Under the pieces are notes generated by a model. That model saw only the letters and a list, made by a program, of their open reading frames with translations, had not been told where the DNA came from and made no database searches. Shown here in pieces: positions 1 to 64,000 of a stretch of DNA of 64,000 nucleotides. Source of the stretch: Chiloscyllium plagiosum. Its lineage: Eukaryota. Made by a program: the position numbers and the translations under genes. The DNA is taken from contig NC_057750.1 of the NCBI RefSeq assembly GCF_004010195.1, forward strand, positions 3,773,450-3,837,449. Reading direction: 5' to 3'. Positions within the stretch are counted from its first letter, which is position 1. The number at the start of each line of letters is the position of its first letter.

Positions 1-127
1 TCTCAAACTTTGTCTCCATTAAAGAAAACTTCCTGGTTCCTCACCAGATCATAGCCTGGTGATCAGGTCTTGGATCATAACATAACCCTCAATATTCTGT
101 TGATCAAATCCAATTCAATGCTGCCAA

Positions 128-402
128 GAATAGATTCCCTACAGTGGAAACAGGCCCTTTGGCCCAACAAGTCAACACCGACCCTCTGAAGAGTTAACCC
201 ACCCAGACCCATTTCCCTCTGACTAATGAACCTAACACTATGGGCAATTTACCTGGCCCGCACATCTTTGGACTGTGGGAGAAAACCCACACAGACACAG
301 GGAGAATGTGCAAATTCCACACAGACAGTCACCTGAGGCTGGAATTGAACCTGGGACCTCCGGTGCAGTGAGGCAGCAGTGCTAACCACTGAGCCACCAT
401 GC
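128..402 (-). mobile_element. HE1/V-SINE-type tRNA-derived SINE
   Basis: tRNA-like head GGTGGCTCAGTGGTTAGCACTGCTGCCTCA...GGTTCAATTCC and CR1-like tail. Confidence 0.85.
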
Positions 403-1056
403 TTTGGGAATATTGTGAGAAGGGTGAAAGGCACAAGAGCCAACTGTTCTGCAAATGAAAAGAAAGATAACGCCATGGGTGAGGAATGCAATAAAAATCA
501 AAACTGCAAACAATGGTCACACTAACGCACAAGGATGAATGGAAGCTGCCAAAGCATAAGAATTAAGGATAAGGATTAGAAATTCAATGTACCCGGAGGC
601 TGAGAACAATACAGGACTGGAGTAAGAGGGACAGTTTGTGGTATAAATACATCTTTAAAAATACACACTAATTACAAATCAACACTGAAAAGGAGTAATG
701 GTATCCAATTGATTTGCAGGTTGTTTTTTGTCAGAAAAACCCATCTGGTTCACTAATGTCCTTCAGTGAAGGAAATCTGCTATCCTTACCTGGTCTGGCC
801 TACATGTGATTCCAGATCCACAGCAATGTAGTTGACATTTAACTTCCCTCTGAAATGGCCTAGCAAGTTGTACCAATTGCTGCAAAGTCTCAAAGAAATA
901 AAACTAGAAGGATCACCTGGCATTGACCTAGGCACTGGAAAAGACAACGGCAGAAATAGTCCTGTTGACCCTACAAAGTCCTCCTTACTAACATCCCGGG
1001 GCTAATGTCAAAATTGGGAGAGCTTGTCACAGACTTGTCAAGCAACAGCCTAATAT

Positions 1057-1178
1057 ATGAGAAAGTGAAGACTGCAGATGCTGGAGATCAGAGTCAAAAA
1101 ATATGGCGCTGGAAAAGCATACATGGTAAGGCAGCATCTGAGGTGCAGGTCAGTTGAAGTTTCAAGCATAAGCTCTTG
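1057..1178 (-). mobile_element. Short Penelope-type terminal-repeat insertion (family A) with 13-bp TSD
   Basis: gagaaagtgaagactgcagatgctgg... flanked by aacagcct(a/g)atat at 1044-1056 and 1179-1191. Confidence 0.65.
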
Positions 1179-1818
1179 AACAGCCTGATATTAGTCATAT
1201 CAAAGATCCTCAGACAATACCTTCCAAACCCATGACCACTTCCATCTAGAAGGACAAGGACAGCAGATACATGGGAACATTACCATTTTCTAGTGCCCCT
1301 CCAAGCCACTCAGCATCCAGACTTGGAACAATATCACTATTCCTTCACTGTTGCTGTCTCAAAATCTTGGAATTCTATTCCTGATGGCATTCTGAGTCGA
1401 TCCAGAGCAGGTGGGACTGCAGAGATTCAAGAAGGCAGCTCATCACCACCCTCTCAAGGGCAAGTAGGGACAAGCAATAAATGCTGGCCCAGCCAGTGAT
1501 ACTCACATCCCACAAGTGAATAAATAAAAAAAATACTAATGTAGAAAAACAAATATAATTTGTGCCCACCAATTCCAAGAGTGGGCGCTCCATTGCTTAC
1601 CCACAGATTGAATGACTGTAGCTCTACTGACTCAGGCCTCATTACTGGTAGGAAAGGACCTTCTGCACTTACTGATGCCCACCTGCCTGCGCTGTGACAA
1701 CAGTTAAAATCAGCTCTCCCAGTCTACCCAGAATACTCATGGCTTATTCTCAGAATCCCAAAACACTTCTTTCTCTTCTGCAGAGTACCCATTCTTTTTT
1801 GAACTATAGCAGAACTGG

Positions 1819-1990
1819 CTGAAAAATGTGTTGCTGGAAAAGTACAGCAGGTCAGGCAGGTCAGGAATCTTGAAGGGCTTATGTCCGAAATGTCGATTCT
1901 CCTGCTCCTTGGATGCTACCTGACCTGCTGTGCTTTTCCAGCAACATATTTTTCAGCTCTGATCTCCAGCATCTGCAGTCCTCACCTTCT
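1819..1990 (+). mobile_element. Fold-back Penelope-type terminal-repeat insertion (family A) with 14-bp TSD
   Basis: Inverted arms; TSD tatagcag(a/g)actgg at 1805-1818 and 1991-2004. Confidence 0.7.
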
Positions 1991-2825
1991 TATAGCAGGA
2001 CTGGGCATCCTACAGAGAAGGCTTGCTCTTCTGGGCTTCAACTCACCCCCTGTGAAACACTCTATTTGTGTTTACATTGCTGCTTCCTATTGTCATTTCA
2101 CTGCTTGGAGCTTTGGAAATTGCTGTTGTCTCACTGATCTGTGAGTCTCTGCAGACTGACCTCTCTAAATCAGCTATACAGATCAGGCATTGATTTTTGG
2201 TCCTTGAGACTCTGTGAGGCAACATCATGAGGCATCAACAAGCTCTTTCTCTCCCTTCCAATGAGGTTAAATGATGAAAATTCGACTGGTATTTCAGATA
2301 TGTAGAATAAGCAGACATATCTACAGAGGTTACTTTGGAAATATCTTCAACTATGACCACATTCTGTATAAAGGTACATTAATTGGAGCGGGTGTAGGCA
2401 TGAACAACAGAAATTATTCCAAGATCTGTGAGAGGAACTTAGAAAAACACAGGTTGCACAACCTATTGAGAAAATTTAAAGGGGCATCAAGCTGTATCAA
2501 ATTCTAAATTGTGTAGTTTAGAAGATAAAACCAAATACAGCTTCAAGGTAAGCCAGGCTAAATAGAAATTGTATACTGATATTGAAGACAGCTTAACATC
2601 TTTCTGTTTAGCTGTTATAGTTATGTCCTAAGGCAATTAATTAGATAATGTATTGATTAATCTTTTATGTTTGAATGATACCGACCGGGGGCAAAACAGT
2701 TTGCTCTGTTTTCAAATAAAAGTGCCATGGAATTTTTACCTTCACCTGAACAGCCAGCACTTCCAATGACCCAGCACTCAGTTTAGATTATTCAAAGCAA
2801 GCCAGGCAGCATCAGGAGGTGGAGA

Positions 2826-2860
2826 AGTCAACATTTTGGGTGTAACCCTTCTTCAGGACT
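2826..2860 (-). ncRNA. Decayed minimal hammerhead ribozyme motif (family B)
   Basis: AGUC-CUGAAGA-A-GGGU uac ACCC-(A)AAA-UGUU-GACU; stems I and II pair. Confidence 0.45.
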
Positions 2861-3116
2861 GGAGGGTGGGTGTAAGGGAAGCTGCAGATAAAGGGGGTGG
2901 GGTTACAGGGTGGTAAGGTGGGGATAGATGAGGACAGGTAGAGGGTATGACCTGGTTGGTCGATGGGAGGAATGAATCCAGTTGGTGGTTAGAAGGAAGG
3001 GTCGATGAGAGTAATAGAAGAGAGGGGGAGGGGCTGGGAGAGGAGTTGGATGGGAAGGAAGGTTATTTGAAATTGGAAAACTTAATGTTGAGTTCTCTGG
3101 GCTGTAGGCTACCTAG

Positions 3117-3432
3117 GGCAGTGTGGTGGCTCAGTGGTTAGCACTGATGTTAACCTGCCAAGGACCCAAGGTTTGATTCCAGCCTTGGGCGACTGTGTGT
3201 GGTGTTTGCACATTCCCCTTGGGTCTGTGTGGGTTTGCTCTGGTTTCCTCCCACAGTCCAAAGATGTGCAGGTTAGGTGAATTGGCCATGGAAAAATTGC
3301 CCATAGTGTCCAGGGATGTGTAGTAAGATTCATTAGTCAGGGGTAAATGTAGAGTAGGGAATGGGTTTGCGTGGGATACTCTTTGGAGGGTCAGTGTGGA
3401 CCGTTTCCATATTGTAGGGATTCTATTCTATT
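3117..3432 (+). mobile_element. HE1/V-SINE-type SINE inserted in a Penelope element
   Basis: A-box tggctcagtgg, B-box gtttgattcc, tail gattctattctatt. Confidence 0.85.
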
Positions 3433-4222
3433 CATGAGGAGTTGTTCCTCCAAATTGTCATCTGATTGATTGTGGCAATGGAGGATGCCAAGGATGGTCA
3501 TGTCAGGAAGGGAAATTAAAATGGGTGGTGACTGGGAGGTCAGGTCGGCCCCAGCTGAGATGATCTGCAATATGTTCCCTTAATTTACATTTGGTCTCCC
3601 CGATGTAGAGAAGACTACATTGGGAGCACCGGATACAGTAAAGTAGGTCAGAGGGGAGGCAGGTGAACCTCTGTCTTACCTGGAAGGACTGTTTGGGGCC
3701 CTGGATGGAGGTGAGGGGAGGTGTGCCGGCTGGTTTTGCATCTTTTCTGGTTGCAGGTGAAGGTACCTCAGGGTTCAGGGGTGTTGGTGGGGAGAGTGGC
3801 GCAAACCAAGGAATTTGCAAAGGGAACGGTCCTTGTGGAAAGCAAAGAGGAGTGGGGGAGGGGAAGATGTTCTTGGTGGCGGAGTCTAGTTGGAGCTGGT
3901 GGAAGTATTTAAGGATGTTGCGCTGGATGCAGAGAATGTGAGGTGGTAGGTGAGGACAAAGGGGGACCCTGCCTTTATTGCTTTGGGGGGGGGGGGCTTA
4001 CTCAACATTGAGTTCTCCAACTTCAAATAATCTCTCTTCCCATCACCCGACTCCCTTCCGAGCCCCGAGCCCCTTTTCCATTCCTCTCAATTACTCTTCC
4101 TTCTAGCTTCCAACTGGATTCATTCCTCCCATCAACCAACCAGGTCAGATCCTCTACCTGCATTCACCTTACCACCCTGACCCCCACCCCTATATCTGTA
4201 GCTTTCCTTACACCCACCTCCC

Positions 4223-4257
4223 AGTCCTGAAGAAGGGTTACACCCGAAATATTGACC
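4223..4257 (+). ncRNA. Minimal hammerhead ribozyme motif (family B), partly decayed
   Basis: aGUC-CUGAAGA-A-GGGU uac ACCC-GAAA-UAUU-GACc. Confidence 0.5.
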
Positions 4258-4601
4258 TCTCCACTTCCTGATGCTGCCTGGCGTGTTGTGTTCTTCCAGC
4301 CTCCTGTTTGTCTACCTTAGATTCCAGCATCTGCAGTTTCATTTATCTCTGAGCTTCTTCAAAAGCTAGGCCACTGCAATGCTGAGGGAATACTGCACTG
4401 TCTTTTGGATGCTATGTCAAAATTTTCACCACGCTACTTCAAAAGAAAAGTGGCTGGCCCCTCCAAATTGCCTGACTACTTCACCCAACATCACGGAAAA
4501 ATTGATTATTCAGGTCATTATTAACTTTGCTAATTACTGTGGATAAACTAGACCTTACTTTTTCTAGATCACACTATACTTCAATACGTGCTTCATTGGG
4601 T

Positions 4602-4641
4602 AAAAAGCGGTTTCCTGGGGCAAAAAGCGGTTTCCTGGGGC
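4602..4641. repeat. Perfect 20-bp tandem duplication
   Basis: aaaaagcggtttcctggggc x2. Confidence 0.85.
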
Positions 4642-5166
4642 TGCCTCTAGGTGATACATAAATGCAAAATTGTCATATTCCAGAGTATTCCTCGCTCGAC
4701 CAGCAGGAGGTGGTCATTTTCAGTCGTTGAGCGGAAGCAGGCCTTGTTGAGCGCCGCCTACCAGAAAGTTTACTTTCAGTTTTAACTGAGTTCTGTTATG
4801 TTTTATCTCAAATCTGACCTGAGATTTATTTTATTAGCTTCAAGCTTGTTGATCAAGACGATCTTGTAAAAATAACCCTAAAATCAGGCCTGGGATTTAT
4901 CTAAATTATAACAACACGATTTTAAAACAATGTTCAAGTTTTAATTTTTTTTAGTTTGGATCAGATCTTCAAGAACCCGCGCAGTTTGGAACAATCTGTG
5001 TTCTTTAAATATAATTGAATGTGTTCTGTTTAGATTCTGATCGGTTGTAAACAAAGGGCATTCTGTATTATTTGAATTAAATACTTTTTAAATCTATAAT
5101 TAATCTTTAATCCCCCCGCCATTTCGTCCTGTACCTGCGGAGTAGGATTGTTACTGACTCCACGCG

Positions 5167-5361
5167 ATGTCAGACAGTCCCAAGCCCCGGCTGGTATCTC
5201 TATCACATCAGAAACTGCCTCTCACCCCCTTCGGATGTTTATGGATCCCGTGCAGTAACCGATTCGTTTGCCTGGGGACTGACTCCGGCTCTGGGGCACC
5301 AAGTCGGGGAATAATCGGCGTGTACGAGACAACAAGCGGAGAGATCAAAGACATACATACG
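5167..5361 (+). CDS. DNAAF10: DNAAF10-like exon 1 ([10 protein letters not shown]...[14 protein letters not shown]...EIKDIHT)
   Basis: ATG at 5167 in a CpG-enriched patch; WIPCS motif resembles WDR92 WVPCS; donor ACG|gtaact, phase 0, matches the next exon. Confidence 0.8.
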
Positions 5362-8300
5362 GTAACTCTTTGTTTCTCTTTTGGCTCTTCCACAATCCAC
5401 GTTGCAAACTGTTGGGGAAAAGATAAAGGGAGTGTTACAGGATGGTGGGGAACTTTACAATGTAGCAACGACCAAGATTTAATGATGCGATTGGCCAGCG
5501 AAATAATGGCTACATTGCAACCTTGTACAATGAGCGAAAGTGAGGACTACAGATGCTGGAGATGAGTCAAGATGAGAGTAGAGGAATGAGGATTCCTGAT
5601 GAAGGGCTCCTGCCTGAATCGTCGATTTTCCTGCTCCTCGGATGCTGCCTGACCTGCTGTGCTTTTCCAGCACCACTCTAATCTCGATCCTTGTACAATG
5701 GATTAATTGGTCCTGTTCCATTTGGCGAGAACCTGATCCTATTCTCGACCATTACAGCAGCAAAATTACTAAATTCGGTTGCTGGAAATCAGAGGGAAAA
5801 AAAAAACCCCAGAAAATGCTAGAAACTTTCGAGTGGTTAGACAACATCTGTGAGAAATAGAACTTATTGATATTTCAGGTCAATGACCTTTCATCAGAAG
5901 TGGAAGAAGTTCAGACAGAACATAAATTTTAAGATGGAAGGATATATATTCTCAATTTCCACTTGCACAAATGTGTCTGTTTCCACGACTCACGTTGACA
6001 AAAAGGTTTTAAGATTTGTTTCTTTCTTCCCTGAAGGCATTGGTTTCTTACCATGGCAACGTTCAGCCTCCACCTTACCCCCACTCCAACATGGCTTGAC
6101 ATTGGTCGAGCTAGATTTGGTCACTTTGTAGAGTGGATGGGGGAGGCCATGAAGGTAGAACTGGAAATCCAGCAGAATTGACAGGAATGGTGCTGGGAAT
6201 TACGGAATGCTGCTTCATCAATGCCATTCCCTACTTCATAAGGTCAGAGATGGGAATTTTCACTGTTGATTACAGTGTTTAACTTCATTTGCAACTGCTC
6301 GGATGCTGAAGCAGTCCATATCTGCCTGAAACAAGAAATGGACAAAATTCAGGCTTGGGCTGATAGTAGCAAGTAATTTTTCTATCATGCAAATGCAGAC
6401 AAAAGTGTCTCCAACAACAGAGAATCCAATCACACATCTTCAACAGTCTAGGTCATTGTTGTAAGTAAATCTGCAATAATTAGAATTCACAGTCACCAGT
6501 GACCAGAAAATGCCTGGACAAACCACACATATACTATGACTACAAGAGCAGATCAGAGGTTGGATATTCTGCAGAAAATGATCCACCACCTGACTGTTGA
6601 AAGTTTGTTCACAATCTACAAGCTACCAGTCAGGAGTATGAGGGAGCAATCAACACTTACCTAATTAATGCAGCTACAACAATATTCAAAAAGCTCAACT
6701 TCATCTAGAACTTGGCAATCTTTTTCAAAACTCATCCAGCAGCCTAAATATCCAACTTTTTCTACCTACCTACTAGAACCTGAGAGTTTTGGTCTGCATC
6801 TTCACAATGGGTAGTGCAGTTACCAGCTGAGCATATGATGATTAAACTTGCAGTGTAATAGCTACTGTATCAGATTACTTCCAACTGTTATATTGTTTTA
6901 GAAACACATGGAAGGAGATTGCATTATAAATATCTGTAAAACTGCTGTGCACATTCAAACCGAAGAGTGGCAAGTTGTATATGATCCATCTTTCCTGTTA
7001 ATTGAGAAATATGTAACTTTGCATATCTCTGTTTCCGATTTTGTTTTTGGAACATTCCGAGATGTTACACTAAGTCTGGAGGAAAGACAAAGATAAAAAT
7101 GATAAAATAACTTAAAATGTGTCAGTGGTTATTCCATCTCATTATTCTGCGGTTTTGCCTGAGATTTGCGTTTTTCTTTTTCTAATTAAAAGGGTGGTAA
7201 CTGTTTAAAGAAGTGTTGGAAAAAACACTTGCACTGTCCTCCACATTGCTTGCAGATAAGGTGACAATGATAATTTTATCTTTTTTGCTTTCACGGCCTT
7301 TATTCTTACCTTCTGTACTAACATTCGGCAATCTACAATTTCAATGAGATTTTTAATTCTTTAAAGAGATGTGGAAATCACTGGCAGGACCAGCACTTAT
7401 TGCCCACTTCTGATTGCCCTTGAGCTGTTGTGCTTTCAGAAAGCAGTTAAGAGTCAATCGCATTTCTCTGGGTCTGGCCAAACCAGGTAAGGGCAGCAGA
7501 TTAAAACAGATGCTGGAGAAATTCAGCATCTGCGGAAAGAGAAAGACAGAGTTAACATTTCAACCATTATTTTATTTCAGATTTCCAGCATTTGCAGGAT
7601 TATTAGCAAGTCAGTGTGCATGATTGAAACAGCAGATATTTTAGAACAATCAACAGGACTTCCATGTCCATTAGATTTTTATAAATTCTAACATTTATAT
7701 TGAATTAAAATTTCACTGTCTGCATGGTGAGATTTGAAACCACATCCCCACAGCATTAGTCTAGGTGGTCTACGTAACTAGTCTCAGTGACAAGCCCACA
7801 ATACCTCAACTTGCCCATTATTGACTTTGCTGAGTTATATATACAAGGGCTGAAAGAAACACTATATATGGCAGGCTTTCACTGCAGTACAGTTTTGAGG
7901 AAATGCTGCAATCTCAGAGATGTTGTCTGCCCTCTCAAGTGGACGTAAAGGTACATGGCTATTGAGAAGGTTTCCATGATATTTGGTCAATATTTATCCT
8001 TTTTACTGAAGGATAAATATTGTCACATTATCTCAGTGTTATCAGTGAGAGCTTGCTGTGCAGAAATTTACAGCCCTGCTTCTCACATTACAACAGTAAT
8101 TGAACTTGAAAAGGTACCTCAGTGACTGTGAAGCTTTGGAACACACTGAGGCCATGAAAGGTGGCATACAAATACAGGTCTTTCTTTTCACATCATTGCT
8201 GTTTGTGGGATCTTGCTATGTGCAAATCAACACATCACTTGTATGAAATGAGGTGACCATATCATGCTCCATGCCATTGTAATTTATCGTGATATTAAGT

Positions 8301-11300
8301 AGTTTTTGCGTTTGTAAATACTGTGATTGGGTGCTGTATAAACACAAGTCTTTCTTTTAGTATCAAAGAAGGTAAAGTTATAAAATTTCTTTTTTCCAGG
8401 ATGAGGCAAGGCAGACATTTTGTTACCCATTCTTAATTTGGAGATTAGTTACTCTTGTGAGTGTAGAAAAAGAAACGGAAGGTACAATTAATAAATTATT
8501 TGTTTATGTCTTTGTTAAAAAAAATGTTTTTAAAAATCCCAGTAACACAGTAACCCTCAGTCTGGAGGTTAAAGGAAGAGAAGATATTGGTACCATTCTG
8601 ATTATTAGGGTAGTGGTACTGAGTAAACTGATGACACTGCAGGTTGATAGGTTACTGGGTTATAATGGGCTTCACCTTTAAGTCTTAAAAGAAGTGGCTA
8701 ATGAGTTAATAGATGTGTTGGTGTTAATTTTCCAAAATGTGTCAATATTTCTATTCAAGAGGGATGGAGGTAGAAAAAAGGCAACTTTAGGCTGGTTAGC
8801 TTGACATTTGTCATTGAGGAGTTAGAATCAATTGTTATGGAAGTTATATCTGGGCACTTAGAAAAACCTAAGGTAATCAGGAAGAATTATCATGGTTTTG
8901 TGAAAGGGATGTTTTGTTTACCCATGTTGTTGAAATTCTTTGCAAGAGTAATACATATTGTGAATAAAGGGGAGCCCATTCATGGACTGTTCTTGGTTTT
9001 CCAGAAGGCATTTGGCAAGGTTCCACACAAAAGGTTACTGCACAAATAAAATTTCATGGTATAGGGGGTCATGTGTAAGCATAAATAGAAGACCGGCTGA
9101 CTGGCGGAAAATAGAAATTATGAATAAGTGAGACTTTTTCAGATTGGCAGGATCTGATGAGTGGGGTCCCTCAGGTTCTGTGCTGGGCCCTTAAACATTT
9201 ACAATATATACAGTTTGGGTGAGGGAATTAGAAGCACGGTATCTACATTTGCAAATGAGATAAAGATAGGTAAGAAAGTATGTTTTGAAGATGACATAAC
9301 AAGGAAAAAAGACTGATTTAAATAGTTTCATTGGACAAAGTCTGGTGGAACGAGCATAATGTAGGATAATTGTTCCCTTTGTCAGGAAAATAAAGAAGCA
9401 GAGTATTATTTAAACAGTAACAACTGCAGAATTTCAAAGTGCAGAGCAATCTAGTGTCACAAGCTACTCTTTTTTTAATCTAAAAGCTATTCCTTGGCTC
9501 AAGGATACCCTATCCTTGATTATTTTCAGAGGGGTAATAAACCAGGCCAGGCTCCAATCAGTCTGGTTTGGTACAAAAATGAAAAGGATTTTGAGAGGTG
9601 TTTTGTTTATATGTAAACAGGTGAGACTTCAGGCCAAAGTGGTCATGTATTAGAAGTGACCTGAATAAAGAAAGGGGAGTGGTCAGCTCTCTCGCTGAGC
9701 TGAGCAGTTTAGTTCAGCCTTTGAACTGGTGAGGAGTTCAACAGGGATCTGTGTGGAAACCCTCCCTTCAATGTCAACCTGTAAGCATGTGTTCTATTTA
9801 TGCTGGTTTTCAAAGGGAGTTTGCTTATTGGGACTATTATTTGGAACAGCATAATTAAGTCTAGTTTGGTTAGACTGAGTTCTGTAGGTGTTCTTTATTC
9901 TGTTCTTTGTGTTTCATTGTGTAATTTTGTGGATAAATTTTTGTCTGTTTTAAAATCTAGTAGTCAACCTAGCAAACTTTCACTGTACACTTACCGAAAC
10001 AAATTGCAAAGTTATGGTCTGAGCTGACTGCTTAAGAATGTTTTAAATGGTCTGGCTTAGTCCATAACACTAGATAGTACGATGCATGAGACACAATATG
10101 TTAGTATGCAAGTACAATGATTAAGAAGGCGAGCGGAATATATCCTTTATTATTTTGGTGAGACCACATCTCAAATACAGTGTACGGTATTGGTCTGTTT
10201 ATTTAAGGAAGAATGTAAATGCATTGGAGGTAGTTCAGAGGAGGTTTACTAGAAATATACCTGGAATGATACCTGGTTGACTTATGAGGATAGATTGAGG
10301 AGGCTGGGTTTGTTTTTGCATGAGTTTAGAAGAGTTGGGGTCAATTTACTCAAAGTTTATAAGATCCTGAATGGTCTTGACAAGGTAGACCTGGGTAGGA
10401 TACTAACTTTTGTGGGTCAGTCCACTTTTAAAATTAGGGATCACCTTTTTAGGACTGAGATTAGAAGTTTTTTTTCTCAGGCGATTGTGCAACTTTGGAA
10501 CTTGCCACCCAAGTTGATAGGATTGTTAAGAAGGTGTATGGTGTGTTAGCTTTCATTAGCAGGGGGGCTGAGTTTATGTTGCAGCTCTATAAAGCCCTGG
10601 TTAGAACACACTTGGAATATTGTGTTCGGTTCTGGTCGCCTCATTCTTGGAAAGATGTGGAAGCTTTAGAGAGGGTACAGAGGAGACCTAGCAGGATGCT
10701 GTGTGGCCTGGAGGGCATTTCTTATGAAGAAAGATTGAGAGAGCGAGGGCTTTTCTCATTGGAGTGAAGAAGAATGAGAGGTGACTTGATAGAGTTGTAC
10801 AAGATGTTGAGAGGCATAGGTAGACTGAATAGCTAGAGACTTTTTCCCAGGGCAGAAACGGCTATCATGAGTGGGCATAATTTTAAGGTGATTAGAGGAA
10901 GGTTACAGGTAGATGTCAAAGGTAGTTTTTTTTCACAGAGACTAGTGGATACGTGGAATGGACTGCTAGCGGTGGGAGTAGAGTCAGGTACATTAGGGAC
11001 ATTTAAGTGACTCTTGGATAGGCACATGGATGATAGTAAAATGAAGGGTATGTAGGTTAGTTTGATTTTAGAGTAGGATAAAGGATTGGCACAACATCAA
11101 GGGCTGAAAGGCCTGTACTGTGCTGTACTGTTCTAAAGCGGTGGAAACTCCGTCATTGAATATTTTGAAGGTATATAAAGAAAATAATGTTTTATTTTTA
11201 TCAGTCCTTTGCAGATTTCTTGAGTATTCACAATAATGAATAGGCCACCTATTTCAGTGCAATCGGTTGATGGATAAATTTATGTTCTCCCAAGAGAGAA

Positions 11301-14300
11301 AAGACCTTGGCTTAACATCTCATCCAAAAAATATTGCTGCATTCCCCCAGTACTGCCCTGGGAGTGACAGTCTCTGAAAATTGGTGTGATCAATTCTTGA
11401 TCCTTGAGTTGGTACAGCTCCAAATTCTCTCTGATCATAGCTTAGATTTAGGATGACTATTGCTATAATCCTGATTGATGTTCCTCAATTCAAATGGCCA
11501 GGATTTGCAAATTTGCAGTGATCTCCTTTGCTAAAACTCAACTGGCAATAATGATATGGCCAAGGTGGTAGCCAAACATTTATCTTCTAAATTTCACAGT
11601 GCATTAGCGCTCTGCCAGGTGGTGCTTTTCCTATTTCTCCAGGCTTACCAAATATTCCTTTTGCTTTGTAGATTGAAAAGCCCAGAGCTTTCAGGTGTGG
11701 GACATTTGGAGCCACCAGTCTACAGCAGAGGCACCTGGCAACAGGAGACTTTGAAGGCAATCTTCACATCTGGTAATAAGTTGGTTTGTTGAGTTGTTTA
11801 AAAAATGGAATTAATTGCTTAATAAAAGACTTCAAAATTGAAAGCCCTTCTTTCAATTCAAAAGCTGGCATAAAATCTAGTCTTACTAAATCCTAGAATG
11901 GTTGCAGAATGGAAGAAGGCCATTCTGTCCACTTTGTGCTGGTTTGTTGAAGGAGTAATTGAGCAAAGGACTATTCCAGATCCTAATCATTCGCTACACA
12001 GAAAATGTTTTTCTTTATTTCGCTGCTTATTTTGCCAATACCTTATATCTGTGCCTTCTGGGTCTTGATCCTTTCACCAATGAGAAGAGATTCACTCTGT
12101 CCATACCTGTCATTGTTTTGAATACCTCAAGTCTCCAATCATACTTCCCTTCCAGAGAGAACTGTCCCAATTGCTCCGTTCCATTTGTTTAATCTTTTCT
12201 ACGTAAAGCACTCATTCTGAGGACGATGGTTCCATGAACCAGATAGGATAAAGCCTATCTCTAGTACTGCACCAAGTGGCCATTTTATTTCTCTGAGTTT
12301 AGTGTTGGCTGATCAATTGTAAAGAACACAACAGCTTAATCTTGCCCTCTGACTACCTCACTTTGATAGGCCCACAAGAGAATATTCAGGAGCAGGAGCC
12401 ATTGCCTTTCCTAACTAAGCTTCCTGCCATCACAGTGACAGTCAATAAACTTTATACAACTAGGATAGTTATACCTGGATAGGACAGTTCAATGGATTAA
12501 AATATAAATACACAAGTTAGGACAGACAGATCAGGGGCAGAAGTAGGTCATTTGGACACTCAAATCTACCATTGTTCAGAGGATTTAAAAGATTCTTTCA
12601 TAGGATGTAATCATCATTGGATTTGTTGCCCATCCCTGACTGCCTTTGAGAAAGTGATGAGGTAAAAACAATGACTGCAGATGCTGGAAACCAGATTCTG
12701 GATCAGTGGTGCTGGAAGAGCACAGCAATTCAGGCAGCATCCGAGGACAGGCAAAATCGACGTTTCGGGCAAAAGCCCTCCTGATGAAGGGCTTTTGCCC
12801 GAAACGTCGATTTTGCCTGTCCTCGGATGCTGCCTGAATTGCTGTGCTCTTCCAGCACCACTGATCCAGAATTTGAGAAAGTGATGATGAGCTACCTTCT
12901 TGGCTGCAGTCTCTATGGTGTGGGTGCACCTATTGTACAGAGGTTTGGTACAACTGAGCTATGCCATTTCAGAGGACAGTTAAAAGCCAACCACAATACT
13001 CTGGGTCTGGTGTCATGTAGATCTGGCCAGGTAAGGACGGTAAAGTCCTTCCCTAAAGGGCATTAGTGAACAAGTTGAGTTTTTATGACAATCAGAAATA
13101 GCTTCATGATCATGATAAAAATCAATTTTCAATTCCAGTGTTGTAAAGAATCTGGATTTCACCAGCTGTCACATTGAAATTTGAAACAATGGAATGTCCC
13201 CAGAGCATTTGCCTTAATTAATTAACAGAGACACCTCTCTACCTTTTCCCTGACCTTCCTAAATGTCTTCTACCTTTCAGGTTCAATCCCATGTCTTCCT
13301 GCAGCCATGTCTCTGTAATGGCTACCAGAGTGGATTTATTTATTTATTTCTGTTTGTGCTCTTAGTTCATATGTTTTGCTTTGAATGCCTCACATATTCA
13401 AATGCAATGCCTTTACATTTACACCTTTATTCTTGATTCATATTATCTATCTCTTTCTGTCACAATCTGTTTATCATTTCTCATCATAATATCTTTCTCT
13501 TTGGCTTTCACTCTACTCTTTGATTTACCACAAGTGCCCTACATTTGATCACTTGGTTCACTATTCCCAGATGTGTAGTTAGCAAGAACACCAGCCCATG
13601 TACAGTTCAAATGGAGATCATTCCATCAGTACAGATCCCACTCCCCCTCCAGTAATTTAATGATCCAAAGATAGTGACCCTGTTCTGCTTCTTTAATGTG
13701 GCACCTGGCTCTTCTTACTGACAATACAGAACCTCCTGCTTTGACTTACCCATGATATTGGTACTTACATAGACCATGACAACAGAATCCTCCCCCTCCC
13801 ACTGTAGGTTCTTCTCCAGCCCTGAACAGCTATCCTGAACTATAGTACCCAACAGCAGCAAAGTTGTCTGGACTTGCACTCTTTGCTGGAGGACAATATC
13901 AATCTTCCTCACTGCACTGACCCCTAACACCACTAATATTCCTTTCTCCTTATCCGTTTTCCTTTACCACAGTGTGATGTTCAGTAGGCCCATCTATCCT
14001 ATGGCCCTCACCCTTAACCAAATAAGCTGAAATAATCTCAAACCTGTTGGACAATTGCAAATGCTGCCCTCTGAGTCCCCTTACCCACTTCACCCACAGT
14101 GACACCCTCCTGTCCTTGAATACTGACCAAATGAGACCAATCTTGAGAGGTATGACTGCCTCCTCACACATAAAATTTATCAAAATTCCCCTCTCCCTCA
14201 CGTGTCACTGTGTTTGTAGATGAATGTCCAGCTTATATGTCCAGTTTGAACTGCTTGATCTTCAAACATTTCCTGCAGATGTGTTTGCTTTGGACCAAAC

Positions 14301-17300
14301 TGGCATCCAGGACACATCGCCTGTCCTGCCTTCCTTAAGGTGTTCTATTGTTACTTACTTATTTTATTCAACCTTGTATTTACCAATTTTTAAAAATATA
14401 CTTCCTTAACATTCACCGGTTGCTATACTATGTCGATCCTTAGGAATAGAATAAATCTTAGTCACTTACCAGATAATCAGAGTAAAAATCAATTCCTGAA
14501 TACTGACATTGGTGAAGGTAAAAGCAAGGAGCACCTCTTTTCATTGCTCTCCTTAATTTCTTTTATAATTTAACTCCAGCATTCCGTTGTAAGTCACACT
14601 CAAGTGCTTAGTTCTCATTAAGTTGGATAGTTCAATATGCAGTATCTAGGAGTCATTATTCAAAATCAGAGTCCCACTGCTTATAGAAAATGTCTTTTGT
14701 GCCCCATGAGGAGTTCCCAAAACCTTTTAGCTTGACCTGGTTGGTCTCAGAAATAAAGATTAATCACCCAGAAACCCCCCAGGAAGCAGCTGCATCAGAC
14801 AGATGTACAACAAACAGAAGATGCAGGCCCCATCTGGGATGCAATGAAATTCCAGAAAATGATGCAAGGAATAGTGCAGTTTCTGAAGGAATATGTGTGG
14901 CCACCACTGATTCAACATGAGGGTGGGCCAGATCAAACTGGGAGGTCATGTGATGTGAAATCTTAGGTTAAATCCAGATAATAACAACAACTTTATTTAT
15001 GTAGCATCTTTGTCTTAATAAGGGGGTTTCAACTCAACAGTAATAGGGACAGCTATCATTCTCTCCTGCTACATGAAAATGTGAGTATGAAAGCACCTAA
15101 AAACTCACTTGTTGTCACTCCACAGGAACTTGGAAGCATCTGAAACTCCCCTCTACTCAGCCAAAGCACATCAAGAAATCATTAACTGTATTGATGGTGT
15201 GGGTGGGCTTGAAAATGGACATGGGGCCCCAGAGATTGTCACTGGCAGCAGGGATGGTGAGTACTTCTACAAATAGTATGCACTGGAACCAGACAGGAGA
15301 TAAAGACTTTTCTTTAATGTTGCTTGAAAGGATATTGAGAGCAGATTCACAAAGAGGAATTGAAAAGGAGAAATTTGCAAGTTTGGGAATCAAGAAGGGT
15401 GTGCGACCATTTGGATAGCTCTTTTAAAGAGCTGACACAAAGCACAATGGGCTGAATGGTCTCTTGTGAATCTCTAGCATTCTATGAAATCAAGGCTTGG
15501 CACTATTCTTTATCCTAAACCTGGGATCTTAAACTATCTAAATTGCAGATTCTGAAAATCTGAAATAAAAACAGAAAGTGTTGAAAGTATTCAACAGGTC
15601 AGGCAGCAAGGATCTGTAAAAAGAGAAGAACCAAGGCAATGTTTCAGATGATTAATTTCTTGTCAAACTAGGTAGCCCTTTCACTTCCTTCTTTCTACAA
15701 ACCACGTGCATTTAAAAGAAAAAAACTACAGATGCTGGGAATATGAAATAAAACCAGAAAACTCAAAGGTTAACTTTGTGTCTCTATCCAAAGACACTGC
15801 CAGGCCTGCTGAGTTTCTCCAACATTTTCTGTTTTTATTAAGAGCTTTAAAAACCCAGATTTAAGAAACAGGGCCAAAAACTCAGCAAATCTGCCCCTTT
15901 GGGTGAAACATATCAAAAAAGGTCATGTTATTAAACAATGTAAATGAGTGCCATTGCTAATCAAAAATTTTGATCAATTAGCAGATAATGTTCCCAACTA
16001 CTTACACAACTGCATTATTTGTGATGATCTGTATCAATTTGAAATGTTCAGCAGATAGTGTCAGAGGCTCCCATACTAACACAGATTTTCCACCAAAATA
16101 TAATCCACACCTTTTCTTGAGGCTCTCCTACATTTTGACCTCGTCTTCATAGTTCCATCTTCCATAATTTGCAGCTTATTTGAAAGGCCTCAAGTTCTCA
16201 CCCATCCAGAATTCCATAGTTCCATCGCTGGGTCAATATTGATGAAATCCTATCCTTACAGTACTTTGGGTGTTCTGACACACCAAGGATGCAGTGGTTT
16301 AAGAAGGCAGTCACTACTACCTTCTCAAGGGCAATTAGTAATGGGTAATAAATGCTGGCCCAGCCACATCCCTTCAGTGATTTCTTTTTAAAAACAAGAC
16401 TCCCAGACATGAGGGTGCAATGGTTTCTTATGCCCTTTCAATTTAGTACAACCTCATTAAGAGACCAACAGTCAAACATGCACCAGTTTTAAAGTGGCAC
16501 CAGCAAAAGCAGCCTTGTTTTAGACTTTTGCTTAAGGCTAACATCACTGACAATGTAACATGCTCTGTGTATCACACCTGTATGTCTCCCTGATCCAGAA
16601 TATTCAAGTTACCACAGTATATTGTTTCAGTCCGTGTTACACTTATTCCCAGAAAAATGTGACAGAAAGAGAGTAACTAGATAGCTCTATCAAAGAATCA
16701 ACATAGGCACAATGGGCCAATTAATCACTTAGAATCATATAGTCCTACGGCACAGCAACAGGCCCTTTGACCCAAACTGGTCCATGCCAACCAAAATGTC
16801 TGGCCACACTTAACCCCATTTCCCTGCCCATATCCTTCTAATCCTTTTCTATCCAAGTATTTGTCCAAATGTCTTTTAAATGTTGTTAATGTACCTGCCT
16901 CAACTACTTCTGCTGGCAACTCATTCCATGTGCGTACCACTCTCTCTGGTTTCCTTTTATTCTTTCCTCTCTAACCTTAAACTGATGCCCTCTCGACCTT
17001 GATTCCCCAACCTTGGGAAAAAAACTGAAAAAGGCATTCACCCTATCCATGTCTCTCATGATCTTATACACCTGTATAAGGTCCCCCTCAGTCTCCTAAG
17101 CTCTCAAGAAAAATGTCCTAGCTTATCCAACCTCTCCCTATAACTCAGACCATTGAGTCCAGGCAACATCCTTGTAAATCTCTTCTGCACTCTTTACAAT
17201 TTAATAACATCTTTCCTATAGCAAGGTGACAAAACTGAACACAATACTCCAAGTGTGGCCACACCAATGTCCTATACAATTGCAACATAACTTTCCAACC

Positions 17301-20300
17301 TCTATACTCAATACCCTGACTGATGAAGGCCAGTGTGCCAAAAGCCTTCTTCACAGCCCTGTCTACCAGGGACTCCACTTTCAGAGAACTGTGCACCTGA
17401 ACTCCAAGATCCCTCTGTGGCACTACACTCCTTAAGGCCCTACCATCCACCATGAAACTCTTACCATGACTTGATTTTCCAAAGTGCAAGACCTCACACT
17501 TATCTATATTAAACTCCATCTGCCATTTCTCAGCCCACTTCCCCAGCTGATCAAGGTCCTGCTGCAATTTCTGATAACCTTCCTCACTGTCCACGATACA
17601 ACCTATTTTAGTGTCATCAGCAAACTTACTAATTATGCCTTGTGCATTCTCATCCGAATCATTGATATAGATAACGAACAGTAATGGGCCCAGCATCGAC
17701 CCCTGAGGCACTCCACTAATCGCAGTCCTCCAGTCCGACAAGCATCCTTCCACTATTACCCTGTATTTCCTACTGGCAAGTCAATTATGTATCCAATTCA
17801 CCAGCTCACTCTGGATTCCATGCCATCTAACCTTCCAGCGCAGCCTACCTTATGGAACTTCATCAAAGGCCTTACTGAAATCCATATAGACTACATCTAC
17901 CACCCTGGCCTTGTCAACCTTTCTGGTCACTTAATCAAAGAACTGTAACAAATTTGTGGGGCATGATCTCCCACTCACAAAACCATTCTAACTACTCCTA
18001 ATCAAACCCTGTTTTTCCAAATGCATGTATATCTTATCCCTCAGAATCTTCTCAAGTAACTTACCTACCACAGATGTTAAACTTACTGGTCTATAGTTCT
18101 CAGGTTTTTCTTTGCAACCCTTCTTGAATAATGGCACAACATTCACTACCCTCCAATCTTCCGGGACCTCACCCTTGGCTAATGATGATGCAAAAATGTC
18201 AGCCAGGGCCCCCGCAATTTCTTCTCCAGCCTCTTGCAGTGTTCTTGAATATATCTGGTCAGGATCAGGAAATTTATCCACCTTCAATCATTCTAATACT
18301 TCTAACACCTCCTCTACTGTGATATGAACCCAAGATATCACCACTAACTTCCCCAAGTCTTCATATCTTTCTCCATGGTAAACACAAAGGAGAAATATTC
18401 ATTAAGAACCTCACCCATCTCCTACGGTTCCAAACATTCATGTCCACTTTGGTCCTTGAGGGGTCCTATTCCCTCTAGTTAATCTTTTTCTTTTAATAAA
18501 TTTAAAGTGCCTCTTTGGATGCACCCTAATCTTATCAGCCAAGGCTATCTCATGCCCCCTTTTCGCCCTCCTGATTTCTTTCTTCAGTAAACTTTGTGAG
18601 ATTCTGTAACTTTCTGTAGTTATCACCAGAACATATCTGGTATTTTACTTTGAATGAATGAATAGTGCTCTTGCCAAACTTCCAGTCCCATTATTATTAA
18701 ACATGTAAAAATATTAGGCATTTTGATGGATGGGAATGTATTTATGGTCACAGTATCCTCAAGATACAGAATTAGAATCAGAGCGAGATAAGGAGAAAGT
18801 TTTTTTTTGTGCTGAGTTGTTGTGATCTGGAATTCTCTGCTGAAAAGAGCAATGGAACAAGATTCAATCATAGAGTCATAGAGATGTACAGAACGGAAAC
18901 AGACCCTTCAGTCCAACACATCTATGGCGACCAAATATCCTAATCTCAAGAAAAAACCACGACAAGCAGACCAAACACAGCCAGAAACCCTATCCACCTT
19001 ACCATACATAAAAGAAGTTTCAGAAATGACAGCCAGACTACTAAGACCCCTCGGAATCCTAGTAGCACACAAACTCACCAACACTCTCAAACAAAAACTA
19101 ACAAACTTAAAAGACCCAGTACAACCCATGGACAAAACCAACGTCATCTACAAAATTCCATGCAAGGAGAAAATGAACAGGAAATGACATCACCACAAAC
19201 CCCAGGAACCCTATCCAGGACAAACCTATAAATAGAAAACAGGAGACAGTTTCGCTTCACTTGGAGGTCGCCACTGATGATGTTACCTAGCCAGGTAATG
19301 AAACATCTGGATATCAAACCTACAGCTCAGCGAGCAAACTTACACCCTATATCCAAATCTAATCTAGTCCCATTTGCCAGCACTTGACCCTCTAAACCAT
19401 TCCTATTAGATTAGATTCCCTACAGTGTGGAAACAAACCCTTCAGCACAACAATTCCACACTGACCCTCTGAAGAATAACCCACCCAGACCCATTCCTCT
19501 ACATTTACCCCTGACTAATGCACCTAATATACACATCCCTGAACACTACAGGCAATTTAGCATGGCCAATTCACCTGACCTGCACATCTTTGGATTGTGG
19601 GAGGAAACCGAAGCACCCGGAGGAAACCCACACAGACACTGGGGGAATATGCAAACTCCACACAGTCACCCGAGGTTGGAATTGAACCCGTGCTGCCCCT
19701 ATTCATATACCCATCCAGGTGTCTTTTAAATGCTGTAATTGTACCAGCCTCCACCACTTTCTCTGGCAGCTTATCCCCTACATGCACCACCCTCTGTGTG
19801 AAAAAGTTGTCCCTTCGGTCCATTTAAAATTTTCCCCTCTCACTCTAAACTTATGCCCTCTAGTTCTGGACTCCCTCACCCCAGGAAAAAGATCGTCTAT
19901 TTATTCTTTCCATGCCCCTCATGATTTTATAAACTGATATAAAGTCGCCCCTCATCCTCCAACGCTCCAGGGAAAACATCCCCAGCCTATTCAGCCTCTC
20001 CCTATAGCTCAAACCCTCCAACCCTGGCAACATCCTTGTAAATCCTTTCTGAACCTTTTCAAGTTTAACAACATCCTTCCGAAAGGAAGGAGACCAGAAT
20101 AGCACGCAGTATTCCAAACGTGGCCTAACCAATGTCCTGTACAGGCGCAAGTGAGGACTGCAAATGCTGGAGATTAGAGTCGAGAGTGTGGTGCTGGAAA
20201 AAACACAGCAGGTCAGGCAGCATCCGAGGAACAGGAAAATTGACATTTCGAGCAAAAGCCCTTCAAAGTAAAAGCATCAATATCCTGTACAACCTTACCA

Positions 20301-23300
20301 TGACCTCCCAAATCCTATGCTTAATGCTCTTAGCAATAAAGGAACGCATACCAAACGCCTTCTTCACTATCCTATCTACCTGCGACTCCACTTTCAAGAA
20401 ACTATGAACCTGCACTCCAAGGTCTCTTTGTTCAGCAACACTCCCAGGACCTTACCATTAGTGTATAAGTCCTGCTAAGATTTGCTTTTCCAAAATGCAG
20501 CACCTCACATTTATTGAAAGCAAACTCCACCTGTCACTCCTCAGCCCATTGGTCCACCTGATCAAGAACCTGTTGTACTGAGGTAACCTTCTTTGCCCCA
20601 ATTTTGGTGTCATCTGCAAACTTATTAACCATACCTCCAATCACAAGTTCGAAAAGGGATATTGGAAAGTGGAATGGGGAATGAATATAAGAGCAGAGGT
20701 AATCATAGGCTGACACAAGGATCACAGGGTGTGTAATCTTTGTGTTGTATTGTCATTTAAAATGGATAAACAGAAAGTAAGAAGTCTGAGTCAAAACAGA
20801 ACCGAGTTATCTGGACTTTGATAGTAAGAGCTAACAGGCTGCTCTCTTGCTACATGTTGGAATGAATTTATGGCCCAATTCCTGGCATGGATGTTGATAA
20901 CACAATGTTTATGCTTTGAAGCTATCTACTGAGCCAAGCTGACTCAGGCTGGTTCAAGAGCTGATAACCCATGAAGCAGCACTTTATTGGGTTAGAAGGA
21001 GTTTGGAAGGCAGTGTGCATGTGGATAGGCAATGAAGAATAGCAGACACTTGTGACCTCCTGAGTCTTGTACCTTCTCTCCCAGGTACAGTGAAGGTCTG
21101 GGATTCACGGCAAAAGGACCTTCCTGTGGCCAACATGGAGCCTGCAGTAGGATTCAACAGGAGAGATTGTTGGACAGTTGCTTTTGGTAAGTTGCAGCTC
21201 ATAGAATCTGCAACACTGTTCACAATACATGCCACACATTTACATCCACATCCTTAAAGAATGTTTGTTTTGGGCTGGTTTACAGGCCACTCATGCACCC
21301 AGTGGGACCGCTGTGTTTGTGCCGGATATGACAATGGGGATATTAAACTATTTGACTTACGAAACATGGAAGTGCGATGGGAGACAAACGTCAAGAGTGG
21401 GGTGAGTTGAGTGATTTGGTTCTCATAGAGTCATACAGCACGGAAATAGACCCTTCAGTCCAATCAGTCCCTGCCAACATAATCCCATACAAACCTTACC
21501 TGCCTGCTGCTGGCTCATTTATGAGCTTCATTAACTTTAGCTCCCATTCTGAGCTGAGCTAGTGCATTTCAACTGAGGCAGCAATGGAGGTTGAAGCCAG
21601 ATGTACTTCCCCGCTGTTCAGTTCAGTTAAGCCTGCATGGACATGGGATTGCTATCCAGGGTCAGTCACAGTACTTTGCCTCTGTGTCATAGGGTCCTGG
21701 ATTCAAGTCTTAGTCCAAAGATATGAACACATAGTCTAAGCCAACAATTCAGTGGAGTACTGAGGGTGTGCAGCACTTTTGAAAGTGCTGTTTTTTGGAT
21801 GGGATATTAAGCCATCAAAGCCTGCTCTCTGTGGTATTTTGAAAAATGGGATTTCTGCCCAATTTTTATTGTAAAGTAATATAATTAACAGAACCTGAAT
21901 ATCACTGAGAAACACACTTTATTGAAACTTTTCATCCTGCACTCATCAGGACAATTCTCAAGGAATACCGATGTAAAAGGAAAACAACATTTTTACTGTA
22001 TGAGTGCTGATTGGTTGGAAAGTGGAGTCCAATCAGCTTTCTAACTGGTGCACACACCCTGACAGTGCATGTACCAATTAGAGTCCATTTGCCAAACAAT
22101 CAACATGTACACTATAAATGTTGATTTCCCTGAATATTGGCATTTCTTCCAAATTGTCCTGATATGTGCAAGTTGAAAATCTACAGCAAAGGTTTTTTCT
22201 CAGCAAAAAAAAAGTTTGTTAACGGTTATGATTAGATTAGATTCCCTACAGTGTGGAAACAGGCCCTTCGGCCCAACCAGTCCACACCGACCTTCCGAAG
22301 AGTAACCCACCCAGACCCATTTCCCTCTGAATGATGCACCTAACACTATGGGCAATTTAGCATGGCCAATTCACCTGACCTGTACATCTTTGGATTGTGG
22401 GAGGAAACCCACGCAGACACGGGGAGAATGTGCAAACTCCACACAGTCAGTTGCCCGATGCTGGAACTGAACCTCGGTCCCTAGTGCTGTGAGGTAGCAG
22501 TGCTAACCACTGAGCCACCCTGCTGTTTATGGGAGCTTTCAATGTGTAAATTATCTTGTGATTCCCACATTGCAGAAATAACTACATTACAAAAATACTT
22601 GATCAATCATAAAGATACACGGGATCTATTGAGGCTGTAAAAATGCTATATAAAGGCATGTTTGTTTCTTCACTGGCTCTTGTTTAAAAGGTGCTGTTTC
22701 TGAACACCTGAGAAGTATAGAATTGAGCTGAGATGGCATGTCCCCAGTGATCAATGTTTTTGCCAATGGTCATCTGTGATCACAGATTGGAAAAAGTGGC
22801 CATTTGATCACAGCTGTAAGGATATTATTTATACAAAATGTGGCTGAGCAAATGAACTAACTATGGTTTGCAGCTGATTAAGCCAATAATTTTATTTTAA
22901 CATTAACTCTGGGGTAGGTTTGCTGTGTAGAGTTTGATGGAAAGGACATAAGTTTGAACAAACTGGTGGCAACGACGTTGGAAGGAAGGGTCCATGTCTT
23001 CAATATGCAGAAGTATCACAGAAACAGTGGCTTTACCTGTCGGAGTGAGAAGGTAAGATGCTGTTGGGTGGAATTGATACAATAATACAATTGTACAGTT
23101 ATGTAAAGCTCTCATCAGACGCTAATTTGGAGTAATGGCGTTCAGGTTTGGGCATTGCACTTCAGGAGGTAGATATTGGAGAGGATGCAGTGTCAATTTA
23201 CCAGAATGTTTGGACTAATGGGTAAATTATTACGGTGGGTTGCACATCAGGACTTGTTCTCCTTTGAATATAAAAGATTAAGGGATGTTCTAATTGAAGT

Positions 23301-25999
23301 TTTTAAGATGGTTAAATAAGTTAATACAGTGGCAAATATGAAATATATTTTATCTGGAGGGGAGGGGTCCAAAAGAAAGTGGACTAATATTAATATCAGT
23401 CAAAGCTAGGGCTTTCATGGGTGATTTCAAGAAAAAGTTTTGTCACTTAAAGTGGAAATCTGTAACTCTTTCCCTAGAAAGTGTTTGAAGCTGGGTGTCA
23501 AGTGAACATTATACAAATTAGATTGAGAGAATTTTGGTAGTTCAGGGTATAATGGGATGGAAAACCAAGTTGAATAAATTATGTGATTGAAGTGAAGGAC
23601 ATAGGGAGAGGTTGAATAGGCTGGGTTGGTTTTCCCTGGAGTGTTGATGCTGAGGGGTAACCTTGTAGAGACTTATAGAATCATGAGGGGGATGGATAGG
23701 GTAAATAGAAAAGGTATTTTCCCTGATGTGCGAGAGTCCAGAACTAGAGAGCAAATGTTTAGGGTGAGAGGGGAATGATTTAAAAGAGACCTAAGGGGCA
23801 ACATTTTCACACAGAGGGTGGTGCATGTATGGAATGAGCTGCCAGAGGAAGTGGTGGTGGCTGGTACAATTACAGCATTTAAAAGGCACCTGGATGGGTA
23901 TATGAATGGGAAGGGTTTAGAGAGATATGAGCCAGGTGCTGGCAAGTGGGACTAGCTTAAATTAGGATATCAGGTCAGCATGGAAGGGTTGTGCCGAAGG
24001 ATGTTTCTGTGTTGTACATATGTACGACTCGTTACCTGAAATGTCTCAAGAAGTAATGAGGGCCTCAAGGAAGCCATATTAGGATTTGCAGCTTAGATGA
24101 GTTTGCTAAGTGATGCATTGTGTCATTGAGTGCCAAGCATATCTTAATTGCTTTAGGGAGTTAAGGAAGAAATCCCATTATTCTCATAATCCACCAGGTT
24201 CTCTTGAAATCAGACAAAATTTCTTGTTGTTACTTCTATTAGTTGCTTTGATTTTTCAGGAATCTTGTGAATGAGAAATGCTGAGTGGGTCATATGTTCA
24301 CATTCCAGTTTTACAAACAATTATGTGTCTTTTGCATTTAATAATTTTAGAACTAGATTTAGAATGAACAGTTTTACTAATCAAGACAGCACCAAGTTAG
24401 TATTTAATAATGCAGGATTCAGTATTTCTTTGTCAGGCTGGACGCTATCAGATTGTTCCAGCATGTGGAACATCCAATAAAAGTGACATTTCTTTATTCC
24501 ATTTGTACTTCCCTGCAGTCCCAGAAACCTGGCCAGTTCAGGGCTCTGTGTCATTTTAGTGCTAACAGTGCTGCTCTTCAAAGTTAGTATCATAACCCCA
24601 TAAAAGCAGTCTCAGAGTCAAATGCACCATTCACTAATTCATCCTTTGTTCTGTATGTTGTTATTTACTAGCAATCTTCAATGATGCTTGCAACTTAAAC
24701 CAAAGATTCTAGACTCGAACTGCCATTTTACTAGGATCCCTGTCAATCCTATAATTTAATGGAATTTTCAAAACCTAAACTTGCCTAAGTACTTTGTTCC
24801 TTCTCAAGATCAATCTGTACAATGGTCGTTTCACCTTATTTCAGTTATTTGCTACAAAGAAGATCACAATGACCTTTAATGTTTGTAAGTGGACTTCTTC
24901 CAATCTGTCTCCACAAACTGCTTGAAGTTGTACAGAGCAACCCTTTGTCACAGGGCAGTCCTCAGCTGACAGAAATACACATTTTCATTTTATTTCCAGG
25001 TCTGAGAGGGAGATGTTAAAGGCATCCAAAATTTGAAATTTTGTGCAGTACAAACTCATCAGAAGCTACTAATTTACATTTTTTTCTATTTTTAAAGCCA
25101 TACAAATTTACAGCTTGGGTGGTGCGGCATTTGCCTCAAAATCGAAGTATCTTCATAACAAGTGGAGGAGCCGGCTGCCTTCACCTGTGGAAACAGTAAG
25201 TGGGTGTAACTTGCATCTTCATGAGAGCTGATGTCAGAGGTATGCATATGTCACAGCAGTGTACTGGCCAGTGTAAATGTAGGCATTTGTTTGTAATTAC
25301 AATGAATGCATGTCCATGACTTAGATTGATCATTCAAGAGACAGCCAGTACCCTAAAGAGACGAATGTGCAATTGTTCTGACTCCATTCATTCTCCCTGA
25401 ACAATTGGATTTTAGAGGTCATTTATTAAAACATAAGCAAAAGGAAGAGATAAATTTAAAGATTTATGGTGATGTAAGGGATGGGTATAAAGATAATTAA
25501 AATTATTTGTTTCAAATATCCCTCCTTTCTCACTCTCCTGCCATAATTCAATTTGTAGGTTCACCCAGTTGGACATCAGATTGTTCCATCATGTGGTACA
25601 TCCAGTAAAATTGGCATTTCTTTATTCAATATGAGCGCTTCCCTGGAGTCCCAGAAACCTGCCCAGCTCAGGGCTCTGTTGTTCTAGTGTTACTCTGCAA
25701 AGTTAGTACCATAACCTCATAAAAGCAGTCCGAGTCAATCAGAATATTCATGGATTCATCTTTTGCTCTGTATGTTGTTATTTACCAGCAGTGAATCTTT
25801 AACGATGCTTGATAGAAGTGACCATGAACCAGATGACAAGATTTCAACATGTACCACCACACTGCTGAACAACATCTCCCTCTCATCTCAACCCATTGGT
25901 AGCCTGGATTGGAATACTGATAAGCAAGGACTCTGTATCTCTGCATCCTTTGATCATAATGTTCACATCCTCATGATCACAGAGCAGCAGAGTTTCTGA
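5167..25999 (+). CDS. DNAAF10: DNAAF10/WDR92-like WD40 dynein axonemal assembly factor, 8 coding exons: join(5167..5361,11672..11772,15126..15256,21085..21186,21286..21401,22918..23052,25098..25195,25792..25999), about 361 aa
   Basis: All introns are GT..AG, phases are consistent, and 1086 nt = 362 codons including the stop. Motifs [60 protein letters not shown] and QPIGSLDW match WDR92 as recalled. Confidence 0.9.
5533..5688. mobile_element. Fold-back Penelope-type terminal-repeat insertion (family A) with 12-bp TSD
   Basis: TSD ccttgtacaatg at 5521-5532 and 5689-5700. Confidence 0.7.
5866..5900 (-). ncRNA. Minimal hammerhead-like motif (family D), partly decayed
   Basis: UU-CUGAUGA-A-AGGUC auu GACCU-GAAA-UAUC-AA; perfect stem II. 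Confidence 0.45.
8460..10500 (+). mobile_element. Degraded CR1/HER1-type LINE ORF2 fragment (split by the LTR)
   Basis: HGFVKG...[14 protein letters not shown] (8801..9049), GVPQGSVLGP-like sequence at about 9160, [11 protein letters not shown] (10277). Confidence 0.8.
9455..10069 (+). mobile_element. Solo LTR (TG...CA, 615 bp, 4-bp TSD CTAG; Gypsy-like) interrupting a CR1 RT fragment
   Basis: ctag|TGTCAC...ATAACA|ctag; CR1 RT sequence resumes after it. Strand is assumed. Confidence 0.7.
10505..11135 (+). mobile_element. CR1/HER1-type LINE 3' fragment
   Basis: [19 protein letters not shown]...[14 protein letters not shown]; tail ...ggcctgtactgtgctgtactgttcta. Confidence 0.85.
11672..11772 (+). 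CDS. DNAAF10: DNAAF10-like exon 2 ([34 protein letters not shown])
   Basis: Acceptor ttgctttgtag|, donor TG|gtaata; strong WDR92 similarity. Confidence 0.92.
12661..12872. mobile_element. Young fold-back Penelope-type insertion (family A): perfect 85-bp inverted repeat, 16-bp TSD
   Basis: Arms 12695-12779 and 12788-12872 are exact reverse complements; TSD tttgagaaagtgatga at 12645-12660 and 12872-12887. Confidence 0.85.
12779..12810 (+). ncRNA. Minimal hammerhead ribozyme motif with intact core (family A)
   Basis: UC-CUGAUGA-A-GGGC uuuu GCCC-GAAA-C-GUC-GA; palindromic ACGU stem III (dimer type); stem I cut to 2 bp by the inversion junction. Confidence 0.6.
15126..15256 (+). CDS. DNAAF10: DNAAF10-like exon 3 ([27 protein letters not shown]...[11 protein letters not shown])
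   Basis: Acceptor ctccacag|, donor G|gtgagt; phases 2/1 fit. Confidence 0.92.
16728..18620 (-). mobile_element. CR1/HER1-type LINE, 1.9-kb 3' portion with RT domain
   Basis: [21 protein letters not shown] (17988..18287) and [20 protein letters not shown]...KFADDTKIG (17145..17753); frameshifted. Confidence 0.92.
18947..19348 (+). mobile_element. Penelope-like element fragment (RT-linker/GIY-YIG start plus terminal repeat) inserted in a CR1 3' end
   Basis: [21 protein letters not shown]...[10 protein letters not shown]; 12-bp TSD atatcc(t/a)aatct at 18935-18946 and 19349-19360. Confidence 0.8.
19271..19310 (+). ncRNA. Minimal hammerhead ribozyme motif in a Penelope terminal repeat (family C)
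   Basis: CCA-CUGAUGA-U-GUUACCU agcc AGGUAAU-GAAA-C-AUC-UGG; 3-bp stem I, 7-bp stem II; the sister copy 26869-26908 (-) retains CGUC-UGG. Confidence 0.65.
19407..19696 (-). mobile_element. HE1/V-SINE-type SINE (head partly deleted) inside CR1
   Basis: Family consensus match. Confidence 0.8.
20144..20277 (-). mobile_element. Short Penelope-type terminal-repeat insertion (family A) in CR1, 14-bp TSD
   Basis: TSD caat(g/a)tcctgtaca at 20130-20143 and 20278-20291. Confidence 0.7.
21085..21186 (+). CDS. DNAAF10: DNAAF10-like exon 4 ([19 protein letters not shown]...[10 protein letters not shown])
   Basis: Acceptor ttctctcccag|, donor G|gtaagt. Confidence 0.92.
21286..21401 (+). CDS. DNAAF10: DNAAF10-like exon 5 ([38 protein letters not shown])
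   Basis: Acceptor tttacag| after a 99-nt intron, donor GGG|gtgagt. Confidence 0.92.
21905..22204. mobile_element. About 300-bp imperfect fold-back element with hammerhead-like motifs in both arms
   Basis: ctgagaaa...tcatcaggacaatt...aacattt is inverted relative to aaatgtt...aattgtcctgat...tttctcag. Confidence 0.55.
22231..22524 (-). mobile_element. HE1/V-SINE-type SINE
   Basis: Full head-to-tail copy, (atcta)n tail. Confidence 0.85.
22918..23052 (+). CDS. DNAAF10: DNAAF10-like exon 6 ([30 protein letters not shown]...SEK)
   Basis: Acceptor ggggtag| (weak pyrimidine tract), donor AAG|gtaaga; 135 nt, phase 0/0. Confidence 0.9.
23100..24030 (+). mobile_element. Two CR1-type LINE 3' remnants (old 23100-23560; younger 23600-24030)
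   Basis: gagaggttgaataggctggg...ttcacacagagggtggtgcatgtatggaatgagctgccagagg CR1 3' consensus. Confidence 0.75.
24447..24690 (+). repeat. Diverged direct duplicate of 25575..25811 (intron 7 / exon 8 junction of the DNAAF10-like gene)
   Basis: Colinear blocks atcagattgttcca, agtcccagaaacctg, cagggctctgt, cataaaagcagtc, ctgtatgttgttatttac, gatgcttg. Confidence 0.85.
25098..25195 (+). CDS. DNAAF10: DNAAF10-like exon 7 ([32 protein letters not shown])
   Basis: Acceptor ttttaaag|, donor CA|gtaagt. Confidence 0.9.
25792..25999 (+). CDS. DNAAF10: DNAAF10-like exon 8, terminal (…[45 protein letters not shown])
   Basis: Tandem acceptor cagcag (alternative start 25789); TGA ends at 25999; resembles the WDR92 C-terminus LSTQPISSLDWSPDK. 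Confidence 0.88.
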
Positions 26000-26156
26000 A
26001 CACACCAGTGAAGAGCACAGGAGCTGAGGACAGAATGGAATCATTGTCAATGCTTGAAATTTCACACGAGTCAATGGACACATCAAGATTCTTATCAGGG
26101 AAAAAACACTCTCAGGACGTGACAAAGTAGTAATGTTATATTAGGGTTTATACTGT

Positions 26157-26162
26157 AATAAA
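26157..26162 (+). terminator. Candidate polyadenylation signal of the DNAAF10-like gene
   Basis: First AATAAA, 158 nt after the stop codon, with T-rich sequence downstream. Confidence 0.55.
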
Positions 26163-26829
26163 GAAGTTGAATTATTCCATTTCATTATTTTGCCAAGTAT
26201 TTGGAATAGCAAAGTGGATTTAAATTCCACTCAATGCTTAGTGAAAAAGGATATGCAATAGAATACCAAAATATTGCCAATTATGCCCAAATTATTTCCA
26301 CTCTTAAAATTCACTTGTGTGGCACATACATCTCTGAATGGCCAACATTTATTTCCTGTCCCTTGCTGTCCTTGAGATGGTGGTGTGGGCTGCCTTCTTG
26401 AACTGCTGCAGACCAGGTCTGTGGGTAGGTCCACAATGCCACTGGGAGGGAATTCTAGGGTTTTGACCCAGCGACAGTGAAGGAATAGCAATATATTTCC
26501 GAGGCAGGCTGGTGAGTAGCTTGGAGGGGAACTTGCCAGGGGTTTCCGATGTATCTGCTGCCCTTGTCCTTCTAGATGGAAGTAGTGTGGCTTTGCAAGA
26601 TGCCAAGGACATACTTCTCAAATGATAATAAACACAAAGTTATTAAATGGAGAAATGTGTAGCTCCTGGTAATTATAGGGCTATAGCAGCTGGATTGTAC
26701 ACCAACAGTCAAACTGCTGCTGCCTTTGTGGGGTTAGCTTCCAAATAGCGCGTGCGCACACACAACTTTTTACTGCAACAATTTGATAGGTTCCACCTTT
26801 ACCCTGTACAGAATAATGTTAGAGAGATT

Positions 26830-28030
26830 CTGACTGTAGGTTTGCTTGCTGAGGTGGAAGGTTCATTTCCAGACGTTTGAGCACCCTACCTAGTAACATC
26901 TTTAGTGGGCCTCTGGGCAAAGCACGACTGATAATTCCTGCTTTCTATTTAGGTTTTGGTTTTTTTGGGTTGGTGATGTCATTTCCTGTTCTTTTTCTCT
27001 CAGGGGTTGGTAGATGGAGTCTAACTTGATGTGTTTGTTGATAAGAGTTCCAGTTGGAATGTTATTAGATTACTTAGTGTGGAAACAGGCCCTTCGGCCA
27101 AACAAGTCCACACCGACCCGCCGAAGTGCAACCCATCCAGACCCATTCCCCTACATTTACCCCTTCACCTAACGCTACGGGCAATTTAGCATGGCCAATT
27201 CACCTAACCTGCACATTTTTGGACTGTGGGAGGAAACCGGAGCACCCAGAGGAAACCCACGCAGACACGGGGAGAATATGCAAACTCCACAGTCGCCCGA
27301 GGCGGGAATTGAACCCGGGTCTCTGGCGCTGTGAGGCAACAGTGCTAACCACTGTGCCACCCATTTGCTATGACTCTAGGAATTCTCGTGCATGTCTCTG
27401 TTTGCCTTGTCCGAGGATGGATGTGTTGTCTCAGTCAAGGTGGTGTCTTCCTCATCTGTATGTAAGGATACTAGTGAGTCATATTGTTTTGTGCCTAGTT
27501 GATGTTCACGTGTCCTGGTGGCTAGTTTTCTACCTGTTGGTCCAATGTAGTGTTTGTTACAGAATTTTGTAAATGATGCTAGTTTTGCTTGTTGTCTATA
27601 CATGGCCTTTCAAGTTCATTAGCTGCTGTTTTAATGTGTTGGTGGACTACTGTGATGCCAAGGGGTCTGAGTAGTATGGCAGTCATTTCAAATATGTCCT
27701 TGACATGGTAGAGTTAATTGGATACCCATTCTTTTGAATACACAGTTTAGGTGCTTTTTCGCTGTTCTGCATAGTTCCTCTGTGCTGGCTCTTTGAAATA
27801 ATGTTGTAATGCAGCTTCATTTATGGGTATTTGAAAGATTGCTTCTGTAGTTCAATATTTGGTCTATGTGTTGTTTTCCTGTAGATGCTGATTTGAAGTT
27901 GCCCCTTGGCTATTTGCTCTACTGTGACATCTAAGAAGGGCAGTTTGTTGTTGTTTTCTTCCTCTTTAGTGTATTTTATGCCAGTAAGGCCTATATCCAG
28001 AACCTCAACCCAAGCTACAAATCTTAATTC
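26830..28030 (-). mobile_element. Penelope-like element fragment (RT C-terminus plus GIY-YIG), same family as 18947..19348
   Basis: KEEENNNKLPFLDVTV...YRKTTH (27821..28051 -) and CNKHYIGPTGRKLATRTREHQ (27376..27603 -); SINE inserted at 27064-27362. Confidence 0.8.
27064..27362 (-). mobile_element. HE1/V-SINE-type SINE (young, CpG-rich) inside a Penelope element
   Basis: Family consensus match with CpGs retained. Confidence 0.85.
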
Positions 28031-28404
28031 TTTGGGGAGATTAGCATTCACCTGTATGTAGAACTCCAGGGAAAGGTAAAGGGCAGGGAGAGAAGGGAAA
28101 GAGAGGGAGAGAAGAAAGGACAGAAGAGTCAGAAAGAGGGCAGGATGTCAGTAATTTGGAGACAGTGCCTGGACTATCCAGGACTTTTCTCAGCGGCATT
28201 TCAGGCAGCAGAGTTTATTTTTAATCATTGTACCTGTAATCAGAAGATGCGATCAGGATTGAAATAACTCTTTGACTATGTTTCTATCATGACCACAGGA
28301 TAATCAGATATTCAGACAATTGATATTCAGATAATTGTGGTTCCTCTAATCTCATTTTCTTGCACTTAATTTACAATTATGGAAGCAGAAACCCAAAAAT
28401 TAGT

Positions 28405-28990
28405 CTGTCATACAGCATCAAACACAGATCCTTCAGTCCAACTAGTCCATGCAGATCATAATCCCAAACTAGTTTACCTAACCTGGTCCCACATGCCTGA
28501 ATTTGCCCATATCCCTCTAAACATTTCTTATTCATCAAAATTAAGATGTGTCTTTAAATGTATTTAAGTCCTTTGTAAATTAATTCCACACAAACTAGTG
28601 TAAAAAAATGTTGCCCCTCATGATTTTTCTAAATCTTTCTCCTTCCACTTTAATATTCCCCCTAATCTTGAAATCCCCCACCTTATAAAAGACACCTGCT
28701 ATTCACCTTCCTTATATCCATTATTTTATGAACCTTTAAAAAGGTCACTCCTCAAGCACCCTATGCTCCATTGGAAAACAAAAAGGTCCCAGCCTATCCA
28801 ACTTCTGATAATTCAAACCCTCCATTCTAGCAATATCCTGATAAATCTTTTCTGAACCATTTCCAGCTTAATATCCTTCCTGTATCATGGACACAGTACT
28901 CTTGCTGAGACCTCACCAATGTCCTGTACAGCCTCTATGTCTCATCTGTTGTACTCAAAAGATCTGAGCACTGCCCACAGCACGCTAAAC
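28405..28990 (-). mobile_element. Degraded CR1-type LINE 3' fragment
   Basis: Same 3' motifs as the 18872 copy, reverse strand. Confidence 0.7.
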
Positions 28991-29595
28991 ACCTTAGTGA
29001 CCACCTTCTTCACAATCCACTCTTGTGAGAAGTTTGGTTTCATCTGCAAAGTTAACAATCTAACCTATTTTTTAAAAAAAGTTTCAAGATACAAGAACTG
29101 CAGTCATTCTACATTCCCAGTTATCCTTGAGATGTTAAGCCACCGTGAACTGTTGCAATAATTGAAGAAGCTCCCATTGCAATATAATGTTTCAACCATA
29201 TCAAACATGTGACATCTGAATCAGGTGAGATTGTGCCTCCTTGCCCAGAGATAGAACAATGCACTACTGTACAAACAGGTAGTTCTAGAATTGATATTCC
29301 TATATAGTTGGTGCCATTAATTTTCTACTCAAGCTCATCCAACTCAATCCCACCCAACTAAATCCCATAAACTGGGAGAAAGTAGTCTTTAACAGAATTA
29401 GACAGTTTGCAGAACTAAGTCATACTTGTTAGCATTGGTGGTGTTAAATTACTAAAATAAATCAATAACTTAAATTTGATGATAAAGAAACTAAACATTT
29501 CCTTACTTCATTATCTAATGGAAAAGGTGACACTAACAAAATCATGTCAGTAATTACCACTAAAGTGATTTCAAGATTTGTCTGGTGATAACACT

Positions 29596-29601
29596 TTTAT
29601 T
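29596..29601 (-). terminator. Candidate distal polyadenylation signal of the SRSF5-like gene (3' UTR about 2.4 kb)
   Basis: First AATAAA I found on the - strand after the stop; ATTAAA variants at 30632-30637 and 29638-29643. Confidence 0.4.
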
Positions 29602-29724
29602 CCCATCAAGAAAAAAAACTGGCATCGTTACCATCTTTTTAATACATAGAACACATACTTTAAGCCTACAATTAAGATACTTCTAATCGGAAACCAAACA
29701 TTCAACCAATTATATTTGCAGACC

Positions 29725-30020
29725 ATTCAGCTCAGAGTCCACACAGAACCCTCTGAAGAGTATTTTCCCCCCTCCCCCACACCCTATCCTTGCATTTCCA
29801 TGGCTAATCCACCTAGCCTACATATCCCTAGACACTATGGGGCAGTTTTGCATGGCCAATCCACTTAACCTGCATATCTTTGGCCAGTGGCAGGCAACTG
29901 GAGCACCCGGAGGCAGCCCAAGCAGACAAGAGAATGGGCAAATTCTACAGGTGTCCAAGGATGGAACCGAACCCAGGCCCCTGGCTCAGTGAGGCAGTGC
30001 TAACCACCAAACCACCCACA
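29725..30020 (-). mobile_element. Degraded HE1/V-SINE-type SINE
   Basis: catggccaatccacttaacctgca core. Confidence 0.7.
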
Positions 30021-32025
30021 ATGAAGCGACAGAGTACAGAGCAATTAACAGTTCTGGAAAGCAGCCATGAACTTTTCAGTCATTCTTTGCCACACAAGAT
30101 GAATTATTCTTTTTGAAGAATGGAAATTAAATCTTTTAAAAATATACAAAGAGTGCAACATGATCCACATTCTGGGCAGACTTAATAGTTGAATGTCAAT
30201 GACATGAGTTTTCCATTTCATACACTAAATCAAACATTCTGGTGAACTTCATACTTGTACAATGTTAGGGGTGAAAGTTGGGAAGAGAGACCCAGAAAGG
30301 GGGGGGCAGGGGGAAGAGAAGGTGTAGAAGAAAAATAAAGAATATGGACTTTGCTCCAGCTATATGCTTAAAACTCAACCTCCAGAAACACGTGTGCTAA
30401 AGTCACACTCACCCTGTTCGCCCTAGATTCTCAAAAATGTTTACCATATACAAGGGTCAGTTACAAGTGCAGTTCTCCAGGTCCTGGTAGATCTGGGTTA
30501 ATGTTGTTCCCACAATTTTCCACCATTCCCCCCCCCCCCCAAAACCATTTTGTAACTTAAGTCTCAATTCCCAAAAACAAACCCCAGGAGAATAAACAAG
30601 CAAACTCTGAAGCTGACACTTGTAACTAATTTTTAATGCAGTACCATTTCTTGCTACAAGGAATGATAGCGATACACAGCCTGTATGTAGTACACAATAG
30701 ACTAAACGAGCAGGAGACAGTAAAGGTACATGGAACATTGGGCAATATAGTTTCTGTATAAAATTGTTAAGTACAAACATCTAAATTGGTGTACATTTGT
30801 TGTTCCTTCCATTTAAATTCCAATGCAGAGCAACATTCCAGGTTGGTTCTCTAGCAACTAGTTAAGAGGATGGGTCACGTTAAATATAAATTTATATATA
30901 TTTTAAAACAATGTGAAATGAACCAAATAAAGCATGAACTATTAACACACGTGAATCAAAAACTATATATACATTTTTTTCCCCTGCTACACTCCACCGC
31001 CAACCCCACAAGCTGCCTCCCTCCACTTGGTGTGCAGGTTAAAGAAAGCCAAACTAACTCAGCAATCACAAACCCAGGGCTTCACATTAAAAGCAAATTC
31101 CAAGTGCAAGTACAGCAGGGTTCTCTAAAGGCAGGATGCAACTGTGCGCTAGTCTGGCACAAAATCCAAAAGAACTAAACCACTGCTTTATGAAACACAA
31201 AACTAAAAAAGGAAAAAAACTTTAAAAATTGTCCCTGAACCAGTAGCAATTCAAAGAAAGAACCGACCCAACCTGGAAAGGTTTCCTGTAAAACATTTTG
31301 AATATTTTAACCCCCTCCGCCCTCTTGTGGAAAGGACGACAGGCTCAGCCATTTTGTACAAAGCTTTAAATGTTGTTTGTGCTGGTGAAACAGTGGCTTG
31401 ATTCGAGTTTAGATGCAGATAGTTTGAGAGTTAAAATACTTTTGGTTTTCAGCAGTTTCCTCAATAAATGGAAGCACTTTCACCTTTCAACAGATCCATT
31501 TCATTAGAACCATACTTCAAAAAGACTCAGACTGGCCAATTAGTTAGGTGACCAAACTACAGATTTCAATTAGTTACTTAATGGTTTTATAATGGGGCAC
31601 TCAAATTTGGGCTTTATAAACCTGTCATCTTCCCTAAATAATTCTTGTTTGAAACTCCATACTTCATGTAAATTGTCTAGACGCTCCGATTGTTCCAGCT
31701 AGGGAAACTCTCAATCCCACACATTGAAATGTGAAGTGACTGAATCCCCTCAGACAAGTCCCAGTGATCACCACCAGAAGCAATGGTACAGCCTGGTAAA
31801 CAATACTAGACAAAATTATGATCAAGCCTTTCTTTTCAACGATATATTACTTTAAATCAGATGTCTGTATTTGAATGGGCTCAAAGTTAGAATTGTTTGC
31901 ATGAAATAAAAACCGAAGTACTTAAACCCCAAACCCAGCATCAGACAGAAAAAAAAATCAAAATGAGGCCAACATTTCATAGAAAATCTTTAGCAAATTA
32001 TAAAAACACTTCTACAACACGGTGG

Positions 32026-32323
32026 TTACTCTGCACTGTTGACAGGGGACTGCTCCCGAGAACCAGACCAGGAACGGGTCGATTTAACAGGAGAATTTGA
32101 TCGCGACCTCGACTGGGTTGGTTTCCTACGACGTTTGACCTCAGGCGAACGGCTCAGTGAGCGCGATTCATTCCTCTGCCGCTTGCTATCACGAGCGGGC
32201 GACCTGCTCCGGGAACGAGACCTGCTACGGCTTGGGGAGCGGCTTGCAGATCTTGAAGCGCTTCTAGAGCCCTTATAGCTGCGGGATCTTGAAGAGCTTC
32301 TAGAGCGGGATCGTGTCCAAGAC
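32026..32323 (-). CDS. SRSF5: SRSF5-like terminal exon, RS domain ([15 protein letters not shown]...SPVNSAE*)
   Basis: Acceptor tttttcag|, RS-dipeptide-rich frame, TAA ending at 32026. Confidence 0.93.
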
Positions 32324-35300
32324 CTGAAAAAGCAAAGGAGACAGTGTAAGGAACAATTCATTACTTAGCAGGTTTATAATCGTAAACTCTGGACAGGACA
32401 TAGCAAGAACTAAGGAATGATAGCAATGTATAAGCTAACTTCCCCATGAACATTCACTATTCCCCCCCCAGTGTCTCATAATACATACTGTCAAATACTC
32501 TTCTACTGATGTTATTAGAGCAGAAGGAACAAAGCTACAGCACTGCAGCTCTCCCAAATGCACGGAGGGACCACTACAAGTTGACTATACTGTTGCAATG
32601 TTTCAAAAAAATAGCAATGGAGTGACCCAATGGTGGGTGATACCAGCCAAAGGATCAGCAGAGGACATAGAAAATTGTATTTAAGCTTCTTGAAAACATA
32701 ATACAGAAAGTCAATTCTGTATTCTAAATGGAACAAAGCAAATATAACTTTACCTCAGTACCAAAACTTAAAAGCAGTTAACGCAAAATACTTTGCCACA
32801 GTGAAGTAAAGATCAGAGCTGCAGAGCAGTGGAATTAATTAGGTCCACTAAAGATGCAATACTTTGAACAGTGTACATTTTGACACTTCATTTTTCAAGT
32901 CGATTCTATTAGATTGATGAGGAATGTGCTCTTCAGACACTGAAATGTGTCCAGTCTCAATCTGCAGACTTGCATAGCACCACAAATTAATGTTCTCTAA
33001 TGAAGCATCATTTAGTTACACCCTCATACCCTTTTAAAACAAAAACAATTTTAGAAACAGAAATCCAGCTAAGCAGGGGCTAAATTTACATTTTACTGCA
33101 CTGCTGAATACCTGTGGCGTCTTGGCTCCTCAATCAATTGGACCCTCCGGCCACTGATTTCTTTTCCATCCAGTTTATCAATTGCATTTTTCAAATCACT
33201 GTAAGAGGCGAACTCCACAATACTGTTAGGAATAAAAAAGCCCAGATTAGGACAGTAATATGGGATAACAACAACTTTGAAACAAGGAAAATTTCTATTT
33301 GCACAACTGTTGTGAAATTTAACAGCACTTCAGATTAAAATTTAAACTATTACGGCTTAATGTTAAGTGATGGTTTTAATTCAGCATAAATCTTTTCAAC
33401 CTTTGTCATTTCCCTCAACTCCATGCTTAGGTCTCCAATTTTGATTTCATTCTTCCAATGGTCTGTTTCTATGCTTGTACAGCTCTATAACTGTCACAAA
33501 CCTACCCAATCAGAAGTGGCAAGCCAGAAGATAATAGGCTCTTCTCCCCACCCAGTTACCCTCAAAATCTAAAGATTCACTTTAGTCCCATTTCTTGCAG
33601 CAGAATCCAGATGGATAAAATTCTTACATCTGCCCTGACATCATCTCCCTCATCATCAACACTGCCTGATGCTGTCAGACTGCTTGTTCAACATTCAGGC
33701 TCTGATAAAGCATAATCTCCTCCAGATGGGTATTGGAACACCAAAGCTGTTGTCACAAATACCAGACCCTTGCTTATGACTTTATTCTCCTCCCTGGTCG
33801 CTTAGACTGAACCAGCACAAGATGAGAGTCCTATCCAACTGCACTGAACATCCAAGCTTATACTATACCAGTTTTATTTCAAGGACAATCTACTCCAGAA
33901 AGATGATTTTTTTTCAGCCCCCCTTCAGACTCAACCTTCCTCACAGGGAAATAAACTGATGACTAAAAAATTCATTTCCAACACTTCCCAAAAATCTACT
34001 ATTCTGACCAAAGATTTGACCACCATTTGATATCAGACAGGGTCATTATGAAGCGTTTGTAACATTTTTGTATAACAGATTACGTTAAATGTGCACAGGA
34101 TGACATTGTAACAGTGATGATGCCTATTCAGATGCTCATACCTGACTGGTCAAATTTCAGGTTCATGATCACAATGGAAAACATTGGTAAGGTAACTAGC
34201 AGATTGCCACTTTCCTTACAATTGCTTTTACTGTTGTCTTACCCTTCATTATTATGGACTCTGTGAGCATCAGTGAAGGTCACTTCACCAGCCTGGCGCA
34301 TGATGTCCTTCAGATCCTACAAACAGGAAAATCCTTTCAGACGTAATCCAGAAAGAAACCTTACACTGCAAAATCATATCAGTTACAACAGTCTCAGAAT
34401 TGGGATGTCATGCTATAGGGCTTACTTTGACTAAGTAAATGACAGCATGGGTGAGCAGTTGCACGTAGTGTTTACCACTCGCTTATAGCTTACCCAGAGC
34501 TCTACCCATCAGTTTAAATAATTGACACCTGCCTGGTAACAAAACTAGACCTAAACTTCCTTTAACGATTTTCCAAAACAGAAGACAAAAAATCCAGCAC
34601 ACACATTATGTATTGTCCAAGATGACTAAGTTGGAAAAATTGCTACAATTAATCGGGACTCAAAACTCAATGGTCTGAATAAAATTCAAAAGTATTATTC
34701 ATAACTGCCACAATCACCAGGATTCTTTTGATTCATGTTCAACCAAACAAGGAAAATAATAATTTGGTTGGTGACAGCTTTAATCACTTATAAAAATTCA
34801 ATTGTCACAAAAGGGAAGTAGTGAAAAATCCCTTTCCAAACTTGTCAATGAAGTAGCAGTCTACAAAGAAAACTACTGCTGCGTTTTGTGCACTTTTTCA
34901 ATATCACTAGTAGCATTTTCAAACCACCTTTACTCATTTAAACTTTGTCAGGGTTAGAAAGGGAGATCTAAGCACTTTGTTTCCATTTCCTTCATGCTAC
35001 GTGCTTCACTGGTTTCCTGTAGAAATTAATGCCAGCTTTTGCCTCAATCCACATAGCCGCTAAATCAGTAAGACATGCAATGATCATATCAGGGGACCAT
35101 TGATCCCTGGAAGCATAAATATTGTAGTAATATGAACAATATCATGACATCCCTATTCAACACATTAAAAAGTTAATACATTTTAATTAGCGCTGGGTTA
35201 CCCAAACAATTAGTTTTAGGCAACCATCCATGCCCTATATGATGCATCTAAGCAATGGGTGCACCCACTCAATACAATACCCTCTCGATACAGCTTCTTG

Positions 35301-38300
35301 GGACATGGCCCTCCCTCAGTGGCACCGAATGTGCCTGCCACCCTGGGTAAAGTACCACCAATAATCATGGGTTGTGTGAAGGCTCGGACACCTCACAAGT
35401 CAATCTCCTGCCAAGCCTCCAAGCGAGATCGACACGGTTTTTTTTTCCTTACACCAGGACTGGGGATGCGACAGGTGTCGATGCCATCGGTGACCCTAGG
35501 ATCAGTACAACCCAGAACCCGCGTCCAGCTGCCTGAATAATCGTGGGAGCCGACTGGCAAATTAGTCAACACGGGACCTTTTCCAGATACCGGACGCGAC
35601 AACACGAGTAAAGGGAACTCCTGGTCAAAATGCGAATGACCTCACGACAAGCTGCTAAACAAAGGTTTTCAAATTTAGTCAAATAGTCATTTATTTCCAA
35701 TCAAACAATATTAAGCCATCAGATTTACATACAGTCTATATTCACAGTTAAATTGGCTTCTCCATTAATATTTTATATCAGAAATATAATGGCAATTCAT
35801 ATTACATTGGTGCAGAATACCATTAGATTTCATCAATATTTAATTTGTGTCTCCCTAGATCATACTTTCACAAAAATAACCCAAAAATAGAAACATCATG
35901 CAACATTCTGCGCGGGTATTATCCATATACTATTTTCTTAAAATGGACCATCCACCTGGCAGAATACAGTTAACACAACAATCAGAACAGTGGGCCTAAG
36001 TCTGGGTGCAGAGCACAGACTGACATCAGGAAGCATTCCCTCCAAGTGACCAATACCTTGAATGCTCTTCTCAGAGACAGCAAAATTTCTCCTGTTGTGC
36101 AAGCCATTAAACATTTACTGGGAAGTCTGAGGACAAGGTGGTAACAAAGTGGGACAGAAAGCACAGGGGGAAATGAAAAGCAGAAGATTCCTCGGAACTT
36201 ACTCTTAATATGGTGCATCAAGACGAAATCCGGACTCAATTATCTCACGTCTAATTGCCAATTTTAATACAAACCGTACATACCAAGTGGCAGATAGGAA
36301 GACGTCAAATTGTGTGCACTGATTGTGAAAATGGACATCCATATGCAGGATAGCATTTGAGACAAAGGTACAATTATGCAAATGAACTGAAAACATAGGT
36401 GACGCAGTATAAATGGTGCTTTACCACATTATCACAAGCAAAGTAGATTAGGCTAATCCTCTGCTGTCATCAGTATCCTGCCACAGGAGTTTGGATGAGA
36501 TTCCAGCTCTATTCTATAGAATGCTTTATCAGGGTGCCGTAAGCCACTCGATCAAAGACGTCAACAAAATCTTGCAGCAAATTTCTGATCTTCTGGTCAT
36601 AAACACCTTACTAAAAAAAATCCAGAGAAAGTGTCCAAGCAATTCATGTAGGGAATGTAAGCACTCATTCCAGAAGCCACAGATACAAAGTCCACTGAAC
36701 AATTTAAGGGAGAGATTCTTGCTTGAAAAACAAGCATTAAGAGACCAGGATTAAACATGGTCTAAGCTGTCAACGTTGATCAAATTCCAGTGTGGTCTCG
36801 ATAGATGTATTCCAATTTCCATACAATATTTACACAAATAAACAGTCAACATGCAGGTTAAAGCAGGCTATGGGTTATATTTATGAAGTTATGACCCATG
36901 TGCATTTGACCCATGTCCATGTAAGCACACATATCTAAGTTTATTAAGTTTGGTAAATTCTTACTTTTTTGGAACATTGGAATATCTGCACCCACCTGCC
37001 AGCTAACACGGGAAGATAGATTCTTCACAATCAAACGGTAGTCCGTACGAACAGGAGGTCCATATCTGAAAATTCAGAAGTAGCAACTTATTGCAAGTAA
37101 CAAAATATAATAACTGCATCACCAACACTGCTGCATATTAATCGCCAAACATGAAAGATACAAAAAACTAACAGTCGAGGCTCAACTCTAAATCACTGTC
37201 GAATCCATTACCTCCACTGGAGATACAGGCCCTAGTCTCTGCCTCAAGGGTCTGGATTGGGGCAGGTAAAACCATCAAGGTTTGTGCTCTCAGATGTTGC
37301 AGCCAAGGTCTTCATTTAATAATCCATCATTAAGGTGGTGGCAAGCTTTAATAGCTCCACTCTACCAAGGAAGACCCTGCTCAATTCATAAGACAAAGTA
37401 GCTCAGACATCAGATGGGCTAAATTCATGAATACATTACAAAAGGTTCTCTGTACTGGGAAGTGGCTAAGCCACTAGTAGCAGAGGTGATGCAAGGTAAC
37501 AACTGCAGAATGATTGGCCATAATCTGTCAATATTTCCACAAATTATAAATAATGATACAATTACAGTAAATGACAGTTTAACTGGAGTGGCAGAAAGCT
37601 TCTTAGAAAGTATAATGCAGGACAGGACAAACTGATGCACACTGTCTCATTACGTAACAGACATTTAGATCAAATTGTGACTAAGTAGACAAAATGGTTG
37701 ATGAGGCTAATGCAGTTGATGTGATGCACACCGACTCCAAAAGACATTTGATGAAGTGCCACATTGGTGAGCTTGACAGTAAAGTTGAAATCTATGGAAT
37801 AAAAGGATCAGGGACAGCACAGGTGAAGTTGGTAGAGTGTCTGGGAATACTAGTAGACGGTGATTTCTTAGGAGGGAGAAAGTATAAGTGGTATTTCATG
37901 TGGTCAGTATTACTTTCGCTGCATTTCGCGATCTACATTAAATCTCTCAGATTTGGACGCAAAGGATAATTTCAATACCACAAAATGATACAACTCAAGT
38001 TTTGTGAACTGCCAGAAGAGTGATAAACTCAGGACATAGGCCGGTGGAAAGAGCAGTCACGTGCTAGTGAAATATATTGTTCAGAATTACAAAGTGATTT
38101 AGCTTGGTTGAGTGCAGGACAGGCAATATAATAGGCAGGAACAAAAAGATTGGGTGTGAGCATCTACAAACCACGAACTTGGCAGGGCAGTTTGAGAAAA
38201 TGCTTCTAAAAGCAGCATATATGAAATCCTGGATTTTATAAACATAGGCACAGAGGTTAAAAACCAACTTCACAAAACATGTTGGTTCCACCTCAACTGG

Positions 38301-41300
38301 TGCTCAGAATTGGACACTTTCCGAAGTATGAGAAGGCATTGAAGTTGCAGCATAAAAAATTTTCAAGCATGGTTCTAGGGACAAGAAACTTTAATTTCAA
38401 GAGCAATTTGGAGAAGTTGGGGATAATTTCCTTTAAAAGGTTAAGTAGAGATTTGACAGAGGTATTCGGGGGATCTGTAGTCCGTGTGGACGACAGATTC
38501 AGTAGTGGCTTTCATAATGAATTGAATAACGAATACAAGGGAAAATACTTGTTGGGCTACAGGGTAAGAGAACCATTGTTACTCTTGCCTTGTTGGGCTA
38601 CAGGGTAAGAGAACCATTGTTACTCTTGCAAGAGGAGAAAGTGAGGACTGCAGCTGCTGGAGATCAGAGCTGAAAATGTGTTGCTGGAAAGGCGCAGGTC
38701 AGGCAGCATCCAAGGAGCAGGAGAATAGATGTTTCGGGCATGAGCCCTTTCCTGAAGAAGGGCTCATGCCCGAAATGTTGATTCTCCTCCTCCTCGGATG
38801 CTGCCTGACCTGCTGAGCTTTTCCAGCAACACATTTTCAGTTTTACTCTTGCAAGAGTCAGTACTAACCCGATGGGCCAGTTGGACTCGCTCTGTGCTGT
38901 AACCATTTATGAGTCAATGATTGAGCTCCCACAACCTTGCTGGAAATCAATCTACAGAAAACCCAGCCCGGTCACAGCATAGCAGTGAAAGTCCATAAGG
39001 TGAAGAATGGTCAGTTTGAATAGACTGTCGAGTTCTGAAGTTGAGGGAAAGGGAAAATAGCAATTCAACTTCCAAATATCATCCAAAGCTCAAAATGCTG
39101 GATGCACTCAACAAAGCTTCAACAGAGAGGGAGAGCAGAATTTCTCAAACCAATAAACTTCCATCAGAAAGACAATACGTTACGAGATGTACAGCACGCA
39201 GAGGTAGGAAAAGGACAGAACAAGAGAGAAAAGGAAGAAAAGACAGCCATGATAGTTCAAGGTAAAAGGCAAACATGAGGAGAACAGCAGAGAACAAGGG
39301 ATGAGTTTGCAGGGGACATGTAGATTGTTAAAGCAGAATGCTACAGGGTGTGGGAACATGTGAAGGAGAAGCTATGTGCATGCAACAGTGTATATTTGCA
39401 CCATGTTTGGGTATTTTGAGATGGGGGAGGGGGGGGGCGGAGAACAGGGATAGGAAAGCAGTCAGCTAGACTCTGGGCAAGGTTCTCCCTGCTGATTGCA
39501 CAAATATGTGCCAGTGTTGTGGTGAATGTACTATTCCAATACACAATCTGCAATACTACTCCATTAGTATTTAAAACACCTCCCAACATTTTGTTTAATA
39601 AATTATTGTATTTAAGCCTCTTTATCCTTACCCAGTTTTCCCCAACCCATCCCATTTACCTTAGTCCACTGCTTCGCTCACTTCTGGGGCGGTAATAGTT
39701 AAACCTTCCACCAAACCTGCCCCCTCCTCTCCGAGGTGGTGCTTTTGCAAGCTCCACAGTGATCCTAGAGAATATTAAAGGAAATTCAGAAAACAAAACT
39801 GCACACAAATCAGGCAAGACAATCTTGAAATTTTACAGTACATAAGCTTTTGCAAACAGAATCCTTAAAAACGAAACCAAACATTTATTCAGTCCCCGGA
39901 TAATCACTGGGTCAGCTTGCATTCACTGCCCATTCTTAGATGCCCCTTGAGAAAAATGACAGTTTTGTGCCACTACAGATCTTATAGGTACTGTTATGAA
40001 GGGAGTTCAGAATTTGGACCCAGTGACAGTGAAGGTACAACGATATATTTCCTAGTCAGGAAAGCATGTGATGTGGAGGAGAACTTGCACCTGCTGGTTC
40101 TACCCTTCCAAAAAGCAGAACCCACATATTTAGAAGACGCTGTTGCAAGAGCCTTCATGCATCACTGTAGTTCACCTTGTATTGATGCACCATAATGCCA
40201 CTGCACACCAGCGGTAGAGGGAGTGAACGTCCAAACCAGTGGATTGGTGATCAAACAGGCTGCATTTCTCAAACAGGCTGCATTTCTTCAATTGTGCCAA
40301 GCTTCAACAGGTGGAGCTGCACGCCTTCACACAAGTAGAATGTATTTTAACTCACTCCTGATGTGTGCATGTAAACAGCAGACAGATCTGGAGAGTCCAG
40401 AAAAATGCTATGTACTGCAGAACTTCTAGCTTTGACCTGTTCACGCAACCATAGTATTTACATGCTAAGTTGAGCTGAGTTTCTGGTCAATGGCAACACC
40501 CAGGATGTTGCCATTGCGGGTTTGGCAGCTGTAATGACAATGTCATGGAGAAGTTTAGATTCTTCCTTGTGAAATATTCACTGTGCCACATAATGTTATC
40601 TACTACTACTGACGCACACCTTAATGCCTGGCTTCAAATCAACATGAAATGCCTCATTACCAAAAGCAGTGAAGAGTGAACATTTTGCATTCAGTGAACA
40701 TGCACACTTGTGACCGTATGTCTGAGCGAAGGTGAATGACAAAGCTGCTAAAACAGATGACCCAAGAACGTATGCTAAGGAACTCCTCCAGTGCCATTGC
40801 CTGGACTGAAAGTGATTGACTAACAAGCATGTTCCTTTGCACTAGACATGACAAATCATTAGAACATTATCCCCTTGATCTACACAGACTTCAGTTTTCC
40901 TACAATCCTTGACATTACACTTGGTGAAATGCTACCATGTCGTCAAAGACTGTCACTCACGTCAAGTTCAGTTCTTCTGTGCATACTTGGACCAAGGTCA
41001 TTATGAACTGAGTGAATCTGATAAATTGAGTAGCGAGCAGCTTATTGCTGAATGAGTCACTTGATGAGCACTCAATGACCCTATCACTTTGCTAATGATC
41101 AGAGTAGTTTAATAGGGTTGTAACTGGCTACTTGGATTTGCCCTGCTTTTAGAAGACCAAACATAGCTGGGTAATTTTCCACATTGGTGGGTAAATGCCA
41201 GTGCAAATATTGTACTGAAATGGTTTGGCTAAGGACAAAGCCAGTTTTGGACCTCAAGTCTTCAGTACTATTCTGAATAGTGGCAGGGAACATAGCTGGT

Positions 41301-44300
41301 GCAGTATCCAATTTCATCAGCTGTTTCTTTGTATTGTGGTTGAAGGTGGTCACAAATGCTTCAGGCTTTTCTCTTGCATGTGTTAAATAAAGTTTCTTAA
41401 ATCAGGTACAACAGTAATAAGGATGCCTTTTAACGAGAATTTGATAGGTCCTCATGCATTTTGAAATAATTACATTCCTAAAATGAGGGACCCCTAGAAG
41501 GAGCTCATTTATTGAAGTTATCAAGTCCAAAAACTACAAAGATTGGAAGATCCCGATCCCACACCAATGAGTAAGAACAAATTACTGCAGATGCTGGTAT
41601 TTATACTGAAGAAAAATGCTCAAGATCACAGCCGGTCAGACAACGTCCACCGAGAGAGCAATCTAAAGTTGAATTTAGAGGACTCTTCATCAGCCCTGAA
41701 GCTTCAATGTAAACACATACTTTAGAAATTTCAACTGAAAACCCATGCTTTGCCCATGTAGCAATTTCATGAAAATTTTTAATAAAACAGGATTCACATC
41801 TTTCACTACTGATCTTGGAATTAGAACACTGTGCAAAATACACTTGCACTTTTTAGCCAATTCAGATTTAATCAAGAATAACAGACATGAACTTTTTTTG
41901 GACTAATGAAAATCAACCCCCAACATTTAATCATTGTCCTTGACTTACAAACATGAATAATGAAATTGAGGAATTTGCTGAAATTTACTACAATCCTAAA
42001 GAGTTGAAGGCTGATGGAATATGCACAAGATTCAACCTCCTCTTCCTCCACATCATACGTGCATTGATTATTCTGACTGTTGAAAAACCTACCTCTCCCG
42101 GAACAGTTCCTTCCCATTCAGCTCATAAACTGCATCATCAGCATCCCGGGCATCATCAAATTCCTAAACAAGGATAGCAAGAATCCAATTTATTAAAAAA
42201 AGTTAAATAATTTTATGAATGGTTTCACAAAATCACAGCTTGCATACCAGAGTCAATCCAAGGGAGAGGAGCTCAAATTCTACTGAGACCAAAAATAAAA
42301 AATTCAGAAGCTGGGCCATTGTGAAAATAACCAGCTCAGAAACATCCTTCACAAGGGAATACACCGCCTTGTCTTTTTTGTACTCGAGTCATCATTTTTG
42401 AAAGTCAACAAATTACAAGCAATATTCACAGGCAGAGAACAAGTCAAAAAACATTGTTAATTCAGGGAACAACTTTACTGCAGAAAACAGTAGTACGCTT
42501 TGTCATTGTTTCTTTCGTACATGACTAACCAACCCAAGACCCAGACTGTTTAATAGCCCTTTTACTGCCACTGACATCAAAATCCGCTGTACCATGCAGT
42601 GAAATTCCATTTCCCCAAAGGAACATGCAGCTGCAATCTAGTCTTAAGTTATAGTCTTAGTGGGTAACATTAGAGAAAGATCTAACTACATATTCTAATT
42701 AAGACTGTTTGCATCACCACAAAAGCAGTCAGGACTAATCATTAAAATCTCAAACTTAAGAAAATTCACTGAAAGGAAAGATGGACAAGGCTGATTTACA
42801 TATCATTGCCAACTCTCCGTTAGGCATGACAAATCATTGAAACTGTTGATGCTAGGTTTGTATCCAGATGAAGTGAAATTTACTTTCAAAAATGATTAGT
42901 AAAATCACTGAACGTAAATGCTTATTGCCATCATGGACTCAAGTTATAAAAACAAACATTTCACATTAATGCTCATGGTAAACAAGAATCATGAGTTAAA
43001 ATATTCAGAACGCCTACATTTCTGCATTACACTGGCATTAAGAACTTCACGTTCTCCAGCACCATTAATAGTATTAAAAAATAAATTGAAGTGTTCGAAG
43101 CTCAGACAAGATTTTTAAAGTTTTGTTACACGTACCTGGAAGACCACAGCAAATTTACATTAATTGTTTTGCACTGGTTATCTGGGAAAGAACCACTGCA
43201 GGCCTTATAATTATGCTTAGAGCGGTTACAGAGAGAGCTCCAAAGTGATGACCCAAGGTTATTCATCTAGATTAGGACAACATTCAATTCACAGAGAAGC
43301 TAGAATGCCCTGGCACTTCCCTATGCTGCAGAGTCCTTGGATGCGGAAGGTCAGACAGTCGGACAAGATTTTCAAATGAACTGCTACCATGCATCCATAT
43401 AGATTGGAAGTGCTGCAATGGCAAGAGAGATCCTCCATCTTGATGGTATTGTGCTGTTTATATTCTTGCAATGATCCAGATAATGGATTATTCACCACAC
43501 TGCTACATAGGCCTGATGGATAGTGAGTAAACCCTAAAAGGATTAGCAACTCGGAATACCCATTATTTTATATCTTTGTGGTATAACAGTTAGTCCAGTC
43601 CATATCTGGTAACATCCACTGCCCCAGATCTGGAGCAACTGATGTTGCATTAGCTGAAGATTACAGAAGCATGTTCCAAGCCCCTAACAGCCCAATTCGA
43701 GTAACCAGTTTTCCTACAGCCATACAAGCATTTAATTAACCAAAGGGTTATGAACTGAGCTTAACACCCAAAATGGCAGCAGGAACATGGGAAGAACAGC
43801 ACTTAAAACTCTGAACTCTCTCCCTGAGAGCACTGTATGTGTACATCCCCATGGACTGCTATGGTTCAAGGCAACTCATTGCAACCACCTAAAGGACAAC
43901 TAGGAAGGGACAAGAAATACTGGATTAGTTAGTGTCACCCAAATCCCAAGGAAGAACAAAAACCACCTCATTCGCAATCTTACGAAGGAGGACGAGCTGC
44001 TCCCCTGCAATAATATCCTAGCAACTAGTGTCAAGTCAACTACAAACATTCTACCAGATAGTACTCTAGCTATGGAAATTATTTTTTTAGTTTGGCTGCT
44101 GCAAGGGTGCCATGGTATCATTTATTTCAATGTTACTCCGACCTTGCCTTTTGCACATTGACAACAGGATCCAAATTGTGACAGAATCTAGCAGAACCAA
44201 AAAGGAAGGCAGAAACTGATGTCACTATTAGTGATTGTGAATGGGCAAATATGGATGCAATTGATTGTTTTAACTCAACACACTATGCCAGTCTTCAATG

Positions 44301-46213
44301 TCATCAGGCAGATCTCAAGGTCACAATTCTACAGGGAACGTTTAGCTAGATCAGGAGCTATAACTGGTCAAGAGTACATAGCTACAGGTGGGATGGCATA
44401 ATGCCCCAGTTCCTGGTGCGGCTAAACCACAACCCATGGTTCAAAAGGTCACATCTTCCTACAGTATCTCTAGCATGCCTACTTTCTTTGTAAAGTATCC
44501 TCAGGTTTAGATTATTCACCATATGGTTTACACAAAATAAAGTCTGACTACTGCAAAAAGTGCAGACAAGACATCTCAGAAGCACTGAAATTTGTGCACC
44601 AGGATCCTGACCCAAAACTAGTGTTAGAACTGCACAGTGCAGCATCTACCTAATGGGAATCAGTGAAACTCTGCTGTATTTGACTTCAAATTCTACAAAT
44701 AGAATATAAAAATATAGACCAAATTTCATTATAAAAGCTAATGGATAAGGAATGATTCATTATACTTCAGTAGCAATTCTATGATAGCGAAATGCTTCAG
44801 AAACACACTGAAGTCATGACAAATAGTGTTTATAGAGGTGAAGGTTTTCTGTCCCTTTTCCATGAAATATCCATGCGCTGTACCTGTCACAAAAGCAACC
44901 ACTTAACATGGTTGGTCAAGCAATGGAATGGTGCCAACAAAAACAAGACCGAATTATCTACATGGTTGCCCCGGACAGATTGTTTACTTGGTACATTTGG
45001 GATGAGAGTTGACACAAAGTCAACAGAGGAGGATCTGGTTGCAAAATGAAATTTATCAGAATGTTTTAAGGCTTATGTCGTCAGTTCTCAAACTGGATAC
45101 AATGCATCAACTTTAGTGGAATTCACACTAGGCTACATCATTCAAATACACCAAACTTGGCAAAGTATCTCTCTTCAGTTCCTCAGGAGCTGAATCGACA
45201 AGCATATTCTGAGCACAGAACACCTGCCTGGGTAAGATCAGTTTGTATGTAATATTTCTGCCATGCAAAGTTCATTTGTAACATGAATGCTGCCGGTTAC
45301 CCCTCCACGAGATTCAGTTCATCACGCCTACCACCACTTACCTGAAACAGCCATTTAAGTGTGGTTGCAAATGAAACAGCATAGAATCCATGGTGTGGAA
45401 ACAGGCTATTCAGCCCAACAAGTCCACACCAACCCTCTGAAGAGCATTCCAACCAGATCCCTATGCTATGTCTGTAACCCTGCATTTCCTGTGGCCAACG
45501 CACCTAACTTACACATCCCTGAACATTATGGGCAATTTAGCATGGCCAATCCAACTAACTTGCACGTGACTGCAGAAGGAAGCGGTAGCACCCTGGGAAA
45601 CCCATGGACATGGAGAGAACGTGCAAACTTCCCACAGTCAATTATTTGAGAAGAAACAATAAGATAAGGCTAAAACATCATCTCCATCACAATGAAATTA
45701 AGTAACTGAAACCTCCCACCTACTTGTAAAATCACCTTGATATATTAAAGAATAATATCTACTAATGAACAACTGTTTTAATATGGTAGAAGAGAGTCTA
45801 CTTCAGCAGTTTCCTCAAATGAAAATTTTCGATCTCAGTCAGGCTGTCACCATGCATAATTATCCAAATCAGGAAAGAACATTAAAACAATATGAAATTA
45901 GAGGTTACATCCATATAAGGACAGCAAGATGTTTCTCAGATATTACAGGGAACTTTCAATTTCAAAATTTAAACACATCACTGGTAACAATTTTAAAAAG
46001 TGATCCCACATTTTATTAAAAACTATTTTAAAACATCAAGTCACAGGATAAAATCCAGGAATCTGCAACAAGTGGCAGCATACTCACCACAAACCCAAAG
46101 CCTCTCTTCAGGTCAATTTCACGGATACGTCCATAACCTTTGAAGAACTTTTCCACATCACGTTCTCTCACCTGAGGACTCAGGCGACCAATAAACACAC
46201 GGCAACCGTTCAT
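32026..46213 (-). CDS. SRSF5: SRSF5-like (srsf5a-type) serine/arginine-rich splicing factor, complement join(46088..46213,42093..42163,39660..39764,36996..37065,34243..34316,33112..33222,32026..32323), 284 aa
   Basis: RRM1 (GCRVFIGRL...[21 protein letters not shown]), pseudo-RRM with SWQDLKD, and a C-terminal RS domain. All introns GT..AG; 855 nt in frame; exon layout matches SRSF5. Confidence 0.92.
33112..33222 (-). CDS. SRSF5: SRSF5-like exon 7 ([37 protein letters not shown])
   Basis: cctaacag| ... AG|gtattc; 111 nt. Confidence 0.93.
34243..34316 (-). CDS. SRSF5: SRSF5-like exon 6 ([25 protein letters not shown])
   Basis: tttgtag| ... GG|gtaaga; 74 nt. Confidence 0.93.
35281..35654 (-). 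other. Candidate poison (NMD) exon / regulatory element in SRSF5-like intron 5
   Basis: CpG-rich non-repeat block; acceptor tttgtttagcag|, in-frame TGA at 35627-35625, donor AGG|gtattg at 35280; same intron as SRSF5 unproductive splicing. Confidence 0.6.
36996..37065 (-). CDS. SRSF5: SRSF5-like exon 5 ([23 protein letters not shown])
   Basis: ttttcag| ... CAG|gtgggt; 70 nt. Confidence 0.93.
37695..38530 (+). mobile_element. Highly degraded CR1-type LINE RT fragment
   Basis: VDEANAVDV...K.FD.V-like residues; LEKLG..S..R.RDLTEVF remnant. Confidence 0.6.
38548..38629. repeat. Perfect 41-bp tandem duplication
   Basis: cttgttgggctacagggtaagagaaccattgttactcttgc x2. Confidence 0.9.
38635..38842. 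mobile_element. Fold-back Penelope-type insertion (family A), 15-bp TSD
   Basis: Inverted arms about 38670-38749 and 38758-38840; TSD ttactcttgcaagag at 38620-38634 and 38843-38857. Confidence 0.8.
38750..38783 (+). ncRNA. Minimal hammerhead motif (family A), CpG-decayed stem III
   Basis: UC-CUGAAGA-A-GGGC ucau GCCC-GAAA-UGUU-GA. Confidence 0.5.
39660..39764 (-). CDS. SRSF5: SRSF5-like exon 4 ([35 protein letters not shown])
   Basis: ctctag| ... AG|gtaaat; end of RRM1 plus RG-rich linker. Confidence 0.9.
39880..41350 (-). mobile_element. Degraded LINE (L2/CR1-clade) RT and 3' fragment; related pieces at about 720-1520, 6150-6700, 26320-26600, 63780-64000
   Basis: NYxPI.LL (41099..41353 -) and GVPQGSVLG-like remnant; shared 3' motif cccttgagaa...ggtgagctgccttcttgaac. 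Confidence 0.55.
42093..42163 (-). CDS. SRSF5: SRSF5-like exon 3 ([24 protein letters not shown])
   Basis: tgtttag| ... AG|gtaggt; 71 nt. Confidence 0.93.
45380..45640 (-). mobile_element. HE1/V-SINE-type SINE, head missing
   Basis: Core and tail motifs. Confidence 0.75.
46088..46213 (-). CDS. SRSF5: SRSF5-like first coding exon ([42 protein letters not shown]); exon starts at 46234
   Basis: Acceptor tttcag| at 46236-46235, ATG at 46213, donor GTG|gtgagt. Confidence 0.95.
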
Positions 46214-47787
46214 TTTGTAATGATTTTATACAGCCTGAAAGAATATTGTAATAATGTTGCACTGTTAAAACCAGAATCTCAGACTTGCTGTAAAAGCTTA
46301 CCAGTTACAAGTAAGGCAGTATATGACCACTAGCTGAAAGAGACACTACAGTTCAATAGATGAAGTGCAAATAACTTGTAATCAACTCAAGGTCAGGTTG
46401 GCAACTTGCCCAATTGCAATTCCACAGTACTTAACAGAGAACATAGAGCAAACCTCAACTGCTCCATCTTTATTATGTTAAGTAGAAATTCATATAAACA
46501 GACCTGCACATTGAATAACTACAATTAAAATTTACTAATCTTCAGACGACAAGCTGTTAACCTAAAGGAATTGCCAGCACTAAAGTTAGAGAAAGCAAGG
46601 CAGCATATTCACACAAGGAGGATCTTGAGAAGTTGGAAACAATTAGCGACTGCTCTGGATGCCAGATTACACATAAGCAAAACAATGAAAGATTGGTCAG
46701 TTATTGAGCGTAAACACTAACGTATGTTCTAGGCACTGAACTGGTTCAGTGATTTGAATTATAAATCAAGGATCATTATTTCCTTGTTGCAGCTTTCAAA
46801 CCATTATCAAATTCAACATCTGACCCCATAAACTGCATACATTAGTTAAGCAAAGTTTAACTCCTATTGCAAACATCTAATGTGATTAAGAGGTAGCCTC
46901 ATAGCATATCAACCTTCAGACTCCACTTTTTAAAAAAAATACTTGCAGCTGGTAGGGATTTTAAAATGGTATTTGCATATTGACTTTGCAACCTTTAGCA
47001 CAAAGTGCACACTCTGTTGTACCTTGGCGTCCATCTTGCTTCAAGACGTTAAAAGCGACATTAATATACAACGCCAGCTTTTCCAGGCTTCCCAAGGTAA
47101 GGAACGTACAAGTTAAATTATAAACACGCCTTCTAAAGAACTTCGAGATAATGCTTCAATAGTTTGAGGCGGAAAATTCTGTAATTCTAAATCACTACCA
47201 ACATCTGCATTTCTCCTTGTATGCGATATTTAAAAAATTCTACTGCCCCATTAATCTTGTGATTATCTGACATTTGTATCATCTTGTTATCTCTGCTACC
47301 AGCAGAAACAATTTATCGCTATTTAACTCAATAGAGAAAGCTCGCTCGTTAACAAAAAAAAACGTCTCGGTATAATGCTGAAGAATATTATTTCCAGCTA
47401 GAAAAGGTTTAGTTTGTTTTTCACATAAAATCGCGCACCAACCGAACCGAGTTTACTAAAAATACAACGACGCCATCAGTCACCAGTAACCGCGAGGGTG
47501 TTTTTTCAAAAAACAACAAGGCAGCGCCACAATCAGAATCTAAACCAGATTTGAAAAATTCGACACCGTTAATGCCCCGATTAATCAAATGCCCTGAAGA
47601 TAAAGTATTTTACATCTGATCAAGTTCTCGGTCGGTGCGGATAGGGGAAAAAAAAACGCCATGTGGGGTGGGGGGTGGGGAGCTCGTGCCGAAAGAGAAG
47701 GTTCCAGAAAGGAAAACAGTTAAATGATGAAACAGTGCAGCCAGAGGCGAATCGCCCTGCCCGCCCCTCCCCCACCACGAGGCCTAC

Positions 47788-48208
47788 CTCCAGCCGCCGC
47801 CTCTCGGCACCAACTCGAGCAGCGGCAGCGACGCCCCGGAGCCGCGCCCCGACACGACGCGAACCCACCCAACCCCCCGAAAAAAAAAAGCCAGCCGCGA
47901 CTCCCTCCGCTCACTCGCTGCCTCGCCGGGTGGTTCTCGGGATGGCTCTGCCGCCCTTCAGACTCTCGGCACTCGGTGATTTTTCTCTCTCACTCTCCTC
48001 TACCTCCTCCTCCGCCGCCGTCGACGCCGCTTCTTCTCCTCCTTCAGTCACTTGACGCCAACGTCACTGCAGTGAAACGGGGCTTCCCGTGCTCGTCTCT
48101 CGCTCTCCTCTACCTCCTCCTCCGCCGCCGTCGACGCCGCCGCTTCTTCTCCTCCTTCAGTCACTTGACGCCAACGTCACTGCAGTGAAACGGGGCTTCC
48201 CGTGCTCG
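47788..48208 (-). other. SRSF5: Candidate non-coding exon 1 (5' UTR) of the SRSF5-like gene; upstream boundary (TSS) uncertain
   Basis: Donor GAG|gtaggc at 47787 inside the CpG island; the start-codon exon has its own acceptor, so an upstream exon is required. Confidence 0.6.
47986..48208. repeat. Tandem duplication, 110 + 113 bp
   Basis: 47986-48095 and 48096-48208 differ by one substitution and one CGC indel. Confidence 0.9.
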
Positions 48209-48366
48209 GCTGCAGGGGCGGCGTTGTGACGTCAAGGATATGTTTCCCCACCTCCGCTGTCAATCACAAGCTTCACCCCGCCCCCTCCCTCGTTACTGTC
48301 GATCAACACACTGGATGTGCCAGGCCCAATCATTCCCCTCACTGCCTCAACCTAAAAACATGGAAA

Positions 48367-48466
48367 AAATAAGCACTACCGCACTTAGGTGGTAGTGTGG
48401 GGGTTAAAATAAAAAGGAAAAAAAAAAGAAAAAAAGAGAAAAAAAAGAAAAAAAAAGAAAAAAAAG
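48367..48466 (+). mobile_element. 5'-truncated poly(A) retroposon tail (L1/Tx1-type TPRT) with 13-bp TSD
   Basis: Stem-loop cactacc..ggtagtg, AATAAA at 48408-48413, about 55-nt A-rich tail; TSD aaaaacatggaaa at 48354-48366 and 48467-48479. Confidence 0.65.
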
Positions 48467-48955
48467 AAAAACATGGAAATTAGGAACAGGATAACTCCAT
48501 TCGGCCCTCGAGATTACTCTGCCATTCAGTCTGCTCATCCAACTCAAGACTGCTGCTTTATCCTCATTTTTGATCCCTTCAGCTCCAACTACTATATCCA
48601 ACTCCCTTTTGAAATCATTCAATGTTTTAGCATTGACCACTTTCTGTGGTAACAAATTCCACAGCCTCACCACTATCTGCGTGAAGACATTTCTCCTTAT
48701 CTGAGTCCAAAATGTTTTTTCTTATATCATTTGTAACTCATGGCTCTAGACTCCCCTATCATTAGAAACATCCTTCTTGCATTTAACCTGTCTGGTCCAG
48801 TTAGAATTTGGTTGGTTACCTTCACTCTTCTGAACTTCAACAAAAATAATCCTAACCGATTCAACCTTCCTTCATACTTTAGTCCTGCCAACCCAGGAAT
48901 CATTCTGGTAAACCTTCGCTGCACCCCCTCTATTGCAAGAACGTCTTTCCTGTCA
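48467..48955 (-). mobile_element. CR1-type LINE 3' fragment
   Basis: QRRFTRMIPGLAGLKYEGRLNRLGLF (48727..48924 -). Confidence 0.8.
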
Positions 48956-49888
48956 TCTTGGGAAGTTGTAATGGTTCAGTTCTCTAATGGGTGCTACATT
49001 AGACAACAAATATTCATCTAATCCACCATATCCAATAATCTTTTAAGATTCTGGATAGCCTTGGGGTTGGGTAATTTGGTATGCCTTTAATCTTCTGGCA
49101 TTATTCCTGCAGTTTGACAATGTGTCCCAAGAAACAAACGGAATCTTTAGACAATTCACACTAACCTTTAAGTATGGGCTGTTCCTATTGTAGACACTTT
49201 AAATTTGCATGCCCTCACTAATCATGCTCTTCAATAACTTCCCCATTGATTTTTGTATCATCCATGTGGCATGTGACTCTGTGAAGATCTCGTAAAATGT
49301 TTGACCTTAGTCTTTGGAAAATCATTGGTGCAATGCAATTCCAAATGAAAATTTGTTAAAACAAAATCTTTCAAGTGGAGTTATAATTGTGATTATGAAC
49401 CTTGATTGCCAATCCAATGGCACTTGTGAAAAGCATTGAGTTCTGTGAAAAACCTGTTCTTGGCAACTGTGGACGAAGGATGAATTTCTTTTGTTACTGT
49501 CTTGTTGTATAAATTCAACACAGTTACAAATAGAACCATTAGACTTGGGTCTGCAAACCATACCTGAACACCACTTTGCTGGATTCCTGAGTAGAGAAAT
49601 AACATTCTTATACAGCTTCTAGTGTTTTAATCTAGATCTCATTCAAAAGGTAGAAAAGCTCAAGAAACAAAAGCTAAAAGAATTCTTTTGTGAAAAGGAG
49701 TATCCAAATTTATTCTAAAAGTTCAGAAAGTCAAAATGTGAATACAGCATTGAACTTAGAAAGAATGCTAAACCTTTCTGCAATTCTACTCATGGCAAGA
49801 TGCAGCACTCCTTCCCATATTACTTTTCTACTCTGGAATGAGAATTCCTGGTTGTGAAATACATGCGATCCTATTATCTGATGTCCCA

Positions 49889-50746
49889 TGTTGTGACAAT
49901 TCTATGGCTTTCACAGGCTTATTTTGTCCTGGTTTATATTTGTTAAGAAAGGATGACCGATTGTTCTGTTCATAGGCAAAAGTGAGGACTGCAGATGCTG
50001 GAAATCAGAGTTTAGATTAGAGTGGTGCTGGAAAAGCACAGCAGGTCAGGCAGCATCCGAGGAGCAGGAAAATCGACATTTCGGGCAAAAGCCCTTCAAC
50101 AGGACTGTGCCCATAAAGTAAACAGCTTGTGAGGCCTTGGGTTTTTCTTTAAGTTGGAACACTAGAAGCAGGAGAGTGAGGACTGCAGATGCTGGAGAGT
50201 CAGAGTCGAAAAGTGTGGCACTGGAAAAGCACAGCAGGTCAAGCAGCATCCGAGAAGCTGGATGGGATCAAATTCCCACAGGACCAGGATTTTTAGTTTT
50301 AGATTTTCAGTAGCAGTTGCTGCTGGGGTCTTGAAGCTGAGGTTGGAAGCTGTTTTTTTCTGTCTGTTACAGCTAAAAGCTGGGATTCTTTTCCCGCTGT
50401 TAAAATTGAATGTGCAACGATCTATTTTAATGAATTTGCCTTTACCAAGGGTGTGTTTATGGGATGTAACTATAATGGAACAGTTAATGTTTATAGTTAA
50501 GTAATCTATTGTTCTATTAGGTTTTCCAATAGAGTAAAGTTGTTATTCCAATTTCTTTTTTTGTATTTTCTTTATATTAAGTATTGTGTATGAATCAAGT
50601 GTAGATGTTTTGCTTCAAGTCTCGTAGTTTGACCAATTGGATTGCATCCAGAATGCAATGCCTGGCACTTACCTTTAAAATAAGAAAAAGTTAGATTTTA
50701 GGCTATCTTCTTAAAATTTTGAGGGGTTTTGGATTGGTCCATAACA
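49889..50746 (+). mobile_element. Probable solo LTR related to 9455..10069 (5' boundary uncertain)
   Basis: 3' end ...cttaaaattttgaggggttttggattggtccataaca resembles ...cttaagaatgttttaaatggtctggcttagtccataaca; no TSD verified. Confidence 0.45.
49973..50253 (-). mobile_element. Two short family-A Penelope-type terminal-repeat insertions (about 49973-50103 and 50170-50253)
   Basis: Both begin agtgaggactgcagatgctgg...; the first ends at the hammerhead-like motif. Confidence 0.65.
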
Positions 50747-53700
50747 GTATATTGTAAAATTGTTTATATTATACTTTTTAATGTTGGTGTGATCGCTCTG
50801 GACCATGTACCTGAGTTTCTGTAAACTGTAACCAGCGTTTTGCCAAGTATGACTCTCAATTTAATAATACTGCAACACGTCCTCCTACATCTAACTTGAA
50901 AATCAAGAGACCCCTGTTGTTGTGATTATCTGTGTGCCAAATTATTTAATCTAGGTCACTGATTTCCCTGAGGAAATTTTGGGTTTATCTTTTACAGAAG
51001 ATTGTTCAGCCTTTTGCTTTTTTGCGGCTGTGTCCTGCAATGACACATTTTCTGAAAGTTACCTTTTTGTTTTACAATGAAAACATCTGGATTTTAAAGC
51101 TGGACATTATTTATGCTTGTGAGGTTTCTTTACTGCACAACATTGGCAAAGACTTTGGTGTCCTCTCTGTTGCATTGATTTACCTGCTGTGTATTTTGTC
51201 ATTTTGTACCTTAAGCTATAAATAGATTTTGCACTAAGTTTATCTTCTGCCCTGAGGATTAGGTTGTTTCACTTTAAGTCATTTGCTTCATCACCATCTG
51301 AATGGCTTTCTCTTGAGTTAAGTCTTCTTTAGACAGTCATAAGTTTGACAAAGACTCATTAGCAGGTCTGGCAAGAACTGTGGAGAGAGAGAATCAGAAT
51401 TAATGTTTCAAGTCTTACATCATTTTTGTTAGAAGAAATAAGCACAGCTATTATCAGAATTCGATTTAATTTGCTAGCTAAAACTTAAGGAGATAACTTT
51501 AAGGCTTTCTTGAGTGAAAGAGAAAAGAATTCATTGCTTGTTAACCACAAGGATAAGAAAACATGACACCAAACACACAAAAACAGGTATAAGGAATAAA
51601 AAGGGGGAAGTGTCTCACATAAAGAGGAAGATAAAAGAATATATTCTTTGAAAGTCCTTAAGGTAGTAGATTTAATCTGAGACCATGGGTAAGAAAGTAG
51701 GAGCAGGCCATTCAGCTCTTTCATTTTAGATCAACTACCTCAAAGCCATAATGTTGTGCCAATCCCACATCCTGTAATTTCATTAGTAACTGGAAATCTA
51801 TTGAGCTCTATCTTCAAGTTATGTATGGGTCTCTGAAGTAGACAATTACAAAGATTCACCACCCTTAGAATGAAAAGATTCCTCCTCATCCCATTCCTAA
51901 ATAACCCACTCCTTATTCTGAGACTGACTCTTCTTACTTTAGACCTAACAGCTATGGGAAGCAGACTTTCCACCGTTATTCTGTCTATCTATATAAGACT
52001 TTTCTTTAAACTTGTAAATATATTTGAATTCTCAGTGAATAGGTACTTCTCCAATTTATTTTTCATTGGATGTTGTCTTCTGAAATGCTGAAAGAAAAGC
52101 AGGAAGCAAGGGAGACTTCTAGTTTTGCTATTATAAATTCATTTTATATTCTCTAACTGTTAAAAAATAGTTATAGAGTCATAGAATCATACAACATAGA
52201 AACAGATCCTTCAGACCAACCAGTCCATGCTGAATATTATCTCAAACTACACTGGCCCATATTCCTGCAACCCTTTCCTATTCACATAGTTATCCAAGTT
52301 AAATGTTATAACTGTGCCTGCATCCACCACTTCCTCAGATGTTCATTCCACGTAAACCACCCTCTGTATAAAAAAAAGTCCCAAATATCTTTTTAAAATT
52401 TATCTCCTCTCACCTTAAAAATATGCACACTAGTCTTGAAATCCTCTACCCTAGGGGAATCCTATTATCTCAAGATCACCCTATCTCTACCCATCATGAT
52501 TTTATGAACTCCTATATCCAGTTGCCTGAAATAAACTTCATTTGTGTATTTCTGTGTCTGCCTTAATTGTTGCTGCATAATCTGCAAGCAACTTTCATCT
52601 CAATTATGTGAAACCTGTCCAGAAATATGGCACAGATTTGAGTTTCAATGCCTTTTTATAATAATGTCAATTTTGGTTCAGACTGATTACTGTTTATTGA
52701 TGGTTTTGTGAGCTGGCTCAATCTGTAGTCAGGTGATTATAGTAGCAGTATTAGTTCATTGGTCTTCCTTGTTTAAAATCATTTTAGTCCATCACATTTC
52801 ACACATTTTAAAAATCAAGTGCTGGAATTTGAAAATTGATAGTTCATTGTTTACTATCACAACAGTTAAGTTAGACAAGTTGTTTCTGCTCTACTATACT
52901 TGTAGAAAAGATGGGTTGTTTAGCTCAGTTGGCTGGACAGCTGGTTTGCAATGACACCAACAGCATGGGTTAAATTCCCACTGTGGCAAATAAATGCAAA
53001 AGCTATAGAGTAGTTATAATTGAGGACTTTAAATATCTTAATATACATTGTCACCATACTTTGGAAATGGTGTGAAGAGATTAGAGAAGATATTGAAAAT
53101 ACTTAAAATGGTTCTGGTGATGGCACACTTCAGAAATGAGAATTGATTAGAGAAACAAGCCCCATTAGAGACAGAAGGTTGAGAGGAGCATCAAAATAAT
53201 GAGATATCCAGAGTAGATAAGGACAAATTGTTTCCGTTAGCAGAAGGCTTGAGTACCAGAAGATACAATTCAAGGTAAATGGCAACAGATCAAATTGACA
53301 TGAGAAAAAATATTTTCTATACAGTAAATGGTTTGTACTATCTGAGACCATGGTAAGGGCAGTTTTCAAAAGAGTATCAAATAATTATTTGAAAATAAAT
53401 ATCCAATCAGGGCTACAGTGAAAAAACAAGGACATTGGATCAATTGTGGTGAACCAATGTGGACCTAGTGAACTAAATTGCTTTCCTTGGGGCTATACGT
53501 AACTATTCTATGCTTCAAATTGTCAAACTATACAAATGTTTCTCATTAAAACAAAGTAAAAATACAGTAGATGCTGGAGCTCTGAAACAATAATAAAAAA
53601 AACTAGAGAAACCTAACTGTTCTGGCAGCATCTGTGGAGAGAGAATACAGTTAATGTTTTGAGTCTAGAATTATTAAGTCTGCCACAGGCCTTGGGTGTG

Positions 53701-53969
53701 GAGGTTTGAGAAAAATGATCGTGCAGTTTGAGGTTATATTAACTTCACTGGAGCATACAACACCTCTTATTTCTCATAAAATAAAAAAATCTGCATCACA
53801 ACTGGTGAGCTCCAGCTATTTAAAACCAAAAAAAGGCTCATGTTAAACTCAAACGAAGCGAAATTATGTTTATTTCAAATAATTCACCCGTCAACTTAAT
53901 AATCCCTCATGAACCAACTATATTGTGAATTATTATGAAGAGCAGAGGTAATGTTTATTGTTTTACTGG

Positions 53970-54060
53970 GCTGTAGACAGGGCGGAACTTTAGACCCGTG
54001 ATTTCCCTGAAATCGGACCCTGTTTGAGGTCGGAACTGGTCCGTTCTGGTTTGTAAATGT
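53970..54060 (+). promoter_or_regulatory. Probable CCDC97 core promoter (weak CpG cluster, GC box GGGCGG 53980-53985, ETS-like CGGAA x2)
   Basis: Local CpG enrichment and motifs 80-160 nt upstream of the ATG. Confidence 0.45.
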
Positions 54061-54136
54061 TTGTGTTAAAATATCTCTCGACAAATACTCAACGTAAGAT
54101 AAAACATGGAGGTGACTGTGTGTAAAATGTAAAGCG

Positions 54137-54170
54137 ATGGATCGGGAAGACTTTTCGAAAAGGATGGAAG
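54137..54170 (+). CDS. CCDC97: CCDC97 coding exon 1 ([12 protein letters not shown])
   Basis: gcgATGg Kozak context; donor G|gtaaaa, phase 1, joins exon 2 in frame. Confidence 0.65.
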
Positions 54171-57100
54171 GTAAAACATTGAATAACAATCATCGGATGA
54201 GGAAGGTTCAGGACATTGAGGCCTTCACAGCCTGAACTTCCAAACCTGAGACTTAATCTAAAATCCAGTTTTAATTTATGAAAGAATTACCAGGTTTTTG
54301 CAAAATTATTTTCAGTCAGACTGTTGCATAAACCAATTCTTTTCTCTTCCCCCCCCCCCCCATCATCAGAATATTTAGTTTTTCACCTTGCACCCAGTAA
54401 AATGACAGTCAAATTATAATTTTTTTATTGCAATTATGAGTGTTTATATCTGCCATTAGAAATGCTAGGACTGTGATTTAGAAAGCATAGCTTAAAAATA
54501 AATCGAAGAAAATATGCAATGCTGGAAATCTAAATTTTTAAAAATGCACATGTAGCTGGATAGGATTGGAAAAGAAATGCATTATTCATTTCACAGACAG
54601 CTTTCCATCTGCATTCTGGCCTGCTCTGGTAAGGATTTTGTAAACATGAAGGGCTGAATGGCCTTCTGCTGTATTTTAAATCTCTTAAGGATATGAACAG
54701 TATAATTCATGTGAAATATTATTATTCATAGGCTCACAAACACAAGATCTGTTACAAGATGTTCCAAAAGTGAGTGATCCTTCTGCAGACATTGTCACTC
54801 AGGAGGCCAGTGCACAGGTAGAAGGGATGTCCATAATCTCTACTGAGGATCATGTCTCACCAAGTGAGGTTGAGGAACAGATCAAATCCTCTGTTCCTAC
54901 CTCGCCACAGGAGATTGATGACGCTGCCAGACTGATGAATAAGTTCCATGACGAGCAGCAGGAAGATGCTATGAATGCTTCACTGAACAGCATGTTTCAT
55001 ACGATTGCCAGTAGCAAAGCACAGATCAAAAGCCAGCAGAAGGACGAGCCTGATCTTATGTATGACCAGAAATTGGATATCATCAAGGATCTTTTCTGGT
55101 GTAAGCCAGTGGTGTTCCTCGAACGTTTTCACAAAATCATCAAAGAAGAGCACCTTGTCTGTTTCAACCATTTGGCTGAAAACTACGAAGTTACTTTTTA
55201 CAGTAATGAAATTAGGAAGTCTTCCATGAAGAAAACTGCCCGAACAAATGTTCGCAACAAGAGGTACGCGGCCCTGCAGCAGCTGATTAAAGGTGATGTC
55301 TAACATGGTATTTGGTATTTTGTTTTCACCCCACTTTTAGGAAGCTGCTGCCTTTTGCTAGTGATAGTTTTTTTTTCCCCCTTGTACTTTCCCAAAATGT
55401 TGTCACACCAGACAATGAAAAATGAAAGAGTAATTCAGCCATGAACCACATCACATCTGTTTGCAATATGCTGAAAGCAAGATTTAGTTGAAATATTGTT
55501 ACCTTTGAGCTTTTAATTTGTTTGGATCAGGGTTTTTCTTACTAGAATTAGAATCCCTACTGTGTGGAAACAGGCCTTTTGGCCCAACTAGTCCAGACCG
55601 ATTCTTTGAACAGTATCCCACCAATACCCATTCCCCTACCTTTACCCCTGACTCATGCACCTAACCTACACATCCCTGAACACTATGGAGAATTTACCAT
55701 GGCCAATTCACCAGACTTACACATCTTTGTGATTGTGGGAGGAAACCGGAGCACCCAGAGAAAACCCATGCAGACACGAGGAGAACGTGCAAACTCCACA
55801 CAGATAGTCTCCTGAGGTTGGAATTTAACCTGGGACCCTGGAGCTGTGAGGCAGCAGTGCTAACCACTGAGACATTATTGCTGCCCCCTTACTGTTCCCT
55901 TAAAGGAGTTAATTGTGTTGGTCTATCAAAATTAACTTATCCCATCCCAATTAATCAAATCTTCACTTTCCAGTAGGAAAGTCTTAATGTTGGTTTAAGC
56001 TGGATGATATATTCTTTGTCCCATTAGTAATGTGACCCAACTCCAGCTGTGGCTGTGTTCAATCAAAGTTATGAACTTGTATTTATAAAGTACCTTTAAT
56101 GCAATTAGCAGTCCAAAGGTGTTTCACAGTAGCATTATAAAGCAATGTATGACACTCAGCAATATTAGGAGATATTAAATCAAATGACCAAAAACCTTGA
56201 CAAAGAGGTGGATTTTAGGGAGTATCTTGAAGGAGTAAAGTGAGGTATTGGGCCAGAGAGTTTAGGGAGGAAATTGCAGAGCTTGAGGCCAGGAAGCTGA
56301 ACACAACATATTTTGGAAGGTAATGGGGCTGAAGGAAGTTACAGACTAGGATGGGCACAGCCATGGAGAGATTTGAGAACAAAGACAAACATTTTAAAAT
56401 TAAATCTTGTTGATGAGGTTCCAGTGTAGATCAATCAATGATGGGGAACCAGGAATTTGTGCAATTTAAGGCACAAGCTGCAAAGTTTGAATGAGCTCAA
56501 GTTAATAGAGGAGAGAATCTGGGAGGCTCATCAGGAGTCATCGAGTCTAGAAGTAACAGAAGCATGGATGAGGGCAAAGGCAGCAGATGAGCTGCGGTAG
56601 GGTGAAGTCAAATGATGTTGCAGCGGAGAAAAAAATGTGGTCTTGGTTACAGCACAAATATAAGGCCAGGAGCTCCCTGATGGTTTGTGTAAAGCAGCAA
56701 ACGTTCCATATGATTAAGTATGGGCACTGACCCCACTCTTGCCCTTTCATGGTGCATATTGCTGGCATATTTCCCACAACTGGATGACCTGGTTTTGTGC
56801 CAGTGACATAATCCATGGAATCATAAAATCTCAACAGTGTGGAAACAGACCCTTCGGCCCAACAAGTCCACCCTGACCCTCCGAAGAGTAACCCACCCAG
56901 ACCCATTCTCCTACCCGATTACTTTACATTTACCCCTGACTAATTCACCTAACATACACATTGGGCAATTTGGCATGCCCAAATGTACCTAACCTGCACA
57001 TCTTTGGATTGTGGGAGGAAACCAGAGAACCTGGAGGAAACCCACGCAGACTTAGAGAATGTGCAAACTCCACACAGACAGTCGCCCAGGGCTGGAATCC

Positions 57101-60100
57101 GAACCCAGGTCCCTGGCGCTGGGAGGCAGCAGTGCTAACCACCATGCCACCAGGTCTTACTTCAAAAATCCTTTCAAAGAAATGTGAAGCCAAAGTGAAA
57201 TGTAACAGATAAAATTATCAAAGGTATTCAAGATACACAAATCTTCAGCTTGACCCATACATTTGCAACAGTATGTATCATGTGAATTTAATTTTTTTTT
57301 GGTTTTATACTTTCAAGTAAAGAACAAGTTCTGATGAAAAGATCCTAGGCCTGAAATGTTAACTCTTTCTCTTTCCATAGATATTGTCAATCCTGCTGGT
57401 GTTTCCACTATTTTCTGTTTTATTTCAGATTTTCAACATCCCCAGTATTCTGTTTTTGTGTTAATCTGTAAATAGTGCCATTGTTCAGAAGCTTGTTTTG
57501 TGTTTTTGTCGAGCATTAACATAGAGCACTGCCTGCTCCCTCTAATCCGTCTCATCAATATTTCTCACTCGAGCTTTTTGAGTGAGCTTGCTAGTTTTGT
57601 ATCAAACAATTGTAAGTTTTATTGTTGTAGGTTTGTATCCAGTAAAAACAGAGATTAAATTCCTTCTTTGTATTGACACCCTTGTTGTTAACAGAAAAAG
57701 GAAGAAATTTATCTCGTTCTGTGGGCTGGAATCAAAACTAAATGTCGAATGTGAGCACATGACGTTGTAGCTTCTTGTTTTATGTTGGCTCCTGTTTCAT
57801 GGTGATTTATAAATAATCTAATTGATTTAATCTATCCGGATAGTTCTCTTCATGCACTGTTAGAAACAGATTGTAATCCTTTCGTGTCTGACATCTCAAT
57901 TTTGATGTACTTTGTCTTTCCAATCTTGTTCTTTTAAAAAAATATATAACTTATCAGAACAGAAGAAAAAAATTAATTAATATATTCCTCCTCTCTATAT
58001 TTGTTTTATTGAATTGGCAGTGGTCTCACCCAAGAAACAAATTCACCTTTCCCAGTACTTGGTTATAACAAAAGAAGAGAAAGTGCTGGAAAATCTCAGC
58101 AAGTCTTGCAGCATCTGTAAGGAGAGAAAAGAGCTGACGTTTCGCGTCTAACTGACCCTTTGTCAAAGCTTTGACAAAGGGTCAGTTAGACTCGAAACAT
58201 CAGCTCTTTTCTCACCTTACAGGTGCTGCAAGACTTGCTGAGATTTTCCAGCATTTTCTCTTCTTTGGTTTCAGATTCCAGCATCAGCAGTAATTTGCTT
58301 TTATCTTTGGTTATAACAAGCTGCTAAAGGAAGAAATGGACAAATTTGTTTTCTTCTCTTCATAAATAACCACAGCAATTTCTTCCCACTTGCATTTTTC
58401 CTACGGTTTTAATTGCAGAACATTTCCTGCACAGAAGGGACTTGGATGGTCTGTTATGTATGCTGACTCATATAGCAGTCTAACAGTCCTGTTCCCTTGA
58501 GCTAGATAAATTCTTAAGTAACAAGTGAATCAGAGGATATTGTGGATAGGCAAGAATGTGGAGTTAAGGTCACAATCTCATTGAATGGACAGGCCTAAGG
58601 AGCTGAAGGGCTTGTTCATGCTCCTAGGTCATTTGTATCTCACCAAAACCCTGATATCTTCCTCTGTTTCAGTAACAACATGCATTAGAGAAACTAGAAG
58701 CAGACGAAGGCCATTCAACCCTTCAAGCCTGCTTCATCATTCAATATGATAATGGCTGGTGCTCAGTATCAATGCCATATTCTCTCCCCATACGCCTTGA
58801 TGCTTTTAAAATCCAAACATTTATGTATCCATTTCTTGAATATATTCACTGACTTGGCCTCCACAGCCTTCTGAGGTAGAATGTCCCAATCTTCTTTTGA
58901 GTGTAGAAGGTTTTCTCCATCTCAGTCTAAAATGGCCTATCCCATATCCTGAGACTGTAGCCTGGAAAAACATCCTTCCTGTGTCTAATTAGTCCAGCCA
59001 TGTTAGAGGTTTGTACATTCAGTCAGATCCCCTCTCATCCTTCTAAACTCTGAACATTTATGCTAACCTTGGTATCAGCCTAGTCAACCTCTTTCGCATT
59101 TCATCTATGGCAAGCATGCCCTTTCATGGGTGGGGAGACTAAACCTGCATGCAGTGCTCCCGATGCAATCTCTTCATGGCTATGGCTAACTGCAGTAAGA
59201 CATCCTGACTTTTGAACTAATTTCTCTTGCAGTGAAGGCCAATAACCATTTGCCTTCCCAGTTGCTTGTTGAATCTGCCTGTCTACTTTCATTCACTGGT
59301 GTACAAGGACATCCAGATCCCCTTGTACATCCCAATATATCACGATTTAAATAATGCTGTGCCTTTCAATTTTTCACACTGAGGTTCAGATTAGATTCCC
59401 TACAGTATGGAAACAGGCCCTTCAACCCAACCAGTCCACACCGACCCTCCAAAGAGTAACCCACCCAGACCTATTTCACTCTGACTAATGCACCTAACAC
59501 TATTGCGCAATTTAGCATGGCCAATTCACCTGACCTGCTCATCTTTGGACTGTGGGAGGAAACCAGAGCACCCGGAGGAAACCCACGCAGACGTGGGGAG
59601 AATATCTGTGTGGAGTTTGCACAGTCACCTGAGGCTGGAATCGAACCTGGGACCCTGGTGCTGTGGGCAACAGTGCTAATCACTGAGCCACCATGCCGCC
59701 AAATATCGCCTGAGGCTGGAATCACACCCAGGTCCCTGGCACTGTGAGGCACCAGTGCTAACCACTGAGCCACTTAACTTCATATAGCAATTCCTTTAAT
59801 GTCATAGATTGCTTTATTGTTCTTTACAAGGGTGATTATCAAACAAGATTTGACACTCGGCAATGCAAGGAGATACTAGGTGACCAAAAGATTTGGTCAA
59901 AGACGTAGGTTTTAAAGAGCTTTAAGGGGGAGAGAGGCAGAGGGTTTAAAGTGCTAATTCTAGAGCTTTAGAGTCTATGCAGCAGAAGGTACAACTGAGG
60001 CCAGTGAAGGAGCAATTATAATTAGGAATGTACCAGAGGGCAGAATTGGAAGAATGGAGATATCTTGAAGGGTTGTGGACCTGGAAGAAGTCTCAGCCCT

Positions 60101-63100
60101 TTATTTTTCGCTTAAAGATGCAATGGTCTATGCCTCAACTAATCTCTGCGACAAAACATCTCAATGCTTCAACAACCCTCTGACTAGAGAAATTTCTTGT
60201 AACCTCTCTTTCTTGTGATAATTTAAAATTGATTCATCCTTTATTGTCAATGACTCATTAGTCAGAAGAGAGAATTCTTTCCCAATGAAACCATTAAGTA
60301 ATTGAAGAAAAATCCATTACATTTCTTCTTGGCCTTCTGTACTCTGGAAAAAATTGTTAGAGTCTTTTTTTTAATCATCTTTCGCACCTTTCCTTGAGCA
60401 TTTCTGTGCCTAAATCAGGAGACTATTTCATCTACTTGTATATTTTCTCCTTTTCTGAAAGTTGGATTACCCTTACATTCAACAAATTAAATTACTTAAT
60501 AATTTTTGTGAGGACAATGATGATATATCTCGTATATGTTCTTATATGAGTTAATCATAACCTCTCTGATCTTGTATTTAATGTCTCTAGTTATGAAACC
60601 TACAATACTTTATGATTTATTAATGGCTCGCTCGACCTGTCCTGCCTCTGATACAGACTTATGTATACGTACACTAAGGTCTCTCAGCTCCTACGCACCA
60701 TTTAGAATAGTACCCCTTATTTTGTATCAAAGTCCATCACTATCCACTCTCTATATTGAGTTTCATTAGCCACTATTCTGTCCACACCACCAACTTGTTA
60801 ATATCTTTTGTGGTTCTACCTCAAGGCTTCCAGTTCTCTCACATTTCATGACACCCATAAATTTTAAAATTGTCCACTGCACAATGGGATCTTCTAAAAA
60901 ACAAGGGTCTCAATACCGATCTCTGGGGAATTCCACTAAAAAGGTTCTAATCTGAAAATTTTCTATTAGCTATTACTGTCTGTTTCCTACCCAACAGCCA
61001 GTTGTGTATTTACATTGCTACTATCCTTTTTTTCCTCACAGTGTAATGTATAACACTGTATCAAAAGCTTTTTGAAAGTCCATGTCGTAGACCACAGCTT
61101 TCCCCCTCATCAAACAATCGTCTCTGTCACCTCACAGTCCAACTTGCCTCTCACATATCCATGCTGACTCTTCCGAATCAATCTATGTTTTTCCATGTGA
61201 CTATTAATTCTATCATTAATATTTCTTCTATAAGTTTCCCCACTGCTGAAGTGAAACTGACTGGTCTGTAATTGCTGGGCTCATCTTTACCTCAATTTGA
61301 ACATAATGTTTACAATTCTCAAACCATCAGCACCACAGCTCCCCTCCGAATCCAGGGAAGATTAAAAAATTATTGCTGGAATTTCCAATCTCACTTCTTT
61401 CAATATCCTTGGATATATCTAACCCAGTCCTATTCCTTAAGAACTTAAAAGGCCGACAGCTTATCAATTTTAAACCCTTCTGATTGACGGATTTCCTCCT
61501 CTGTCACCAGGACTTAGACAGTATCTGTTTCACAGTTAAAGCTAGATGCAAAATACTCAGCCATATCATTCCTCTATATCCTTCCCACCAACTGATATTC
61601 TCTACATTACACTGAGCATCTTTCTTATTCTTTAGCTCAAGCCAAATCGATTCTGTTCTTGAACCTCTTGAAACATCATCCTTCTCCAGTATTGTGAAAC
61701 TCTCCTTAATCAAAAACACCATCCCTGCTCCTTTTTCCTCCGTTTTCTTTTCTGAACACATAATCAGGAATATTTAAAACACAGGTCTGTCCTTCCTTAA
61801 TCCAGGCATCCATTTCACCGCAACATCATCTTTATCCCACACTACAATCTGTGTCTTTAACTCCTCAATTTTATTATCTAAACTCCATACATTTATGTAT
61901 ATACAGTGTAACCCTGGCTTGACCAGTAAAAATCATCAGACCGCCCCCACTATCCTGCCTAAATATGTGACATTTAATTTTACATTCATAGAATTCATAA
62001 GACGTTCAAGTGGTATAACAGCCTAAATTGAGATTTTAATGTGGGGGTCTTGAACATTTTTGCAGCTTTCCTTTTAGATTGGATTACCTACGGTATGGAA
62101 ACAAGTCCACACCGACCCTCCGAACAGTAACGCACCCAGATCTATTCCCCTACATTTACCCCTGACTATTGTACCTAACACTGTTTAGCATGGCCAATTC
62201 ACCTAATCTGCACATCTTTGGATTGTGGGAGGAAACCAGAGCACCTGGAGGAAACCCACGCAGACACTGGGAGAATGTGCAAACTCCACATAGACAGTCG
62301 CCCGAGGTGGGAATTGAACCTGGGTCCCTGGCGCAGTGAGGCAGCAGTGCTAACCACTCAGCCACATTTTTGTCTCCTGAATGGAGAGGACAGACCTTGT
62401 GCTACTAGTGATGTCCATTACCTCAGGATGTCCCAAAGTGCTCTGCAGCCATTGAAGTACTTGTGGAGTTTTGCAAATCCAGTATCCAGTTTGTACACAG
62501 CAAGTTCCAACCACCAGCAGGGTAGTAAATAACCAGAGAATGAGTTTTATAGTGTCATTCAGTATGGAAACAGACCCTTTGGTCCAACTAGTCCATGCTA
62601 ACCATAATCCCAAACTAAACTCGTCCCACCTGCCTTCGCTTGACCCATATCCCTCCAAACATTTCTTATTCATGAACTTATCCAAACGTCTTTTAAATGT
62701 TGTAACTGTGGCCACATTCTCTGGATAGTCATTCCACACACAAACCACACACACAAAAAAATGGCCTCTCATGTCCTTTTTAAATATGCCCCTAGTCTTG
62801 AAATCCCCCACCCTAGAGAAAAGAAACCTGTCATTCACCTTATCTATACCTTATTTAGTGATGTTATTAAAGATTGGGGAGAACTCCCATGAACATCTTC
62901 AAAGTAGAACTTTGAAATCTTTTTTGTCCATCTGAGAGGGCAGACAGGACCTCATTTTAGTGTCTTATTCAACTGACAATGCCTCCAACAGTGCAGCACC
63001 TCCTCAGTGCTGTGTGTGCGTGAGAGTGAGCGAGCAAGCCTAGATTCTGTGTTGCACTTTCTCACGAATGTACCAATTGATGTCTTTGCTTTGTCTTTCC

Positions 63101-63352
63101 CTACAGATGGGGAATATTTCAGTGATGAGCAGATGCGAACTCGAGATCCTTTGCTGTACCAGCAGTACATTAGACAGTACATGACAGAGGAGGAGCTATT
63201 GGCTGAGAACAGCAAAAACCTGAGCAATGCCATGTGTTTGTCTGACCTGTTGATGAGCACTTATCAGGAGAAAATTGTCCAGGAAAGGCTACAGTGGCAA
63301 CAGGAAAGGGAAGATGCCTGTGTGGAAGAGGAAGAGGACGATGAGGAGGAAG
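54137..63352 (+). CDS. CCDC97: CCDC97, partial (3' end beyond the window): join(54137..54170,54732..55292,63107..63352,...)
   Basis: [23 protein letters not shown] and [22 protein letters not shown] followed by an acidic tract are CCDC97 hallmarks; phase-1 junctions fit. Confidence 0.9.
54732..55292 (+). CDS. CCDC97: CCDC97 exon 2
   Basis: Acceptor ttcatag|, open frame through [13 protein letters not shown], donor G|gtgatg. Confidence 0.88.
55543..55871 (-). mobile_element. HE1/V-SINE-type SINE
   Basis: Family consensus match. Confidence 0.85.
56817..57151 (-). mobile_element. HE1/V-SINE-type SINE
   Basis: Family consensus match. Confidence 0.85.
57327..57364 (+). ncRNA. Minimal hammerhead motif (family D), partly decayed
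   Basis: AGUU-CUGAUGA-AA-AGAUC cua GGCCU-GAAA-UGUU-AACU; 4-bp stem I AGUU/AACU. Confidence 0.5.
58072..58306. mobile_element. Fold-back Penelope-type insertion (family E): about 98-bp arms with no spacer, 13-bp TSD
   Basis: Palindrome axis AAG|CTT at 58168/58169; TSD ttggttataacaa at 58059-58071 and 58307-58319. Confidence 0.8.
58132..58205. ncRNA. Back-to-back pair of variant hammerhead motifs with U3-A8 core (family E), one on each strand
   Basis: + 58167-58205: AGCU-UUGACAA-A-GGGUC aguua GACUC-GAAA-C-AUC-AGCU; - 58170-58132: AGCU-UUGACAA-A-GGGUC aguua GACGC-GAAA-C-GUC-AGCU. Confidence 0.6.
58690..59370 (-). mobile_element. Degraded CR1-type LINE 3' fragment
   Basis: [15 protein letters not shown] remnant (59101..59292 -) and CR1 3' UTR motifs. 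Confidence 0.65.
59387..59773 (-). mobile_element. HE1/V-SINE-type SINE with duplicated tRNA head and an 18-bp micro-inversion
   Basis: Two heads (59625-59700, 59707-59773); 59605-59622 is inverted relative to other copies. Confidence 0.8.
60500..61900 (-). mobile_element. Highly degraded CR1-type LINE ORF2 fragments
   Basis: [12 protein letters not shown] (endonuclease region, 61504..61761 -); NYRPVS-like and DFQKAFD-like remnants. Confidence 0.6.
62075..62365 (-). mobile_element. HE1/V-SINE-type SINE
   Basis: Family consensus match. Confidence 0.85.
62555..62850 (-). mobile_element. CR1-type LINE 3' end
   Basis: [20 protein letters not shown] remnant. Confidence 0.7.
63107..63352 (+). 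CDS. CCDC97: CCDC97 exon 3 ([11 protein letters not shown]...EEEEDDEEE)
   Basis: Acceptor tctttccctacag|, donor G|gtacgt. Confidence 0.9.
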
Positions 63353-64000
63353 GTACGTTTCTGTCTCTCGGTTATTCTGCAGGATAACAAGACTGAACAT
63401 TAGAATGTCACTAACATTTTCTCTCTCCTTTTTCTACTGAAGTCAGGAACTGTTATTGCTTTCATAGTATCCAGCCCAAGAGGCCACTCATCATATGTTC
63501 AGTCCACATAAAACTGTTGACAGGCTATTTGAATGTGAGGATACTCCACATCACAGCATGATCCTATTTTTATTGAGGTTTCTTTGTTGAACAGCAACTG
63601 ACTCACTTTGAATTTTCATTCCTTAGATTTGGGGTATGAACATCAAATTGAGAGAAGCAAAGCATAATGATGGTATTACTAGAATAGTGTTTCAGACACC
63701 TGGACTAATGATCCAAAGACACTAGCTCAAACCACACTACTGCAGCATAAGGAGATTAAATTCCATGAATTATTTCTTTTATTTCACTCACGGGATATGG
63801 TTGTCACTGGCTGGGCCAGCCTTTACTGCCCATCCCTCAGCGTCTTACTGTGGGTTTGGAGTCATGTGTAGGCCACACCAGGTAAGGATGGCAGATTTCC
63901 ATCCCTAAAGGACATTGGTGAACCAGATGGGTTTTCTGGCAGTTGACAAGTTTCATCGTCAATATTAGACTCTTAATTCCAACTTTGTATTGAATTCAAA

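Follow-up and report, generated by a model that had tools for sequence, protein, structure and literature searches.

What sets the boundary of short insertions that end, or fold back on themselves, beside a hammerhead ribozyme core? The question is raised by the window analyzed here, a 64,000-nucleotide stretch of Chiloscyllium plagiosum DNA, in which a first-pass annotation had noted eight insertions with arms that stop or invert close to CUGANGA. The features concerned are the following, with a strand given where the feature has a single one.

1057-1178, minus strand: solo pLTR stub with tail; arm end at +6; TSD 1044-1056/1179-1191
1819-1990: head-to-head insertion; TSD 1805-1818/1991-2004
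2793-4290: two pLTRs in inverted orientation, from another related family; hammerheads at 2856 (minus strand) and 4227 (plus strand)
5533-5688: head-to-head insertion; core C3 at 5596; TSD 5521-5532/5689-5700
12661-12871: young hairpin of subfamily 1; TSD 12645-12662/12872-12889
12777-12812, plus strand: minimal type I hammerhead; CUGAUGA at 12781-12787, stem II, GAAA, palindromic ACGU, predicted cut after 12808
20144-20265, minus strand: solo tailed stub; arm end at +4, short filler; TSD 20130-20143/20278-20291
38635-38842: hairpin; axis at about 38749/50; TSD 38620-38634/38843-38857
49973-50104, minus strand: solo tailed stub; arm end at -2
58072-58306: hairpin of a related pLTR family; both arms end at -2; TSD 58059-58071/58307-58319

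Throughout, position 0 denotes C3 of CUGANGA on the ribozyme strand, and the predicted cleavage site lies after +27. As annotated, seven of the eight insertions have TSDs, 12-18 bp in length, the scores of which were nearly unmatched by random zone pairs (reached 0-1 times per 300 draws); at 49973, for which no verified TSD had been recorded, our TSD search likewise found none. The arms end within -4..+7 of the core C, plus one end at -8, and thus stop or invert near CUGANGA as described. These ends fall 20-31 nt 5' of the cut, in agreement with an annotated breakpoint about 30 nt 5' of the predicted cleavage site and not at it.

The individual copies vary around this theme. In the 12661 hairpin, the tailed arm extends to +7 and the tailless arm starts from -2, with 99% complementarity between the arms and a shortened 5' strand of helix I in the hammerhead; in the 38635 hairpin, the corresponding points are +6 and -3. 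The 1819 insertion combines a tailed right arm from +4/+5 with a short, tailless, inverted left arm that skips to +3..-4, followed by a C, and the 5533 insertion combines a tailless right arm from -4 (5592) with a tailed, inverted, internally deleted left arm that skips to +1..-8. The core is cut or degenerate in several copies: it is missing from those at 1057 and 20144 and reads TTGACAA in the 58072 hairpin, which belongs to a pLTR family different from, albeit related to, that at the other sites. The annotated inversion axes hold, the one at 58168/58169 being perfect and that of the 38635 hairpin lying where the list places it. The 2793-4290 pair exemplifies long copies, with both arms crossing the core into the pyrimidine-rich 3' UTR.

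Identity of the insertions

The short insertions are terminal-repeat stubs of GIY-YIG, EN+ Penelope-like elements. The Penelope assignment made in the annotation is corroborated by GIY-YIG-like coding sequence on the 5' side, the tail, junctions with the ORF, and the hammerhead within the pLTR. Long copies extend 5' via a pyrimidine-rich UTR into the GIY-YIG-like coding sequence. At one locus (L122), the pLTR runs 5' into a 99-aa frame with a Pfam GIY-YIG match below the cut-off (E 0.27); the nearest Atlas clusters to this endonuclease fragment are GIY-YIG proteins (0.94-0.95), and a PDB search with it returned nothing below E 0.5. At another locus (L283), an RT fragment adjoining pLTR copies matches RVT_1 at E 6e-4, also below the cut-off. 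None of five candidate full-length loci had a readable intact ORF body; partial tandems are represented by 558 exact tail-to-ORF-start junctions.

The stubs have two 3' ends approximately 35 nt apart, at +88..95 and +123..126, the difference being the optional tail. The hammerhead conforms to the minimal type I as defined in PMC4209133, with CUGANGA, stem II, GAAA, and a palindromic helix III, and by eye the strands of helix I covary across families (ATTC/GAAT, AGTT/AACT, GCA/TGC, CCA/TGG, and TCA/TGA). The hammerhead had no Rfam match at the gathering score, and monomer folding of the unit gave no unusual stability (z -0.3 and -1.4) and did not form the core. A MITE or fold-back DNA transposon was considered and rejected given the asymmetric ends with a one-sided tail, the varying centers, and TSDs of about 12-18 bp. 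In themselves, the Penelope elements are ordinary debris, with inverted 5'-truncated copies, tails, and hammerheads all described as standard for the EN+ class (PMC8557442).

The 5' ends peak beside the ribozyme core

The annotation had predicted a peak of breakpoints at the ribozyme as opposed to a uniform spread along the repeat. Breakpoint maps were drawn with subfamily variant references. A 37-mer from subfamily 1, to which the 12661 hairpin belongs, has 8,395 exact matches in the 3.56 Gb genome; the 100 places listed first for contig 1 yielded 84 loci after removal of 4 duplicates, with 119 arms (one arm of another subfamily having been dropped), 21 of them censored. For subfamily 2, with 17,621 matches genome-wide, 64 loci remained after removal of 6 duplicates, with 89 arms, 5 censored. 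A control family, discussed below, was sampled at its first 30 places (26 loci, 34 arms). These three detailed samples come from one contig, and censored stretches within them may conceal long copies, although they cannot give rise to the peak.

The uniform-spread test on these maps showed that the ends are not evenly distributed, and the predicted peak is present. In subfamily 1, the end rate per 100 nt is 0.1-1.0 in +59..+10, rises to 2.1 in +9..0 and 4.4 in -1..-10, and falls to 2.1 in -11..-20 and 0 in -21..-30. Fifty of the 86 arms at risk end in +9..-17, where the rate exceeds those in +59..+10 and -18..-100 by factors of 5.4 and 6.7 (p 2e-13 and 5e-10, respectively); none of 200 constant-rate simulations equaled this peak. 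At the cut site itself (+23..+32), subfamily 1 has no excess of ends (rate ratio 1.1, p 0.8). In subfamily 2, 45 of the 84 uncensored ends fall in -1..-10, most often at -3 (14) and -4 (10). Among ORF-linked arms, only three of nine ended in the peak window.

The same edge is apparent genome-wide. For one young subfamily, exact matches number 12,971 for the segment 0..+24, 9,153 when extended to -4, 6,894 to -5, and 4,666 to -9, so that 64% of the core-bearing arms end no more than 9 bases upstream and 36% read past -9. Arms are lost at about 11% per base upstream versus no more than 0.6% per base downstream in these counts, to both of which mutation adds slightly. An all-age survey of sixty evenly placed 10-kb stretches yielded 112 arms, with 8.5 ends per 100 nt in -1..-10 versus about 1, the downstream rate being inflated by a few related-family arms, and none in -21..-40. 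Insertions of about 95, 130, and 215-235 bp recur because two fixed 3' starts are combined with one fixed 5' end. The end pattern is real, strong, and family-specific within a known element class.

Sequence and a non-genomic G at the edge

The edge base is an Initiator-like A at -4, which is also the first base of helix I, and the upstream edge is abrupt. The three related families read TCATTC, CCAGTC, and TCAGTT at this point, all of which we take to match the Initiator consensus, with +1 falling at -4. Subfamilies 2 and 3 both have C-A at -5/-4, with a perfect helix I in the former and an imperfect one in the latter; their ratios of ends in +9..-6 to ends in -7..-17 are 62:3 and 24:3, respectively. 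In subfamily 1, which has T-A and an imperfect helix I, the ratio is a blurred 30:20. Because the peak is sharp in both C-A subfamilies and blurred in the T-A one, its sharpness tracks C-A and not the strength of helix I. Several other origins of the edge were examined and set aside. There is no AG at -4 for a splice acceptor there; another candidate acceptor, the CAG that subfamily 1 has at -20..-18, was discounted, copies ending nearby being joined to target DNA or to random upstream points; and the geometry of helix I is unsuited to ribozyme cleavage at -5/-4. Transcription by Pol III is unlikely for subfamily 1, which contains internal T4 runs.

The hairpin junctions carry additional information on the same end. 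Of 59 hairpin loci in which both arms end at -4 with two bases between them, 50 were tabulated: GG/CC in 17, TG/CA in 11, GC in 10, GA/TC in 5, CT/AG in 3, CG in 2, and GT/AC in 2, with no AA/TT, AT, or TA among these 50. Where neither base is genomic, one arm carries a G at -5 in 16/16 cases (p 8e-5), and where one base is genomic, the other is G in 17/24 (p 2e-4); a genomic C at -5 on both arms accounts for 10 of the 50. When the same test was applied to arms ending at -2, G was found at -3 in 0/5, two of which are possibly one duplication (p 5e-5 versus -4). In a second set of families, for which all 25 loci were considered, G was present in 12 of the 14 loci not explained by read-through (locus-level p 0.16, not significant; per-arm p 0.015). 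Solo copies are mostly joined through microhomology, and G was present in four of the six without it. For subfamily 2, the same extra base might instead come from a mirror of helix I in the cDNA; among 15 loci examined, helix I mirror pairing was absent from five of six G-type loci. A non-genomic G before -4 is the trace that reverse transcription of an RNA cap would be expected to leave. In L1 insertions, a G added where the 5' end is complete is described as the cap signature (PMC11702581).

The stub ends probably pile up at A -4 as the start of a capped RNA, at which internally started reverse transcription runs off. The best-surviving alternative, which we consider unlikely, is that the RNA 5' end at -4 is produced after transcription, by an exonuclease that trims as far as helix I or a bound protein, with the G being non-templated or a product of fold-back. 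The exact coincidence of -4 with the start of helix I and the sharpest peak occurring in the perfect-helix-I subfamily, where a cDNA mirror of helix I would add C, speak for trimming, as does the report that the Poseidon protein aids folding of the ribozyme in vitro (PMC11167929). Against it, the peak of subfamily 3, despite its imperfect helix I, is as sharp as that of subfamily 2 (p 0.35), most G-type loci lack the mirror pairing, and the G is absent from arms ending at -2.

A second hammerhead family without the peak

Another Penelope-like family of the same genome, whose core is intact and which has hairpins and a tail of 37 nt, served as the control. Only 2 of its 31 ends fall in +9..-17, compared with 50/86 and 65/78 in subfamilies 1 and 2 (Fisher p 2e-7 and 4e-14). 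Because this second hammerhead family has no peak, the fold does not act as a stop in general. A TATA-like box lies at -53 in the control family, but ends do not pile up near its expected start, with one end at -29 among 34 arms.

The annotation had suggested that the fold acts as a stop or template-switch point for reverse transcription. Stalling or switching on a long RNA, induced by the hammerhead or its dimer, would account for the coincidence of the peak with the core and for the ends thinning out toward the 3' side as far as +9; deletions and tandem junctions start here too, and paired arms end here rather more often than solos (36/40 vs 29/38 and 20/27 vs 30/59). Nevertheless, this explanation is not favored and appears improbable: the control family passes the intact core in 29 of 31 cases, the mode lies beyond the fold, where the reverse transcriptase would already have displaced the 3' strands, and the upstream edge is abrupt, whereas the non-genomic G and the dependence on C-A are left unexplained.

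Hairpins form anew at each insertion

Head-to-head pairs consist of one tailed and one tailless arm in 51 of 52 cases, and solo copies are tailed in 50-62%. The tailless arm extends beyond the tailed one on the 5' side, by 4 nt or more, in 24 of the 46 pairs without censoring. Neither arm contains the other in those 24 pairs, which excludes simple fold-back copying there; such pairs fit priming from both target nicks. Among 22 hairpins, there are 19 distinct junctions, with many junctions among near-identical copies: hairpins arise anew at each insertion. When hairpins combining arms of two subfamilies were sought, the two arms proved identical over +28..+44 in 39 of 47 hairpins (one, L344, looks discordant by eye); arms also share 36 non-consensus sites in 38 hairpins. 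Together with the strict tail pairing, the shared variants suggest one RNA with two start sites, arm-to-arm conversion being the alternative. Three variants, A, B, and C, occur in short versus long copies at similar ratios (36:18, 4:4, and 9:4, respectively), and there is therefore no sign of a separate stub lineage.

These data bear on two further alternatives. Run-off might occur mainly on short transcripts of earlier stubs that retained a promoter within them, these transcripts serving as templates in trans, as in a SINE-like cycle. The stubs do have the Initiator-like site as their exact start and contain both start sites of reverse transcription, their arms often share minor variants, and one hairpin junction occurs at two loci (L191 and L210). 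However, short and long copies are alike in their variants, with no stub-only lineage seen, and minor autonomous masters or arm-to-arm conversion could also yield the shared variants; such a cycle is improbable, slightly more so than stalling at the fold. Finally, the other possibility raised in the annotation, a discrete retrozyme-like unit bounded by hammerheads, which would be set free by self-cleavage and move as a unit or circle, is very improbable: although sizes recur, one junction is found in 3 of the 22 hairpins, at least 8 near-identical junctions occur among the best matches (selected for likeness to the query), and four arms begin exactly at +28, the junctions otherwise vary, ends show no excess at the cut site and have their mode at -3/-4, so that unit boundaries are not set by cleavage, the arms are head-to-head and not tandem, with no tandem hammerhead array within the window, and short and long copies share variants.

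A model for stub and hairpin formation

A Poseidon protein is described to nick both target strands and to initiate reverse transcription internally, at two sites by which the tail is defined (PMC11167929). The stubs studied here have fixed 3' ends at +90 and +126 and a sharp 5' edge at -3/-4. Capped-RNA run-off, the reading that we prefer, would proceed as follows. Capped transcription would start at A -4, and the ribozyme would mark the edge because its helix I strand coincides with the first four bases of the transcript. Both target nicks would prime cDNA synthesis, one at each start site of reverse transcription and probably on the same RNA, each cDNA reaching the RNA 5' end after about 95 or 130 nt and in some cases including a copy of the cap. 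Joining of a cDNA to the target would yield a solo stub and joining of two cDNAs to each other a hairpin, whereas a jump back onto the RNA would generate deletions or partial tandems (possible examples are L046, L131, L138, L173, and L196).

More tentatively, these steps may amount to a retrovirus-like strong-stop cDNA made by Penelope-like elements, in which a protein dimer would use both nicks to prime at two sites on one capped RNA, the first four bases of which would serve as both Initiator and helix I strand, and run-off at the cap would be followed by an obligatory jump back onto RNA. Successful jumps would rebuild the pseudo-LTR or partial tandems, and failed ones would leave hundreds of thousands of stubs and hairpins. 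If true, this would explain how the pLTRs are regenerated.

Several observations delimit the scope of run-off. The control family lacks stubs at its expected start, indicating that run-off stubs are not general. The arms reading past -9 and the junctions with genomic C on both arms indicate that templates other than the one starting at -4 exist. In D. virilis, the Penelope start lies well upstream of helix I (PMC2377424, PMC4209133). In one run of poly(A) single-cell RNA, both strands are represented with no pile of molecule starts, which fits host read-through; read depth in this run rises about fivefold at -4, which stubs in the genome would produce in any case, so that the rise does not bear on where transcription starts.

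The model makes a testable base-level prediction, namely, a capped start at -4 and two primers on one RNA, and the tens of thousands of young stubs would constitute a fossil read-out of both cDNA ends. The stubs also account for many of the genome's short palindromes, a large class that could be misfiled as MITEs or retrozymes; scaling up roughly from 600 kb puts the number of arms at about 660,000.

Comparison with known systems

Two known processes resemble parts of this scheme. In L1 twin priming, two target nicks prime cDNA synthesis and each piece represents a different part of the RNA; here, by contrast, the two arms cover the same part. Retroviral minus-strand strong-stop DNA is a short cDNA extending from an internal start, primed by a tRNA, to the RNA 5' end; here, the primer is the target DNA and not a tRNA.

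Previously described EN+ Penelope-like insertions (PMC8557442, PMC3846280) share the hammerhead pLTR, the tail at one end (30-40 bp), the head-to-head inverted copy, TSDs, partial tandems, and upstream GIY-YIG coding sequence. The passages of these papers that deal with truncation describe it as frequent or variable and mention no fixed 5' boundary of the kind observed here. Palindromes were attributed to self-priming on an antisense template (PMC3846280), which the 24 pairs with a further-reaching tailless arm do not fit. The Poseidon element PAc of Anolis (PMC11167929) shares the two internal starts of reverse transcription that bound the tail and two-strand nicking with extension; its protein is a predicted dimer and, as here, its described ends do not fall at the ribozyme cut site. 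The PAc ORF starts in stem II, whereas the ATG-led ORF start lies after the tail in the present family. D. virilis Penelope (PMC2377424, PMC4209133) likewise has an Initiator promoter inside the pLTR and a minimal type I core with a palindromic helix III. In that element, transcription begins 46 nt upstream of a 75-nt intron, the end of which coincides with helix I, whereas the putative start in the shark family is helix I itself, with no AG before -4.

Non-LTR retrozymes (bioRxiv 10.64898/2026.07.22.740005) are similarly noncoding and pLTR-derived and carry a type I hammerhead. As described, they are tandem, with at least two consecutive ribozyme units; by contrast, the insertions sampled here occur singly, head-to-head, or as ORF-linked tandems, with ends away from the cut and no retrozyme-type arrays. 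Among the papers listed by our literature search, which covered a minority of subscription journals, no title or opening passage mentioned a 5'-end peak at the hammerhead or a cap G in Penelope insertions. What appears to be new here is a fixed 5' edge with a cap-like G in an element class otherwise well known, and it provides a testable clue to the mechanism.

Proposed second-nick priming and possible templates of the short insertions

Five insertions of the Penelope-like elements that appear to be solo stubs, that is, single short pieces of the pLTR (L129, L045, L132, L158, and L178), carry an inverted piece at the far target-site duplication (TSD). These inverted pieces are either tiny or internally started, and some of them show microhomology to the target. 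Their presence at seemingly solo copies suggests that the second nick nearly always primes.

Hairpin copies, in which two arms are joined head-to-head, bear on the templates used. Two loci located 3.5 Mb apart, L191 and L210, contain an identical 451-bp hairpin junction and, in addition, have one outer stretch in common; this hairpin may have been recopied whole, as one unit. In the L344 hairpin, subfamily variants differ between the two arms, hinting at either two RNA templates or subsequent conversion. Four arms, one each in L050, L055, L265, and L267, start exactly at +28 (counted from the C of the CUGANGA hammerhead core as 0), the first base past the predicted ribozyme cut. These four starts are not significant in the present sample, and rare use of cleaved RNA could emerge with a larger sample of arm starts.

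Predicted RNA structure and a second family

At L186 (positions 1445-1575), the RNA is predicted to form a three-way junction closed by pairing of approximately +43 to +50 with the tail, the optional 3' extension. The pairing words appear conserved across families, and the modeled junction could be a structure bound by the reverse transcriptase. The second hammerhead-bearing Penelope-like family (L028 and L284-L313), with 3,163 exact matches in the genome, has a TATA-like box 53 nt upstream of the hammerhead, a 37-nt tail, and widely scattered 5' ends.

Other features of the window

Genic features and a local duplication were annotated as follows.

54752-55099 (plus strand): open frame with an acidic product, 116 aa or longer
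46085-46210 and ~42091-42163 (minus strand): RRM-protein exons with a match to Pfam RRM_1 (E = 2e-8)
47986-48208: tandem duplication of 113 bp, two copies with 96% identity, within GC-rich sequence upstream of the first coding exon of the RRM gene

A Pfam search with the acidic frame yielded no match; it is probably an exon of a further gene. The 113-bp duplication is either real or an assembly artifact. The RRM protein resembles SR splicing factors of the SRSF4/5/6 group. A SINE family of ~300 bp is abundant in the window (127-358, 19390-19690, 22216-22525, 27062-27367, and others), and we take it to be similar to the shark HE1 type.

Follow-up and report, generated by a model that had tools for sequence, protein, structure and literature searches.

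Truncated Penelope-like element ends carrying minimal hammerhead motifs in a 64,000-nucleotide window of the Chiloscyllium plagiosum genome

Among metazoans, Penelope-like elements bear minimal hammerhead ribozymes in their pseudo-LTRs (Cervera and De la Pena 2014, PMC4209133), and several hammerhead families can reside in one genome, with six in coelacanth and eight in Xenopus according to the supplement to that report. A variant of the core having a U3-A8 pair is known from the Cercyon elements of Schistosoma (PMC4209133) and from other natural hammerheads, and has been reported to be active in vitro (PMC3088659). For the Poseidon element of Anolis carolinensis (PAc), cleavage is assisted by protein, and unprocessed RNA is the main substrate (Frangieh et al. 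2024, PMC11167929). Animal non-LTR retrozymes are described as short units bearing a type I hammerhead that comes from Penelope pseudo-LTRs (10.64898/2026.07.22.740005).

We analyzed a stretch of 64,000 nucleotides of the shark C. plagiosum (NC_057750.1, positions 3,773,450 to 3,837,449; the window), along with a 1.21-Mb sample of its genome. Shortened ends of Penelope-like elements bearing the small hammerhead motif already described are strewn across the window, and these dispersed copies are mostly mutated remnants. The motifs are real but of a known kind, and constitute neither a new ribozyme class nor a new element type. They share with the minimal hammerheads of PMC4209133 the core boxes, a CG palindrome for stem III and, in several of the families, the extra base between 9 and 10.1 and a stem I of 3–5 bp, as well as the occurrence of several consensus families, mostly solo truncated copies, and nearby opposite-strand pairs. 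Differences lie in stem I of family A, which contains a U.U mismatch, and in the 10.1-11.1 pair, which is A-U in family D and G.U in family C1. Roughly 4,000 and 9,000 copies were reported there with a different descriptor, as compared to 16,000 and 23,000 here with two tight patterns. Family C resembles PAc in three respects: stem II begins with an ATG whose reading frame runs on through the motif, there are two 3' ends separated by ~30 nt, and the cut site is retained in the copies. PAc has been characterized with protein and RNA assays, the families here from their sequence. The stem II region of family C may also be coding. Like the retrozymes, the copies here are short, but tandem units define retrozymes; the copies in this genome stand singly or inverted and can be traced to parents encoding an endonuclease.

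No description of Penelope-type minimal hammerheads in a shark was found in the literature searched; cartilaginous fish did not appear in a portion of Fig. S3 of PMC4209133, nor shark terms in two of its three supplementary files. Multi-family sets and the U3-A8 core have been published for other animals (PMC4209133).

Motif density, families and cores

Each motif cited in the original prediction was found at, or at most ~30 bases from, the position given. The very high density it proposed (more than 10 motifs in 64 kb) was borne out as well, with 25 profile matches in the window, 15 of which extend to the first core box. The genome sample contained 343 profile matches (0 in the reversed sample) and 102 core-box matches (3, 1, and 3 in three shuffles). 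Descriptor matches were far fewer. A strict descriptor had one window match with no mismatches and three with one, and a relaxed descriptor was passed by 3 of the 25 window matches with a stem I of at least 2 bp and by 1 of 25 with at least 3 bp; with a 3-bp stem I, 11 of the 343 sample matches passed. Genome-wide patterns for the individual families vary in tightness and so their counts are not comparable as copy numbers: A, 15,996 (one variant, exact); B, 902; C1, 3,814; D, 69; E, 3,792; and F, 85, with one match to the reversed pattern for E and none for the others. A looser pattern, leaving out most of A, B, and E, had 23,065 matches. An Rfam covariance-model scan gave eight matches at E-values up to 1, none of them to a hammerhead family; all were sub-threshold microRNA hairpins on palindromes.

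The family majorities have the form of the minimal type I hammerhead known from Penelope-like elements, and their stems differ by compensatory changes. The motif is probably self-cleaving in active parent elements. At least six distinct families had been proposed. The six groups are not independent of one another and collapse to three lineages: A/B/D/E, C, and F. Families A, B, D, and E have one common 3' tail, which is why they cross-match. With the first core box left free, the majorities are C3-G8 in B, C1, C2, C3, F, and three well-sampled A variants, and U3-A8 in E; with the second box left free, GAAA holds in the B and C2 sets picked by endonuclease. The core boxes of family D correspond to column majorities of just 37–60%. 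Both the extra base after A9 and a G10.1-C11.1 pair are present in A, B, E, C2, and C3; the extra base is absent from F. The palindrome at 15.2-16.2, followed by NUH (H being C or U in the majorities), is CG in A, B, C, and E, and AGCU in F. It is mostly CA in the old groups D and G, which we take to be CpG decay.

Stem I has at least 3 bp in B, C, E, and F, and weakly so in D. For family A, three of four well-sampled loop variants pair AUUC with GAUU around a U.U mismatch; the three dominant A variants lack a 3-bp stem I (2 bp, U.U, 1 bp), and one A variant has it. The original prediction specified only stem II for family A. In the young C3 subfamilies, stem II is mismatched.

Among the family A copies in the window, the one at 5590..5677 (plus strand; profile match) lies where an A motif had been placed, but its second core box is mutated to GAAU. 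At 12692..12875, two head-to-head arms that are 99% complementary form a palindrome (motif on the plus strand, core C3 at 12781), and a further head-to-head pair, with CpG-decayed stem III, occupies 38674..38836 (motif on the plus strand, core C3 at 38752). The copy at 50021..50107 (minus strand, core C3 at 50102), with a mutated A6, had not been cited before. Family D as first described is a composite, taking stem I from the copy at 57325..57413 (plus strand, core C3 at 57331), which is D-like with a mismatched stem II, and stem II from an old, decayed copy at 5812..5904 (minus strand, core C3 at 5897). Family F is represented by an inverted pair at 21884..22216, both members decayed (core C3 at 21949 on the minus strand; partner match at 22148-22216 on the plus strand).

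Family E forms a perfect palindrome centered on a stem I strand at 58067..58270, with the U3-A8 core in both arms. A CUGANGA box had been assigned to this family; of 30 copies selected by their stem II, however, 22 have UUGACAA at this place. U3-A8 was present in 98 of the first 100 of 1,430 family E matches and C3-G8 in none of those 100. The core of family E is a fixed U3-A8 covariant, making the same compensatory swap of the 3-8 pair as Cercyon and other natural hammerheads, here in a vertebrate Neptune-type family with ~3,800 matching copies. Older relatives of E in the same genome retain C3-G8, and thus U3-A8 likely arose independently. CpG decay was ruled out as the source of the E core, since both changes occur in 98 of the 100 matches listed. 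CpG decay in copies in general was confirmed.

Covariation of the stems, also proposed, is supported between subfamilies. Among nine Neptune-type representatives, six of nine pairs change on both sides, a level reached in 1 of 500 shuffles. Taken by itself, the Poseidon set gives weak evidence (two pairs, reached in 253 of 500 shuffles). The representatives of both sets were selected with patterns in which core and stem II are fixed, and they share ancestry. Of 32 C2 copies, 13 could not be scored and were dropped; at the 2.3-1.3 pair of the other 19, 8 have C-G, 9 have U-A, and 2 have a mismatch (p 0.001, one event).

Parent elements and clade

An open reading frame (ORF) with reverse transcriptase (RT) and, at its C-terminus, a GIY-YIG endonuclease lies upstream of the pseudo-LTR in families A, B, C, and E. 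Family C is probably Poseidon-type, and the endonuclease to which A, B, and E are linked is probably of the Neptune type. The CX2-5CxxC linker preceding the endonuclease, which is present in Neptune and Nematis and absent from Poseidon (PMC8557442), was seen in B-linked ORFs (L355 and L339) and not in C-linked ORFs; the clade placement comes from these linker motifs rather than a tree, and does not separate Neptune from Nematis. RVT_1 is present in relatives of the C-linked RT, and GIY-YIG in a few of them; the RT and endonuclease fragments by themselves fall below Pfam cut-offs. When loci were chosen by endonuclease protein alone, the B tail followed downstream at 28 of 30 and the C2 tail at 19 of 20, with the window's copy among them in each set. 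Similarly, a same-strand Penelope protein match lies within 900 nt upstream of 15 of the 204 family A matches in the sample and downstream of 3, and one family E 3' UTR (L279) is contiguous with the endonuclease C-terminus. No parent ORF was found in the genome sample for family D (0 of 21) or F (0 of 8). The DNA upstream of one F locus (L146) is a common SINE, and is uninformative as a query for the F parent.

Families B and C had been placed directly 3' of GIY-YIG/RT remnants in the window. The 3' position holds, but a SINE intervenes in two cases. The family B hammerhead and tail at 2793..2863 (minus strand, core C3 at 2856, G12 lost to CpG decay) is the 3' end of a Neptune-type element, and is separated by a SINE (~3127-3401) from the GIY-YIG remnant upstream at 3506..3712 (minus strand; PF01541, E 0.012, below the curated cut-off). 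The second B motif, at 4220..4313 (plus strand, core C3 at 4227), is the inverted partner of the first; it is the sole window match passing the descriptor with a 3-bp stem I. The C1 motif at 19262..19355 (plus strand, core C3 at 19274, G.U at 10.1-11.1) has a short Poseidon-type ORF remnant directly upstream. At 26823..26917 (minus strand; profile match), a C2 copy is found where a C motif was expected, but both core boxes are mutated. Its Poseidon-type endonuclease remnant (27379..27558, minus strand), which has no Pfam match on its own, lies beyond a SINE (~27076-27359) and is followed upstream by an RT-end remnant reaching to ~27990.

Copy ends, decay and alternative explanations

Most copies are only ~90–135 nt long and are headed by the motif. 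The seven pairs in the window are single head-to-head insertions, and 154 of the 343 sample matches are in head-to-head pairs within 1 kb, displaying 5' truncation with an adjacent inverted copy; neighbors within 1 kb are head-to-head in 77 cases versus direct in 14. Family F has an adjacent inverted copy at 6 of 30 loci. Family A copies begin between −12 and +11 of core C3 in 106 of 185 cases and at the cut site in 3 of 185 (19 of 204 matches with a short tail, gaps, or no anchored alignment left out). This pile-up at the front edge is nearly absent from C1 (4 of 29 within 14 nt). A splice acceptor was considered as the cause of the pile-up and set aside, as family A piles up without an AG there. 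Two clusters of 3' ends, ~30–38 nt apart, occur in A, E, and C1, matching the published optional tail of 30–40 bp. Because the copies retain the cut site and mostly begin at the front edge of the hammerhead, they likely derive from uncleaved RNA.

In the explanation to which we give a probability of about 80%, the copies are ends of Penelope-like retrotransposons that have been truncated on the 5' side and often stand inverted head-to-head. The hammerhead would have stayed functional only in active masters, cutting slowly and with help, and the inserts would decay neutrally. The pseudo-LTR of an active element would start a transcript just upstream of the hammerhead, and the element's RT would begin copying at one of two tail sites ~75–135 bases downstream. 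For Neptune-type families, RT may mostly halt at the hammerhead front edge, leaving short inserts from uncleaved RNA. Judging from published relatives, cleavage after NUH would require a second motif paired through the palindrome, or the element's own protein. The double-hammerhead fold was 5–14 kcal/mol above the dimer minimum for five of five natural copies in a model lacking tertiary energy. Observations that go against this explanation include this fold energy, the broken stem I of the most abundant family, A, and the stem II mismatch of the young C3 subfamilies. As for decay, 60 of 1154 family A core positions (5.2%) had changed versus 228 of 4248 in the tail (5.4%; p 0.88). Columns that are CpG or polymorphic were left out of this comparison, as were 58 of 174 copies without the 5' part of stem I. 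Equal decay of core and tail suggests selection on master elements and not on copies.

The fold might instead be kept in masters for a noncatalytic role, such as protein binding or as a start-defining RNA 5' structure, with no cleavage in vivo. This has an appreciable but lesser chance of being correct. Derivation of copies from uncleaved RNA and the success of family A despite its broken stem I fit it, as do the findings that catalytic mutants have no effect on insertion in vitro, that no RNA reads end at the cut site (PMC11167929), and that clades without canonical hammerheads spread well (PMC8557442). However, the double change from C3-G8 to U3-A8 in family E is what selection on a catalytic fold predicts, as is the absence of any change to the core boxes or NUH from every well-sampled subfamily majority, and the lizard motif cleaves once its protein is added (PMC11167929).

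Somewhat more doubtful is the idea that the families amount to the natural mutagenesis series of one ribozyme, made up of the fixed U3-A8 family, the broken-stem-I family A beside a perfect sister variant, and the front-edge inserts. The hammerhead would then act at the RNA 5' end as a protein-gated switch in competition with reverse transcription: RNA that is cut would be lost and RNA left whole would be copied, and weaker ribozymes would therefore spread more.

It is very unlikely that the short copies are nonautonomous retrozymes spreading through tandem arrays and circular RNA. Their length, with the motif at the head, would suit this, and retrozymes are reported from one chondrichthyan genome (10.64898/2026.07.22.740005), but arrays in which units with complete hammerheads follow one another in tandem are absent from the window; head-to-head neighbors prevail over direct ones in the sample, ends at the cut site are as rare as noted above, and longer copies continue into the endonuclease ORF.

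Family A sequence is present in RNA reads of both directions (788 reads, run X19). These are fragmented polyA single-cell reads, which do not test cleavage, and contain no site where many molecules start or end; a second run, X20, gave no matching reads. In one cluster of 44 reads, which has a single flank, the match ends precisely where the cut would fall; a single truncated copy may account for this, and the cluster is given no weight. The weakest explanation, highly improbable and akin to the earlier view of the dispersed copies as diversified working self-cleaving RNAs, is that the host maintains them to cut its pre-mRNAs: the very many intact cores (the exact A and looser pattern matches) and the bidirectional reads are in its favor, but the family A core decays neutrally like its tail, few sample matches pass with a 3-bp stem I, head-to-head pairs abound while same-orientation ones are scarce, and the four window pairs that were folded are predicted to form long hairpins burying the motif.

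Significance

On the question of the hammerhead's role in Penelope-like elements (PMC8557442, PMC11167929), the genome offers matched natural variants, C3-G8 versus U3-A8 and perfect versus broken stem I, at very different copy numbers, and these could serve to test whether cleavage strength relates to transposition success. Extrapolation from 343 matches in 1.21 Mb suggests about a million such stubs, an abundance relevant to the annotation of repeats and to how inverted repeats arise.

Abundance and grouping of the hammerhead motifs

The hammerhead motifs named in the original prediction are present in the window, and their identification as Penelope minimal hammerheads was right in kind; the feature is real. 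Profiles built for each group from 13–30 genome copies gave 25 matches in the window and 343 in a sample of 1,208,786 bases (five genome regions, the window's included), and 0 matches in the reversed sample. Because seven neighbouring pairs of window matches lie head-to-head, the 25 matches represent ~18 insertions. A core-box pattern matched the sample 102 times (vs 3, 1, and 3 in shuffles). Genome-wide, tight patterns gave 15,996 (A), 902 (B), 3,814 (C1, a subfamily of C), 69 (D), 3,792 (E), and 85 (F) matches, with 0–1 in controls. Requiring 2 bp in stem I, a relaxed form of the minimal descriptor accepted 3 of 25 window and 43 of 343 sample matches; requiring 3 bp, it accepted 1 and 11, respectively. 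An Rfam search of the window returned no hammerhead match.

At least six distinct families had been proposed. Of these, A, B, D, and E match one another through a common tail 3' of the hammerhead and are one lineage with an older abundant group, G, absent from the original prediction. F, in which CpG sites are almost all decayed in both directions, is a separate, old group. C comprises at least four subfamilies. The majority stem I is AGUC/GACU in B, AGCU/AGCU in E, AGUU/AACU in G and weakly in D, CCA/UGG in C1 and part of C2 (UCA/UGA in other C2 copies), and GCA/UGC in subfamily C3. Three variants of A have AUUC/GAUU with a U.U mismatch, and a fourth has AUUC/GAAU (9 copies). The F majority pairs UUGUC/GACAA in stem I, has 2 bp in stem II, and carries AAGCUU as its palindrome; here the search pattern had already set the 5' strand of stem I, and the CpG sites are inferred.

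Group G, sister to E and D, has a C3-G8 core and the AGUU/AACU stem I, with ~55 matches in the 1.21 Mb sample (window 15576–15829, 51358–51414, and 53599–53667). The C3 subfamilies (loci L033–L057), youngest of the Poseidon type, have a stem II interrupted by a purine-purine mismatch, terminate in GUU or GUC, and predominate among 23,065 genome matches of a looser pattern. F (window 21950–22150; loci L121–L150) has at least two subfamilies, and its motif is preceded by CCAAT-like and TATA-like boxes; no parent element of F was found.

Core, stems, and decay

The first core box of E, predicted as CUGANGA, instead reads UUGACAA in 22 of 30 when copies are selected by stem II. When positions 3 and 8 were each left two-way, U3-A8 occurred in 98 of the first 100 of 1,430 matches and C3-G8 in none of those 100. 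As older relatives of E have C3-G8, the U3-A8 swap is likely the derived state. Earlier reports describe a U3-A8 variant in Schistosoma (PMC4209133) and natural U3-A8 cores and 2-bp stems II (PMC3088659).

The A/B/D/E/G lineage, sampled by nine representatives, shows changes on both sides in 6 of 9 pairs, with 93.8% of cells paired vs 21–46% in slid controls. In seven representatives of C, 2 of 10 pairs changed on both sides, a level often attained by shuffles. Pair 2.3-1.3 of C2 is C-G in 8, U-A in 9, and mismatched in 2 copies (19 scorable of 32, picked by protein or profile). Since members of these sets share ancestry and were in part chosen by pattern, the covariation amounts to a handful of events and not to independent samples.

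In 116 copies of A, 60 of 1,154 core cells at non-CpG positions were off the majority vs 228 of 4,248 in the tail (p 0.88), and G12 decay (21%) was on par with other CpG sites. On A alone, this decay test gives no sign of selection on inserted copies; compensatory changes would thus have been fixed in active master elements.

Parent elements and insertions

At loci chosen solely by the window's endonuclease fragments, the B tail lies downstream in 28 of 30 (mostly 540–610 nt from the match start); for the C2 tail the figure is 19 of 20 (mostly 360–430 nt). Both counts include the window copies. For A, 15 of 204 sample matches have a same-strand Penelope protein match upstream vs 3 downstream, many of the former ending 210–235 nt before the A match. 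The E 3' UTR is joined to an endonuclease C-terminus at one locus; no upstream Penelope protein link was seen in the sample for D (0/21) or F (0/8).

In B-linked ORFs the endonuclease is preceded by a cysteine linker, a feature that PMC8557442 assigns to Neptune and Nematis, and C-linked ORFs have none; on that basis only, the former would be Neptune-type and the latter Poseidon-type. The reverse transcriptase and endonuclease fragments fall below Pfam cut-offs. Relatives of the C-linked reverse transcriptase carry RVT_1, some also GIY-YIG. The B-linked ORF has only two longer relatives, from a bamboo shark and a stingray, in agreement with a cartilaginous-fish host.

The insertions show known Penelope architecture: 154 of 343 sample matches are in head-to-head pairs <1 kb apart vs 14 direct pairs, and two 3' ends occur 30–38 nt apart.

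The window has other features besides. A ~300-nt, abundant SINE-like repeat, which may resemble the shark HE1 SINE, has 12 window matches (e.g., 3127–3401, 19412–19681, 27076–27359, and 55544–55874), and two of its copies separate endonuclease from hammerhead inside Penelope remnants. A broken reverse transcriptase frame with LINE-like motifs, presumably CR1/L2-like, occupies 17800–18450 (minus strand) and is unrelated to the adjoining C1 copy. The CpG-rich, promoter-like stretch at 47600–48300 may be a gene start; within it, a 113-bp tandem duplication (47986–48208, 96% matches) may be real or an assembly effect.

Copy ends and cleavage

Copies retain the predicted cut site: only 3 of 185 A copies begin there, and 106 begin between -12 and +11 of core position C3. 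In sets selected for presence of the motif, the start lies ≤7 bases from position 3 in 23 of 29 copies of E and 13 of 29 of B, and ≤14 bases from it in just 4 of 29 of C1. This start pattern is most simply read as run-off copying of uncut RNA, the 5' end of which would lie at the hammerhead front. Stalling at a fold bound by protein would produce an identical pattern. In lizard Poseidon (PMC11167929), the main template is uncut RNA, reverse transcription initiates within the RNA at two tail sites, and the hammerhead cleaves only with the element's protein.

Upstream of the motif, 24 of 30 C1 copies have a TATA-like box at 50 nt and 3 E copies have one at 36–37 nt; A and B yielded none. In the C2 majority (loci L362–L379), a TATA-like box lies ~50 nt upstream, and a frame running through stem II and the tail begins with an ATG at A9, a feature shared with lizard Poseidon. 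Resembling a 3' splice site, stem I of B, D, E, and G has a 5' strand that starts with AG after a pyrimidine tract (e.g., window 4215–4226); A lacks this AG. PMC4209133 describes an intron that ends at helix I in Drosophila virilis Penelope, and low in vitro activity of Penelope minimal hammerheads.

In energy models of five natural copies, the double-hammerhead fold lay 5–14 kcal/mol above the best dimer fold, and four window palindromes folded into long hairpins burying the motif; these predictions agree with cleavage that is slow and assisted and with inactive copies. Family A is matched in both directions by RNA reads of run X19; 94% of these continue into unrelated sequence, and their ends do not pile up, which fits read-through and is uninformative on cleavage.

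The same motif type, several covarying families per genome, and opposite-strand pairs are already described, with ~4,000 motifs in coelacanth and ~9,000 in Xenopus (PMC4209133; further comparison sources, PMC6765202 and PMC6155905). A 2026 retrozyme preprint (10.64898/2026.07.22.740005) includes one chondrichthyan. A search of literature largely outside subscription journals turned up no account of Penelope hammerhead families in sharks or of a U3-A8 family in vertebrates. The window offers a new case, unusual in its abundance, of a system already described, and the detail worth keeping is the fixed U3-A8 core of E beside its C3-G8 relatives.

Follow-up and report, generated by a model that had tools for sequence, protein, structure and literature searches.

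Sharks and rays carry, in addition to canonical WDR92, a cilia-motor assembly gene that is normally single-copy, a second gene of the WDR92/DNAAF10 family whose product has been rewritten on one side of the propeller, and which likely descends, as an ohnologue, from the first round of vertebrate genome duplication (1R). In the 64,000-nucleotide stretch of Chiloscyllium plagiosum DNA analysed here (the window), this paralogue occupies positions 5167-25999 and consists of eight exons with GT..AG boundaries at 7/7 introns and a frame open over 362 aa up to a single terminal stop. A reading of the DNA from its letters alone (the sequence-only reading) had described it in the same way, as a full ORF with canonical splice sites and no lesions. 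The product matches P0122 (XP_043536691.1, RefSeq 'DNAAF10-like', Chiloscyllium plagiosum) at 362/362 residues. Since the gene is already annotated in RefSeq, what is new is its origin and its one-sided remodelling. No paper describing it was found in a literature search, with subscription journals and bioRxiv supplements outside its reach; it has 0 mentions in the main text of the whale shark paper and 0 in the accessible part of the PMC8040251 supplement.

All exons lie on the + strand. Exon 1 (5167..5361) begins with the ATG, encodes the closing strand of blade 7 together with blade 1, and is 3 codons longer than its canonical counterpart. Exons 2 (11672..11772, blade 2) and 3 (15126..15256, blades 2-3) are conserved; exon 4 (21085..21186, blades 3-4) contributes to the predicted URI1 strand-binding edge, and exon 5 (21286..21401) encodes blade 4. 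Blade 5 and a rewritten first protrusion hairpin (strands 20/21) are specified by exon 6 (22918..23052), blade 6 by exon 7 (25098..25195), and a rewritten second protrusion loop (strands 24/25), blade 7 and the stop by the coding part of exon 8 (25789..25999). The 3′ UTR (26000..26177, +) contains AATAAA at ~26157, and a spliced contig terminates at 26177. Use of a tandem acceptor at 25792, 3 nt downstream of 25789, would yield a 361 aa form. Both transcript contigs examined use 25789 and read HSESLTML; the 'HESLTML...' that had been proposed from the letters belongs to the shorter-acceptor form.

In a whole-genome search, exons matched at two loci and no others, 8 at each, 16 in all. Canonical WDR92 lies on a separate chromosome (C9, the paralogue being on C41), flanked by PNO1 and PPP3R1, which is where the sequence-only reading had advised looking for it. 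The canonical gene model reproduces P0160, and every intron phase is common to the two genes. The C9 gene groups with canonical shark WDR92 beside PNO1/PPP3R1, and the window gene, which adjoins CCDC97, does neither; in the gene tree it falls into a paralogue clade of its own, apart from the canonical copies (SH-aLRT 100 in a quick tree). The proposal of a second paralogue is therefore borne out, and the opposing possibilities, a sole locus or an unexpressed one, fail: there are two loci, and the paralogue is spliced and conserved between sharks and rays. It is ~60% identical in protein to the canonical copy in its own genome (pS between the two 0.775, which is saturated; pN 0.247), whereas that copy is 76% identical to amphioxus. 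From exon 1 to exon 8, identity to the shark canonical protein is 38, 76, 77, 79, 67, 64, 72 and 42%, identifying exons 1 and 8 as the rewritten ones; heavy rewriting of exon 1 had been noted earlier.

Loss of conservation on one side of the propeller

Structure prediction (pLDDT 85.6, from a 104-row alignment) gave a seven-bladed propeller of 28 strands for the paralogue. The model's top PDB match is 3I2N (TM 0.89-0.94), with a fold E of 1e-44 compared with 2e-17 for the next match. The same entry is the top PDB match in a sequence search, where named homologues are nearly all WDR92/DNAAF10 and the remainder hypothetical or unnamed. By best sequence and structure match, the paralogue belongs to the WDR92/DNAAF10 family. 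Like WDR92/DNAAF10/Monad (PDB 3I2N; PMC4831875; PMC6028525 and PMC6821370, each in part), it has 8 exons with the same phases and a seven-bladed, 28-strand propeller, and the near-invariant blades 2-4, the central pocket and the predicted URI1 site are kept. In contrast, its protrusion (strands 20/21 and 24/25), closing strand, blade-1 loop and C-terminus are rewritten.

Conservation was compared between 13 paralogue rows and 91 canonical rows at 200 deeply conserved columns. The paralogues keep 86/90 of these columns in blades 2-4, but 59/110 in everything outside blades 2-4 and 1/18 in the protrusion. Conservation among canonical rows is nearly equal across regions (0.97-0.98), and 0/20000 shuffles matched the clustering of paralogue losses. 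Among the lost columns, 36 of the 200 have relaxed and are variable, and 19 are newly fixed. The conserved, WDR92-specific protrusion corresponds to loops 20/21 and 24/25 (PMC4831875); these loops are present in the paralogue model with 1/18 conserved residues kept, and residues 298-310 have pLDDT under 50.

The strongest single change is loss of the MRTQHP..GFAS hairpin (0/13 paralogue versus 84/91 canonical rows), which had been missed earlier. Two of the motif changes named in the sequence-only reading hold in every paralogue row: PY[KR] occurs in 13/13 paralogue and 0/91 canonical rows, and Y.YP, present in 90/91 canonical rows, is absent from all paralogues (0/13). Others are not universal. 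EFDR is found in 1/13 paralogue versus 91/91 canonical rows, with EFDG in 8/13 versus 0/91, and WDPRQ in 2/13 versus 87/91; because WDSRQ is carried by 11/13 paralogue rows, it is not fixed. The count for G[VI].G is uninformative, as the pattern matched another site.

Predicted URI1 docking and its functional implications

In a predicted complex, the paralogue and a URI1 exon piece scored an ipSAE of 0.91, and the best of 3 controls scored 0.00; runs agreed in at least 67% of contacts, with partner pLDDT at least 55. The pass mark is reached by 51/78 solved and 2/108 mismatched microbial pairs and by 39/65 novel solved and 2/126 unrelated eukaryotic pairs, in a benchmark without peptides or disordered chains, and close relatives of a true partner pass as well, leaving family members indistinguishable. 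In the predicted pose, the central pocket receives URI1 IKTPADIY, and NTTLKFSE runs along the blade 3/4 edge. Of the conserved residues at the interface, the paralogue keeps 27/30, versus 118/170 elsewhere (p 0.025). For the human proteins, URI1-DNAAF10 is listed as a predicted pair with a high score (0.998) in the accessible part of the PMC13478489 supplement, and the only solved WDR92 structure returned by a PDB search is of the free protein. Retention of the URI1 docking site in the paralogue is thus predicted, which refines an earlier suggestion of altered R2TP/prefoldin or dynein-assembly interactions: the predicted site for URI1, a prefoldin-like component, is kept, and it is a different surface that is lost.

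WDR92 has been described as a bridge between R2TP and the prefoldin-like module (PMC12633730); the importance of the prefoldin-like link for dynein assembly is disputed in the part of PMC6028525 available to us. We lean towards the view that the paralogue is an ancient duplicate, likely a 1R ohnologue, re-tuned as an alternative adaptor, with the predicted URI1 docking kept and a protrusion that likely binds a second partner lost. Canonical WDR92 would connect R2TP and dynein clients with the prefoldin-like module of URI1, and the paralogue, docked at that same site on URI1, would offer a different second face. This would likely make it an exchangeable adaptor, one that may either detach the module from its canonical partner (RPAP3/SPAG1/dynein) or steer it towards other clients, and not a spare dynein-assembly factor. 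In R2TP-like chaperones, duplicated subunits (RPAP3/SPAG1, PIH1D1/2/3) form alternative assemblies (PMC5974087; PMC6821370, in part), as would apply here. Unlike those, the shark WDR92 paralogue is lineage-restricted, and the accessible text of PMC6821370 mentions no WDR92 paralogue.

More tentatively, we speculate that the paralogue could be a 1R-age alternative PAQosome subunit of sharks and rays, one that competes for a single URI1 motif with WDR92 and diverts the prefoldin-like module from R2TP/dynein assembly. The pair would then map two faces, with the central pocket and blade 3/4 edge serving URI1, and the protrusion and blade 7/1 side serving an R2TP or dynein partner. If true, WDR92 and its paralogue would constitute a natural separation-of-function experiment for the two binding faces. 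Having kept one face and dropped the other, such a natural paralogue points to the role of each surface and offers ready-made chimeras.

It is also conceivable, at roughly one chance in a handful or slightly better, that a gene of the same origin acts as a tissue-restricted (e.g. sperm) dynein-assembly factor whose rewritten face suits different clients. In flies, sperm and neurons require WDR92 for their dynein arms, and prefoldin-like subunits are dispensable for this (PMC6028525, in part). In the paralogues, 19/200 conserved columns have become fixed for a different residue, and the second loop has an acidic motif of its own that is maintained from species to species. However, most of the lost positions vary among paralogues (36 relaxed versus 19 newly fixed), so the pattern looks more like loss than gain, and the skate promoter is a bait in a fin-development study's supplementary interaction table.

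Age and origin of the duplication

Placement of the paralogue as sister to elasmobranch canonical copies is rejected by AU tests (p ~0.01 in 3 models; 0.0015 on residues 66-242). The 1R, 2R and cyclostome-sister placements differ by a delta logL under 1 and cannot be separated by the tree. Canonical copies of jawed vertebrates have 9 derived sites; the paralogue shows the derived state at 3 of them and the ancestral state at 1, a pattern leaning towards an origin later than 1R. Its long stem also invites long-branch attraction.

Evidence on age also comes from the chromosomes. Of four ohnologue families searched, 3 (MEIS, RTN and SERTA) have members on both C9 and C41, and the fourth, SIX, does not; distances to the canonical gene are 0.95 Mb for MEIS and 2.2 Mb for SERTA. 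MEIS1/RTN4 are assigned to quad A and MEIS3/RTN2/TGFB1 to quad D in the scheme ((A,B),(C,D)) of PMC8040251, and the C9 and C41 paralogues match its paralogons 3A and 3D, a 1R split in that scheme. The chromosome pairing is taken from PMC8040251, which itself says that its paralogon 3 pairing differs from another study's. In our own comparisons, the RTN/MEIS exons offered too little sequence for pairing the chromosomes. Local gene order is often lost after whole-genome duplication (WGD). Two results support a WGD origin well, namely the paralogy of the chromosomes and the rejection of an origin within elasmobranchs only, although a WGD origin is not proven, because AU tests do not reject a duplication on the chondrichthyan stem (p 0.11-0.19). 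An ohnologue kept in cartilaginous fish had been proposed from the sequence; the WGD origin gains support, and the taxon narrows to sharks and rays since no chimaera copy was found.

Somewhat improbable, in our judgement, is a duplication of the single gene or of a segment, on the stem of chondrichthyans or of jawed vertebrates, with the copy ending up by chance on another chromosome of the same paralogon. Beyond the AU result, this would agree with the lack of further paralogous pairs apparent among the matches listed for 174 kb of C41 versus 200 kb of C9, and it is more economical in losses than a 1R origin, under which the copy must have disappeared from chimaera, bony vertebrates and cyclostomes. 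Against it, the best trees place the paralogue outside all jawed-vertebrate canonical copies, 0/5 chondrichthyan-derived residues are shared, all introns are present, which excludes a retrocopy, and a copy placed at random in a 3.6-Gb assembly seems unlikely to land on a paralogous microchromosome of 20 Mb.

Expression, distribution and neighbourhood

The paralogue is a transcribed, spliced gene. The exon 7-8 junction (25195>25789) is present in contigs from 2 runs, and splicing evidence covers this junction plus the end of exon 6, which forms the loose end of a spliced contig; no run listed as containing the sequence is recorded as RNA. Expression is low, with 4 raw reads at the 3′ end in one of 2 raw RNA runs and 0 in the other, that is, 4 reads in 13 million records, tissue not stated; these counts are for the paralogue alone. 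The open frame, 7 introns and spliced contigs rule out a pseudogene or retrocopy.

In 17 shark and ray species, named products are full-length or nearly so, and protein searches, which very distant copies could escape, found none in chimaera, bony vertebrates or cyclostomes. Within sharks and rays the paralogue evolves ~2-5 times faster than the canonical gene (8 species pairs), and it retains 79% identity to the skate copy. Its stem measures 0.81, or 0.62 under LG+G4, versus 0.04-0.05 for the chondrichthyan canonical stem; the change was a single burst before the shark/ray split, after which the protein has been largely frozen. That this is a slowly decaying, functionally redundant copy is very improbable: the faster evolution, the few raw reads and the failure to find a named protein in catsharks, zebra shark and Rhinoraja, for which named canonical proteins exist, would fit, but 17 species have named products at or near full length, blades 2-4 keep 86/90 conserved sites despite saturated silent sites, and losses are clustered, not random.

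Shark-retained ohnologues are an already known class. PMC10115646 counts 19 ohnologues that cartilaginous fish retain and bony fish have lost, with wnt6b and cspg5 named among retained ohnologues; there too a second copy sits on a small paralogous chromosome, evolves faster and has no bony-vertebrate counterpart, whereas here no chimaera copy was found either. The paralogue would add a chaperone gene to the ohnologues retained by sharks and lost in the human lineage. WDR92 is absent from the main text of PMC10115646 and, in the parts of its data tables available, occurs only as the symbols Wdr92-1/-2.

Intron 6 contains a copy (24447..24690, +; 79% over 250 columns) of 25575-25811, the end of intron 7 and first bases of exon 8. 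Capture of exon 8 from an intronic repeat was considered and rejected; since the start of exon 8 is collinear in all paralogues and the canonical gene, the 250-base piece is most likely a local partial duplicate.

A two-RRM SR splicing-factor gene of SRSF4/5/6 type (32029..46213, - strand) is the paralogue's tail-to-tail neighbour. Its SR-type assignment in the sequence-only reading stands; the exact name SRSF5 is presumed from its N-terminus, and the top PDB match is SRSF6 (closest own-genome paralogue 85%, on C10). CCDC97, the other neighbour named there, is confirmed (54689..63384, +) by a Pfam PF09747 match in the 63085-63384 exon, the ORF at 54689 being assigned by position only; the gene extends beyond the window end. 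In skate, Wdr92-1 and Ccdc97 baits fall in bins ~30 kb apart on Leri_38C, according to the accessible part of the PMC10115646 supplement.

Two WDR92 loci in the shark genome

With a canonical shark WDR92 as query, a search of the Chiloscyllium plagiosum genome yielded 16 exon matches in two places, eight on contig C9 (105.9 Mb) and eight on C41 (20.4 Mb), the contig that carries the window. The translation of the C9 gene (102,636,999-102,654,790) matches the annotated canonical protein exactly. Upstream of this gene lie both PNO1 (PF22891; PDB match PNO1) and PPP3R1, for which the EF-hand portion of fused annotations served as probe; it is the second, more conserved WDR92 that the sequence-only reading had suggested seeking beside these genes. 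Its product is 89% identical to that of chimaera, 82% to that of a bat and 76% to that of amphioxus. Fused EF-hand (PPP3R1-like) and WDR92 annotations in bony vertebrates (proteins P0014, P0019, P0021, P0028, P0036, P0044, P0046, P0057 and P0067) are probably read-through gene models of the two neighbours.

The gene on C41 (window 5167-25999) comprises eight exons; its seven introns are all GT..AG and its frame runs for 362 codons to a single stop, and a check of exons, introns and frame agrees with its earlier description as an intact eight-exon gene with canonical splice sites. Intron phases are the same as in the canonical gene and exon length is equal in six of eight exons; the two shark proteins share 59.9% identity, with silent sites saturated (pS 0.775). 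By sequence, gene structure and fold this paralogue belongs to the WDR92 family, and the existence of two loci and a separate clade upholds the proposal of a second paralogue that is not the 1:1 orthologue. Its product is identical at 362/362 residues to RefSeq XP_043536691.1 (P0122, Chiloscyllium plagiosum; 'dynein axonemal assembly factor 10-like'), and the gene is therefore already in databases. No published description was found in the literature searched, and the paralogue, though real and annotated, appears to be undescribed.

Splicing from 25195 to 25789 was seen in contigs of two runs, one spliced contig having a loose end that matches exon 6 and a 3′ end at 26177, just beyond AATAAA. 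Four reads at the 3′ end came from one of two raw RNA runs (13 million records read). The exon-8 acceptor is a tandem CAGCAG (25786-25791) giving 362- or 361-residue forms; the assembled contigs use the first, and both lengths are in RefSeq for several species. The surrounding region (25575-25811) has a copy in intron 6 (24447-24690; 79% over 250 columns) that carries an acceptor-like TAG, with no further copy in the rest of the window or in the C9 region compared. Intron 2 holds a near-perfect inverted repeat (approximately 12680-12880; about 184 bases, 96%) that looks like a short repeat element present twice, the copies facing each other.

One-sided divergence and predicted docking on URI1

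A model of the paralogue built from a 104-row alignment (pLDDT 85.6, 28 strands) superimposes on human WDR92 (3I2N) with TM 0.89-0.94. In WDR92, loops 20/21 and 24/25 form one large protrusion, the second loop being described among the more divergent regions across human, planarian and alga (PMC4831875). We defined 200 columns as conserved in at least 90% of 91 canonical animal proteins, and 13 paralogue rows keep 145 of these: 86/90 in blades 2-4 and 59/110 elsewhere, including 1/18 in the protrusion. Blade boundaries were picked after the alignment was seen; a sliding-window shuffle independent of them, except for a window length taken from them, matched the observed clustering of losses in 0 of 20000 trials, also with canonical-variability weights. 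The paralogues have lost 12-17 protrusion sites, against 0-3 even in the most divergent canonical proteins. Unlike canonical WDR92, the paralogue is without the conserved-protrusion feature. It is a spliced, conserved duplicate, rewritten on one side.

WDR92 has been associated with R2TP and the URI1 prefoldin-like module (PMC6028525, PMC6821370, PMC12633730, PMC13153604), and a proteome-wide prediction scored human URI1-DNAAF10 at 0.998, with the contact in the disordered URI1 tail (PMC13478489). When one shark URI1 tail exon, picked by guess among several, was folded with the paralogue without alignments, the score was 0.91, compared with 0.00 for the best of three controls (contact agreement at least 67%, partner pLDDT at least 55). 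The score mark is reached by 51/78 solved and 2/108 mismatched microbial pairs, and by 39/65 novel solved and 2/126 unrelated eukaryotic pairs; since a true partner's close relatives reach it too, the prediction supports rather than shows binding. The tail piece, with its predicted bipartite WDR92-binding motif, lies on C17 (L055:1799-1942, minus strand), in a gene that we take from its sequence to be URI1. Its IKTPADIY is placed in the central pocket and its NTTLKFSE along blades 3/4; a PDB sequence search found no comparable complex and no match to the piece. The interface comprises 38 residues, 30 of them deeply conserved; 27/30 are kept versus 118/170 elsewhere (p 0.025), or 9/11 versus 50/99 outside blades 2-4, and the protrusion contributes none of the residues listed.

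The paralogue is predicted to share the WDR92 fold and to dock on URI1. The protrusion and blade 7/1 side, near-unchanged from invertebrates to mammals, may bind a second partner, with RPAP3, SPAG1 or a dynein client as candidates; the paralogue would then have dropped this contact and could be an alternative to WDR92, or its competitor, as an adaptor on URI1. The leading rival explanation is that it serves dynein assembly in particular tissues, its client face having been re-tuned. The earlier suggestion of altered interactions can be narrowed: the URI1 site is predicted to be kept, and the surface that has been rewritten is a different one.

Distribution and age of the duplicate

Homologues were sampled by single-sequence and profile searches (best 120 of 1118 and of 1360 matches) plus cluster look-ups. 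Among the matches listed and the clusters, named paralogues occur in at least 17 shark and ray species. Scoring 208 proteins of more than 200 residues against paralogue and canonical profiles split them cleanly, with no intermediates; 48 were of the paralogue type, 35 of them named, all from sharks or rays, and 13 unnamed, in a skate cluster. In protein lists, as distinct from genomes, the paralogue was not found in chimaera, bony vertebrates or cyclostomes, nor in catsharks, zebra shark or Rhinoraja. Retention in cartilaginous fish, as first proposed, therefore holds for sharks and rays but finds no counterpart in the chimaera lists. In the supplement of PMC10115646, skate Wdr92-1 and Ccdc97 baits fall in Leri_38C bins about 30 kb apart, so the paralogue-CCDC97 neighbourhood is common to shark and skate.

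In a quick-search tree of 55 proteins, from which isoforms, fusions and unnamed rows had been removed, the 15 paralogues group in a single clade (SH-aLRT 100, stem 0.81) outside 13 chondrichthyan canonical copies (SH-aLRT 99). AU tests of seven fixed trees preferred to place the paralogue outside the canonical copies of all jawed vertebrates, a position inseparable from the two 1R placements, and the pattern was unchanged on the slower residues 66-242. Duplication on the chondrichthyan stem was not rejected (p 0.15-0.19); at the few informative sites the paralogue shares 0/5 chondrichthyan derived states and 3/9 jawed-vertebrate ones, and is ancestral at one of these nine. Trees that made it sister to the elasmobranch canonical copies, or to the chimaera copy alone, were rejected under all three models (p about 0.01). 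After the stem burst, the rate of the paralogue was about 2-5 times that of the canonical copy (8 species pairs).

We consider a whole-genome doubling the probable origin and, within it, 1R likelier than 2R. The ohnologue proposal gains from C9/C41 paralogy and the rejection of an elasmobranch-only origin, although a chondrichthyan-stem duplication still fits the AU tests. Retention of ohnologues in cartilaginous fish is already known, with 19 cases counted in PMC10115646, and the paralogue would be a retained copy of the same kind.

Neighbouring genes and paralogous chromosomes

Each of C9, C10 and C41 carries genes of the MEIS, RTN and SERTA families. The five SIX-family matches lie on C9 and C10 only, and the genome search found none on C41, where SIX5 may have been lost or missed. 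MEIS1/RTN4 have been assigned to quad 3A and MEIS3/RTN2/TGFB1 to quad 3D, with the A,B versus C,D split dated to 1R and another study pairing paralogon 3 differently (PMC8040251); from the flanking genes we infer that C9 corresponds to 3A and C41 to 3D. The SR gene (window 32029-46213, minus strand) has three tandem close paralogues at C10:74.58-74.63 Mb (first exon 74-85%) and a fourth on the unplaced contig C98673, and may be another retained ohnologue. Between it and the divergently oriented CCDC97 lies a CpG island (47400-48300; GC 0.57, o/e 1.1), likely their shared promoter.

Follow-up and report, generated by a model that had tools for sequence, protein, structure and literature searches.

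The palindrome at positions 58072-58304 of the window (the whole 64,000-nucleotide stretch of the Chiloscyllium plagiosum genome analyzed here) derives from the end of an endonuclease-bearing Penelope-like element (PLE) and lacks an ORF. Our main reading, to which we assign a probability of roughly 0.8, is that this end-repeat insertion carries in both arms a U3-A8 hammerhead motif inherited from one founder, in which it was likely a weak, dimer-dependent ribozyme, and that the copy at 58 kb is itself likely inert. The identification as a PLE rests on longer copies of the same family, in which the end repeat is joined to reverse transcriptase (RT) and GIY-YIG coding sequence; counting against our reading, the Pfam matches to RT and endonuclease fall below the curated cut-offs.

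The insertion is approximately 233 bases long and is flanked by 13-base target duplications at 58059-58071 and 58307-58319, which are direct repeats on the plus strand and 100% identical. Its arms match each other as an inverted repeat (58067-58168 and 58169-58270, 102 nt each) with 94% complementarity and a spacer of 0 nt, meeting head-to-head at AGCT (58167-58170) with the inversion axis at AG|CT. The inverted, tail-less arm of the pseudo-LTR end spans 58072-58168 on the minus strand, from about family position +97 back to the axis. The direct arm (58169-58270, plus strand) is followed by a tail of about 35 bases (58271-58304, plus strand), which is the fixed 3′ end of family copies and is present on one side of the insertion only. 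The preliminary description had read the AGCU at the axis as a stem I shared by both arms, and the arms and zero spacer bear this out: the tetramer supplies the 5′ strand of stem I for each. It is also the commonest 5′ end of family copies and a putative RNA start. The 13-bp repeat and the tail are additions to that description. The copy contains neither an ORF nor a promoter. The PLE hallmarks of a pseudo-LTR in direct or inverted form, a one-sided tail of 30-40 bp, and a target duplication are present both here and in family copies, and the palindrome is an ordinary member of its family. Interpretation as a MITE or DNA-transposon foldback was rejected on the grounds of the asymmetric ends created by the one-sided tail, the variable arm lengths, and the linkage of the repeat to RT/GIY-YIG sequence. 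At 53559-53667, on the minus strand, is an old stub from a sister PLE family that shares 70% identity with this element's tail.

A 31-place core pattern in which positions 3 and 8 were left free had 1212 exact matches genome-wide and 0 for its reversed control; thus, the core motif is not a chance occurrence. The tail pattern had 1354 exact genome matches (reversed control, 0), and a 28-base pattern across the axis had 379 strand matches, perfect ones being counted twice, from which we estimate about 200 loci. As a sample blind to the hammerhead, we used the first 90 of the 100 tail matches listed (1354 in all). An inverted arm adjoins 50 of these copies, 11 retain a native upstream repeat, and the other 29 are solo; both arms reach the core in 21 of the 90. 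Target duplications of at least 8 bp flank 40 of the 50 inverted and 12 of the 29 solo copies, and the family range is 8-16 bp.

In copies with longer 5′ ends, the sequence continues through a pyrimidine-rich repeat, which contains a TATA box, and then reaches broken RT and GIY-YIG frames. The combination of RT with a C-terminal GIY-YIG domain that characterizes endonuclease-bearing PLEs is thus found, in broken frames, in the longer family copies and not in the 58 kb copy. Copy L104 contains RT motifs (PF00078, E 8e-5, below the Pfam cut-off). In copy L070, a GIY-YIG domain (PF01541, E 0.004, also below the cut-off) with its CxxxCxxC linker immediately precedes the repeat; Atlas grouped this frame with GIY-YIG clusters, at 0.96. 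The Zn-finger-like cysteine linker between RT and endonuclease, seen in L070 and partly in L044, is of the Neptune/Nematis type, to which the family may belong. These longer broken copies (L104:829-2896 and L070:1500-2950) each lie about 2 kb from an oppositely oriented hammerhead. In intact copies, the base before the core forms a strong 3′ splice site (a pyrimidine run, then AG|CT), comparable to the description of the Drosophila virilis element, and two further acceptor-like sites follow in the arm (window 58172-58220 and the family upstream repeat).

Each arm contains a minimal type I hammerhead motif. On the plus arm (58167-58205), the motif consists of AGCU, the core UUGACAA with U3 at 58171 and A8 at 58176, an extra A at 58178, a stem II of GGGUC and GACUC around an AGUUA loop (58179-58193), GAAA (58194-58197), C, AUC, and a closing AGCU, with cleavage predicted between 58201 and 58202. 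The minus arm (58170-58132) has the same letters except for GACGC and GUC in place of GACUC and AUC; its U3 and A8 are at 58166 and 58161, a G.G mismatch interrupts stem II (58145), and its predicted cut falls between 58136 and 58135. Both arms and the family carry the PLE minimal-hammerhead core, NUGANNA / GAAA / NUH with a Watson-Crick 3-8 pair. The stem I of 4-5 bp, the stem II closed by G10.1-C11.1, and the extra base after position 9 are present in the plus arm and in an intact family copy, from which the minus arm departs by its G.G mismatch. For the plus arm and the intact copy, fold prediction at 39 nt gives stem II pair probabilities of 0.99-1.0. An Rfam scan of the window returned no hammerhead match at E ≤ 1, only sub-threshold miRNA hairpin models, and the motif lacks a monomer stem III; by both measures it is not a canonical Rfam-type hammerhead. 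In the founder, two RNA copies would instead pair through the palindrome at positions 15.2-16.2 to form stem III, with U3-A8 replacing the C3-G8 core pair. This palindrome is ACGU in the family majority and is intact in the minus arm. In the plus arm, a change of G16.2 to A at 58199 (CpG decay) gives ACAU, which breaks the dimer helix.

The element sits between plus-strand exons at 54689-55300 and 63106-63348. The upstream exon lies in an open frame that is CCDC97-like, with no Pfam match above threshold, and its motifs suggest that it is probably CCDC97; the downstream plus-strand exon encodes a CCD97-like_C domain (Pfam PF09747, E 6e-20). A CpG-rich island at 47500-48500, upstream of these exons, is probably the promoter and first exon. 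The exons on either side confirm that the plus arm is in the sense orientation of CCDC97 pre-mRNA, as had been proposed. We considered whether the 58 kb copy acts as a ribozyme, functional or domesticated, in cutting or regulating this transcript, as its sense orientation in the intron might allow and as the predicted fold of the isolated plus arm, which forms stems I and II at 39-60 nt, would permit. For read-through RNA of either strand, however, the predicted fold is a single hairpin (about -170 kcal/mol) in which the pair probabilities of stem I and stem II are 0.0. Moreover, the dimer helix is broken, the promoter is absent, and there is no partner on the same strand: each strand carries a single motif, and the two overlap in AGCT and never occur on one RNA strand. 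Across family copies, core positions also decay like their flanks, with 14 of 677 non-CpG core cells differing compared to 122 of 4643 outside the core; CpG sites have lost about 20% per base. Together, these observations make a CCDC97 ribozyme very improbable. Since each arm has a damaged stem, the motif is masked in the predicted read-through hairpin, only one motif is present per strand, and the promoter is missing, the intronic copy is likely inert. Given this damage and the predicted masking, the sense orientation of the copy is very likely without consequence for CCDC97, and we see no sign that it is important for this gene. At the low depth of the one RNA run with family reads, no read extended into the flanks of the locus, and no RNA data set was listed as containing the flank.

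The preliminary description had also pointed to a decayed UUGACAA...GAAAC motif near 15.6 kb. Such a motif is present on the minus strand (15632-15670, U3 at 15666), within an old and more distant PLE stub, although it lends no independent support: it has no stem I, its poor stem II failed the filter of our window scan, and it is about equally close to a C3-G8 family copy (score 58) and to the U3-A8 family (score 56). Judged by its sequence, this stub is not a member of the U3-A8 subfamily. Elsewhere in the window, another head-to-head PLE-type palindrome (12709-12858) carries a canonical CUGAUGA minimal hammerhead on the plus strand (C3 at 12781), with its axis falling within the core region and not within stem I. 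Further minimal-hammerhead-like motifs with CUGANGA cores occur in other repeat families at 4227, 5897 (minus strand), 19274, and 38752, the one at 19274 having a 7-bp stem II.

U3-A8 is the norm of the family. Among the 1212 core-pattern matches, 95 of the 100 listed have U3-A8, and none of these has G8; in the tail-anchored sample, U3 is found in 59 of 61 and A8 in 66 of 66 copies reaching those positions, first columns that are biased by alignment ends. The expectation that U3 and A8 would co-occur in a genome-wide search was therefore upheld, and neither a CUGANGA family consensus nor independent variation of the two positions was found. With a looser stem II pattern, 6441 matches were obtained genome-wide, comprising 3560 C3-G8, 2224 U3-A8, 386 C3-A8, and 271 U3-G8 cores; thus, a Watson-Crick 3-8 pair is present in 5784 of 6441. 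No amplified mismatched subfamily appeared among the matches listed (100 per mismatched class), and the mismatched copies sampled are mutants scattered over the parent families or junction artefacts. These class counts rest on few founder elements, and that of U3-A8 on one: because 99 of the 100 U3-A8 matches listed share a 5-nt loop type, their sequences indicate essentially one subfamily and one inherited event. Nor do the arms of a palindrome count separately. In 65 palindromes, the arms agree in the sub-lineage letter at +64 in 58 of 64 cases and share 17 further non-CpG changes compared to about 1 expected. As the arms share a source, the second is a copy rather than a second observation, and the 'twin' hammerheads of the preliminary description never lie on one RNA strand.

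Approximately 30 C3-A8 copies among the matches listed have the 5-nt loop type of the U3-A8 subfamily, of which 20 were fetched. Sixteen are flagged as inverted, and in 15 of the 20 the C is a junction base without a stem I before it, for which reason we rejected an amplified C3-A8 intermediate. Family matches with G8 number 34 (28 with U3 and 6 with C3), 30 of which were fetched. An older G8 wave was likewise rejected: G8 copies are as diverged as matched A8 copies (47/1708 versus 48/1781, p 0.92), the family tree is star-like, and in 7 palindromes with a G8 arm the other arm has A8 (by eye). TG occupies positions 7-8 in 12 of the 34 G8 matches, more than would be expected had G8 been gained later at random (p 0.0004 in a rough model). 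The G8 copies look like sporadic mutants or junction products and do not reveal the ancestral path. One subfamily copy (L188:1400-1640, at G000:C49:7256037) combines a C3-G8 core (CUGACGA) with a native upstream repeat; it lies inside the star-like tree on a longer branch and is either a relic or a double revertant.

The double change had been taken as a signature of selection for catalysis. This stands insofar as U3-A8 is family-wide and the 3-8 pair is kept in most genome matches; it is weakened by the single inherited event and by the existence of a mutational route. Such a route exists because both steps are transitions, the change of G8 to A is CpG-prone (N7 is C in 64 of 65 copies), and the core lies in a near-palindrome. 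The pair could accordingly have arisen through biased mutation, selection for cutting being weak or absent and the ribozyme perhaps being dispensable for insertion. CpG deamination would turn G8 into A, and template switching within the near-palindrome CTTTG-A-CAAAG, which spans the core and where junctions cluster, could turn C3 into T. In addition, family copies come from uncut RNA, catalytic mutants of the Anolis element had no effect on insertion in vitro (PMC11167929), and Naiad PLEs, in the part of PMC8557442 consulted, spread without canonical hammerheads. We nevertheless regard mutation bias as a rather unlikely explanation. No family with an unpaired 3-8 position has been amplified among the matches listed, and U3-A8 recurs in unrelated hammerheads in the consulted portions of PMC3088659 and PMC4209133. 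Stem I and the 3-8 pair also covary between sister families, with 93.5% of cells paired in 14 hand-picked motifs, a figure that is illustrative only given that the rows were selected. Since the copies decay regardless of the core, selection is possible on the founder only, and we infer that U3-A8 was kept by selection there, on the strength of one event.

The 5′ ends of family copies bear on how the palindromes form. Aligned to a reference extended by 220 upstream bases, 17 of the 90 direct arms have their first base at the A of AGCT and another 12 at -2; among the 50 inverted arms, 23 begin exactly at this A. The spacing from TATA box to AGCT is 30-34 nt (about 32) in 10 of 11 copies. This pile-up of the 5′ ends of both arms at AGCT, some 32 bases past the TATA box, suggests that the palindromes arise from sense RNA primed twice. 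Inverted arms end at +91 to +105 in 45 of 50 copies, and direct arms end near +134. The hypothesis that copies are made from cleaved RNA was rejected, as there is no excess of starts at the cleavage site (+29 to +33): 0 of 90 direct arms start there (3 start at +28), 1 of 50 inverted arms starts at +31, and 73 of the 90 direct arms span the site. In 14 of 50 inverted copies, the direct arm begins at +28 or later, and in several it barely overlaps the inverted arm. By analogy, these late-starting direct arms may represent a twin-priming pattern, as in L1.

Our tentative proposal, the simplest reading of these observations and a possibility short of even odds, is that the PLE transcript begins with the AGCU of stem I, whose self-complementarity seals two target-primed sense cDNAs into a palindrome. 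The founder RNA would start at or near AGCU, about 32 nt after the TATA box. The element protein would nick both target strands, and reverse transcription would be primed at two internal sites (about +136 and about +97) on uncut sense RNA. Both cDNAs would then reach the RNA 5′ end and join through the self-complementary AGCT, giving a spacer-less palindrome with a one-sided tail. If this is true, head-to-head palindromes and one-sided tails are explained without an antisense template, and cleavage by the U3-A8 ribozyme removes a 35-nt leader, leaving an AGCU end once more. Two features count against AGCT as an RNA start, namely that AG|CT also makes a good 3′ splice site, and that 12 of 90 copies start at -2. 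A cap-derived G was rejected as proof of the start: among 100 listed of 826 matches, read by eye and including some inversion junctions, the base before AGCT is C in 37, G in 26, A in 22, and T in 15. No pile-up of starts or ends was seen in 122 family reads, obtained at low depth from about 2% of the one of two RNA runs with family reads; 16 of the 122 have long loose ends before AGCT, as would be given by read-through from embedded copies.

Alternatively, the palindrome could form by self-priming, through fold-back of one cDNA or on an antisense template. The rotifer PLE study of 2013 (PMC3846280), in its consulted portions, held that head-to-head palindromes need an antisense template and favored self-priming on it, leaving the point open. 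Fold-back would produce arms that are concordant and share private changes, as observed here, since one strand is copied onto itself. A zero-loop fold-back, however, cannot pair AG with CT; the late-starting direct arms in 14 of 50 inverted copies show the pattern of twin priming; the separate, fixed end of the inverted arm (+91 to +105) is consistent with a second start site; and extension of both strands occurs in vitro (PMC11167929). We therefore consider self-priming somewhat unlikely.

The implications of these results differ for the ribozyme and for the palindrome. The ribozyme variant adds little, as U3-A8 is already known in nature and in PLEs; if anything here is new, it is the start-site and two-cDNA model. 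The family does offer a clean vertebrate case, in which a single genome contains more than 2,200 U3-A8 copies and an even larger number of C3-G8 relatives, and it is suited to a four-way cleavage test and to the study of core-pair swaps. The palindrome anatomy bears on how the head-to-head repeats and one-sided tails of PLEs form, and the family contains many junctions with which to test this. In the paper texts covered by our literature search, we found no report on this Chiloscyllium plagiosum PLE family; the supplements of PMC4209133 may list fish families.

The novelty implied for U3-A8 in the preliminary description does not hold, as the pair is in print both for natural hammerheads and for PLE minimal hammerheads in the consulted portions of two papers. 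Perreault et al. 2011 (PMC3088659) describe C3-G8 covarying to U3-A8 in several natural hammerheads and cite in vitro activity of such variants. Those examples come from a general hammerhead survey, whereas the 58 kb motif is a putative hammerhead that lacks stem III as a monomer. Cervera and De la Pena 2014 (PMC4209133) report, in the part consulted, about 1,300 matches to a U3-A8 minimal-hammerhead descriptor prompted by Cercyon PLEs of Schistosoma mansoni; PLE minimal hammerheads have low activity there, and only as multimers. Our motifs resemble theirs in being type I, with a 4-bp stem I, an extra base between 9 and 10.1, G10.1-C11.1, a palindromic 15.2-16.2, a pseudo-LTR location, and a U3-A8 core, and in occurring mostly as dispersed truncated copies with pairs on opposite strands. 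As far as the consulted text goes, they differ in their vertebrate host, in a stem II of 5 bp rather than 7-8, and in overlapping at stem I rather than lying 100-700 bp apart.

Endonuclease-bearing PLEs are described, in the consulted portions of Arkhipova et al. 2013 (PMC3846280) and Craig et al. 2021 (PMC8557442), as having inverted pseudo-LTRs with a palindromic junction, a one-sided tail of 30-40 bp (also described in PMC11167929), and a short target duplication. The shark family shares the head-to-head repeat, the junction palindrome, the one-sided tail, the target duplication, and the TATA box in the repeat. Compared with what those portions describe, the ORF-less inverted form dominates here (50 of 90 sampled), and the junction is located at a single tetramer, which doubles as hammerhead stem I. 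In PAc, a Poseidon element of Anolis carolinensis (Frangieh et al. 2024, PMC11167929), cutting and extension occur on both target strands, the two internal sites at which reverse transcription begins bound the tail, and the template is mainly uncut RNA. The family studied here would be alike in its two internal start sites bounding the tail, the extension of both target strands, its uncut RNA template, and a hammerhead upstream of the tail, whereas PAc has a C3-G8 core and belongs to the Poseidon clade and our family has a U3-A8 core and a Neptune/Nematis-type cysteine linker.
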